DNA of 64,000 bases from Eledone cirrhosa. Lineage: Eukaryota. Shown piece after piece: positions 1 through 64,000 of this stretch. The number at the start of each line of letters is the position of its first letter. The first letter of the stretch is position 1. The notes under the pieces are model-generated. The model searched no databases and was not told where the DNA came from. It was given only the letters and a program-made list of their open reading frames with translations. The position numbers and the translations under genes were made by a program. The stretch spans positions 13,764,001 to 13,828,000 of the forward strand of contig OZ024759.1 in NCBI GenBank assembly GCA_964016885.1. The letters run 5' to 3'.

Positions 1-950
1 TTAAGGTGGTAGAAAAGCCAGGAACCACCATAAAATCCCTAATCAGCAAAACCTACCCTTTTAAGAAAACCCACTGTACTAATAGGAAATGTATCATATG
101 TAAGGTAAACCCCCGGATAAACTGTAAAACTAGAAACGTAGTCTATAGCATAAGATGTACAGAGGGTACTTGCAGAAACATGACAACAACATACATAGGC
201 GAGACAGCTCGTAGCATAGGTGAAAGGATAGACCAACCCTGGGGGGAACTAAAAGGACGAAAAAAACGGGTCAGTACTATACGAACATGCCAGACAACAC
301 AACGGTAACATAGACAACATAGAAATTAGAATAATATCTAAACATAGAAATGACCCAGCAGATAGGCAAATCAGAGAGGCCAGTGAAATAGAACTTAGAA
401 GGCCAAGACTAAACAGAAAGAATGAATGGAATAACAACAACACCCAAACAAACAACACTGACCTAAGAGAAGTATAAATAAATAATTAAATAAATACATA
501 CACAAGCACAATAACAACAAACACATATAAACACACACTAGTAAACATACAATACACAGTCACCCAATCACGAACACACATCAAACAAAACACTATACAC
601 ACACGCAAACGCATGCGCAAAGAAGACAAAATAAAATAAACAAACAAACAAATAAATAAATATATAAACAGACTAAATAAAGATGGCGTAGAAATACAAT
701 ACAACGGGAGGAATCTATAGCACCACTGACGATGTTGCAGATGTGCAACGAAAGAACTTTGATAAACTATATATATGTGTTTGTGTCTATATTGTATCTG
801 TATGATTTTTGACCGTTGGTCAGTCAATGGCAACATTGAGGACCGAATAAATTAGATTACCGATATAAAAGACAGAGAAGCGAAAAGCAACCAAACAGTG
901 AGTGTGTTCTGTTACTATTTCTGGCAATATTACACAAATATGACGCTACC
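1..950 (+). mobile_element. Penelope-like element 3' remnant (GIY-YIG endonuclease, frameshifted) and 3' UTR
   Basis: CKTRNVVYSIRC...YIGETARSIGERI; similar to 41680-42540. Confidence 0.8.
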
Positions 951-1046
<96 letters not shown>

Positions 1047-1055
1047 CACATACAC

Positions 1056-1383
1056 ATGGCTTAGTGGTTAGAGCATTGGCCTTGCAATCGAAAGGTTGTG
1101 AGTTCAATTCTCAGACTGGGTGATGTGTTGTTTTCTTGAGCAAGACACTTTATTTCACATTGCTCCAGTTTACAAGCTGTAGGAATGAGATGATAGGACT
1201 GGGGTCCCTATCATTCCACTGCAAAGTGGTCGTGGAGGTGCCACAGAAAAAAAAATCACCCAGCACTCACTGTAAATGAGGTTGGTGTTAGGAAGGGCAT
1301 CCAGCTGTAGAAATCAAGCTAGAATCAGTTCCCATCCCACCCTTGCAAGCAGGGAAAAGCAGACGTAAAATGATGATGATGAT
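1056..1383 (+). mobile_element. tRNA-derived SINE family A; other copies at about 2052-2312(+), 14569-14868(+), 14890-15180(+, different tail), 17332-17666(-), 25655-25997(+), 56105-56240(+), 57696-58040(-)
   Basis: A-box-like tggcttagtggttaga, B-box-like gagttcaattc, central ccttgagcaagacactt, and a (GAT)n tail resembling the RTE 3' end. Confidence 0.85.
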
Positions 1384-2001
1384 ATATATATATATATATC
1401 ATCATCATAACTGCTTAACATCCATTTTTCCACACTAACATGGGTTAGACAAATTATCCTGTTCTGAGACAAATCAGCTTAGATGACCTGTCTTGCTCAT
1501 ACAGAACTGATTATATATATATATATATATATCATCATCATAATTTTTCTATGCTAGTGTGGGTTAGACGAGGTGACCATGTCTTGCTCATACAGAACTG
1601 ATTTTGGCCTGGTTTCTACGGCTGGATGCCCTTCCTAACAACAACCATATTTACAGTGTGTACTGGGCGTCGTGATGCCTACATGACCACTTTACAATGT
1701 GGACTGGGTGCTTTTTACCGTGTCACCATCACAACCACTTTACAGTGTGGGGTTTCACTGGATGCATACTTTGGCCTGTCGATATATATATATAAGGTGT
1801 GTGCATTAATGTAGCTGTATACATATAAGTATGAGTATTTGTAGAACTGTTTCATTTGTATGAAATCAGCAGGAATGACATTCTAGTCCAGTAGAACCCA
1901 TTTCTATATTAAATAATGATGCATATACTCTAATGTATTGAGTATCTTTTGTAACTGTGGTTACCCACCCCACCCCCACCCCAACCTAATTTTACTCAGG
2001 A

Positions 2002-2056
<55 letters not shown>

Positions 2057-2999
2057 TGTTGTTTCCTTGAGCAAGACACTTTATTTCACATTGCTCCAGT
2101 TTACTCAGCTGTAGAAATGAGATGATAGGGACTGGGGTCCCTATCATTCCACTGCAAAGTGGTCGTGGAGGTGCCACGGCAAAAAAGCACCCAGCACTCA
2201 CTGTAAATGAGGTTGGTGTTAGGAAGGGCATCCAGCTGTAGAAATCAAGCCAGAATCAGTTCCCGTCCCACCCTTGCAAGCAGGGAAAAAGCGGACATAA
2301 AATGAAATGATGATATATATATATATAATTAGGAGACGAAGCAAATCAAATAGAACTGATATAACTTTGGCCCTTTCCCCACTCACTCGAAGAACAACTA
2401 ATTTCAAATTATTAAAATTCAAACTCAGCTCAGAGTGTACACTTTTGTTAATCAGTGAGGAAGATGACTTCGTAAGGGTAAGATGGTACGATACCCCGGC
2501 TGCTATAACAGTTTCTATGATCCCAATCTGCTTATGATGCACTGAAAGGTGCAGAATATTAGGTAATGATAGTACACATTATGTAAACTTGGTGTTTGGG
2601 ATGTTTCATCAGCAGGAGTTTGCCTCTCTCTTAAAGAAAGACAAGATGGCATGCTTGTTCCCTCAGTTACTGGTCGCAAGTGAAGATAGTAGTACTACTT
2701 CTAGTGATATGTGATGGTCACCTCAAAGAGGAGGTGACCAAGTTCAGGGAATCACGTTGGCAATGAAATTCACTTTAAAAGATATGATTATTACCAAAAG
2801 CACTCAACCAGTGAGCTTTCAAATAGAAAACAAATACAGTACAGCAAATAAAAGATAAATTGAACTAGGTAAAAATAGATGCAGTATAGGTCACTGGGAG
2901 TTAAAATACTTAGGAGACGAAGCAAGTCGAATAGAACAGACATATATATATTGGTAAAAACAGGAGCAAGCAGGAGAAAGCTCTCTACATCAGAAGTGT

Positions 3000-3530
3000 G
3001 TAGTTACAATGGAGATTCAGTATAGGAATAACATTAAGAAACGATTTATGTAACATTAGCATCTAGACACAGAACTTTGGTTGGAAACTATTAGTAATAG
3101 AATGCAAATCCTCCATTCACATTATGCCAAACCCATGACCACCAAATACCTGATCCACAAAAACTCAGTTGTTTCAGATCACATAAAAATCAAAATCAAT
3201 TCATCCACTACATGCAGTTCTCTGGCTACAATCAGAGAGACAAGATCAGGGTATATAAAGGAGCTAGAACCAAATGGGCAAAGATTGTAGAAAATGATGC
3301 AAATGGAACTTTCCCAAAGTTTAGGAGCAAATCTTCGTACAGAATAGAAAGGATTAGAAATAAGCCAAATAAAATAAACTAATTGTATGATAGCAATAAA
3401 TACAGCCCCTAGAGGTGAACTAGCTAAAATATTTAAAAGGGCCCTAGACAAGTTCAAATTAAATATTAAGATAGTTGAAAGACCAGGTATTCCCATAAAA
3501 ACCTTAATTAGTAAAACATACCATTTCAGT
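3000..3530 (+). mobile_element. Degenerate Penelope-like RT C-terminal fragment
   Basis: ILHSHYAKPMTTKYLIHKNS and a downstream segment similar to positions 1-60 (PGIPIKTLISKTYH). Confidence 0.6.
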
Positions 3531-3949
3531 TGATTAGTTTAAGAGAAGTTCGAGATAATTGTAAGATATGCACTCAGTATTTTGAATCTATCTACAGAAT
3601 TCTCTAAACCTTTGTCACTTGGTAGAACCTTAATGAATTTAGCTTTTAAAGAATCTCCCTTTCCTTTAATTCTATCTACCAAGACTGACCCCCCACTGAT
3701 CTTATAGACATCTGTTAGCTTAAGAGAAACTTAATGACAAGGAATGGTATGCCATCCAGAACCTGTTTATAGAATTCTGTCTGCCTTTGTTACTAAAAAC
3801 AAAAATTAATAAAAATAAACTATAGCTTTGTAGAATTAGCTTTTAATGAATTCCTTTTCTATCAACCAATGACCTACACCCATCCCACTCCCCACCCTCT
3901 CCTACCACTTGTAGAGACCTATAAATACCATATTTATTTTTTGATACCC

Positions 3950-4000
3950 AGATTCCTGATGATTTCTAAAGAATGAAACAGTTCTAGTCCTGTAGAATCT
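3950..4000 (+). ncRNA. Type I hammerhead ribozyme motif
   Basis: AGATTC-CTGATGA-T TTC TAAA GAA T-GAAA-CAG ttctagtc CTG-TA-GAATCT; stem I is 6 bp and the cleavage triplet is GUA. Confidence 0.75.
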
Positions 4001-4379
4001 CATCTATATTAAAACTATATCATATATATATATACACACACAGTTAGATATAAGGCCTCGGTGTATAAGGTGGCCTTGACATTAACAAACTATGTTTGTA
4101 TAGTTTCAGACACTTCAATTTAAACTTGTTTCTCCTCAGCTTTGAATAGGTATTCATTGATGCATGCAATGTATGTATATATGTTTGATTTTTGCATCTA
4201 TGTATAAGTGTTTGTGTAAGAGTATATGTATCTATAGATGTGTACAGTTTTTGTGTATATTTGGGTATATGTTGATGTATGTGTATGTATGGGGATAATG
4301 AATGAAACACAATTTTATAAATCTAAATTTTCTCTATATAAATTTTCTGTGTTTGTTTTTTACTTTTATTTTTGATCAG

Positions 4380-4777
4380 GTGAAGATCGATGGCTTTGCA
4401 CATTGCTTTTGCAGCAAGGGTATCGTGTGGAATACTGTGCTGCATCTGATGCATCCACATTTGCTCCAGAGAGTTTCAATGAGTTTTTCAACCAACGGCG
4501 CCGATGGATTCCCTCTACAATGGCAAACGTCCTAGATGTGTTACAGAACTGGCGGACCGTCATAAAAAAAAATGAAGATATATCTGCTCTCTATATATTC
4601 TATCAATTGTTGCTCTTTCTGTTGACACTCTTAACACCAGGAACAATATTCTTACTAATAGTTGGTGCCATCAGCACAGCATTTCCATCCATCACCCTTA
4701 TTGACTCTTTTATCATAAACATTTTACCAATATTTATTTTCGTCTTTATTTGTATGTATTTCACAACAGCAGCGCAG
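4380..4777 (+). CDS. CHS: Chitin synthase exon (catalytic GEDRW and QRRRW motifs plus transmembrane helices); upstream exons not identified in this window
   Basis: Translation (G)EDRWLCTLLLQQGYRVEYCAASDASTFAPESFNEFFNQRRRWIPST. Polypyrimidine tract and cag acceptor ending at 4379; donor CAG|gtgagt at 4778 (phase 0). Confidence 0.95.
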
Positions 4778-4789
4778 GTGAGTCATTAT

Positions 4790-5922
4790 ATTAACCCTTT
4801 CATTACCATATTTCTAATGAAAGACACTGTCTATGTCATTAACCCTTTCATCACCGTATGTCTAATGAAAGACACTGTCTATCACATTAACCCTTCCATT
4901 ACCATATTTCTAATGAAAGACACTGTCTATGTCATTAACCCTATCATTACCATATTTCTAATGAAAGACACTGTCTATGTCATTAACCCTTTCATTACCA
5001 TATTTCTAATGAAAGACACTGTCTATGTCGTTAACCCTTTCATCACCATATTTGTAATGAAAGACACAGTCTATGTCATTAACCCTTTCATTACCATATT
5101 TCTAATGAAAGACACTGTCTATGACATTAACCCTTTCATCACCATATTTCTAATGAAAGACACTGTCTATGTCATTAACCCTTTCATCAACGTATGTCTA
5201 ATGAAAGACACTGTCTATGTCATTAACCCTTTCATTACCATATTTCTAATGAAAGACACTGTCTATGTCATTAACCCTTTCATCACCATATTTGTAATGA
5301 AAGACACAGTCTATGTCTTTAACCCTTTCATTACCATATTTTTAATGAAAGACATTGTCTATGTCATTAACCCTTCCATTACCATATTTCTAATGATAGA
5401 CACTGACTATCTCATTAACCCTTCCATTACCATATTTCTAATGAAAGACACTGTCTATGTCATTAACCCTATCATTACCATATTTCTAATGAAAGACACT
5501 GTCTATGTCATTAACCCTTTCATTACCATATTTCTAATGAAAGACACTGTCTATGTCATTAACCCTTCCATTACCATATTTCTAATGAAAGAGACTACCT
5601 ATGTCATTAACCCTTTCATTTCCATAGTTCTAATGAAAGACACTGTCTATGTCGTTAACCCTTTCATCACCATATTTGTAATGAAAGACACAGTCTATGT
5701 CATTAACCCTTTCATCACCGTATGTCTAATGAAAGACACTGTCTATGTCTTTAACCCTTTCATTACCATATTTCTAATGAAAGACACTGTATACGTCATT
5801 AACCCTTTCATTACCATATTTCTAATGAAAGACACTGTCTATGTCATTAACCTTTTCATTACCATATTTCTAATGAAAGACACTACCTATGACATTAACC
5901 CTTTCATTAAAATATTTCTAAT
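4790..5922 (+). repeat. 48-bp minisatellite, about 23-24 copies, intronic
   Basis: Unit ttaaccctttcattaccatatttctaatgaaagacactgtctatgtca. Confidence 0.95.
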
Positions 5923-6507
5923 TTGATTGAATTATGATGGAAGGTTTTTTTGTCAAAATACATGAAGTGTCTTGCTCAAGGACACAACATCTACCTGGGA
6001 CTCAAACTTTCAACCTTATGATCATATGTCAAACACCCTAATTACTAGGTCATGTACTTTCTCACCTGTGTATATACCTTTATGTTGTCTTACACCTCTG
6101 TCAGTTCCAGTGGCTGAGCATTCCAATTGATACAACGAAAAGTACATCTTGCTTGTGAAATTAATTTGCCAGTGACTGAGCATAGCACAGACATGTGCAC
6201 CCTTAACATAGTCCTCAGGGAGATTCAGCATGACACAGAGTATGACAAAGCAGGTCTTTGAATAACAGATACACCTCATTCTTGCCAATTGAGTAGACTT
6301 GTGCAAGATGAAATAAAGTATCTTGCTCAAGGACACAACACACCACTGGAAATTAAACTCAATACATTATGAACATGAGTGAAACACTGTAACCCCTAAA
6401 CCACCTGCCTTCACACCTGTGTGTCTACATTGTCGGGGGTTCTCGTATCAGATAGCTATTTACATTTGTACCCCTTGTTGCTGTTGCTATTCTCACCTGC
6501 ATATATA

Positions 6508-6705
6508 CGAGGGTCGGCTGAAATGTTCATAGGCTGACCAAGATACTCTCATGGAATGACCGAATGAGATTTGTTTTTCAATCTAGTCCCTGGAAAGAAA
6601 CAATGCAGTTATTAATAAGAAAAGTTGAAATTAATGCATGCAAGATTTCACAGCTCTAGCATCATTCCTTCATATTCAGCCTATGAACTTTTCAGCTGAC
6701 CCTCA
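6508..6705. mobile_element. Mariner-type MITE or internally deleted element
   Basis: TA|cgagggtcggctgaaatgttcataggctga ... tcagcctatgaacttttcagctgaccctca|TA; terminal inverted repeats of about 30 bp. Confidence 0.8.
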
Positions 6706-6761
6706 TACATTATTGTTGATTTTCGTTGTGATTAACTTGTACACCTTTCTTTCTTTCACAG

Positions 6762-7428
6762 CTTTTTGCTGGTGCCATTTTCACCTGCATATATACATTG
6801 TTAATGATTCTGGTTGTGATTGGTTTGATATTGCAAATGTCCAATGAAGGTCTCTGTTCACCAACTACGATATTCTTCCTGTTTTTGATTGGCATATTTA
6901 TTTTTGCTGGCTTACTACATCCTTTAGAATTCAAGAACATTATCCATGGTCCAGTATATTTACTGACAGCACCAAGTACTGGGATGTTGATGATTGTTTA
7001 TGCCCTATGTAACATGAACAAGATAAACTGGGGAACCCGAGAATCATATTACAAAACCGAGGAAGAGAAAGTAATGAGCGAGAGAAAATCAAAATTGGAT
7101 CAGGATAAGACATGGTGGTCGTTTCTAAGGAGAAACAAAAACAAACCATTCAAGTTTGGGAATATATTTAAGTGTATGTGTTGTGAGAAAGCAGCCACTA
7201 TTGCCAATAACATTAAGTTAGACACTGTTCTTAATAAACTAGATATTATTGAAAGACGACTTGATGGAGATTATAACAAGGGAGCGTATGTAGAGGAGAC
7301 TGTCGTGGGATCAGTAATTGCCCGTGATGAACATTCAAGGAAAGGTAGCTGTGCAAGACTGTCTCATCACGAGAGAAAAGTCAGTTTTGCTGCTAAATCA
7401 AACCTAAGTGAAAGCGACACAGAATCCA
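6762..7428 (+). CDS. CHS: Chitin synthase exon (transmembrane helices, WGTRE motif, coiled coil)
   Basis: Acceptor ttctttcacag| gives phase 0, matching the previous donor. Translation LFAGAIF...LHPLEF...ALCNMNKINWGTRE...KLDTVLNKLDIIERRL. Donor A|gtaagt at 7429 (phase 1). Confidence 0.93.
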
Positions 7429-7468
7429 GTAAGTAAAACACATCAGATATTCTTGATATGTTTATATA

Positions 7469-7710
7469 TATATCAAATAGAAATTGATTGACATATATAT
7501 ATCTAAAATAAACACATGAAACAATCACAGGGGATAATTTGTAAAGTGTGTAAGCACTTAAAAGGTATCTATATTTGAAGTTCTAGTTAAACTTTAATTA
7601 GTTACCTACCTAGCTGTGTGTGCTTACACACTTTACAATTTATCCCCTGTGATTGTTTCATGTGTTTATTTTAGATATATATATATGTCAATCAATTTCT
7701 AGTTGATATA
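7469..7710. repeat. Long inverted repeat (arms about 90 bp), 40 bp after the exon donor
   Basis: gaaattgattgac...cacaggggataatttgtaaagtgtgtaagcac versus gtgcttacacactttacaatttatcccctgtg...gtcaatcaatttc. Confidence 0.9.
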
Positions 7711-7804
7711 AAATGCTCGGATCTATTAATTGGAATCTTTGAGCATATTCTACAGTCAATATGGCGTATGTCTCTTGGACATGACACCCTTAATTTAATT
7801 TTGG

Positions 7805-7843
<39 letters not shown>

Positions 7844-8048
7844 CATGTATATGTGTGTATATATATATGTATATGTGCGTGTATGTATATATATGTATGT
7901 ATGTGTATATATGTGTATATATATGTTTGTGTGTGTGTATATGTAGTATATATGTATGTGTGTATATATGTATATATATATATGTATATATATATATGTA
8001 TATATATATATGTATATATGTATATATATATATGTATATATGTATATA

Positions 8049-9352
8049 CAGGGTGTAGACAATATTTGTTTGCTAGATTACTGTCTAGGAAAAATAACAC
8101 AGTAGTTTTATTTTTTAAGATATATTTATCAAACTTGGGTCAGTTTGTCTTTATGACTAGTTCTTTCGATCTCACTCGATAAACCCACCATTGGCTTTGA
8201 TGACGACCTCAAGGCGGCCTCGGAACCGGCTACAGGCCTTCGTCACTGTCCCCCGACTTAGGCCCCTAAAGGCACTTGTGATCCTAGCCTTCAGATCGTC
8301 TTTCGTATTGCAGCTAGATCTGTTGGTGTCTCGTTCCACTGCACCCCACACAAAGAAGTCGAGGGGATTGCAGTCAGGCGAGCTGGGAGGCCAGATGTCA
8401 GGTGAAGTGTAGTCGACGAAGTTCTCTGTCAGCCAGGCTTGGGTCTTTCGGCTGGTATGGCAGAGCACTGAGTCTTGCTGCCACACATACGGCCTACCTG
8501 CAGCTACCTGGTCGATCCATTGCTTTATTATCTCGCTAAGAACGCGGATGTAGCCATCAGTGTTCAGCTTGAGGCCCTCAGGGAAGAAGTAAGGTAGCAT
8601 GACGTCACCTTGAATGCTGACGATACCTAAGACCAATGTTGTTGCTGGAAACTTTGTCTGCATGACTCTGGGCACATCTTTGGATGAGACAGCGAGCCAC
8701 CTATTGTTCTGGGAGTTGATCTTCTGGTCTTGGCAGAAGTTTCTCTCATCGGAGAAAACCACAGCATGTCTGGCTCCAGTGGGTGTTTCAACTTGTTGAT
8801 CAGCTTTTTTGCGTGCTTCAGTCGCTTTTCTTGCTTCGTGTTTGACAGAAATTGTCCCTTCCTCATCTTGTATGAAATGTAGCGAATGTATTCATGTACC
8901 ACCAGCCTAATGAGCTTTTCATCCACGCCTTTCTCCCTTGCAATGGCACGCATCGACTTGCTAGGTTCATTGTTGATGATATCCTAACTTCAGCGACGAA
9001 CTCAGGCATTCTGAAGGCGTCAGATCGTCGATCATGTGTTTTCCTCTCTGATGTTGCTTCGTAGTCGAATCCTGAATCTTCCAATTCCTTTCTGACCTTT
9101 TCCACCATTCTCCTGCTGACGCTGAGAAAGTCTGAAATTTCCTTATTTGTCCTCCCGGCGCGGATTCCAAGAAGAACTCCGTGTCTCTTCCACAAATTTG
9201 GAGTTTAAAAATTATTCATAATCAATTATTCTGAAAATAAATAATGGAAATATAGTCACTGTTTTTATGAAGACAAGAGTGACAATGGAAGTAAAAGAAA
9301 TTTGCATAAAATTAGCAGTTGAATATTGCGAACAAATATCGTCCACACCCTG
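8049..9352 (-). mobile_element. Full-length Tc1/mariner element, DD37D (maT-type), transposase frameshifted
   Basis: TIRs cagggtgtagacaatatttgtttgc / gcgaacaaatatcgtccacaccctg flanked by TA. Motifs FSDE, WQQD and WPPSSPDCNPLD with 37 residues between the 2nd and 3rd D. ORF is split over three frames. Confidence 0.9.
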
Positions 9353-9356
9353 TATA

Positions 9357-9413
<57 letters not shown>

Positions 9414-9928
9414 ATGTATATATATGTATGTATTTACGTATATGTATGTATGTACACATATATATATATATATATGTTTGTTGTGTGTGTGCGTGTACAT
9501 GCGTGAATGTGCTTGTCGACACCTGGAATATATATTAAGAGAAACTTCACAATAAGGGGAAGCACCCCAACACTTGAATCTGTTTATAGAACCCTTTCTG
9601 CCTTTGTCCCCCTTATTTCAGCCTTAAAGAATTAGCTTCTAAAGAATTTCCCTTTTCTTTAAACCAATGAACCCCACCCATCTTGTAGACACCTGTCTTA
9701 CAGGCATTGTTAGTTTAAGAGATAAACAAGGATTGGTAATCCAAATTTGAATTTGTTTACAGTATTCTTTCTGCCTTTGTTAATATTATAGCTTTAAAGA
9801 ATTAGCTTTTAATGAACTCCCTTTTCTTTAAATCTTTCAAAACCAATGACCTCCACGCATCCCAATCCTCACCCTCTCCTACCACTAGAAAAGAAAAGAT
9901 ATAAATACCACCACTTACATGGACAGCC

Positions 9929-9979
9929 AGCCTCCTGATGATTTCTCCCGAATGAAACAGTTCTAGACATGTAGAAGCT
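9929..9979 (+). ncRNA. Type I hammerhead motif (same family as 3950 and 17855), slightly degenerate
   Basis: AGCCTC-CTGATGA-T TTC TCCC GAA T-GAAA-CAG..ATG-TA-GAAGCT. Confidence 0.6.
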
Positions 9980-10291
9980 CTTCTATATTAAAATATATAT
10001 ATATGTAGGATATCATCATTATCGTTTAACATCTATCTTCCACGCTAGCATGGGTTTAGACACGGAAATTGTCCCACTTGAGGCAAGATTGGTCATCTCG
10101 CTCGTATGGGACTGTCTGGCAGGTTTTCTACGGCTGGATGCCCTTCCTAACACCAACCACGTTTACAGTGTGGACTGGGAGCTTTTTAGCGTGTTACCTA
10201 CACAACCACATTACAGCGTGGACTGTGTGTTCTTTTTGTCGTGACTCCTACATGACCTCATTTATTTAGGACTGGATGTTGTGGTACTAGC

Positions 10292-10370
<79 letters not shown>

Positions 10371-10424
10371 TATATATATATGTATGTGTATATATATATG
10401 TATGTGTGTATATATATATATATG

Positions 10425-10665
10425 TAGAATAGAAAACGAAAAATCAGTGATGCATTTGAACTGAATTTAGTGTGTGCTACAATTGTTTCACCGGTGGACA
10501 ACTCGAGACGTGACCATTGTGTGAATCTGTCTGATTCTGGATCCGTAGGTTTGACGGACATGTGTAATGATTTTGGAGCATATTCTCTCTTGTCCGCCGG
10601 CATAACAATTGTAACACACAATTAATTGAGTTCAGATGCATCACTGATTTTTCGTTTTCTATTCT
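10425..10665. repeat. Fold-back element, same family as 47703-47996
   Basis: gaatagaaaacgaaaaatcagtgatgcat... mirrored by ...atgcatcactgatttttcgttttctattc; retains the GAAA-CAATTG-TA half of a hammerhead. Confidence 0.85.
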
Positions 10666-10744
10666 ATCATACTCTGCTCTGTAAGAGCATAGAGTGCTCA
10701 ACCGGCATATCGCCTATGGAAGCATCTTAGCTACCATCAGACAC

Positions 10745-13934
<3,190 letters not shown>

Positions 13935-14440
13935 CATCATCATCATCAACGTTTAACGTCCGTGTTCCACGCTTGCATGGGTTTGGACGGGGGTAGTCCC
14001 ACTTGAGGCAAGAGTGATTGTCTTGCTCGCATAAGACTGTCTGGCAGGTTTTCTACAGTTGGATGCCCTTCCTAACACCAACCACATTTACAGTGTGGGT
14101 CTGGGAGGTTTTTACCGTGTTGCCTACACGGCCACATTACAGCGTGGACTGTGTGTTTTTTTGTCGTGACACCTACACGATCTCATTTGTTTCGGCCTAT
14201 GGCGCGGCACCAACATAACTTTACATAGAACGGGGTGGTGTGGATGGGGTGGGGGTGGTGGTGGTGGGACGGGGTGTATTTTGTTAGAGATGCCTACTGG
14301 TTGGAGTAGGTTTTACTATATATTTAGGTAAGGCGGGTCTTCTCTGTTACTGAGTACCACCAAAGGTCTCGGTCCAGTGACATTGTCTTGGAGAGGTGTA
14401 AGTGTGTGATGTCGGAGTTTATCAGCTCGTCCCAGCTTTT
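13935..14440 (-). mobile_element. RTE-clade LINE 3' end
   Basis: [25 protein letters not shown] plus the family 3' UTR and (GAT)n tail. Confidence 0.85.
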
Positions 14441-15348
14441 TATATATATATATATACATACATACATATATATACATATATATATATATATACATACATA
14501 TATATACATATATATACATACATATATATATATATACATGCATATATATATATATATATACATGCATACATGGCTTAGTGGTTAGAGCATTGGCCTTGCA
14601 ATCGAAAAGTTGTGAGTTCAAATCTCAGACCGGGCGATGTGTTGTTTCCTTGAGCAAGACACTTTATTTCACATTGCTCCAGTTTACTCAGCTGTATAAA
14701 TTAGATGAAAGTGGTCGTGGAGGTGCCACGGTAAAAAAGCACCCAGCACTCACTGTAAATGAGGTTGGTGTTAGGAAGGGCATCCAGCTGTAGAAATCAA
14801 GCCAGCATCAGTTCCCGTCCCACCCTTGCAAGCAGGGAAAAAGTGGACGTAAAATGAAATGATGATGATATATATATATATATATATATGTGTGGTGAAG
14901 GTGCATGGCTTAGTTGATAGAGCAGTAGGCTTGCAATTGAAAGGTTGTGAGTTAAATTCTCAGACCAGATGATGTGTTGTTTCCTTGAGCAAGACACTTT
15001 ATTTCACGTTGCTCCAGTTTACTCAGCTGAAAATGAGCACCAGCAATAGCTGGAGGTTTAACCCTACGATGGACTGGCGTCCTGTCCAGGGGGAAGTCTA
15101 TACTCTCAGTCACTTCACGCTATGAAACCAGGATAAGCACCGGCCAAATGAGCCTTCTGGCTTAAGACAGACTTTAGACTTACGGCCTGCCCGCCCAGCC
15201 AGTGGGATGGCGTCATTGTATGGCTAAAACAGCACGTGCTGTAACCAGCAGCGCCTGACAGACTGGTCGGTCTAGGTGATCAAGGTGATATATATATGTG
15301 TATATATATATATATATAAGTATGTGTATATATATATATATATATATG

Positions 15349-15379
<31 letters not shown>

Positions 15380-15388
15380 TTGTATGTG

Positions 15389-15454
<66 letters not shown>

Positions 15455-15680
15455 AATGTGTGTATATATATATATACATATATATATACATATACAGATA
15501 AATCCACCAATTAATGGTAGGGTCCAAGCCGTATGAAGAACTCAATGTAATCCATATGTAGATGTCGTGAAGCAAAGTTTAAAATACAAAATGTCAACGA
15601 TATAATTCATTGGAAGCAGAGTCAAAATAATACAAATAGTGAAAACAATGAAATTAAACAAAATACGGGTAATTCATAGT

Positions 15681-15829
15681 AAAACTCATTATTTTACGAT
15701 CGTTTCTGGGGTGTAGTTTTCCGTATGTTCATTCTATTAGTGATATATGTAAAATATATTACAAATTATCAAAGTAAGAAAATATACATATGGCTTCCCT
15801 ACCTGCCATCTTCAGAAATAATGAGTTTT
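15681..15829 (-). ncRNA. Type I hammerhead motif with a ~100-nt stem II region
   Basis: Minus strand: AAAACTCATTATTT-CTGAAGA-TGG...CCA-GAAA-CGATCG-TA-AAATAATGAGTTTT; 14-bp stem I and palindromic stem III. Confidence 0.7.
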
Positions 15830-16511
15830 GGTTAATGAAGAATATAAAAACATGTATCAATAAGTACTCTTTTAAGAACAAAGTTGAGATTGACCAATAG
15901 TAAAAATAGGAAGGGGCAATATAGATCATTAAGCTGGTAGTAGTAGATGAATAAATTAGCAGTCAGGGGATGAGGTATCGAATGACCTTTAAGAAAAGAA
16001 AGTTGTGAGTGTAAAGGAATTTAGACAGATTGTATAGAAAAGTTGGATTAAAGTTGGAGGAAAAGGGATGCAGATATCAGTGTGTTATATCCAGTAGAAT
16101 AGTATAGAACAATCCTAAATATTTGTTATTTCTTTGTTCAAGAGGAATAATTTGTTCTAAAAATAGAACAAGTAGAGGAATATAGATGGAACAAAAGAAA
16201 AGTAAAAAGTAGATAAAAAAATATATAGGAAAGAAAATAATAAAATTTGTGTAAGTATTGTATTATGTTAGAGTGGTCCTATATTTCATCCCTATAACTG
16301 TTTTAAATAATTAACGAGCACTATATATTACATTATATTCAACACTAACAACACTTTAACAGACATGCATTTAAACCAGATTATTAATGAGATTTCTTAT
16401 TCAAAAATAAAATTCCCTATAGGTAAAACTTCATTCTGACCACTCTAACACAATACAATACTTACACAAATTTTATTATTTTCTTACCTATATATTTTTT
16501 TATCTACAATA

Positions 16512-17320
16512 TCGGAAGGTGTATGCAAGATGGGTGCCACGAATGCTGACAGAAGACTACAAATGGCAGCTAGTTGAATCTTCCCGCAAATTTTTTCGCC
16601 ACTATGCAGACAAAAAGGACAACTTCTTGGACTCGATTGTCACGGGTGACGAAACCTGGGCGTTCCACTTTACACCTGAGACCAAACAACAATCACGCGA
16701 GTGGCAGCATCCCTCTTCGCCCAAGCCGCAAAAATTCAAACAAACACAGTCTGCTGGTAAAGTCATAGCGACTGTGTTTTGGGACCGGAAGGGGTTTTGT
16801 TGGTCGACTTTATGCCTGCTGGGACCACAATAAACGCTGACGGGTGCTGTGAAACACTGAAAAAACTCAGAAGGGCAATTCAGAACCGGAAAAGAGGAAT
16901 GTTGAGCAAGGGCGTAAGCATTCTCCTCGACAATGCTCGCCCACACGTCGCCTGTCAAACCGTCGCTCTCCTGCAAAACTTTGGTTGGAACATCATCAAC
17001 CACCCTATAGTCCGGACTTGGCACCCAGTGACTACCACCAGTTCCCTAAGTTGAAAGAACATTTGGCCGGAATGCGATTCTGCTCCGATGAAGAGGTAAA
17101 AGATGAGGTTCAACGCTTCCTGGAGGACATGGCAGCGAGCTGGTATGACATGGGCATACAAAAACTGCCACAGTGTCTACAAAAACGCATCGACCGAAAT
17201 GGCGATCATGTAGAAAAATAAATAATTGTTCAACCTTTAAAATGATGTAAATATTATAGAAAATAAACGGTTGTTTGTATTTCTAAAAAAAAGGAGACCT
17301 TACTTTTGGGATTGCCCTCG
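16512..17320 (+). mobile_element. 5'-truncated DD34D mariner transposase pseudogene with right TIR
   Basis: WVPRML, IVTGDETW, LLDNARPH and PPYSPDLAPSDY in shifting frames; end ...gggattgccctcg|TA. Confidence 0.9.
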
Positions 17321-17664
17321 TATATACATATTTCATTTTTCATTTCATTTTACGTCCGCTTTTCCCTGCTTGCAAGGGTGGGACGGGAACTGATTCTGGC
17401 TTGATTTCTACAGCTGGATGCCCTTCCTAACACCAACCTCATTTACAGTGAGTACTGGGTGCTTTTTTGCCGTGGCACCTCCACGACCACTTTGCAGTGG
17501 AATGATAGGGACCCCAGTCCTATCATCTCATTTCTACAGCTGAGTAAACTGGAGCAAAGTGAAATAAAGTGTCTTGCTCAAGGAAACAAAACATCACCCA
17601 GTCTGAGAATTGAACTCACAAACTTTCGATTGCAAGCCCAATGCTCTAACCACTAAGCCATGTG

Positions 17665-17724
<60 letters not shown>

Positions 17725-17854
17725 CGTAGGTCCCGGGTTGAGTCGGGGATAACCACAGTAAGTAAGTTACTTAATACATGGCAGAGTAAAATTTTTTTAT
17801 TTTATAGAAGGAGCTTCTACAGGACTAGTACTGTTTCGTTCAGATGAAATCTTC

Positions 17855-17911
17855 AGGAGCTTCCTGAAGATTTCATCTGAACGAAACAGTACTAGTCCTG
17901 TAGAAGCTCCT
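17855..17911 (+). ncRNA. Type I hammerhead motif; mirrored on the minus strand at 17809-17862
   Basis: AGGAGCTTC-CTGAAGA-T TTC ATCT GAA C-GAAA-CAG tactagtc CTG-TA-GAAGCTCCT. Confidence 0.8.
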
Positions 17912-17916
17912 TCTAT

Positions 17917-17967
<51 letters not shown>

Positions 17968-17971
<4 letters not shown>

Positions 17972-18140
17972 GCACTCTGGAAGAGAAAGACCAAGGTTAA
18001 TGTATGTTGATGCCCTAAGGACAGACACTGGTCTGTTGGAGATGCAGGAAATGGCAGCGATAATGAGGGACAGAGACCGCTGGACAGATCTCATCCATGG
18101 ATCTCGGGGAATTTTACCCGCCCTAGATAGATAGATAGAT
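17968..18140 (+). mobile_element. 3' fragment of LINE family B with (TAGA)n tail
   Basis: Matches the 3' end of 58255-58905. Confidence 0.75.
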
Positions 18141-18749
18141 ATCTGCACTATACACCTCCGTCGTTGAAAAAGTATATAAAGCTGAAACCGGTACACGATT
18201 AAATGTGGAAATCCCTATGTTATAAATATATTTTTTGATATTATACTGAAAAAATCCCTCCAACTTTTTCTACTGTATTTTTTCCTTTTTACTATTTGTT
18301 TATATATATATATGTATACATACACACACACATGTATGTATGAATATGTATATATATATATATATATGTTTGTGTGTGTGTATACATATAAACATATGTG
18401 TTTATATATGTATAAATATATATATACACACATGTATGTATGGATATATATATATATATATGTTTGTGTGTGTGTATACATATAAACATATATATGTGTA
18501 CATATATGTATAAATATATATATATACACACATGTATGTATGAATATGTATATATATATGTGTGTGTGTGTATACATATAAACATATATATGTGTATATA
18601 TATGTATAAATATATATATACACACATGTATGTATGTATATATATATATGTATGTATACATGTGTGTATATGTGTATATAGATGCACACATCATCATCAT
18701 CATCATTTTACGTCCGCTTTTCATTTATATATTTGTTTGTTTAATGCAG

Positions 18750-20161
18750 GTCTTGGGGAAATAAGTTCTACCTCTGCGGAACGGTTTAGGGTGTTTTCAT
18801 GGCAAGATGATCTGCATGATGTTTCCAGAAATATTTGTGACCTCGAGAAGGAGGAAGAGGATTTTTGGTTAGAACTTATTTCGAAATACCTTCATCCAAT
18901 TGAAAAAAATGAAGAAAAAGAGATAAAAGATGAAGAAAACCTCAACGCACTCCGCAATAAAGTCTGTCTGTTGTTTTTTCTTTGTAATGGGGCATTCATC
19001 ATTGTTATCTTCACACTGCAATTCATCAACGAACGAAGCTTTGATGACAATTCATCAGGTTTATATATACCATTATCTTGTCATTCAAAAGCAGGTTTGC
19101 AGTTAAAAATCGAGCCTCTTTCAATGCTCTTCATGTTGGGATTTGGTGTGATTTTACTTATTCAGTTTTCTGCTATGGTTTATCATCGACTTGCAACACT
19201 GCTCCACATTATTGCATCAACAAATATCAACTGCATGAGGCTAAACCAAACTGAAGTTTCTTATTTGAAAATATATGATAAAATGGGATTGGTTAATGAG
19301 ATGATTAACCAAAGAGGAGATGATAGGAAGTCAATTATCTCTGAGGACAGTTTTGATACAATTATAAGCAATGCAACTTTGAAAGATCACCATCATCAAG
19401 TTTTAAAACTAGCCAAACAGAAGAGAATGAGGAAGCCAATAAGCAGCCTTGCTGACAACTTTTTCAGAAGTTTTTTGAGGCTTGCTCGTGATCTCAATAA
19501 TGATTCTATAACGGAAAATGATGGTTTGACAGATGACCAGAAAACAAAAAGCACCACCAGCTTGAAACTTACTAGAAAAAAATCAATGAATGCTATCTCC
19601 GAATTCAAGGGTCAAAACAAACATATCGTTCTGAATAAAGTAGACCGTGTTGTTGATATGATAAGACAAAAAGAACTTTCAAAATCGAATTCTAATCATG
19701 TGCTTTCTCCATCTACCCACCAAAGTAATGTACATATTTCAAATTTCAACAAGGATTTACTTGAAAATGTAAGCCATAATACTGAATCTGTTCATCATCA
19801 CATCACCAACTGTAACACTAGAGCAAATATAGAAAATATTGATGAGGAAGATGGTTCATTTCAAAATATTTCTCTGGTAGATGAAGAAAATGACACAGTA
19901 CTTGGTCAAACTCAAGTACATCCTGAAAATAGCAATGGGGAATTAGTTAAAGATGATTCTTCACCAGACCAAAAAAGGAATGCAGTACCACCTCAAAGAA
20001 AAACAAACTTAGTCTCGAGAGGTGGCACAAAATTGATGAATTTAGCAAACTACAATGTACTTAATAATGATATTTATCTCCCAGATGTATCAGATTCAAA
20101 TAAAACCAGCCATAGAACAGTTGAATTATCAGAACTGCAAATTGACAGTAGTAAATTGTAA
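18750..20161 (+). CDS. CHS: Chitin synthase terminal exon with long C-terminal tail
   Basis: Acceptor aatgcag| in phase 1, matching the previous donor. Translation EEEDFWLELISKYLHPI...LRNKVCLLFFLCNG...IEPLSMLF...IQFSAMVYHRLATLLHIIAST is typical of the metazoan chitin synthase C-terminus. TAA stop at 20159-20161. Confidence 0.92.
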
Positions 20162-20576
20162 ACATAAATAGGAATTATTAGATGGTGGCTTCCTTCACTT
20201 TTTTGATTTTTAAACACAAACAAACACAAAGTGGGGGCTATATACATAATCAATAGAATTCATTCATATAAGTTCCCCCACCCACGCTCACCACCTGCAT
20301 TCTTCTGTTGAATCATCAGCTGCCTGCACGCCATCCCTCATTGAGGATTAAACAAACAGGACACTGACAGGATATGTACTCAGAAATATGAGTCCTCTTG
20401 TCAGAAGTTCATCTATAATTTAAGAAATTATGAAAAGAAAAACAAGTGAAAAAAAAAAGAAAACCAAAAAAACAACAAACGCCAAAATATAACTTATTCA
20501 GTGATGGGTATTTTGAGTTAAGATCCTCTCTGTTTATCCCACACACTCCTCCCCTACACACATATATATATATAAA

Positions 20577-20680
20577 ATTAGTACAGATTAAAGTTTAAGC
20601 AAAGAATTGCTGCTTTCACCTTTTTACCTGTAAAAGGATGAAAGCAGCAATTCTTTATTTAAACTTTAATCTGTACTAAT
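20577..20680. repeat. Inverted repeat downstream of the chitin synthase stop codon
   Basis: ttagtacagattaaagtttaa...gaattgctgctttca versus tgaaagcagcaattc...ttaaactttaatctgtactaa. Confidence 0.85.
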
Positions 20681-20717
20681 AATAAATATTTGCTTAACAT
20701 GTTTATATATATATATA

Positions 20718-21020
20718 TGTCAGTAGTCTCCTGCCTACAACTAATCTAAGCTTAATTATTCGATTACTAACTCGAACTACCTCTATTGTCTTATTGATCC
20801 ATTTCTCAGCCAAGAAAATGCCTACTCCCCCTAACCCATCATCCTTACCTACCCAGAATAGCTTATAGCTAAGACGTTTGCTTACGACTAGTCTCGCAGA
20901 GGCACCTCTCCATCTCACCTCTTGCACGCAGCACACATCCACCTGCCTTCTCTCTAGCATCTCCGCTATTTCAGCAGATCTACCTCAGAGTGCCAACATT
21001 AAGTGTTGCAATTCTGAGAT
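20718..21020 (-). mobile_element. RTE LINE apurinic endonuclease N-terminal fragment
   Basis: MLERRQVDVCCVQEVRWRG...GGVGIFL...RVSNRIIKLRL. Confidence 0.8.
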
Positions 21021-21721
21021 GCGACGTCTTCATATTTTGTTGTTGTTCCTATTTGTTGTTGTGCTGATAAGAGTTTTGGCATTGATACACTGGTTGGATG
21101 CCCTTCCTAACACCAGCGCCACTTTACAGCATGGAATGGGTGCTTTTATTTGTGCCACCAGCACTAGAGAGGATGTCTTACTAGACTCAAGTGCCCTCTC
21201 TACCCCTCCATTTTACAGCATTGTAAAAAAAAACAAAACTTATTGACACGACGCACACACACACACCAACACTCATGCATACAAACCACAAACACACACA
21301 TGCCACTCACATACCAACACTCATTCATGCATACAAGCACACACACCACTCACAAAAACACACACATATATATATATATTACCAGCAGTACTGATACAAA
21401 TACAAAATCAAAATCATGTCAACTGTTGACTTTTCCCAGTCCAGTTCAGTTTTTATATAATAATAATAATAATAATTGTTTGCTTTACGCTGGTAATGGT
21501 GGTGGTGGTGGTGGATGGTGTCAGTATGGTGATGGTGGTGGTGGTGGAGGATGGTCAGTGATGGTGGTGGCAGTTGTTGCTGTAGTTGTTATTGTAAATG
21601 ATAATAACAATATTTAGATATAAATGTACATATCTCTATTGGTCTCATAATTTTTTTTTTATTTCCTTGTGTGAAGCAACACGTGGTTGTGTGTTGCTGC
21701 TGACTCTAGCAGAGCCGCCGG

Positions 21722-21765
<44 letters not shown>

Positions 21766-21990
21766 CCTTATCAAGCCCTCTTTGGATTTTGGTCTTCATA
21801 ATTATTATTACTATATATATATATATATAGAGAGAGAGAGAAAGATTTGAGTATGTGTTGGTTAATTTCTGACACTTCAGTATGCAGGGTAGAGCACTCA
21901 ACGAAGTACACAGGTGGGTCTGTTTACTCTGGAGTAATTTAAAAACGAGTGTAAGTCAACAGGTTAAAATTAACTTTTTTAATCATATTC

Positions 21991-22049
21991 GCTGTTATAT
22001 ATATTTCAGTGATAACCATTATTCAACAGCTATGACCTCATCAGACAGC
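21991..22049 (-). ncRNA. Type I hammerhead motif
   Basis: Minus strand: GCTGT-CTGATGA-GGTCATAGCTGTT gaat AATGGTTATCACT-GAAA-TATATA-TA-ACAGC. Confidence 0.8.
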
Positions 22050-22747
22050 TAGAACTTATATATATATACACCATTTATGTTTTGTGGTTTACCAATGAGT
22101 AGAACTGGTCACCTTGGTTCGCAAACCATGATGTATTAGTAAGAAAAGCACTCTACATTATTCAACTCATCCATCATAGATGTGGTGTCCCATGGCTGGG
22201 GTAGGAATGGAGTTAAATATTTATTTAAAACAACAGAAGGAAGAGGGGAGTCTGTTGATGGAAACTGTGTGGATGCCTGTTATATCAACTGTCCAATATT
22301 GTCATATAAACATGTTATTTATGCATTACCAAATGGTTTCGTGTGCGAAAATACATCCAAATTTCTTCTTTCTTCAGATACTTTTAAATACACACACAGA
22401 CATATATGTACATATATATACATATATATATATATTCATTGCGCGCGTGCACACACACACACACACATACATACACAAGTTCAGATGTGGCTACATGCGA
22501 ATTATTATACACTGAAAAATATTTTCTTAAAAAGTCTTCTTTTCATCCTGTAAACCACCAGTGATTATACAGCATGTATAAAGAGGACTATAAGTATATA
22601 CTATGTGCATATACTATCTCTATACTAAATATATTCTGTAAGAATATCATGAAGTTTATCTAATTTTTACCATAATATTTGTTCATTAAAATCTTTTACA
22701 AAATGAAATCTGTCTTTACGTTTTCTTCCTTTGGAATGTCATGTATA

Positions 22748-22940
22748 TAATTGATTCTACTTTTGGCACAAGGCCAGCATTTATCCCAGTGCATTACTGG
22801 TACTTTATTTTAGCGACCCCCGTAAGGATGAAAGGTAAAGTTAACCTCGGCAGGATTTGAACTCAGACCATAAAGAGCTGTAACTCTATGTGGCAAAACA
22901 TGGCGTCCAACCCTCTACTGATACTGCCAATCCATCGCCT
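22748..22940 (-). mobile_element. tRNA-derived SINE family B; other copies at about 36728-36915(+), 47243-47428(-), 63693-63880(+), partial 34185-34282(+)
   Basis: tggcagtatcggtagag...gagttcaaatcc boxes followed by gcctttcatccttacggggtcgataaaataaagtacc. Confidence 0.8.
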
Positions 22941-23031
22941 GTGTTAACATATTGCATATCTATAGCGAAGTGTCGCTAGCAGAGAAAGTGGATGTTAAAT
23001 GAAGATGATGATGATTATTATGATATATATG

Positions 23032-24371
23032 CATCATCATCATCATCGTTTAACGTCCGTGTTCCACGCTTGCATGGGTTTGGACGGGGGTTTTCCCACT
23101 TGAGGCAAGAGTGATTGTCTTGCTCGCATAGGACTGTCTGGCAGGTTTTCTACAGTTGGATGCCCTTCCTAACCCCAACCACATTTACAGTGTGGGTCTG
23201 GGAGGTTTTTACCGTGTTGCCTACACGGCCACATTACAGCGTGGACTGTGTGTTTTTTTGTCGTGACACCTACACGATCTCATTTGTTTCGGCCTGGATG
23301 GTGTGGCACCAACATAACTTTACATAGAAGGGGGCAGTGTGGATGCGGTGGGGGTGGTGGGACGGGGGTGTATTTTGTTAGAGATGCCTACTGACTGTAG
23401 TAGGTTTTACTTTGTATTTAGGTAAGGTGGGTCTTCTCTATTACTGAGTACCGCCAAAGGTCTCGGTCCAGTGACATTGTCTTGGTGAGGTGTAACTGTG
23501 TGAGGTCGGAGTTTATCAGCTCGTCCCAGGTTTTTCTGGGTCTGCCTATTCCGTGGCTCCCGTCTATCTTTATTGCCCTGCACTTTGTTATACAGCTATC
23601 GTCCTTCATGCGCATCACGTGACCATACCAACGTAGCCTTCTCTCTAGTAAACAACATCTGATCCCTCTTATTTCTAATTTTTTCCTTAGTTCGTTTATG
23701 CTTTGTCGTTCACGTATATTACTATTACACATCCAGCGGAGCATGCAAGCTTCGTTTCTCTCTAGTCTGCGTATATCCTCTGCACACAATGCCCAGGTCT
23801 CACTGCCATGCAACATTGCTGTTCGTATGCAGGCATCGTACAACCTGCCTTTCATTTTTAGGGAGAACCCTTTAGCGGCTAATAGTGGTATAAGCTCTCT
23901 GAACTTTTTCCACCCAGTTCTGACTCTAGCTACTGTACTTTCAGAGCACCCTCCCCCACTGCTGATTTTGTCACCCAGGTAACGGAAGCTGTCCACTATT
24001 TCTATAGAACCCTCTGCGCAGTTGAAAGAGCTAGTATTTTGTGGGCACTTGCTGCTACTTATTGCCCCAGAACACCGGCCACATGTAAAATCTATGTTCT
24101 TAGTTAGCTTACCTGTGATCCCACTACATCTTTTATGAACCCAAACTTTGCATTTGGGACACAAAATGGAATTTCTACCTACGCCTTTCCTACACTCTGC
24201 GCATGGCCACTTCCCGGAGGGGACCGCCGCCTTATTTTCTTTCTTACAAACTAGAACTTTAGTCTTAGCCAGGTTAATTTTAAGGCCTTTTGATTCTAGC
24301 CCGTGCTTCCATGTTTGGAATTTCTTCTCTAGCTCGGCCATTGATTCAGCTATGAGCGTTAGATCATCTGC

Positions 24372-24372
<1 letters not shown>
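23032..24372 (-). mobile_element. 5'-truncated RTE-clade LINE (RT C-terminal half, PHD-like finger, 3' UTR)
   Basis: ADDLTL, LHGSETW, RLRWYGHVMR, GRPRKTW; (GAT)n tail; 5' end joins (TA)n. Confidence 0.92.
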
Positions 24373-24431
<59 letters not shown>

Positions 24432-24432
<1 letters not shown>

Positions 24433-24772
24433 CAGTTGTCCTCTGGTATTCGCAAGGATTATGTTCCTAGTGTACCCGTGAAGAGTGAAACACCGCGAAT
24501 ATTGGACATGGTCCATAAAAATGCCTATAAACGTCTAAACATAACGTAAAATATAGGCCAGCAAATATGGTATATTGTTATTAATAATTTAGGATTGAAA
24601 GGCATGAAAAAATATATATTGCCACATAAAAAGTAATTAAAAAATCACGAAAGATATTTATGATTCCATGAATATGCGGTGGTTTCCATGAACAATTATT
24701 AGTTTGGTTCTGAAGAAAATTCCACAAATAGCTGGAACCGCGAAAATAGGACCGTGAAAGCTGGGGGTACAT
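24432..24772. mobile_element. Possible pogo/Tigger-like MITE
   Basis: TA|cagttgtcctctggtattcgc start, internal cgcgaa motifs, TA flanks; right TIR degenerate. Confidence 0.45.
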
Positions 24773-24941
24773 ATATATATAATTAGAATTTATCTTTATC
24801 ATAGCTCTATACATACATGTATGTGAATTTCGTGTATGTAAAGATACAAGTATGTTTAATGAATTTTGAAAGTTTCAGCTATGAATAGAAGATTGATGGC
24901 TAGTGCTGTCAAGTAGAATCCGGCAGAAGCAAGGGGGGATA

Positions 24942-24985
24942 ATTGTCTATGCATTTCGAACTTAGATGGTTCTCATCAGGACAAT
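24942..24985 (-). ncRNA. Minimal type I hammerhead; degenerate mirror copy at 25166-25209(+)
   Basis: Minus strand: ATTGTC-CTGATGA-GAAC catctaa GTTC-GAAA-TGCA-TA-GACAAT; palindromic tetraloop in stem III. Confidence 0.85.
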
Positions 24986-26115
24986 GCTTTCTTCTTCCTA
25001 CAGGTGGACTTTGAAACACGCAAAAATAAATAGTTTTATTTCGCCTGTATAAACAAAGCTGTATAAGCTGGCTCAAATTAAAATAGAATTAAATTTTGGC
25101 TTCGACATAACAGTATACTAACTATTTTCGCCTGTCTCAAAGTCCAGCAGTAGGAAGAAGGGGGCATTGTCTTGATGAAAACCATCTAAGTTCAAAATGC
25201 ATAGACAATTATCCCCCATCACTGCTGCTGGACACTGCATATGTGTGTGTGTGTGTGTATATATATATATTCTGAAGAGATTGTTTTGGTAAAAACAGGA
25301 CCAAGCAGGAGAAAGCTCTCAACATTCGAGGTTTGTAGTTACAATGGAGATTCAGTATAATAATATCATTAATAAAGATGCTGATGTTACATAAATCATT
25401 TATTCATTATTATTATTTCAACGGTTCTCCCATGCAATCCAAGATGTACTTCATGCATTTGTTGTTGTTATGATAACGGTATCCTCAGATGAAATTCGAT
25501 TTTGTGATATGCTGCCAGCAGGAAAAAACACGTCCTTCTGCTCGTGCGTCCGGCAGAAATATAAGTTCCTGAAAGGGTCTCCCAGCTGTCATGTTTACTG
25601 GAGTAAAGTGCTATCCACGTGTCAATTAGCGAAATCAGCTAATTTCATCTGAGGCATGGCTTAGTGGTTAGAGCATTGGCCTTGCATCGAAAGGTTGTGA
25701 GTTCAATTCTCAGACCGGGTGATGTGTTGTTTCCTTGAGCAAGACACTTTATTTCACATTGCTCCAGTTTACTCAGCTGTAGAAATGAGATGATAGGACT
25801 GGGGTCCCTATCATTCCACTGCAAAGTGGTCGTGGAGGTGCCACGGCAAAAAAGCACCCAGCACTCACTGTAAATGAGGTTAGTGTTAGGAAGGGCATCC
25901 AGCTGTAGAAATCAAGCCAGAATCAGTTCCTGTCCCACCCTTGCAAGCAGGGGAAAAGCAGACATAAAATGATGATGATGATGATGATGATGATGATACC
26001 GTTCTCATAACAACAAATGCATGAATTACATCTTGATTGCATGGGAGAACCGTTGAAATAATTATAATGAATAAACGATTTTTGTAACATCAGCAGCTTT
26101 ATTAATATTATTATA

Positions 26116-26425
26116 CGTGTGTGTGGTGTGTGTATGTATGTTTGTGTGTGTATATGTGGTGCGTGTGAGTGGTGTATGTTTGTGTGGTGTGTGTGTGTGT
26201 ATGTGTGTATGTGTGTGTGTATGTGTGTGCATATGTGTGTGTGGTGTGTGTGTGGTGTATGTGTGTGTATGTGGTGCGTGTGTGTGTATGTGTGTTTGTG
26301 TGGTGTGTAATGTGTGTGTGTGTATGTGTGTATGTATGTGTCACACGTGTGTGTGGTGTGTGTATGGTGTAGGTGTGTGTGTGTGTATGTGTGTGTGGTG
26401 TGTGTGTGTGTATATGTGTGCTTGT
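26116..26425. repeat. Degenerate (TG)n microsatellite; pure tracts also at 953-1028 and 31344-31430
   Basis: Seen directly. Confidence 0.9.
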
Positions 26426-27189
26426 GGGTTTGTTCACCTTTCCAGCCAAATTTTCATGACACTCCTCTCTCATTTGTAATTATACCCCTAATCCCCACCA
26501 CCACCACCCAACATTTTACATTTTCTCCAAATATAATCTATAAATACACTTTTCATCAAGTTTCTTGATGAAAAGTGTATCGTCTCCACCACAATAAGGA
26601 TTAATCAATCTTTCCTATCATAAAAGATTTGTAAACTACATCTATTGCTTTCTCAACTTTATCATCAATTTCACTGAGGCACTTCCCTATCATCAAAAAA
26701 TATTACATGTGCCCGATTTTGATTTATACTCCCCTATTTGTACATACACTCTGTTGGTGTATGTACAAATTAGTGTATGTTGGTACCACAACATCCAATC
26801 CAAACTAATGAGGTCATGTAGATGTCACAACAAAAAAACACACAGTCCATGCTGTAATGTGGCCGTGTATGTAACACGGTTAAAATCTCCCAGTCCACAC
26901 TGTAAATATGGTTGGTGTTAGGACCAATCTTGCCTCAAGTGGGAAAATTACTGTCTAACCCATGCTAGCGTGGAAGATAGACGTTAAACGATGATGATTC
27001 TCACACACTTATCTCTTCCTTCAAAATTTTCAGGATTGCCATTTGTAAGTGTACTCCAATTCCCTCACCACTTTCTTTTGGTATTGCATCCACCACAATA
27101 AGGTGCCATCTTCCTCATTTGTAAAATATTTTATTGCTTTTTCAATTTTATCACTTTAATTTTGTCATTTTTATCTGACCTTCAAACTA

Positions 27190-29225
27190 CATCTTTTATG
27201 TACCCATAGCTTACATTTGGGACATAGAATGGAATTTTTACCTCTCTTTTCCTACACACTGAGCAAGGCCATTTCCCAAAGAAAATGTGGGTCCTATTTT
27301 CCTTTTTACATACTAGGTCTTTAGTCTTAGACAAATTAACTTTAAGACCTTTTGATTCTAAGCCATGCTTCCAGGTTTGGAATTTATTCTCTAATTCTGT
27401 GATAGATTCAGTTATGAGAGTGAGATCATCTGCATACAGAAGTTCCCATGGGCAGCCAGTCTTAAACTCTTCTGTTATAAACAGGAGAGGGCTAAGGACA
27501 GAACCCTAATGCACACCTACCTGCATTCTAAATTCTTCATTATAGTCATTGTTAATTCTAACCTTGCTAACTGTTCCTCTATACATGGCTTGTACAACTT
27601 TCACAAGCCACTCATCTATTCCTTGATTTCTAAGACCCCACTAGATAATGGAATGGGTGACTGTCAAAGGTTTTCTCCAAGTCAACAAAAGCTAAGCAGA
27701 GGGGTTAACTTTTACCTAGTTACTTCTCCTGTAGTTGACTCATAAGGAAAAGAGCATCTATGGTACTTTTACCTGGCACAAAGCTAAACTGCATTTCATC
27801 AAGGTTAATTTGGTTCCTAATCAGCTGTGCAATAACTCTTTCGGTGACCTTCATGACCTGGTCAACCAACTTAATGCCTCTATAGTTTTCTCTGTCTAGA
27901 GCATCTCCTTTACCCTTGTAGTAGTTGATAATGATGCTGCTACACCAGTCATTGGGCATGACCCTATTTTGTATTACTTGGTTTACAATATGGGTGACTA
28001 TGGCTTGACCAAGCATTCCAGATGCTTTCAGCATCTCAGCAACTATCTCTGAAGGACCAGCTGCCTTGCATGTCTTCATATCTTTGATTGTCTTACTTAC
28101 TATACTACTGCTAACTTGTACAGCCGGTCCCTCTGTTAGGTCAACTTGGAACAAACTATCTTCATCCCATTCATTCTCTTCATTTAGTAGCCTTTCATAG
28201 TAGCACTTCCTTCTTACCTTCTTTTCAGCATCAATGAGAGCAAGTACTTCGTTATCATCATGGACATACTTCTCCCCATCAATATCACAATTTTGTTTTG
28301 CAATCCTGAACACCTCACACTTGTGGTCCTTGTGTTGCAGAACAGGCTTAAATTTGTTATTTTCTGCTTCCTTTCTTGCAAAGTGTACTTGTCACCTAGC
28401 TTCCTGGTAATGTTCTCTACTTCTCCCATCCTGCCATTCTTTCCATGCCTGTTTTTTTTTGGCTTTAATTGTCTCCTCCTCCTCCTACTGTTCCACCACC
28501 AAGTCCTCCTTAGAGACCGGCTCCAGCCACAGATCTCATTTGTTGCCATCAGTAGGTTACCTTTCAGGAATTCTCGCTGCTCCTCTATATTGTATTTCTC
28601 TGTTCTTCCTTACTGTCAAAAGCATCAAATAACATGCCTATAAATTTGTTACTGGCTGTGGGGTCCTTCAACTACCATATTCTTCTCCTCAAGGTTGTCT
28701 TCTGTCAATGAGATTGTCTAGCCCTGATTATAAGGGCACTAACTATTAGGTTATGTTGAGAGGTGCATTCTTCATCAGCAAGGAACTGTGTTTACAACAG
28801 TCACTTTATCTCATCTGGTAAGAATAAAATCTATCTGGCTGGTGTGCTCCCATGATCTATAGGTGATCAAGTGATTGTCTCATTTTTTGAAGTTTGTGTT
28901 ACAGATAGTTATTAACATCACAGAATTCCAGGATCCTGAAACCCCCCTAGTTTCTAGTACCAAACCCATAACCTCCATGAATCCCATCATAGTCATCACA
29001 GTGCTGTCCAACAAGCCCATTAAACTCACTAACAATGATTATATAGTCACTGCTGGTTATTTGGGAAGTAGTGTGCATTAGAACCTGTCTTTTATATTGT
29101 CTGGTAGACCAGAATGGGGTGTAAAAGCAGATATAATTGACACAGTTGTTCTATTTAGTACTAGTCTAATTTCAATGATTCTATCATTCACTCTATTTAC
29201 GGTAAATACCTTATCTACCCATTTA
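27190..29225 (-). mobile_element. Old, degenerate RTE LINE spanning endonuclease to RT
   Basis: KGKGDALDRENYRGIKLVDQVMKV, RVNDRIIEIRLV; many frameshifts. Confidence 0.8.
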
Positions 29226-29801
29226 TATAAAAAGACACACCCACATGCACACAAATTAAACAACATCTTAAAAAAGAAAATATTACATTGACAATTAACG
29301 TCATTCTCGTGAATAGCAAAATAACCATAAAACACACTTGAAAACGACTTAGAAAAATTTAAATCAAAATTTAATCCCAAAGAGAGGAAATAGGAACATT
29401 ATCCACTGAAAGTTCCTTAAACCCTGAAAAAGGGACTTTTAGGTTCCGAAATATTGGACAGAAAAAAGAACAACAACAACAAAAAATAAAACATAGATTA
29501 CCAGGTAGCTTACTTTCCGTTTCCTCATCTTATAGTCCATTTTGTATTGTTTAGCCTTCTATCTCTTTCAACATTATATATTTGTATACATTATTCAGTT
29601 GATGAAAGTTGGTTGATCAAAAAATCTGCCTTCTTTTTCATAACAGACATAAAGCACTCTATGGTTTGTATTCCTTAACATTTTCTTTGTTAGGTATCAC
29701 TTGGAGTTTTAGTATAATAAATAAGAGAAATGGTTTTATTCATACATTTTACTATCTAATTCCATTTCATATATTTCAAAGATGCAAAGGGTGGTTATTA
29801 T

Positions 29802-31075
29802 ATCATCATCCGACACCCTTGGCTGAAATCGACTCAACAATTGATCTCCACGTGGGTCTGTCATTCATTGCCGCTGCCAAATCCTGGATTTCAAAACCAG
29901 AATCTCTGGAGATGACAGGGGATATGAGAGCTTGCACCCCCTGTTATTAGTGACTGCTTGTGGTTTCCAAAGCACTAATGGGGACATAGCCTCATAAGTG
30001 GCACGATGGCAGTGGCCAGCAAATCTTACTCTCCTTTTACGTACAATGACAAATATGCGTGGGAGGCTGGCATATATCTCTCTCAAAGTCACATGTTGCC
30101 AGCTTATGTTCTGAATGCATTGAAACAGGCGAGTGTAAGTCCCAACAAGGGGAATTTTGTTGTTTGGATAAAAGCGTCCAAGTTTCACTTCCATATAGCA
30201 AGATTGGTTGAATTGTTACTTGGAAGAGTCTAATCTTGGTGTGGTTGGAAAGATTTGAGCGGCAAACTCAATCCATCTTGTTGCAAGCTGACCATATTTG
30301 GGCCTTTCTAGTGGCAAAATCCTTCTCAGAATCCATGATCCAGGACCCAAGATACTTGAAATCTTCGACTTGCTTGATATCATTGTTGTTGATTGCTTTG
30401 ATGTCACTGCCTGTACTATTTGATATGTACTCTGTTTTACCCTCATTGAGACAAAGGCCAATGAGGGCGGCTGCTTCCTGGAGAGATGTCAAAAGTTGTT
30501 GCTCATTTTCTAAGCAATCTGCAAGAAGTGCAATATCATCTGCAAAGTCAAGGTCAGTGAGATGTTTAGAGGGGTGCCTAGATCTCATGCGGGGTTTGAT
30601 GGTTATACCTTTGTTATTGATTTTGCCAACTGAGAGTCTCAGAGTGTGGTCTAGTGCAATAATAAAGAGAAATGGGGCTAGAGTGTCACCGTGCAGCACT
30701 CCAAAGCACTCCAAAGAACTCTGTTGGGCCATCAGGGGTGATGATAGTGGCACCTGTGTTGAGATATAGAGCCTTAATTGCTTCCACAAGTCTTGCTGGT
30801 ATGCAATACAAGGGTAGAATTTCAAACAGAGTGTCTCTGTTTATGCTGCCAAAAGCTTTTCTAAAGACAACAAAAACCCAAGCCATTTGTCTGTTGGAGT
30901 TTCTCATTTCTTCCACTACTCTTCTCAAGGCCAAAATCTGTGCAAGTGTAGATCTACCACACCTAAAACCGTTTTGGTTGATGCGAATGATTGGATCAAC
31001 ATACAGAACTATATGGTTGAGGATTAACTTGTAGATTTTGGTAGCAATGGGCATACGTGATATTCCTTGGTAGCA
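29802..31075 (-). mobile_element. Degenerate RTE-like LINE (RT domain) lying inside a fold-back repeat
   Basis: NQNGFRCGRST, GVLHGDTLAPFLFIIALD, DFADDIALL, FKYLGS. Confidence 0.85.
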
Positions 31076-31339
31076 ATGGGCATACGTGATATTCCTTGGT
31101 AGTTTTGGAGGGAATGAGAGTTCGCTTTTTTGGGGGACAGGAACTATGCCTGCTTTTAGCCAACTTCTTGGAGGAATTTGGTTGCAGATTGATAATAGGA
31201 CTGAAGTAAGGTTTGGGTCTCAACAACATACCCAGTATAATTTGGTTATTATATAACCACCCTAGCATCTTTGAAATATGTGTAATGGAATGAGATAGTA
31301 AACTGAAGATGTATGAATAAAACCATCTCTCTTATTTAT

Positions 31340-31432
<93 letters not shown>

Positions 31433-32024
31433 CTATATATGAAAATTGTTCCAGGGTTATTGTAACAAGAAAATTTCATAATATTGATTCAAACAAAGAG
31501 TTGAGTGGACCCTTTGGTTTGTGCCCAAGGGCATGACAACATCACCTGTGTACTTGGTAGAACATAAGACCGTACATAAATGAGATGCAACACCCTTGGC
31601 CTGTCTGGGAGGTCAGTAGCTCCACCTCAGTATTGACTTGATCTATGTAGACCGATCCAACACTTGCTAGCTGCAAAACTGGATGTTAAATGAGGATTAG
31701 GATGATGATGATTATAAAATATTGACATAATTTATTACATCATGAAATTTCCTACACAATCATCGGATGAAGGCCAAATCTTTCCCAGGATTCTGGGACA
31801 AGCAAAACTTTATCGTAAGAAAAATACTATCTAAAGAACATAACTTAATAAAGGTCCTTACATAGAAGTATAATGGAATGGTTTTTTTTAGATAAATATA
31901 AATACTTTGATCCTTCCATTACCGATTTCTAATGAAATATACTGCCTATTGTTTTCAATTAATTTTGAAAATAACTAAGTATGCAAGTATACAGAGGGAT
32001 TAAGTTAGTGCTTGGAATACAAGA

Positions 32025-32255
32025 AATGACCTCAGTTTGCTCTGTGTGTTCTCCGAATTTGGATGCAATAGTATCTGCACACCTTGTCCTGACTTCCTTA
32101 TCCACCAATGCTTCCCATTTTATCCTGTAGGTCGACCTGGACCTGCCAGTTTTGTGGGCTTCTTTGGTTTTAGGTAGTCTCAAGTTGCAGACAACTAGAT
32201 GGTGGTCAGTTGACAGCTCAGCTCTTATCTTAATATGAACATCCATAACAAATTG
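32025..32255 (-). mobile_element. LINE endonuclease C-terminal fragment
   Basis: AELSTDHHLVVCNLRL (SDH-type motif). Confidence 0.6.
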
Positions 32256-32780
32256 ATGGAATGTTTTCAGATAAATATAAGCACTTTCAAATGAAAACCA
32301 AGTGAAAGTTTTAGGCAGTGGACTATCAAAAGGGATAATGAAAATACTAACCTAGGTTTCAACTCAAGCAGGAACAGATAACACACACACACACATGCAT
32401 GCACAAGCATGTTCACATGCACAAGCATGTTCACATACACATACACACTCACATACACACATATATATCAGTAAGCAGATAACTTGACTAAACTGAGGTG
32501 TTGGTGGTGGTGAGGTAATTTATCAGGAACTTTGATAAGAAGCCAAGTATTGTTTATTTCTCATCCAATCAAACCCTATGTAATGTAGAAGAGGTGGGGT
32601 GGCAAAGAGAAGTGATTGAATCAGGTACTGTGGGAGGAGGAGGGAGAGGAGATTACATGGAGTATTACACAGAGTGGGGGAGAGACTGAGTGAATCTTGG
32701 ATATGCCCCCCTCCCCTCTTCCTGTACACCCCCTCCATTCCTTCCTTCAAATGTTTTTAGCCCTGGCCACCCATTGAGAA

Positions 32781-33100
32781 GGTGGTGTTGGTGGTGGTGT
32801 TGGTGGTGTTGTTAGTGGTGTTATTGGTGGTGTTGGTAGTGGTGTTGGTAGTGTTTGTGGTGGTGGTGGTGGTGTTCGTGTTGGTGGTGGTGGTGTTCGT
32901 GTTGGTGGGGTTAGTGGCGGTGTTGGTGGTGGTGGTGTTGGTGGTGGTGGGGTTAGTGGCGGTGTTGGTGGTGGTGGTGTAGGTGGTGGTGGGGTTAGTG
33001 GCGGTGTTGGTGGTGGTGGTGTAGGTGATGGTGCTGTTAGTGGTTATGGTGGTGATGTTGGTGTTGGCAGTGGTGCTGCTGCTGCTACTGCTGGTGTTGG
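32781..33100. repeat. (GGT)n-derived trinucleotide tract
   Basis: Seen directly. Confidence 0.9.
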
Positions 33101-33418
33101 CGATGTTTATCTGGTTTTTAGGTTATCACAGATCTTTGGTTCATATTGAAGTTACAATTGTGATTATCACCTTTTCCTATCACCAGCTATTCTCAATTTA
33201 CCTGACACTAAAGCAATACTTTACAATTCCACCTGGATAGCCTAAGTAAGAGCTTTTTTAATACATATTTTTCTCATTATTAGTGTATTTGATGTTTTAT
33301 AAAACTCCTTAACACCCTCCCCCCACTCACACACACACACACACACACAAACATGACTAAAAGATATCCCTTGTCTTATATATAAAGTTAATATAACTGG
33401 TATTTATAGATTTTGTTC

Positions 33419-34417
33419 TTAACCCTTCCATTACCATATTTCTAATGAAAGACACTGTATATGCCATTAACCCTTCCATTAACATATTTCTAATGAAAGA
33501 CACTGTCTATGTCATTAACCCTTTCATTACCATATTTCTAATGAAAGATACTGTCTATGTCATTAACCCTTTCATTACCATATTTCTAATGAAAGACACT
33601 GTCTATGTCATTAACCCTTTCATTACCATCTAATGAAAGACACTGTCTATGTCATTAACCCTTTCATTACTATATTTCTAATGAAAGACACTGTCTATGT
33701 CATTAACCCTTTCATTACTATATTTCTAATGAAAGGTACTACCTACATCTTTAGCCCTTTTGTTACTATATCTTTTATGAAACACATTGCCTATGTAATT
33801 AACCTTTTTGTTAACATATTTCTAACGAAAGATCCTTCAAATGGCTTTCCAATAATTTTGTAAATAATAAGGGATTTAGTAATATAATGAACTTTTCCAT
33901 TATTAAGTTGGTGTTTAGAATATAACTCAACAGAGGTTGTTATATAAAATTATGATGGAAGGTTTTTAGATGAAAATAAACACTTTCACCTTTTTATTAC
34001 TGTATTTCTGAATAATTAAGAATTTAGAGATATTTAGTCAAATAAACTAAGTTTCTCTTATCACAATGGTGTTTGGGGCATAACCTAACAAAGGTCCTTA
34101 CCTAAGATTATGATGAAAAGATTGTGAAATAAACACTTTATACTTTTCCTTACTTCTTATAAAAGACACTGTTTACATCTCATTAATCCCGCCGAGGTTA
34201 ACTTTGACTTTCATCCTTAAAATAAAGTACCAGTAATACACTGGAATAATTGTTGGCCTTGTTCCAAAAGTAGAACAATTATTAATCTGGAGTTTGAGGC
34301 ATAACTTAAAGGCCTTACCTAAGATTATAATGAAAGATGACTATAAACATTTTAAGATAAATAGTTTTGTATCATAGAAGCAGGGGTGTTTCAAGCAGTT
34401 TGCTATCAAAAAGATTA
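33419..34417 (+). mobile_element. Putative non-autonomous piggyBac-like element with about 8 copies of the 48-bp unit at its 5' end
   Basis: Starts TTAA-CCCTT and ends ...aaaaagaTTAA; same unit as 4790-5922. Confidence 0.5.
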
Positions 34418-34539
34418 ATATCTCCTGCTGACATAGGAAAGAAGTCTCATATACCCAGGGGTATTATATTTTCAGAGTGGGGAGTTCATATATGGCTGGT
34501 GATCCTATATGTTTAGGAGTCCTATATGCCATCAGTAAT

Positions 34540-35150
34540 CAATCAATTATTGTGTACAGTGCTCAGGTGCACTACAACTCATCAAAGGTGCATGTATAGT
34601 ACATAGAATAATGTACAAATGTCAGGGAAGTGAATAGTGTATGAGTCATGATATACATGTGTACGTGTGTATGGAGGGGGAGTATTCGGTGTAGCATTGG
34701 CAAATCTCAGGAAGCATGGAGGTTTTAAAGGATGCAGTGTCTCGACAGCTAACAACTGATGCAGGTAGTTTGTTCCATGGAGGTTTTAAAGGATGCAGTG
34801 TCTCGACAGCTAACAACTGATGCAGGTAGTTTGTTCCATGGAGGTTTTAAAGGATACAGTGTCTCGACAGCTAACAACTGATGCAGGTAGTTTGTTCCAT
34901 GGAGGTTTTAAAGGATACAGTGTCTCGACAGCTAACAACTGATGCAGGTAGTTTGTTCCATGGAGGTTTTAAAGGATGCAGTGTCTCGACAGCTAACAAC
35001 TGATGCAGGGAGTTTGTTCCATGGAGGTTTTAAAGGATGCAGTGTCTCGACAGCTAACAACTGATGCCGGGAGATTGTTCCATGCTTCAGCAACTCTGAA
35101 CGTGAAAAAATGTTTCCGAAAGCCATGGGAGCTGTGCTGTTTTCTGACTT
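34540..35150 (-). mobile_element. CR1/L2-type LINE 3' end containing six tandem 61-bp copies (34715-35080)
   Basis: WNKLPASVVSCRDTASFKTSM; unit catggaggttttaaaggatgcagtgtctcgacagctaacaactgatgcaggtagtttgttc. Confidence 0.75.
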
Positions 35151-35629
35151 CATATTCTCCTAGCTAAAATAGTACCAGTCTAATACTGGGTTCAATACCT
35201 CTCTATATCTCATTCTCACTTCCTTTCTCTCACTCTCTATCCTTCATCATCATCATCACCATTTGATGTCTGTTTTCCCTTCTAGAAAGGGTTGGTTGGA
35301 TCTACATAGACCAAGTCAGTACTGAAGTGGGGCTACTGACCTCCCAGTCAAGCTAAGGGGTCTGTATATGGCATATATATTGAGTGCAGAGAAGTTGTGT
35401 CTTTGGATACAAACTAAAGGGTCCTCCTAAGCCCTTGTTTGGCAAGATTTCTATGGCTGGATACCCATCCTAGCACCAACCACTGTTGATTTCACACCGG
35501 GAGAGGAGGTGTGCTCTGCCAGGTTTAAACAATGCCTGAGAAACAGAGTATGTCAGGAACCATGGGACCATGAATGCTTTCTCCTAGCTATTGTGAATTT
35601 CCCAGAAACTTTTCCCAACACATTAGAAC

Positions 35630-35852
35630 CTCACCTGGATAGCTACCTCACCTTGATAACAATCTCACCTGGATAGTCACCTTGGTAGCTACCTCACCTG
35701 GATAGTTACGTCACCTTGGTAGATACCTCACCTGGATAGCTATGTCACCTGGATAGTTACATCACCTGGATAGTTACGTCACCTGGGTAGCTATGTCAAT
35801 TGGATAGCTACATCACCTGGATAGCTACATCACCTGGATAGATGCGTCACCT

Positions 35853-35856
<4 letters not shown>
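35630..35856. repeat. About 17-bp tandem repeat (tcacctggatagctaca-like)
   Basis: Seen directly; roughly a dozen degenerate copies. Confidence 0.85.
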
Positions 35857-35936
<80 letters not shown>

Positions 35937-36367
35937 AGGTGACGCATCTATCCAGGTGATGTAGCTGGATATATATATATATATAGTAAAAGTTTGGTAG
36001 AAATATCCAAGGGTAAGAACACTAAGTCCATAGGACAAGTTTAGTATAAATAATTACAACAGTGACATAAACAGGTACTTAAGTTTCGTGGGTTCTGGGC
36101 CCCAACTAATTCAGCCTGTCATAAGAAAAATGCAAAAATAAAAATTTTTAATTAACTACCTGTTTATATATATTCATTTAGGTTTGTTGGTTCACCACTG
36201 GATAGAACTGCTCATTCCGTATAGTTAACCTTAATGTAATATTAGGGAGAGCACTCGACGTAATGCAACTCACCCATCTTCGTTTGTATTGTTGGTGGTG
36301 CAAGTATGGAGTTAATTATTCTAAAATGACAGGAGGCTGGACTGGTGTAATTCCTTAAAGGTTTATT

Positions 36368-36425
36368 ATACTATGAACATTTCAATGACTGGGTTCAGTA
36401 TGAATCCGGTGACATCATCAGGTAT
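36368..36425 (-). ncRNA. Type I hammerhead motif; internally deleted mirror at 36538-36575(+)
   Basis: Minus strand: ATAC-CTGATGA-(31 nt)-GAAA-TGTTCA-TA-GTAT. Confidence 0.65.
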
Positions 36426-36619
36426 TCGAAATTTAACAACGGAATATAATAGACACAATCCATGGGGCTGAAAAGGCAGAGAGACAAGAAGGCACCCAAA
36501 CATTTAGCAGTTTCTAGTCCGGGTCGGCCGCCCTCGAATACCTGATGAACCCAGTCATTGAAATGTTCATAGTATAATAAACCTTTAAGGAATTACACCA
36601 GTCCAGCCTCCTGTTATTT

Positions 36620-36682
<63 letters not shown>

Positions 36683-36936
36683 ATATATATATATATATAT
36701 TATATATATATATATATATAATATAGTAGGGCGGTAGATTGGCAGTATCGGTAGAGGTCGGACGCCATGCTTTCCAGCATAGTTACGTCCCTTTACGATC
36801 TGAGTTCAAATCCCGCCAAGGTTGACTTTGCCTTTCATCCTTACGGGGTCGATAAAATAAAGTACCACTAATGCATTGGGTAATTGCTGGCCTTGTGCCT
36901 AAAGTAGAAACAATTATATATATATATATAATATAT

Positions 36937-39016
36937 CATCATCATCATCATCATCATCGTTTAACGTCCATCTTCCACGCTTGCATGGGTTTGGACGGGA
37001 GTTTTCCCACTTGAGGCAAGATTGGTTGTCCTGCTCGTATAGGACTGTCTGGCGGGTTTTCTACGGCTGGATGCCCTTCCTAACACCAACCACGTTTACA
37101 GTGTGGACTGGGAGGTTTTTACCGTGTTACCTACACAGCCACATTACAGCGTTTGACTGTGTGTTTTTTTTGCCGTGACACCTACACGACCTCATTTGTT
37201 TCGGACTGGATGTTGTGGTACCAACATAACTTCACATTTAAGGGGGTGGTGTGGATTGTGTGGGGGTAGTGGGATGGGGTGTATTTTGTTAGAGGTGCCT
37301 ACAGACTGTAGGTTTCGCTTTGTACTTAGGCAAGGCGGGTCTTCTGTATAACAGTGTAGTGCCAAAGATCTCGGCCCAATGACATTGTCTTGGAGAAGTG
37401 TAAGTGTGTGAGGTCAGAATTTATCAAGTCGTCCCAGGTTTTTCTGGGTCTGCTTACTCCATGGCTACCGTCTATTTTTATTGCCCTGCACTTTTTTATA
37501 CAGCTGTCGTCTTTCATGCGCATCACGTGACCGTACCAACGTAGTCTTCTCTCAAGTAAACAACATCTGATCCCTCTTATTCCTAATTTCTCTCTTAGTT
37601 CGTTTATGCTTTGCCGTTCACGTATATTACTATTACACATCCAGCGGAGTATGCAAGCTCCGTTTCTCTCCAGTCTGCGTATATCCTCTGCACACAATGC
37701 CCAGGTCTCACTGCCATGTAACATTGCTGTTCGTATGCAGGCATCATACAGCCTGCCTTTCATTTTTAGAGAGAACCCTTTAGCGGCCAATAGTGGTATA
37801 AGCTCTCTGAACTTTTTCCATCCTGTTCTGACTCTAGCTACTGTATTTTATAGAGCACCCTCCCCCACTGCTGATTTTGTCACCCAGGTAACGGAAGCTG
37901 TCCACTATTTCTATAGAACCATCTGTGCAATGGAATGAGCTAGTATTCTGTGGGCACTTGCTGCTACTTATTGCACCAGAGCACCGGGCACATATAAAAT
38001 CTATATTCTTAGTTAGCTTACCTGTGATCCCACTACATCTTTTATCCACTCATACTTTGCATTTGGGACATAAAATGGAGTTTCTGCCTACTCCTTTCTT
38101 ACACACTGAGCATGGCCATTTTCCAGATGGGACCGGTGCCCTATTTTCCTTCCTACAAACTAGAACTTTAGTCTTAGACAGGTTAATTTTAAGGCCTTTT
38201 GATTCTAGGCCATGCTTCCATGTTTGGAATTTCATCTCTAGTTCGGCCATTGATTCAGCTATGAGCGTTAGATCATCTGCATATAGGAGTTCCCATGGGC
38301 AGCCGGTCTTGAACTCCTCTGTTATAGCCTGAAGGGCAATAATAAAAAGTAGGAGGCTAAGGACAGAGCCCTGATGAACACCAACTTTTACGCTAAACTC
38401 TTCACTATATTCGTTGTTAATTCTAACCTTGCTGACTGTTTCTTTATACATGGCTTGTATAGCTCTCACAAGCCATTCATCAACACCTAGTTTTCTAAGG
38501 GCCCACCAGATAATCGAGCGAGGTACTCTGTCAAAGGCTTTCTCCAACTCAACAAAAGCTAAGTATAGGGGTTTACTTTTAGCTAGGTACTTCTCCTGTA
38601 GTTGTCGTACAATGAAAAGAGCGCCTGTGGTACTTTTACCTGACACAAACTCGAACTGCATTTCGTCTAGATCAATTCGCTCTCTGATTAGTTGCGCTAT
38701 TACTTTTTCTGTGACCTTCATGACCTGGTCAATTAATTTAATGCCTCTATAGTTTCCCCTATCTAGGGCATCACCTTTACCCTTGTAGCAGTTAATGATG
38801 ATGCTGCTGTGCCAGTCCTTCGGAACGACCCCATTCTGTAAGACTTGGTTTACTATCCGGGTGACCATGGTGTGTCCCACCGTTCCAGATGCTTTCAGCA
38901 TTTCAGCAACTATTTCCGAAGGCCCGGCCGCCTTGCCCGTCTTCATGTCTTTGATCGCCTTACTTATTATACTACCTTCAACTTGCACTGCTGGTCCCTC
39001 TATTGGGTCGATGTGG
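36937..39016 (-). mobile_element. 5'-truncated RTE LINE with complete RT domain (stop codon and frameshift present)
   Basis: NYRGIKL, LEKAFDRV, GVHQGSVLS, LYADDL, PHD-like finger, RLRWYGHVMR; flanked by TA tracts. Confidence 0.93.
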
Positions 39017-39042
39017 ATAATATATATAATATATATATATAT

Positions 39043-39075
<33 letters not shown>

Positions 39076-39135
39076 ATATATATATATAATATATATATAA
39101 TATATATATATAATATATATATAATATATATATAT

Positions 39136-39186
<51 letters not shown>

Positions 39187-39201
39187 TATAATATATATAA
39201 T

Positions 39202-39252
<51 letters not shown>

Positions 39253-39276
39253 CTATATATATATATATATATATAT

Positions 39277-39336
<60 letters not shown>

Positions 39337-39408
39337 CTATATATATAATATATATATATAATATATATATATAATATATATATAATATATATATATAATA
39401 TATATATA

Positions 39409-39456
<48 letters not shown>

Positions 39457-40768
39457 CAAGGGCATACAGTACCGGTGTGTCCTATTGTAGGCTCTGTGAT
39501 CTTGAATTACTGTACATCCTTAGGAATGAAAAAAGACTACTCAACAACAAGATAGAAAGATCAATCTTCTGCAGACACAGGATCGCCACTAAATTCACAA
39601 GATTTAAGCCACCGTGAATCGAACCAACATAACTTAGCATTCAACATATGATATCCACGCTATTACACAGACCACCACAGAACTATAATACTCATTAAGC
39701 CTTCTTAATTCTATACCACAGTAATGTCTGCAAATATTTTATCAACCCATAAATATATCTCTTCTCAGCTGTTGTCAACACAACTTCCTCACCCTTGATT
39801 CTCAACAGATGAACCTAAATCCAAGTACATTTTCAGAATACTACCACAGCAAAACATCACCTTCCTCCTGTTATAATTGTAGTCAGCATGTTTTCTCTCT
39901 CTATATATATATATATATATTGCCTCCTTAACCTCTGTATTAACTTACCTATTATATTGCTACTCTGGTAATGTTATCTTATATATGTATGTTATTGATG
40001 ATGTGAAAGCTAGACAACCCCATGATTCAAACTAACAATCCCTTCATCTAATATAGACCACATAAATATTGAATCCACTTCACACCACAAAAATTATTAT
40101 CCTTACTACAATGATAAATATTCTATCTGTCAGATAATAAATAATTCTTACGGTCACCAAACCTACAGTAAATGGAATGGTACATTGTTTAAAACCCCGG
40201 CTTACCTCTACACTATATATAATACACCCCATGACAGCTTTTACATGTCAATTTCAGACATCTGCCTCATATCAACTCGTTTTACATGCTACAGTCTTAA
40301 GTATACTCTATGTCTTACTTAGATTGATGTGATTATTTCAAATAATTTATTGCTAGCACTGTTATTGTTATTGTTCTGATTGAATGCCACTACTATATAT
40401 AGAAGCCATGCCTGTGTATTCCCTTCATTCTCGCTAGCTCTGATGAATTGACTGGTTACAACTATGTATTGGTGATCGATTGACGCGAAAACAGGCGGGT
40501 AGCGATCTCTAGACCTACCAGTTCAGAGAAACAATTGTCAACAAAGTGATTAAAAACCTTTTTTGTATAGCAAACCGTGTCACTCTTCTTTCTTGATTTA
40601 TCATTACTCCAAGTGTAAACAACATAGAAATCACCGCATACTCGCAGCATCACTATAGAAACGCCTTGTTGAGTCAAACTTAGCCAAGCGTTGATACAAT
40701 CCACTACTCGGAGTACCCTAACTGGACTACACCTAAGTGGACTACCTATAACAATAATCTGTTATCCC

Positions 40769-40806
<38 letters not shown>

Positions 40807-41192
40807 CACTATAACTAAATAAATAAATAAATAAATAATTACAGTACCCCCTTCCCTCCTTAATCTCTCATTTGTACGCTGATCATCTGTCCCCAAGCTG
40901 CCTATCATTTTTCACTTCCTCAATATATTTCTCTCTCCCATATCTCTTTCTCTCTCTATCTCGCTCTGTTTTTCTTTACATACATCTCTTCATCTTCTTC
41001 TCTAACTGTCCTTAGCACTATACACTTTCTTTCTTCTTCTCTTCATCCTTAGCACTATATACTTTCCTTCTTTTTTCTTTTCGTCTTTCTTTCTAACTGT
41101 CCTTAACATTTTCACTACCAAATCAACTTTTTAAATGGAAGTTGCACTGTTTAAGGTATGTCAAATTTATTTATAAAACGGTTTATATATTG

Positions 41193-41258
41193 TATTTTGT
41201 CTGAGGAAGGCATACCATATTTTTAATATGATATCCCTGAAATATATATAATGAAATA
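41193..41258 (+). ncRNA. Type I hammerhead motif
   Basis: TATTTTGT-CTGAGGA-AGGCATACCATAT...ATATGATATCCCT-GAAA-TATATA-TA-ATGAAATA. Confidence 0.8.
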
Positions 41259-41679
41259 AATATGGTTTTATAAATATAGTTTCCATTTGTTTAATATCGT
41301 ATATATATATATATATATATAAAGGATAACAAAAAATCGTTATAGGTGATCCAATTAGAGGTTGTGAATACTGCTTATTATGGATAGCTTTAGCGTACGG
41401 CATTGCTTGACTCAACAAGAGGTTTACGTAGATGACGAGTTTATGATTTCACTTGTATTCCTATCTAAGTTTATCTTGGAGTAATATAATTAGAGTTAAC
41501 ATCGTATTTAAAATTGAGTGGCAATACTTTTAGTGTTCAGAAATTTTTAGACAACTCTATCAGTGAAACAATTGTTAGACTGCAAATAAATCCCCTTTTT
41601 TGTACTGTTGACCATGTTATTCTTCACTTTTTTCAATTATATAGTATATATATATATATACCATATATGATATAACTTA

Positions 41680-42540
41680 AACTTAATATTAAGATAATAG
41701 AAAGACCAGGTACCTCCATAAAAACACTTACCCTTTTCAAAGACCACCCTGTATAGATAAGAAATGCATAATCTGTAAACTAAGCCCCCATATTAACTGT
41801 AAAACTAGAAATGTAGATATATCATAAGATGTACTGAAGGACAATGTAAAGATAAGAATATAGTGTACATAGGTGAGACAGCTCGTAGTATAGGAGAACG
41901 GTTAAATGAACACTGGCGAGAGCTTCAAGATAAAAAAGAATCATCAATACTCCACCAACATGCTAAAATAAAACATAAGGGCAAATTAGAGAACATAGAA
42001 ATAAAAATAAAATCTACACACAGAAAAGACGCAATGTTTAGACAAATCACAGAGGCAATAAACATAAATGAACTCCAACCAAAATTAAATAGAAAACATG
42101 AATGGAATAGCAAATTCACAACTTACAATTAAGGACAAAATGAAAACACACACACACATAGAACAAACAACCAACCAGTAACATGTAAATAAATAAATAA
42201 ATAAACAAATAAAAACACACACAGACACCCGGATGTAACACATGCGCAAACTAAGCACACAACACACACAAAAAACAAGATGGCGTAGGACAGAACAAAG
42301 GAGAGGCACAAAACAAAGCAAAGAATCCCCAGTCACTGGAGAGGTTACAGAATGTGTGACGAAAGAACTTTGACAATATATCAACAACCATCCGGTTGTG
42401 GAACCAACCAACCGGAAATTTATAAATTTAATTTATAATAAATTGGAGTGAAAGCAACTGGTGCATGTGTTTCTTATTAGCAACATGACCCTCCCAAAGT
42501 ATAACAATATTGGTTTCAACACACGTTTTCAGATAAAGAA
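41680..42540 (+). mobile_element. Penelope-like GIY-YIG 3' remnant and UTR
   Basis: YIGETARSIGERLNEH...RQITEAININELQPKLNRKHEW. Confidence 0.8.
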
Positions 42541-42573
42541 TCTTGCTTAACAAATTCAGAAACGATATATATA

Positions 42574-43713
42574 TCATCATCATCATCATCATCATCAGGT
42601 TTAGCGTCCGTGTTCCACGCTTGCATGGGTTTGGACGGGGGTTTTCCCACTTGAGGCAAGAGTGGTTGTCTTGCTCGCATAGGACTGTCTGGCGGGTTTT
42701 CTACAGTTGGATGCCCTTCCTAACACCAACCACATTTACAGTGTGGGGCTGGGAGGTTTTTACCGTGTTGCCTACACGGCCACATTACAGCGTGGACTGT
42801 CTGGCGGGTTTTCTACAGCTGGATGCCCTTCCTAACACCAACCACATTTACAGTGTGGGGCTGGGAGGTTTTTACCGTGTTGCCTACACGGCCACATTTA
42901 CAGCGTGGACTGTGTGTTTTTTGTCGTGACACCTACACGATCTCATTTGTTTCGGCCTGGATGTTGTGGGACCAACATAACTTTACATTGAAAGGGGCGG
43001 TGTGGAGGGACGGGGGTGTGTTTTGATAGAGGTGCCTACTGACTGTAGTAGGTTTTTACTTTGTATTTAGGTAAGGCGGGTCTTCTCTATTACTGAGTAC
43101 CGCCAAAGGTCTCGGTCCAGTGACATTGTCTTGGAGAGGTGTAAGCGTGTGAGGTCGGAATTTATCAGCTCGTCCCATGTTTTTCTGGGTCTGCCTACTC
43201 CGTGGCTACCGTCTATCTTTATTGCCCTGCACTTTGTTATACAGCTGTCGTCTTTCATGCGCATCACGTGACCGTACCAACGTAGCCTTCTCTCGAGTAA
43301 ACAACATCTGATCCCTCTTATTTCTAATTTTTTCCTTAGTTCGTTTATGCTTTGCCGTTCACGTATATTACTATTGCACATCCAGCGGAGCATGCAAGCT
43401 TCGTTCCTCTCTAGTCTGCGTATATCCTCTGCACACAATGCCCAGGTCTCACTGCCATGCAGCATTGCTGTTCGTATGCAGGCATCATATAACCGGCCTT
43501 TCATTTTTAGGGAGAACCCTCTAGCGGCTAATAGTGGTATAAGCTCTCTGAACTTTTTCCATCCAGTTCTGACTCTAGCTACTGTACTTTCAGAGCACCC
43601 TCCCCCACTGCTGATTTTGTCACCCAGATAACGGAAGCTGTCCACTATTTCTATAGAACCCTCTGCGCAGTTGAAGGAGCTAGTATTTTGTGGGCACTTG
43701 CTGCTACTTATTG

Positions 43714-43714
<1 letters not shown>
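42574..43714 (-). mobile_element. 5'-truncated RTE LINE with a ~110-bp tandem duplication in the 3' UTR
   Basis: Near-identical to 23032-24372. Confidence 0.92.
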
Positions 43715-43753
<39 letters not shown>

Positions 43754-43799
43754 AGGATGAATATAAAATGAAAGTGCTTTTTTTAAAAAAGGAATTTAT

Positions 43800-45640
43800 T
43801 AGGTATTGACATATGTTTCTGTAACAGACGGAATAGCTATGTATCGCTGCTTGCGTAATCATATAATGTTAGCAAGTATTCGATAGCAAATGTATAATCA
43901 GTTGTCACTTCTTCAGAGATTTTGGATAAACTGGATAAAATCAGAAAAATTGAAGTATTTATATTAGTAATAGAGGAAGAAACAGAGGGGATAGTATATG
44001 ACAGATGGTAAATTAATTTACTGCTAAACAAGTATATAATGGGTTTCTAATGAGAATACCATGAGTAAATCTAAATAAGAATTTTGGGAGTGCCAATTTT
44101 AATCTCTACTTGACCAACTGTGCAGTAGTATAAATTATAAAGTGTCAATTGGGGAAGAGGGAGATTTCGATTGCTACTGAATAACATCAATGCAAGTAGC
44201 CAGCTGGTATATGCATTAGGGAATTGAATCAAGTAATCAGAAATCTCATTTTATCTATAGCAGTTTGTATTAAAAGGTAAATAATAGAAGAGTTGATAGA
44301 ATTAAGACTAATAAAGAATGTTAGTATCTATTTTGACAATCAAACGGGGATAGAGACAGGCGTTCATTCCTGGTAGTATTTATAATATGAAAATGTAGAT
44401 TTTAAGCGATGGTTACAGTATAACGATCGCTCTATTCTGTTATTTAATAAAATGTTTTTGGATTTCATAATACAAAATAATTCTACATTACATAATTTAC
44501 AAAATTCCTGTCCATGGGAATAGGGGGGGGGGGGGGGAGGCAGCCGCTATTATATCCCATTTTAGGTGAAATTGTTGGTTATTTTCACGCAGCTGCCAAG
44601 CCTTGTCTGCGAGTGTTGTTACATAACGCTGGTTTTCATGTTTTATCGAGTAACGATGTCTATAAAGGCGTGATTTGAAGGAGGTGGCTGTAGATCCCAC
44701 ATAGTACCACTTCTGTCTATCCGATTCGATAGTACATTTGTATACGATGTTGCGTTCAAGACACTGATTGTTCAACGGACACATTCCTGGTTGGACACAG
44801 TTGCAATTATAATTTTGCGTTGTTGTATTGCCATGGATGGGTTGATGAGGTTGCTTATGTAGGACAGGATGTTGTTTGTTGTTTTGTGATGTTATAGCTA
44901 ATGTTTTACGTGTATTGTTATGTGTTGGAAGGCGTTTATACAACCGTCTTGCGTTAAGCTTTTTTATATGTTGTTCAATATTAGGGGCGGTTGAATATGA
45001 AAGTCGGATGGTGTTAGGGTTTAAGATTTTATTATATTTATGTGATGTTGGAAAGTGTTTTTTAACTAATCGAAAGAATTTTGAGGGTAGATTGGTTTTA
45101 ATAGAGTTGTTATAGACCGGGTTGTACCAAATATACTCCTTACATCGCCTTCTGTTTGGTGGTGTGCGACTATTATTGTGTCTATTGCGGTAGTGTATGT
45201 ATGGTGGTGATTCTGCGCTATTTCTACTCCTATGGGATTTATTTTGGGTTTTTTGGTGATCTTTGACTATATACTCTATATTATCTAGGTGACCGGCTTT
45301 CCTAAGTGCATCATCATAATATTCGGCATGTTCTTTGAAGGTTTGTTGGTTGGAAGACAGGCGGGAGATTCTAAGAGAAACATTTCTAGGGATGGATTTA
45401 ATTATAGAGAGTGGATGGTTAGAACTCGTATTTACATATTTAAGGTTCTCATTTAGTTTATGGAACGGTTTAATCGTATCTGTATTGAGATTGAAAGTAA
45501 CATCAAGGAAATTGACCTCTTTGAGGTTATATTCAAATGTAATATTTAATCCTAGTTCCTTAAAAAGCTTTCTGATATTTTCTCCGGAATATAATTTATA
45601 CTCGTTGAGCAAACCTGCACGTACGCTGTTCATCTCTAAC
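43800..45640 (-). mobile_element. Penelope-like element: RT C-terminus, thumb and GIY-YIG ORF (44497-45633) with 3' UTR
   Basis: EVNFLDVTFNL, YVNTSSNHP, CNC...CPLNNQCL..NIVYKC...YYVGST; decayed hammerhead core near 43803-43920. Confidence 0.9.
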
Positions 45641-45677
45641 GTAACGATATATTATCACTACATTATTGATAACCTGA

Positions 45678-45714
<37 letters not shown>

Positions 45715-46074
45715 TATGAGAGTATTGAAGTTTGCTTGAAGCATTGTGGAATAATAAGGTAAATTTCTTTAAGTCATTTGGAAGCCTCGACAATGCAGAT
45801 GGGTAAATCTCCGGGTAACAAGATCCGGTGGTGGAGAGAGAGATGTAAGTGGGTGTACGTTGAGATGCGTGGCGTGTATAAGACTGTAACGTGTAGAGGA
45901 ATGAAGGAATGAGCGTAAAGGATAAAAATAAAAATAAGGACACGAGAAAGAGTTACCTTGGGAGAGATTTAATTGTCCCTATATATTTTGGATTCACATC
46001 CATCAACTGGGGTTTTTTTCCGGGGGGTGGGGGGAAGGTTGCCTGTCGGAAAGGTGCGAAACGTGTCCTCCGCT

Positions 46075-46620
46075 GTTCGTTGTTTTGAATATCTGATGTA
46101 TTCATTGGACTTAGTGATGGCTTTCCATTGAATGGAGATGTCTATACTTGAGTCCTTGAGGGACCATACATGGCTCGCGAGTTTCGTGGATGAACGTCTG
46201 TCCAGGTACCTAAAGGTCAACTGGTGGTTCAGCAAGCATTCCTTAAATCGGACCTCGGCCATACCCACATAGGATTTGACCTACTGTGGTTGATTTGGTC
46301 GGTTGGAAGTGACCACAGCTTCATAAACTACAGTGGATGTGTTGCATTGCTGTTGAAGGGGACAAGCTTCGGGCTTATGGCAAGAGCACCCTGGTGGGGT
46401 GTTGCTCTTAGGGATGTTGATGATGTGCGCCTTCATGTTCTTAGTGCAGGAGTATCCTAGTTTTACTTTGTGTCGGTTAAGGATGGAGCAGTATTTATGA
46501 CCTATAGGAAAGTGTCTATCTAAAAGGGCTAGAAACTTTTTGCCTACATTGGTTTTACCGTTGAGTGAGAAAGGAATAGAGAACCAGATAGTTTGTCTAT
46601 TGTTACGCTTTCTTGTTTCA
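46075..46620 (-). mobile_element. Second Penelope-like GIY-YIG remnant
   Basis: IWFSIPFS, KVKLGYSC, CSC..CPLQQQC..VVYEA, FKECLLNHQLTF. Confidence 0.8.
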
Positions 46621-46877
46621 CTAACAAAAACAGCAATAAGAAAAGAAAGCGATGAACTAGTTTCTAGCTTATTGGCTGTCATCAGCACCGTATACCTTGT
46701 TGTCAGATGATTGAACGTTTGAAAGTATATACTTTCCTTTTGTATACCTACCATTTATCGTTTTCGGTACACTCGGCCGACTAACTCACTCGATATGCAA
46801 AGTAGGCTGCTCAGCCATTAATATGCATAAGGAAAGTATATACTTTCAAACGTTCAATCATCTGACAGGAAGGTATA

Positions 46878-46918
46878 CGGTGCTGATGACAGCTAATAAG
46901 CTAGAAACTAGTACATTG
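46878..46918 (+). ncRNA. Minimal type I hammerhead; mirror at 46650-46690(-)
   Basis: CGGTG-CTGATGA-C AGCT aata AGCT A-GAAA-CTAG-TA-CATTG; the mirror has stem I CGGTG/CATCG. Confidence 0.75.
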
Positions 46919-47446
46919 TTCCTTTGTCAGTGTTGAACAAAATGGCAATGATGGTTGCCAAACACTGTACGGCTAATAATTTTGGCTGTTTGTTTACAAA
47001 CAAACCGAGCATTATAATAAATGTTCGGTAAACCCATACATACATATATGTGTGTGCATGTATGTATGTATATACATACTACTGTACGTCTGTATACATA
47101 TATGTATGTACGTATACATACTTATATTTATATAAATATATATATATAAATACATATATATATGTATATATAATATATATATATAATATATATATATAAA
47201 TATATAATATATATATAACATATATATATATATATAATATATAATTGTTTCTACTTTTGGCACAAGGCCAGCAATTACCCAGTGCATTACTGGTACTTTA
47301 TTTTATCGACCCCGTAAGGATGAAAGGCAAAGTTAACCTCGGCGGGATTTGAACTCGGAATGGCAAGGGGCGTAACTCTATGTGTCAAAGCATGGCGTCC
47401 GACCCTCTACCGATACTGCCATTCCACCATAATATATAATGTATAC

Positions 47447-47480
<34 letters not shown>

Positions 47481-47668
47481 TATATATAATATATATATAT
47501 ATTATATATATATAATATATATATAGTAATAATAATAAATATGAAGACTAAAATCCAAAGAGGGCTCCATAAAGATAAATATATATCAAATATATAAGAA
47601 ACCTAGAGCAAATATTTATCTTTTAGTGTCAGAAGATCCTGTTAAGGGTGAGAGCATATATATATATA

Positions 47669-47700
<32 letters not shown>

Positions 47701-47748
47701 CTATAAAGAAAACGAAAAATCAGTGATGCATCTGGACTTAATTTATTG

Positions 47749-47839
47749 CGTGTTACAATTGTTTCGCCAGCAGGTAACTTGAGACATGGTCCCTGTATGG
47801 ATCTGGTTGATTCTACGGCTGCAGGTTCTTTCAGACACG
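47749..47839 (-). ncRNA. Hammerhead variant (CTGAAAGA core, long stem II); mirror at 47906-47996(+)
   Basis: Minus strand: CGTGT-CTGAAAGA-ACCTGCAG...CTGCTGGC-GAAA-CAATTG-TA-ACACG. Confidence 0.6.
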
Positions 47840-48366
47840 GGTATTTCGTTCAGAGCAAATTTTATCACTGAAATTTTTATGTGATAAAATTTGCTCCGAA
47901 ATACCCGTGTCTGTTAGAACCTGCAGCCGTAGAATCAGCCAGATCCATACAGGGACCATGTCTCGAGCTACCTGCCGGCGAAACAATTGTAACAACAACG
48001 AAGATTGGGAATACAGAAGATGATGTGGTCAAGAGGAAGGCACAAAGCCGTGGTCAAGAGGAAGGCACAAAGCCGGGGCGGCGTGCCACAGCTTGACTGT
48101 TTCTTTATACATGGCTTGTATAGCCCTCACAAGCCATTCATCAACCCCTAGTTTTATATATATATGTAATATATATATATATATAAATTAGTTCCGAAAC
48201 GCACATCACCAACCAATAAACGTAATAAAGGAGTAACCAATCGTCATTGTTATCTTATTTAACTATAATACACTCTGTATAGCTCTGCCCCTCGACACGG
48301 AAGTGAACCTAAACATTGAGTACCCACCCGGGTGAACCTAGAGTAACTACAAGTTACATTCCCTGG

Positions 48367-48429
<63 letters not shown>

Positions 48430-48644
48430 GTAACAATAATAAATTTGAAGACTAAAATCCAAAGAGGGCTCGATAAAGATAAATATATTTTCAGAAGATC
48501 CCGTTAACGGTGAAAGCAGCGATTCTTTGCTTAAACTTTAATCTGTTATTTTAATAAATATATATATAATATATATATAATATATATATATAATATATAT
48601 ATATAATACATATATAATATATATATATATAATATATATATATA

Positions 48645-48682
<38 letters not shown>

Positions 48683-48954
48683 TATAATATATATATAATA
48701 TATATAATAATAATAATTGTTTCTATGTTAGGCACAAGGGCAGCAATTATCCAGTGTATTACTGGTACTTTATATATAATAATAATAATATATATATATA
48801 TAATATATATATAAATAATATATATAATATATATCTAAATAATATATATAATATATATATATAATATATATATATAATATATATAATATATATATATATA
48901 TAATATATATATATAATATATATATATATAATATATATATATAATATATATATA

Positions 48955-49572
48955 TAGAGAAGGCTACGTTGGTACGGACACGTGATGCGCATGAAAGTCG
49001 ATAGCTGTATAACAAAGTGCAGGGCAATAAAGATAGACGGTAGCCACGGAATAGGCAGACCTAGAAAATCCTGGGACGAGCTGATAAACTCCGACCTCAC
49101 ACACTTACACCTGTCCAAGACAATGTCACTGGACCGAGACCTTTGGCGGTACTCAGTAATAGAGAAGACCCGCCTTACCTAAATACATAGTAAAACCTAC
49201 TACAGCCAGTAGGCATCTCTAACAAAATACACCCCCGTCTCACCACCCACACCCTATCCACACAACCCCCTCCTATGTAAAGTTATGTTGGTGCCACAAC
49301 ATCCAGGCCGAAACAAATGAGATAGTGTAGGTGTCACGACAAAAAACACACAGTCCACGCTGTAATGTGGCCGTGTAGGCAACACGGTAAAAACCTCCCA
49401 GTCCCACACTGTAAATGTGGTTGGTGTTAGGAAGGGCATCCAACTGTAGAAAACCTGCCAAACAGTCCTACGCGAGCAAGACAATCACTCTTGCCTCAAG
49501 TGGGAAAACTCCCGTCCAAACCCATGCAAGCGTGGAACACAGACGTTAAACGTTGATGATGATGATGATGAT
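48955..49572 (+). mobile_element. RTE LINE 3' fragment
   Basis: Same family; between TA tracts. Confidence 0.9.
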
Positions 49573-49843
49573 GATATAATATATAATATATATATAATAT
49601 ATATAATATATATATATATATATAATATATAAAATATATATATATATATAATATATATAATATATATATATATATAATATATATAATATATATATAATAT
49701 ATATATATATATAATATATATAATATATATATAATATATATATATATAATTTATATAATATATATATAATTTATATAATATATATATATATAATATATAT
49801 ATAATATATATTATATATATAATATATATATATAATATATATA

Positions 49844-49882
<39 letters not shown>

Positions 49883-49993
49883 TAATATATATAATATATA
49901 TATATATATAATATATATATATATAATATATAAATATATATATATATAATATATATAATATATATATATATAATATATATATATAATATATAA

Positions 49994-50810
49994 TCGAACA
50001 GCAATGTTGCACGAACAGCAATGTTGCATGGCAGTGAGACCTGGGTATTATGTGCAGAGGATATACGCAGACTAGAGAGGAACGGAGCTTGCATGCTCCG
50101 CTGGATGTGTAATAGTAATATACGTGAACGGCAAAGCATTAACGAACTAAGGGAAAAATTAGAAATAAGAGGGATCAGATGTTGTTTACTCGAGAGAAGG
50201 CTACGTTGGTATGGTCACGTGATGCGCATGAAAGACGACAGCTGTATAACAAAGTGCAGGGCAATAAAAATAGACGGTACCACGGAGTAGGCAGACCCAG
50301 AAAAACCTGGGACGACTTGATAAATTCCGACCTCACACACTTACACCTCTCCAAGACAATGTCACTGGACCAAGATCTTTGGCGGAACAGGGTAATAGAG
50401 AAGACCCGCCTTACCTAAATACAAAGTAAAACCTACTACAGTCAGTAGGCACCTCTAACAAAATACACCCCCGTCCCACTACCCCCACCCCATCCACACC
50501 ACCCCTTTCAATGTAAAGTTATGTTGGTACCACAACGTCCAGGCCGAAACAAATGAGGTCGTGTAGGTGTCACGGCAAAAAAAAACACACAGTCCACGCT
50601 GTAATGTGGCCGTGTAGGCAACATGGTAAAAACCTCCCAGTCCCACACTGTAAATGTGGTTGGTGTTAGGTATGGCATCCAGCCGTAGAAAACCTGCCAG
50701 ACAGTCCTATGCGAGCAAGTCAACCACTCTTGCCTCAAGTGGGAAAACTCCCGTCCAAACCCATGCAAGCGTGGGAATATGGACGTTAACCGATGATGAT
50801 AATGATGATG

Positions 50811-50811
<1 letters not shown>
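49994..50811 (+). mobile_element. RTE LINE 3' fragment
   Basis: MLHGSETW...; short 5' duplication cgaacagcaatgttgca. Confidence 0.9.
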
Positions 50812-50865
<54 letters not shown>

Positions 50866-51023
50866 ATATATATATATATATAATATATATATATATAATA
50901 TATATATATATATAATATATATATATATAATATATATATAATATATGATGATGATGATGATGATAATGATGATGATATAATATATATATATATATAATAT
51001 ATATAATATATATATAATATATA

Positions 51024-51111
51024 TAATAGGAACGAGTAGGACCCCGACGGCTGAGATCAAGCCGTTTCGACGGCTTGAGCTCAGCCGTCGGGGTCCTACT
51101 CGTTCCTATTA
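51024..51111. repeat. GC-rich near-perfect hairpin (about 42-bp stem, TTCG loop)
   Basis: ataggaacgagtaggaccccgacggctgagatcaagccgt-ttcg-acggcttgagctcagccgtcggggtcctactcgttcctat. Confidence 0.9.
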
Positions 51112-51252
51112 CCCACTCTACTACCCTAAGTATTGAGTACTTTGGTGCGTTATGGTCCACCTGGTTCCTTACCACATTTCTTCCGTTATATATATAATAT
51201 ATATATATAATATATATTATATATATATATTATATATATATATATATATAAT

Positions 51253-51284
<32 letters not shown>

Positions 51285-51297
51285 ATATATATGTAAT

Positions 51298-51344
<47 letters not shown>

Positions 51345-51354
51345 TGTATAATAT

Positions 51355-51386
<32 letters not shown>

Positions 51387-52050
51387 ATATATATATATAT
51401 AATATATATGTATAATATATATATATATAATATATATATATATATATAATATATATATATATAATATATATGTATAATATATATATATATATATAATATA
51501 TATATATAATATATATATATATATATAATATATATATATAATATATATATAATATATATGTATAATATATATATATATATATAATATATATATATATAAT
51601 ATATATGTATAATATATATATATATATATAATATATATATATATAATATATATATATATATAATATATATATATATATTATATATATATATAATATATAT
51701 ATAATATATATATATATATAATATATATATATATATATTATATATATATATATATAATATATATATATAATATATATAATATATATATATAATATATATA
51801 ATATATATATATAATATATATATATAATATATATAATATATATATATAATATATATATAATATATATATAATATATATAATATATATATAATATATATAA
51901 TATATATATAATATATATATATAATATATATATATATAATATATAATATATGTATAATATATATATAATATATATATAATATATATATAATATATAATAT
52001 ATATATAATATATAATATATATATAATATATATATAATATATATATAATA

Positions 52051-52825
52051 TCATCATCATCATCATCATCATCAACGTTTAACGTCCGTGTTCCACGCTT
52101 GCATGGGTTTGGACGGGGGTAGTCCCACTTGAGGCAAGAGTGATTGTCTTGCTCGCATAGGACTGTCTGGCAGGTTTTCTACAGTTGGATGCCCTTCCTA
52201 ACACCAACCACATTTACAGTGTGGGTCTGGGAGGTTTTTACCGTGTTGCCTACACGGCCACATTACAGCGTGGACTGTGTGTTTTTTTGTCGTGACACCT
52301 ACACGATCTCATTTGTTTCGGCCTGGATGGCGCGGCACCAACATAACTTTACATAGAACGGGGTGGTGTGGATGGGGTGCGGGTGGTGGCGGGACGGGGT
52401 GTAGTTTGTTAGAGATGCCTACTGGCAAGGCGGGTCTTCTCTGTTACTGAGTACCGCCAAAGGTCACGGTCCAGTGACATTGTCTTGGAGAGGTGTAAGT
52501 GTGTGAGGTCGGAGTTTATCAGCTCATCCCATGTTTTTCTAGGTCTGCCTATTCCGTGGCTACCGTCTATCTTTATTGCCCTGCACTTTGTAATACAGCT
52601 ATCGACTTTCATGCGCATCACGTGTCCATACCAACGCAGCCTTCTCTCGAGTAAACAACATCTGATCCCTCTTATCTCTAATTTTTTCCTTAGTTCGTTT
52701 ATGCTTTGCCGTTCACGTATATTACTGTTACACATCCAGCGGAGCATGCAAGCTTCGTTCCTCTCTAGTCTGCGTATATCCTCTGCACACAATGCCCAGG
52801 TCTCACTACCATGCAACATTGCTGA
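52051..52825 (-). mobile_element. RTE LINE 3' fragment
   Basis: Same family. Confidence 0.9.
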
Positions 52826-52826
52826 T

Positions 52827-52863
<37 letters not shown>

Positions 52864-53094
52864 TATATATAATATATATATATAATATATATATATATAT
52901 AATATATATATATATAATATATATATATATAATATATATATAATATATATATATATATAATATATATATAATATATATATATATAATATATATAATATAT
53001 TATATATATATATATTATATATATTATATATATATATTATATATATATATTATATATATATATTATATATATATTATATATATTATATATATAT

Positions 53095-53125
<31 letters not shown>

Positions 53126-53180
53126 ATATATATTATATATATATTATATATATATATATTATATATATATATTATATATA

Positions 53181-53223
<43 letters not shown>

Positions 53224-53225
53224 AT

Positions 53226-53257
<32 letters not shown>

Positions 53258-53325
53258 ATTATATATATATATATATATTATATATATATATTATATATAT
53301 ATATATATATTATATATATATATAT

Positions 53326-53393
<68 letters not shown>

Positions 53394-53588
53394 ATATATA
53401 TATTGAACGAACGAGCAACGATGGTTGCTGGACACTACGGCTTAATACAGGATATTTGTTTACAAACACACCGAGCATTATAATAAATGTTCGGTGAATC
53501 TATACGTACATATATATATGTGTGCATGTATGTATATATATATACATACTACTGTACGTCTGTATACATATATGTATGTACGTGTACA

Positions 53589-53788
53589 NNNNNNNNNNNN
53601 NNNNNNNNNNNNNNNNNNNNNNNNNNNNNNNNNNNNNNNNNNNNNNNNNNNNNNNNNNNNNNNNNNNNNNNNNNNNNNNNNNNNNNNNNNNNNNNNNNNN
53701 NNNNNNNNNNNNNNNNNNNNNNNNNNNNNNNNNNNNNNNNNNNNNNNNNNNNNNNNNNNNNNNNNNNNNNNNNNNNNNNNNNNNNNNN
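53589..53788. other. Assembly gap (200 N)
   Basis: N run. Confidence 1.
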
Positions 53789-54970
53789 AAAATTCCAGAG
53801 ATCCATGTTCTCACCAGTGGGCTCTGTCCTTCATCATCGCCACTATGTCTATGTCTCCAAGAGACCAGTGTCAGTCCTTAGGGCATCAACATATGTCATC
53901 CTTGGTCTCCCTCTTCCAGTGCATCCATGTAGAGGCTCAAAGAGGACCACTGAGTGCAGTGTCAACTCTGAATGCTGGTGAGCATCTCCAGCTAACCTCA
54001 GTCTTCTCTATATCACTTTCGAGTTGACTTTTGGGAGGTTCTGAATTCTTCATTCTCAGTGCATACTGATTAATGTTCAAAGCCATCCTTAGTATTCTCG
54101 TATAGCACCCACCCACCCTCTGTGTCCATACATATATATATATAGTGAGAGAGAGAAAGAGAGATACTCCCTTTGGTCACGAATGACCATGGAATTTGGA
54201 ACAATAAAGTTTCCCTTCCAAGGCACAATTCTGGGTAAGGTTGTTTGTGGAAGACCAGCAGTTATCCATGCATACCAGTCTCTCCTCTGCTGTGCAAAGG
54301 AAAGGCAATGGCCGATACAGCTTGGTACCAGTGACATTGTAACTCATTTCTACAGCTGATGAACTGGAACAATGTGAAATAAAATGTCACAACACATCAC
54401 CTGTCTGGGAATTGAAATCACAGCCTCACAATTAGGATTCGAACTGCCTTGCTACTAGGCCATGTGGTTTCATTTATATATGATATAAAGATAAAGAATA
54501 TATATATATATATATCATATATATATGTATATATATATATCTATATCATATAAATATATCATATATATATATCAAATGTCCGACTTCCACACCGATCTCA
54601 AGCTGTGGCACGCCGCCCCGGCTTTGTTCTTCCTCTTGACCACATCATCTTCTGTATTCCCAATCTTCGCTCCCAGATTCAGGAAGTCCTCAACCAATTA
54701 TAACGGCTTCCCGCATACATTAGTAATCTTCTCTGGCTTCTTAATATTCTCTACCAGATACTTCGTCTTAATCTCATTCATTCTCAGCCCCACACTCACC
54801 GACACAGTCTCCATCTCCTGCATCAACTCCTCTGCCTCCTTCAATGTATTTATCAGCAGAACTATGTCATTGGCAAATTCAGCATCCGATATCTTTTTCA
54901 CCTTAACTCTCCTGCTCTGAGCCAGTGTTACAGTAAAGCCAGAGTCCTGGTGTTTCTCCAGTGCAAGGCA
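53789..54970 (-). mobile_element. Fragments of LINE family B, interrupted by SINE-like and TA sequence
   Basis: DAEFANDIVLL, VGLRMNEIKTKYL; homologous to 58255-58905. Confidence 0.75.
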
Positions 54971-56399
54971 CATAGATGTGGTACAAAGATGTGGTATTTT
55001 TTGTTTTTATATGCTATTGGGTTTAGCATTGTGATGGTATTCACCTCCAGCAGTTATATGATTTGGATAGCTATTATTGTAGGCAGATAGGATGCAGGAG
55101 ACACTATTCTTGCTGAGATTCTTGGGATGGTAAGAAGGTTAAGGTATCAAATTACCAGATGGGTCAGTTGCTCCTGTTCATATATGTTAAAGAATTTATC
55201 CAAATAATCTACTTATTCCAGACTATGTGTTATTAGAGAAGGAGATTCATGTGTAAATATGTAATTATGCACTGAATTTATAGGTTTAGTGATTATGCTC
55301 ATTGTTTAAGTGGAGGTTAAGGTCTACAGAATGTAGTAACTATCTAATATCAGGAATCTTTTAGGTATTTTATGCATACAAGTATTAAATAGGTCAGAGT
55401 ATTTATTAATCACCTGGTCTTTCCTACTGATAACGTGTAGTGTTTCCATTGTGCAAATATCACAGCTGAAAAATATTCACTTAAATATGGAAATGCATTT
55501 GCAAGCATCACCAAGACAATGAGTAATGTACATTGGCTTCTATATTAGTTTGGATAGTGCTATACTTTGTCTTTTATCTATTGGGTTAAATGAGTGGCGA
55601 TGATTGTACTATCTATCCTAAAACTAGTCGATGTTGCTCCAATGTTTCATATCTAGTAGTAACTCTACATTCATAAACTATGTTACTATGAAGGCATTCA
55701 TTCTGCATAGGGCAGTTGGTTGGAATCCAGCAGTTATAGTTCACATTATTGTTGTTATCGTGTGATGTGTTTCTGTCACTCTGTCTGCTGTGGGTTACTA
55801 GGGTGCTGTCTATTTTGTATATTATTTAGTGTCCTTACTACTTTTCCATAATGTTCTGTGTTTGTTTGTTAGTGTGTGCATTTTCATTATGTTCAATTTT
55901 CAAATTTTTATCATTCATCCTGGCTATGTTTTTAGTGGTAAAGTAAGATAACTTAACAGTGTGTTTAGTAAATATTATGCTTTATCTGTGTGATTTAGGA
56001 AAACATTTATCAAGTGTATTGAAGAAAAGTCAAGCTCTGCTGGTTTGTAGTCCTGAAGAGTGGGGAGGGTTATACCATAGGACAGAATGTGAAGAACATT
56101 GGGATTGCAATCGAAAGGTTGTGAGTTCAATTCTCAGACCGGGTGATGTGTTGTTTCCTTGAGCAAGACACTTTATTTCACGTTACTCTAGTTTACTCAG
56201 CTGTAGAAATGAGATGATAAGACTGGAGTCCCTATCATTAAATCACCCAAGATACCGCCAACGAGATATATCTTGGAGGATGCCAGCTAAAGCTGCATAG
56301 GTTTGAGCTGTCAAACACACACAGAATGTGATCTGGTTCTGTTCCATTGCGGCCTGATTTCCTTGGATTCGCCATACTTTGTGAAGGGGTTCCCGCTGG

Positions 56400-57125
56400 C
56401 ATTCTGATCTTGCAGAGGAGCTTGTCAGTAGGGGCCCAAGTACACCTGAGGTCTTGACAGCGACAGGTTTGAAAAGGAAGCAGCCGAACAAACCCCAGTA
56501 TTTGTTTCTTTTACGTTCTTCTGTGAGGCAGGTCATGATGCCAGGGTTTGTGGCCGAAGCGACTAAATTGGATGCAGGGAACATGTCACAGCAGGTGGCA
56601 TCTCAAATAAGATGGAACCTATAACTCTATACCCATTTCAACCTCTATCAATCCTACCTCAAATAACCAATCTTTATTACATAGACTATAGACACCAAAT
56701 ATTTGTTCTTAACTTCACCCTTTATTACAATAGTAAAAATTTTCAGTAGAATAACATTGCGAATATGTTTTAAATATATACATAAAAAAACATTACAAAT
56801 GTGTAAAAATCATTGTAAATTGCTTGCAATTTGTTCAGAAGAACATTACAAATAAAATGTCTAAACCGTGTATAAAAGTATAATAATATAATTCATTGAA
56901 CAAAAATGATAAACGAAAGAAAAAAAGAAGCAAAAAAAGGGGGAGGGGACAATTCACCACCAAATGTGATAATCAGTCACACCTCACACCTTAGGGGTTA
57001 ACTGCCCACTTTCAGGCAAGTCAACACGCTCGCAGCATTACAATGGGTGATGGCGAGGCCCTGAAATAACCAGGCACCCTCGTGGGCATCACCTGACACC
57101 TCAGTAAGGTGAGCCGCCAGTGATG
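56400..57125 (-). mobile_element. Fragments of a restriction-like-endonuclease (CRE-like) non-LTR retrotransposon
   Basis: LI*DATCCDMFPASNL, FKPVAVKTSGVLGP, and separately WLFQGLAITHCNAASVL. Confidence 0.55.
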
Positions 57126-57368
57126 TCAAGGTTACAAATAATTTCACTGTACAGTGATAAGGTTTCAGATTACATTGTGCAGTGCTACAGTGGATTCTTT
57201 TATGAAACCTCAAATATGTACTGAAAATACAAACAAGTACAGACTTATCAAATGTTCAAATTTATATACAATTCAATGAATTTAGTAATACCTGACACAT
57301 TTGATAAGATAAATCACAATTAATATATACCTCTGGCTCATCTAACAAATTTATCTATTATATTATAT

Positions 57369-57407
<39 letters not shown>

Positions 57408-58056
57408 AAGAGTTAAACAATATTCAATGAGTATATCAAAGAATGAGTTTTACAGTAGATTGGAAGCACTCTATGGAAAATAATTTTCCAGAGTTATTAA
57501 TATTAAAATACAAATATTAATAAAATAGATGTTCTTTTTATCAATTACATTTTATTATACATATTTCGGATGTACAACAGTACGTCCTCATCAGACAAAA
57601 TGTAATGATATATGACATAGCCTGAGATGTTAAATGGTTAAGATTTAATCAAGGTAGATTAAATCTTAACCATTTAACATCTCAGGGTATGTCATCATTT
57701 CATCATTTCATTTCATTTTACGTCCGCTTTTCCCTGCTTGCAAGGGTGGGACGGGAACTGATTCTGGCTTGATTTCTACAGCTGGATGCCCTTCCTAACA
57801 CCAACCTCATTTACAGTGAGTGCTGGGTGCTTTTTTGCCATGGCACCTCCACGACCACTGTGCAGTGGAATGATATGGACCACAGTCCCTATCATCTCAT
57901 TTCTACAGCTGAGTAAACTGGAGCAATGTGAAATAAAGTGTCTTACTCAAGGAAACAACACATCACCCGGTCCAAGAATTGAACTCACAACCTTTCGATT
58001 GCAAGGCCAATGCTCTAACCACTAAGCCATGTGCCTCCACTGTCATATATCATTAT

Positions 58057-58109
58057 ATTTTGTCTGATGAGGACGTACTGTTGTACATCCGAAATATGTA
58101 TAATAAAAT
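58057..58109 (+). ncRNA. Type I hammerhead; identical mirror at 57549-57601(-)
   Basis: ATTTTGT-CTGATGA-GGACGTAC tgtt GTACATCC-GAAA-TATGTA-TA-ATAAAAT. Confidence 0.85.
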
Positions 58110-58196
58110 GTAATTGATAAAAAGAACATCTATTTTATTAATATGTGTATTTTAATATATATATATATATATAAATATATTTTATATATATATATA

Positions 58197-58254
<58 letters not shown>

Positions 58255-58258
<4 letters not shown>

Positions 58259-58905
58259 AAAATATCTGGTAGAGAATGTTGAGAAGCCAGAGGGGATCAC
58301 TAATGTAGGCAGGAAGCCGCTAGAATTGGTTGAGGGCTTCCTGTATTTGGGAGCAAAGATTGGGAATACGGAAGATGATGTGGTTGAGAGGAAGAGCAAG
58401 GCCTGGGCGGCGTGCCACAGCTTGAGATCGGTGTGGAAGTCGGACCTTCGTAGAGACCTGAAAATCCGCCTTTTCATTGCTGTAGTGGAGTCTGTGCTGC
58501 TGTATGGGTCCGAGACTTGGACACTGACCAAGAAACTCACTCAGATGGTGGATGGGTGCTACACGAGAATGCTGAGGATGGGTCTGAACATTAATCAGTA
58601 TACACTGAGGATGAAAAACTCAGAGCTGTATGGGAGCATCCCAAAAGTCAGCTCAAAAGTGACACAGAGGAGACTGAGGTTGGCTGGACGTGCTCACCGA
58701 TATCCAGAGTTGACATTGCGCTCAGTGCTCCTTTGGGAGCCCCTGCATGGACACACTGGAAGAGGAAGACCAAGGTTAACGTATGTTGATGCCCTAAGGA
58801 CAGACACTGGTTTGTTGGAGACGCAGGACATGGCAGTGATAATGAGGGACAGAGACCGCTGGAGAGAACTCGTCCATGGATCTCGGGAATTTTACCCGCC
58901 TTAGA
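58255..58905 (+). mobile_element. 5'-truncated RTE-like LINE family B
   Basis: FLYLGAKI, SVLLYGSETWTL, RRLRLAG, GRGRPRLTYVD. Confidence 0.88.
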
Positions 58906-59050
58906 ATATATATAAATTGAAGGGGTATTTAATTTGTTGGAAGTCCGACAAATATAAATGTTTATAACTGATTTAGAGCACTCAACAGTTTAGTGGAGTA
59001 AATATTCAATGATATTAAATAAATGGAAACTATATTTATAAAACCATATT

Positions 59051-59113
59051 TATTTTATTATATATATTTCAAGGGTACCAAGACACATTGGTACGCTTTC
59101 CTCAGATAAAATA
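59051..59113 (-). ncRNA. Type I hammerhead (family of 41193)
   Basis: Minus strand: TATTTTAT-CTGAGGA-AAGCGTACCAA tgtgtc TTGGTACCCTT-GAAA-TATATA-TA-ATAAAATA. Confidence 0.85.
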
Positions 59114-59569
59114 CAAAGTTTGTTTTATAAATAGAGATATGCCCATGAAAATCATACCTTATCGGTTGGATATTCACTAGATAGTGGAAATATATTAGGG
59201 ATTTTTCAAACTTATGTGTGAATATGCAAATGAATATGTAAATAATTGAAAAACAACCGTTTATTTAAACGGCTATGGAGAGAGAGAGAAGAGATCAGAG
59301 AAGGATAAAATAGTGTGAGAGAGAGAAGAAAGAAACAAGAGAAGATGAATAAAAACTCATATAATGTTAATTTGAGGGAAATATATTCGAAGTATATATC
59401 TTAATAGTACATGTATTTACGATTATTAGTTGTTTAAAATTTGTTTATAATATAATACTTTTATTCTGTTATAAGTAGATAAATAAGTAGATAAATAAAT
59501 AAATAAATAAATAAATAGATGGGTATATCATGTTATAGATAATTTTTCTAATGAGTTATGAGGGATATT

Positions 59570-59860
59570 GGTTTTGTATTTAATGTAAATAAATATTAAG
59601 TTAAATTTGATATCTTTGATCATCTTGAAGAAGTCTTCCTCAAATGGTTCAAGTAGGCTGTTGGTGGGTGGTGCCTTATCCGAACTTATTATTGGTAGAT
59701 GCTACATCAGGGTTGTCGAGGAAGAAGGCTCTCCATCTAATTCGCTTGATGAACTCGTCGGTATGTCTGATGAGTGTTTTTAGGTAAAGTTTCCTTGAAG
59801 GGATGGGGATGTTCTTCTTGGAGACATCAAGGTTGAGTTTGGTCAGCATAGTTTCTTGGT
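59570..59860 (-). mobile_element. Penelope-like ORF N-terminal fragment
   Basis: SKKNIPIPSRKLYLKTLI...FIKRIRWRAFF. Confidence 0.65.
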
Positions 59861-59923
59861 GATGGTTATAAGGGGCACTAAGAGTGCTAAAAGGTAAGTT
59901 ACTCAATACATAGAGTATAAAAG

Positions 59924-60217
59924 TTTAATATAGAAGAGCTTCTACAGGACTAGAACTGTTTAGGAGGCGAGTGTTTCTGATTTGATTTGTCCGGTCTTCT
60001 GAAGGAGTGAGTATGGGCATACCACCGGGTCTTAAAATTATTGGAAGTAATGCCGATGTAAGTCTTTTTGTTGTTGACTTACATCGGCATGACTTCCAAT
60101 AATTTTAAGACCCAGTGGTATGCCCATACTCACTCCTTCAGCAGCCCGGACAAATCAAATCAGACAACACTCGCGTCCTAAACAGTTCTAGTTCTGTAGA
60201 AGCTCTTCTATATTAAA
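59924..60217. repeat. Fold-back element (arms about 140 bp) ending in the 3' tail of the 17855-family hammerhead
   Basis: tagaagagcttctacaggactagaactg... mirrored by ...cagttctagttctgtagaagctcttcta. Confidence 0.9.
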
Positions 60218-60459
60218 ATATATATATATATATATTGCCCGTCTAACCCATGCTAGCATGGAAGAACGGACGTAAAACGGTGATGATGATGATTATATAT
60301 ATATATAGTGGACATGTCGGCGCCATGGAAAAAAAATCACCCAGCACTCACTGTAAATGAGGTTGGTGTTAGGAAGGGCATCCAGCTGTAGAAATCAAGC
60401 CCGAATCAGTTTCCATATGAGCAAGACAAGGTCAGCCGACTGGACACTGCTCACAACAG

Positions 60460-61541
60460 GACAACCTGTCTAACTCCATGGATTCCTTCAACTTTTAGTG
60501 CTCTGTACCTTTTTATGCAGCTGTCATCCTTCATACGCATCACATGTCTATACCAACATATCCTCCTCTCCTGCACACAGCATTTGATTCCTCTTATTCT
60601 CAGTCTCTCTCTCAGTTCGTTTATGCTTTGCCGTTCGTGTATATTATCATTACACATCCATCGGAGCATGCAGGCTTCGTTTCTTTCTAATCTACAGCGC
60701 CCAAGCCTCACTACCATGTAATATTGCTGTTCATATACACGCATCATATAGTTTGCTTTCATTTTAAGGGAAAAGCCTTTTGCATCTAGCAGTGGCAGTA
60801 GCTCCTGAACTTCTTCCATCCCGTTCTTACCCTGGTTACTGTACTTTCAGAACACCCACCTCCACTGCTAATTTGGTCACCTCGGTAGCAGAAGCTGTCT
60901 ACTGTTTCTACAGAACCGTCCCAGAGTTTGGTAGTGCTTGTTTCCTGTGGTTGTTTTCTGCTTACTGTCCCAGTGCAGCTGCTACATGTAAAGCCAACAT
61001 TCCTAACTAAGCTTCCTGAGATCCCACTACATCTCTTGTGTACCCATTGTCTGCATTTGGGACAGAGGATAGAATTCCTACGAACACCTTTCATACATAC
61101 TGACCAAGGCTATTTCCCAGAGCGGATCTGGGTTCTGTTTTCTCGTCTACTTATGAGGACCTTAGTTTTTGACAGGTTGACTTTGAGACCCCATTTTTTC
61201 TAATCTCTGCTTCCATGTTTGGAATTTCTTCTTTAGTTCCGCCATAGATTCAGCTATAAGTGTAAGATCATCCGCATACAGAAGTTCCCATGGGCATCCG
61301 GTCTTAAACTCCTCTGATATAGCCTGAAATACTATAATAAACAGGAGAGGCCTAAGAACAGAGCCCTGGTGGACACCGACCTGTATGCTAAATTCCTTGC
61401 TATAGTCATTGTTAACCCTATACATGGCTTGTACAGCTTTCAGAAGCCATTCATCTATTCCAACTCCTAATTTTCTAACAGCCCACCAAATTATAGCATG
61501 GGGCACTCTGTCGAAGGCTTTTTCCAGATTAACAAATGCCA
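60460..61541 (-). mobile_element. Diverged RTE LINE fragment; another at 62520-63020
   Basis: LEKAFDRV, GVHQGSVL, LYADDL, decayed PHD-like finger. Confidence 0.85.
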
Positions 61542-61610
61542 TATATATATATATTAATAAAAGATTGGAGGCCATATTTCGTTGATTCAGGTTTATTTAT
61601 ATTTAAAACT

Positions 61611-61668
61611 CCATTATACATATTTCACTGAGGACTATCAGTTAAAATAGCCTGAGCTCTTCAGATGG
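61611..61668 (-). ncRNA. Type I hammerhead motif
   Basis: Minus strand: CCAT-CTGAAGA-GCTCAGGCTAT...ATAGTCCTCAGT-GAAA-TATGTA-TA-ATGG. Confidence 0.7.
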
Positions 61669-63124
61669 CAAAATCTAAAAATACATTGAAAGTTCCTAAG
61701 AAACCTATAATTTGAAAAAATCCAATAATTTCCCCGAAAAAGATTTTCCTTTCATGATACAGGGAGCTGGCCAAATGCACGGTGTTGTTTCTTTGCTGGC
61801 TGGCCCCTGTATAATAAAGCTCCGATTTGCACCCTTTATCCAGGTCGTTGAGCGCTTCTTTTTATCAGCTTCACAACCGACAGACAATAATGTGGTCTGC
61901 ACATCTCTGTCCGGTTAACCCCACGCCCTAATATATCATCATCATCATCATTGTTTAACGTCTATCCTCCACGCTAGCATGGGTTTAGACAGGAATTGTC
62001 CCACTTGAGGCAAAATTGGTCGTCTCGCTCGTATAAGACTGTCTGGCAGGTTTTCTATGGCTGGATGCCCTTCCTATCACAAACCACATTTACAAAATAT
62101 AAAACAATCAAATTTTTGTTCGAAATTTGATTGTTTTATATTTTGTATCCCTGCTTTGTAATACATCAGATAATTTACATTAAGCTTTTTCTCTAACTGG
62201 TAATTGGGTAGTGCTTAGTACTACCCTTTCATATTTATAATTATATATAACTCATATATAAGTGTAAATAATCATCATCATCATCACCGTTTTACGTCCG
62301 TTCTTCCATGCTAGCATGGGTTAGACGGGTTGTCCTGTTGTGGGCAGTGTCTGGTCGGCTGACCATGCCTTGCTCATACAGGAACTGATTTTGGCTTGAT
62401 TTCTACAGCTGGATGACCTTCCTAACACCAACCTCATTTACAGTGAGTGCTGGGTGCTTTTCCCGTGGCACCTCCACGACCACCTTGCAGTGGGAGGGTG
62501 TGGGGGCATATTGTCTATATGCTTCAGCTTGTACCCATGGGAGGTTGCGTACTCTGTATTACTGCGTGACGCCAGAGGTCACGGTCGTGTGTCATCACCT
62601 TTGAGAGGTGTAATTGGGTAAGGTCGGCTTTTATCACCTCATCCCAGGTCTTCTTGGGTCTCCCCACTCCGCGGTTTCCATTGACTTCTAGTGCTCTGCA
62701 CCTTTTTATGCAGCTGTCATCCTTCATACGCATCACATGTCCATACCAATGCAACTGCCTCTCCTGCTCACAGCATTTGATTCCTCTTATGCTCAGTCTC
62801 TCGCTCAATTCATTTATGCTTTGTCGTTTGCGTATATTACTATTACACATCCATTGGAGCATGCAAGCTTCATTTCTTTCTAATCTACGCAAGTCTACAC
62901 ACAGCGCCCAGGTCTCACTAGCATGTAACATTGCTGTTTGTATGCACGCATCAAACAGTCTGCCTTTCATTTTGAAGAAAAGCATTTTGCAGCTAGCAGT
63001 GGCAGTAGCTCCTTGAACTTCTTATATATATATGTGTGTGTGTGTGTGTTAAGTATTTCTGTAGAAAAGGTAAAGGAAAGAAGAAAGCTATTTACTTACA
63101 TAATAAACAACACAATATAATTAT

Positions 63125-63192
63125 TCCATTACAAAAGGTTTCAGGAGACTAAACGATCCTTACAGAAACATCCGGCCGGTTCATCAGATGAA
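63125..63192 (-). ncRNA. Hammerhead motif within fold-back 63102-63270
   Basis: Minus strand: TTCAT-CTGATGA-(38 nt)-GAAA-CCTTTTG-TA-ATGGA. Confidence 0.55.
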
Positions 63193-64000
63193 TGGGCCGG
63201 ACGTTTCTGTTAAGATCGTCTAGTTTCTTGAAACCTTTGGTAATGGGATAATTATATTGAGTTGTTTATCAGGTAATTAAATGAAATATATATATGTATA
63301 TAAAGTTGTAGTTCCTGTCTGTTTGTTTGTTTGTTCAAGAACTCCTCCTATGGTTTTGGAGATAGACCTCCATAACCATATATATTCTGAAACTACATTG
63401 CCCAGGGTACTTGCATAAGTATATTTCATTTTAATCAAAGGTTCCCCGGGGGCACAAACCCCCGCTGAAAATGTTTCCCCTTCGATTTATATGAAATTTA
63501 AACCATAGGTATGATGCCTATTCACAAAAGTTTTGAATTGATATTTTGAAAAAGATTATTTACAAGAAAGAAAATAAGAATAAGCTTTAATAATGTAATT
63601 TTGATTTGATATATTACAAAAAATAATGTTTTCCAATTTTTCATGCATTACATTTGACATTGAGTAATATTGAAATGCAGAGTTTTTCTCCATGGGATTG
63701 GCAGTATCGGTTTGAGGGTCGGGCGCCATGCTTTGCAGCATAAAGTTACGGTCCTTTGTAGTCTGAGTTCAAATCCCGCCGAGGTTAACTTTGCCTTTCA
63801 TCCTTACGGGGGTCGATAAAATAAAGTACCAGTAATTCGCTGCGATAATTGCTGGCCTTGTGCCAAAAGTATAAACTATTTTCTTACAAAAGAAATGTGT
63901 GAAACGCAGCAAGGCGCGGATATATATATAAAAAAAAAGGATCGATTGACTTTCGTCAAATCGGACCGAGGAAACAATGTTTACGTCGGTCTTTTCAGTT

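Follow-up and report, generated by a model that had tools for sequence, protein, structure and literature searches.

Hammerhead-bearing fold-backs of Eledone cirrhosa as probable, extremely 5'-truncated insertions of Penelope-like elements

The window, a stretch of 64,000 nucleotides of the Eledone cirrhosa genome (contig OZ024759.1, positions 13,764,001 to 13,828,000), contains several short inverted repeats in which a hammerhead ribozyme (HHR) motif may be carried by each arm, and the question is whether such fold-backs are mobile units in their own right or the remains of a larger element. Inverted repeats are present at all nine places listed in an earlier note on this DNA, as seen by self-BLAST and in the sequences themselves. 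We consider it probable that they are extremely 5'-truncated insertions of Penelope-like elements (PLEs), in which the HHR-bearing 3' end stands once inverted and once direct, head to head within (TA)n, likely after both target ends primed on one RNA. The truncated-PLE origin is shown for the families of the 17798 and 59924 fold-backs and is likely for the remaining families. The features are as follows, with a strand where one is assigned; family 1 denotes the 17798 family.

10425..10740: related to the 47745 family and shortened internally, with (TA)n at the left and the family tail at the right
17724..17797, minus strand: one-sided tail of family 1, about 70 nt, which in the parent continues to the ORF start (parent match 17858-17724 at 92%)
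17798..17858, minus strand: direct arm of family 1, on the side with the tail, with HHR core, stems II-III, stem I 3' strand and A-run
17859..17861: centre of family 1, 3 nt, non-palindromic, found in either orientation with respect to the tail (34:20)
17862..17922, plus strand: inverted arm of family 1, without tail, with the HHR core from 17864, its end in (TA)n (17920-17969) and cleavage predicted between 17902 and 17903
24902..25232: aged fold-back, HHR intact on the minus arm (core at 24979) and decayed on the plus arm
36180..36621: fold-back 36322-36621 plus flank, HHR motif in both arms, right end at (TA)n; family sequence extends leftward only, to at least 36180
46642..46925: member of an HHR family of high copy number (2823 candidates), a fold-back whose left arm is shortened and whose right arm runs on
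47705..47996: fold-back whose HHR-like motif is non-canonical, with its true left end at (TA)n and a cut right arm
57405..58158: fold-back 57501, with tail (57405-57499), arms (57500 to about 57700 and 58041-58158) and an HHR motif in both arms (cores at 57594, minus, and 58064, plus)
57697..58040, minus strand: dispersed repeat of about 340 bp, unrelated, with a tRNA-like head (SINE-like), a later insertion in the right arm of fold-back 57501
59588..59849, minus strand: 5' end of a broken PLE ORF from a sister family of family 1, with which its protein shares 66-75% amino-acid identity
59850..60217: PLE head at the 59924 locus, direct arm minus, inverted arm plus, right end in (TA)n, junction unique; in each arm the same internal deletion joins a piece of endonuclease-coding sequence to the 3' half of the HHR
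63050..63282: fold-back 63090-63282 plus tail, minus-arm core intact (63187), plus arm cut within the core

A relaxed type I HHR descriptor, adopted after a strict version gave only 4 matches, found 48 matches in 384 kb and 0-1 in each of 10 Markov controls. It matches one arm of the elements at 17798, 24920, 36322, 46650, 57501, and 63102, with a mirror copy upstream each time; 47745 lacks the canonical 7-base core (one extra base and an insert of about 65 nt) and is missed by the descriptor. The HHR identification depends on this custom descriptor because the Rfam search returned no hammerhead at the gathering threshold, nor any among the 150 of 297 E-value matches listed, those shown being generic hairpin miRNA models. 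In a random sample of 59 stretches of 10 kb outside the window (590 kb), 14 of 15 inverted HHR pairs at ≥90% identity point outward (p=0.001), the remaining near-identical pair being inward, and 16 of 22 do so at any identity (p=0.052). The tails-outward polarity, once described as never reversed, is a strong bias and not absolute. The pattern is not an assembly artefact: the junction was recovered in independent reads, with 7 of 50 Illumina raw reads of run X23 wholly fitting the junction stretch and a 51-nt contig of run X2 spanning the centre, the latter being weak evidence with fewer than 31 bases per side. A presumed-RNA run under another organism code yielded a single 37-nt piece, which counts in neither direction.

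Closer examination altered the description of the elements themselves. None is strand-symmetric as had been proposed, since each extends on one side, as tail or parent sequence, beyond the bounds first drawn for it; a one-sided tail was observed in families 63102 (where the tail at the left is partly deleted and a junction hot spot is common to the family), 47745, 57501, and 10425. The copies of the 47745 family are palindromes of about 330 bp with varied centres and a one-sided tail, and no copy was found in the 710 kb searched. The nine elements are not uniformly unrelated, as self-BLAST matched 10425 to 47745 (71-89%) and 59924 to 17798 (91-94% over 34 bp). The right arm that the earlier note called "sometimes decayed" is so at 24920, whereas that of 63102 is cut inside the core, and the supposed single fold-back at 57501-58158 is one of about 320 bp interrupted in its right arm by the repeat of about 340 bp. 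Among the copies listed for the 46650 family the junctions vary, and some loci suggest that a tandem arrangement may occur. The 24920 family has 1364 candidates, and the best other full-length match among the 40 scored reaches 75%.

The parent of family 1 measures about 4.2 kb from HHR to HHR and holds one frame of 823 codons, an RT/GIY-YIG ORF. Its copies run from HHR through tail into ORF, and at 7 of 17 loci this order continues uninterrupted for at least 400 nt. The putative RT and endonuclease identities rest on motifs and homologs: queried with the parent protein, Pfam and PDB gave nothing useful, Pfam GIY-YIG was matched above the cut-off by homolog P0051, and the RT was recognized by a YRDD motif conserved in homologs, the RT profile giving no match. 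The motifs RWR, DKT, CNCPDKTTC, CDLC, and CMH are also conserved in homologs, and the parent bears motifs of the Hydra clade, to which it putatively belongs by this motif list. The locus L038, a candidate tandem retrozyme of about 175 nt, was rejected, its "linker" being the 5' region of the ORF. Coding parents, each a single ORF of RT plus C-terminal GIY-YIG, are established for two of about seven families only, 17798 and 59924. Near the other six listed elements protein matches are no more frequent than in random DNA, and some families among 24920, 36322, 46650, 47745, 57501, and 63102 may be non-autonomous.

The family 1 unit is ordered as (TA)n, inverted arm, direct arm, one-sided tail, and (TA)n in 55 of 56 copies; at both insertion ends, where a target-site duplication would lie, the sequence is (TA)n. 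Among the 56 distinct palindromes, 55 have a single tail, at one side, and none has tails at both. There are 1698 exact core matches, the first 100 of which have neighbors within 10 kb in 20 outward, 4 inward, and 1 direct arrangements (outward in 20 of 24 inverted pairs), with spacers forming a continuum from 14 bp to 6.3 kb. A hand count without a script gives about 42 of these 100 arms in which the parent sequence breaks off no more than 7 bases upstream of stem I, and about 58 in which it is kept. PLE insertions with an inverted 5'-truncated copy and a tail on one side have been described (PMC8557442; PMC3846280), and the fold-backs are the shortest members of this insertion type.

The 17798 junction has 93 exact copies, and 39 other copies are 98-99% alike across the full 125 bp. 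The earlier note took a recurrent junction as the sign of a replicating unit; the recurrence is there but does not decide the matter, since a hot spot of truncation and joining is its best account. The junction is probably remade at every insertion: of the two-armed loci that carry a rare variant (about 1%, 19 of about 1700 matches), 8 of 8 have it in both arms, and their centres are of six different types. This evidence covers one lineage of one family, a lineage that also includes copies with parent upstream sequence. The commonest centre, that of the 93 exact copies, shares only one base with the parent and needs a multi-step or heteroduplex explanation. The occurrence of two loop orientations was rejected as proof of de novo joining, as a palindromic template predicts them too. 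A 4-nt insertion is likewise present in both arms of L048. Differences between the arms of 72 pairs, a set enriched for the variant, are unshared in 34 cases and shared in 11, which argues against general arm-to-arm conversion. At 9 of 15 loci an antisense tail ending at the cleavage site is joined to the sense core via a 6-bp stem I match, and at L240 and L241 the arms end inside the tail; the arms in these cases do not overlap, and two cDNAs are therefore required. At the tail-less side, 26 of 54 ends depart from a simple copy of the A-run on the tail side, which may reflect priming slippage or, alternatively, later microsatellite slippage of the A-runs.

The head-to-head arms are thus likely to have arisen because both cut target ends prime reverse transcription on one RNA. 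The GIY-YIG endonuclease would cut a TA run on both strands. Priming from one 3' end would take place at the A-run just behind the ribozyme and give the tail-less arm, and the other 3' end would prime at the tail end, about 70 nt further, and give the tailed arm. Both cDNAs would often halt at the stem I 5' strand, the self-complementarity of stem I would let them anneal, and repair would yield a small set of recurring centres. The established pieces are the layout, the parent element, the polarity, the spacer continuum, and the shared rare variant. In PMC11167929, two RT start sites bounding the tail, cutting and extension of both strands, and a predicted dimer are reported. The rod-like RNA expected by the earlier note is correct as a folding prediction, but the predicted hairpin (+74 kcal/mol) would keep the ribozyme from acting. 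For the stubs this is likely the end of the line, because on either strand the antisense arm would be the first to be transcribed and is predicted to trap the ribozyme.

The shared variants and the identical deletion in both arms of 59924 also fit a one-cDNA fold-back or later arm-to-arm conversion. With the same PLE origin, the second arm could come from self-priming, in which a single cDNA, or an antisense RNA, bends back on itself at a short palindrome and serves as its own template (Arkhipova et al., 2013; PMC3846280), a possible but rather unlikely course here. It accounts for the variants and the 59924 deletion without extra assumptions, and the centres are located at short palindromes; yet it cannot yield sense-arm sequence that is missing from the antisense arm (9 of 15 loci; L240, L241), the centre occurs in both orientations relative to the tail, and the tail-less side has slippage-like ends. 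Self-propagation of the palindromes as non-autonomous units, with a hairpin transcript copied from both start sites, annealing of the complementary cDNAs, and scrambling of the loop, appears very unlikely even though the 93 identical junctions and the 39 near-identical copies favor it and the 34:20 mix of loop orientations would be expected under it too. For the 47745 and 63102 families, all 40 scored candidates prove to be complete palindromes of much the same length, although the search ranks such copies first. Against it stand the six centres at eight loci in one variant lineage, copies with parent upstream sequence included, the roughly 58 of 100 arms that retain parent sequence by hand count, and a template that would be a hairpin of -107 kcal/mol; moreover, the junctions of 59924, 24920, and 46650 do not recur in any close full-length counterpart among 40 scored candidates each.

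A combination of dual priming with self-propagation is unlikely: PLEs would extend both cut ends from two start sites on one RNA, with stem I as a stop-and-join signal, and in some families (47745, 63102) the hairpin stub would itself be the template, a palindromic parasite rebuilding its arms and scrambling its loop at each jump. Short, high-copy inverted repeats adjoining TA also recall assembly fold-back artefacts or DNA transposons of the MITE type, which end in inverted repeats and duplicate a TA target, but both readings are largely refuted and barely credible: the tail is one-sided, the ends are ragged, the centres vary, the elements are linked to a parent that codes for an RT, the flanks show no mirroring, a later repeat interrupts one arm of 57501, and independent short reads contain the junction. 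Of the two origins that the earlier note had offered, stereotyped products of Penelope integration at TA are supported by the parent PLE, the one-sided tail, the spacer continuum, and the junction remade in the variant lineage, while a non-coding, strand-symmetric class mobilized as a unit is not supported in view of the asymmetry of the units, the three junctions without a close full-length counterpart among the candidates scored, and 59924, which is the head of a coding PLE.

The way in which PLEs make the inverted copy and the second strand becomes testable with these insertions. Self-priming on an antisense template has been proposed for the inverted copy (PMC3846280), and PMC11167929 leaves the later integration steps unvalidated. 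Because the insertions number in the thousands, are young and very small, and have marked arms, self-priming and dual priming can be told apart from the genome sequence, and the insertions suggest a role of the HHR helix in ending and joining cDNAs, beyond cleavage. The stubs themselves are nothing more than common PLE debris, and they are candidates for a large source of hairpin RNA in the genome.

In the literature searched (without subscription journals, Repbase, or Dfam), we found nothing on such minimal palindromes or on dual priming from one RNA. Non-LTR retrozymes (PMC7229834; bioRxiv 10.64898/2026.07.22.740005) are likewise non-coding type I HHR repeats tied to PLEs, but they are head-to-tail tandems with working ribozymes, whereas the window elements are head-to-head pairs whose ribozyme is predicted to be trapped. 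Family 1 is not a head-to-tail tandem array of HHR monomers, as it continues into the ORF. A 9-copy array of 311 bp with one inverted head copy, located about 25 kb from the window, is a point of likeness with retrozymes. In the in vitro study of Anolis Poseidon PAc (Frangieh et al., 2024; PMC11167929), the tail lies between two internal RT start sites, the target is AT-rich, both strands are cut and extended, and uncleaved RNA is the main template, features that the course proposed here would share; Poseidon belongs to another clade, and second-strand synthesis is left unexplained there, as is the inverted copy in the parts covered. The C-terminal EN+ PLEs of the Hydra clade (PMC8557442) share with the parent the single ORF, C-terminal GIY-YIG, RW(K/R), DKT, the CxCX5C linker, CxxC and CxH around conserved E and N, an HHR of canonical type, and insertion in (TA)n, but the repeat unit is "generally <3 kb" in that clade and about 4.2 kb here, and RWR replaces RWK in the copy read. 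EN+ PLE insertions in general (Arkhipova et al., 2013, PMC3846280; Craig et al., 2021, PMC8557442) show 5' truncation, partial tandems, an inverted 5'-truncated copy at the 5' end, a tail at one end only, an HHR in the pLTR, and palindromes at the inverted junction, all as seen here. The Eledone cirrhosa insertions differ in that the tail is about 70 nt rather than the published 30-40, and in that many are reduced to the bare HHR, with centres that recur and a pronounced stop at stem I.

Self-BLAST of the window recovered inverted repeats at all nine places where the earlier note had claimed them (10425, 17798, 24920, 36322, 46650, 47745, 57501, 59924, and 63102), in AT-rich sequence with abundant (TA)n. 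An assembly artefact is very unlikely because the flanks of the fold-backs are not mirrored, one arm of 57501 is interrupted by a later repeat, and the junction is present in independent Illumina runs. In run X23, 7 of the 50 reads examined match a 69-bp junction stretch entirely, in X24 the perfect-palindrome form occurs in three reads, all with one start, and short contigs from X2 span both junction forms. The majority of reads examined run on into the sequence of the parent, a full-length Penelope-like element (PLE), rather than across the junction.

No hammerhead was found at the gathering threshold in an Rfam search of the window. A descriptor of the type I hammerhead (HHR; 7-base core, GAAA, short or palindromic stem III, UH, and stem I of at least 4 bp) gave 48 matches in 384 kb vs 0–1 in each of ten controls, and 49 matches in 59 random 10-kb stretches (20 of which also belong to the 384-kb set) vs 0–2 in five controls. 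Among these 49 matches, 23 have no inverted partner, 19 have one upstream only, four downstream only, and three on both sides. After merging, 16 inverted pairs in the random stretches point outward (3' tails facing out) and six inward; at ≥90% identity the ratio is 14 to 1 (p = 0.001). The outward bias is thus real but not absolute; nor is it limited to mini-elements, since pair distances range from 73 to 4194 bp. One inward pair (L280; 98.7% identity, 4.5 kb apart) is the exception to the polarity rule.

Copies of the fold-back families were sought in the 3.0-Gb assembly; because whole palindromes head the ranking in these searches, counts among the best 40 do not reveal what share of a family they make up. 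For the family of 17798 (family 1), the best 40 of 642 candidates all match the full 125 bp on both strands, with a best-strand identity of 98–100%, and one exact centre occurs 93 times in the genome. The true unit consists of (TA)n, a tail-less arm, an arm with a ~70-nt tail, and (TA)n. Among 56 distinct loci, the tail lies on one side in 55, on both sides in none, and is absent from one, so that family 1 is asymmetric rather than the strand-symmetric element previously proposed. The 3-nt loop is oriented 34:20 relative to the tail at these loci (p = 0.08), where the other centres comprise one perfect and one shorter form. The A/T runs of 26 of 54 tail-less ends differ from a plain copy of the tail-side run, as expected from priming slippage or from later slippage.

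A search for sequence past the family 1 tail yielded 17 loci. The tail continues for at least 400 nt as an ORF 5' region in seven (L086, L090, L093, L094, L099, L100, and L101) and with an insert in L092; in the others it stops at another HHR copy or at the flank. In eight loci with sequence past the tail, once extended, the HHR-to-HHR distance is ~4.2 kb. The parent copy L123 contains an 823-codon frame, whose protein carries YRDD in the RT region, a C-terminal YIG endonuclease, and RWR, DKT, CxCX5C linker, and CxxC/CxH motifs, which appear to fit the definition of the Hydra clade in section 11 of PMC8557442. This protein has 1426 homologs at E ≤ 1e-20 (~40% identical along the full length), and one of four scanned passed the Pfam GIY-YIG cut-off; the protein itself gave no useful match in Pfam or PDB.

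The family 1 core has 1698 exact matches. Neighbours within 10 kb among the first 100 matches listed are 20 outward, four inward, and one direct, with spacers of 14 bp to 6.3 kb; two of the inward pairs are formed across units of a tandem duplication, and a third by separate insertions. In the same 100, counted by hand, the parent's upstream bases are kept in ~58 and lost no more than 7 bases from stem I in ~42, and hence the vicinity of stem I is a strong truncation hot spot in the 4.2-kb element. The stubs are the short extreme of a continuum of insertions.

A T-to-C variant carried by the 17798 copy (19 matches at 11 loci, ~1% of family 1, including the long, parent-type copy L246) occurs in both arms at 8/8 loci with two core-bearing arms. 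These eight loci have six different centres, and one retains the parent upstream sequence. Junctions were therefore remade within one variant lineage; the two arms of an insertion either derive from one template or one of them derives from the other. The recurrent junction that the earlier note thought diagnostic of a replicating element is present as one common centre, but centres are not simply inherited. Over 72 arm pairs (a variant-enriched set with a few duplicates), 11 differences are shared vs 34 unshared, which argues against general later arm-to-arm conversion.

The window also contains the following features:

59924 arms: each joins a piece of endonuclease-coding sequence to the 3' half of the HHR
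59924 left arm: continues into an ORF start at 59849
44539–45582, 46098–46613, 55369–56083 (minus strand): degenerate remnants of coding sequence from other PLE families, 25–35% identical to the family 1 protein
3956, 9935, 22044, 41201, 59105, 61664: isolated HHR motifs from PLE-type families, each lacking a close mirror copy
7469–7710, 16209–16507, 20568–20689, 35833–35956, 62075–62163: other fold-backs, HHR not detected
35833–35956: perfect palindrome about (AT)40 that terminates a tandem array of 17-bp units
49574–53283: large TA-rich inverted pair (1.5 kb, 86%)
51142–51371, within that pair: 230-bp match (91%) to DNA downstream of the L123 parent element
4790–5922, 33419–33832: same 48-bp minisatellite
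34715–35084: 61-bp array
1053–1385, 14568–14871, 17330–17668, 25655–25996, 57697–58040: ~340-bp repeat, abundant and SINE-like, whose head resembles a tRNA

The fold-backs are very probably truncated PLE insertions, with parents found for the families of 17798 and 59924 only. Dual priming on one RNA would produce both arms, and this is preferred over self-priming, in which the first product would prime the second arm and which may operate alongside it. Palindromes that propagate themselves, in families other than family 1, seem improbable. At 9/15 loci, an antisense tail ending at the predicted HHR cleavage site is joined to a sense core via a 6-bp stem I match, and at L240 and L241 the tail arm ends before reaching the HHR; two separate cDNAs are therefore needed. 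The joins via stem I, about one tenth as frequent as the main family 1 centre, could reflect either run-off at the cleaved 5' end or homology-driven switching. The 59924 fold-back forms the head of a disrupted PLE. Its whole palindrome matches only its own locus among the best 40 of 1135 candidates, and the identical deletion in both of its arms favours folding back of one product or a pre-deleted template.

Whole palindromes were found in 40/40 scored candidates for both 63102 (best 40 of 1861; 80–90% identity) and 47745 (best 40 of 2824); centres vary in both families, 63102 having a junction hot spot where the core begins and a tail on one side, and 47745 a one-sided tail at all 11 other loci listed. 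Among the matches listed for 46650, 15 others are full-length (82–89%), the rest being single arms (95–97%), and centres vary among the loci listed. The best other whole-element match of 24920 is 75%, and family sequence extends past 36322, 57501, and 10425 on one side only.

Folding of the whole 17798 element gave a hairpin of −106.7 kcal/mol, vs −33.1 with stem I forced. With the tails facing out, transcription of either strand would reach the antisense arm first, and the HHR in the palindrome is predicted never to fold on either strand. Stem I is in the minimum-energy fold of most single arms, in which the complete three-way junction was not seen; nor was the HHR fold seen in L123, the sole parent copy folded, which has two stem II substitutions.

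PMC8557442 and PMC3846280 already describe the layout, the tail at only one end, and palindromes where the inverted copy is joined; our literature searches found no description of minimal palindromic stubs or of dual priming on one RNA. The supplements of PMC8557442 hold Hydra sequences, among which family 1 could be included. Truncated insertions make PLE second-strand synthesis testable. Adjoining the window is a near full-length PLE ORF (L135:265–2388; 49% identity to the family 1 protein), and ~25 kb upstream lie 9.1 tandem copies of a 311-bp HHR-bearing unit (L134:4965–7780; 99% identical to one another), headed by one inverted copy and flanked by (TA)n. This array resembles a non-LTR retrozyme insertion (PMC7229834; bioRxiv 10.64898/2026.07.22.740005) and shares the outward layout of the fold-backs in the window.
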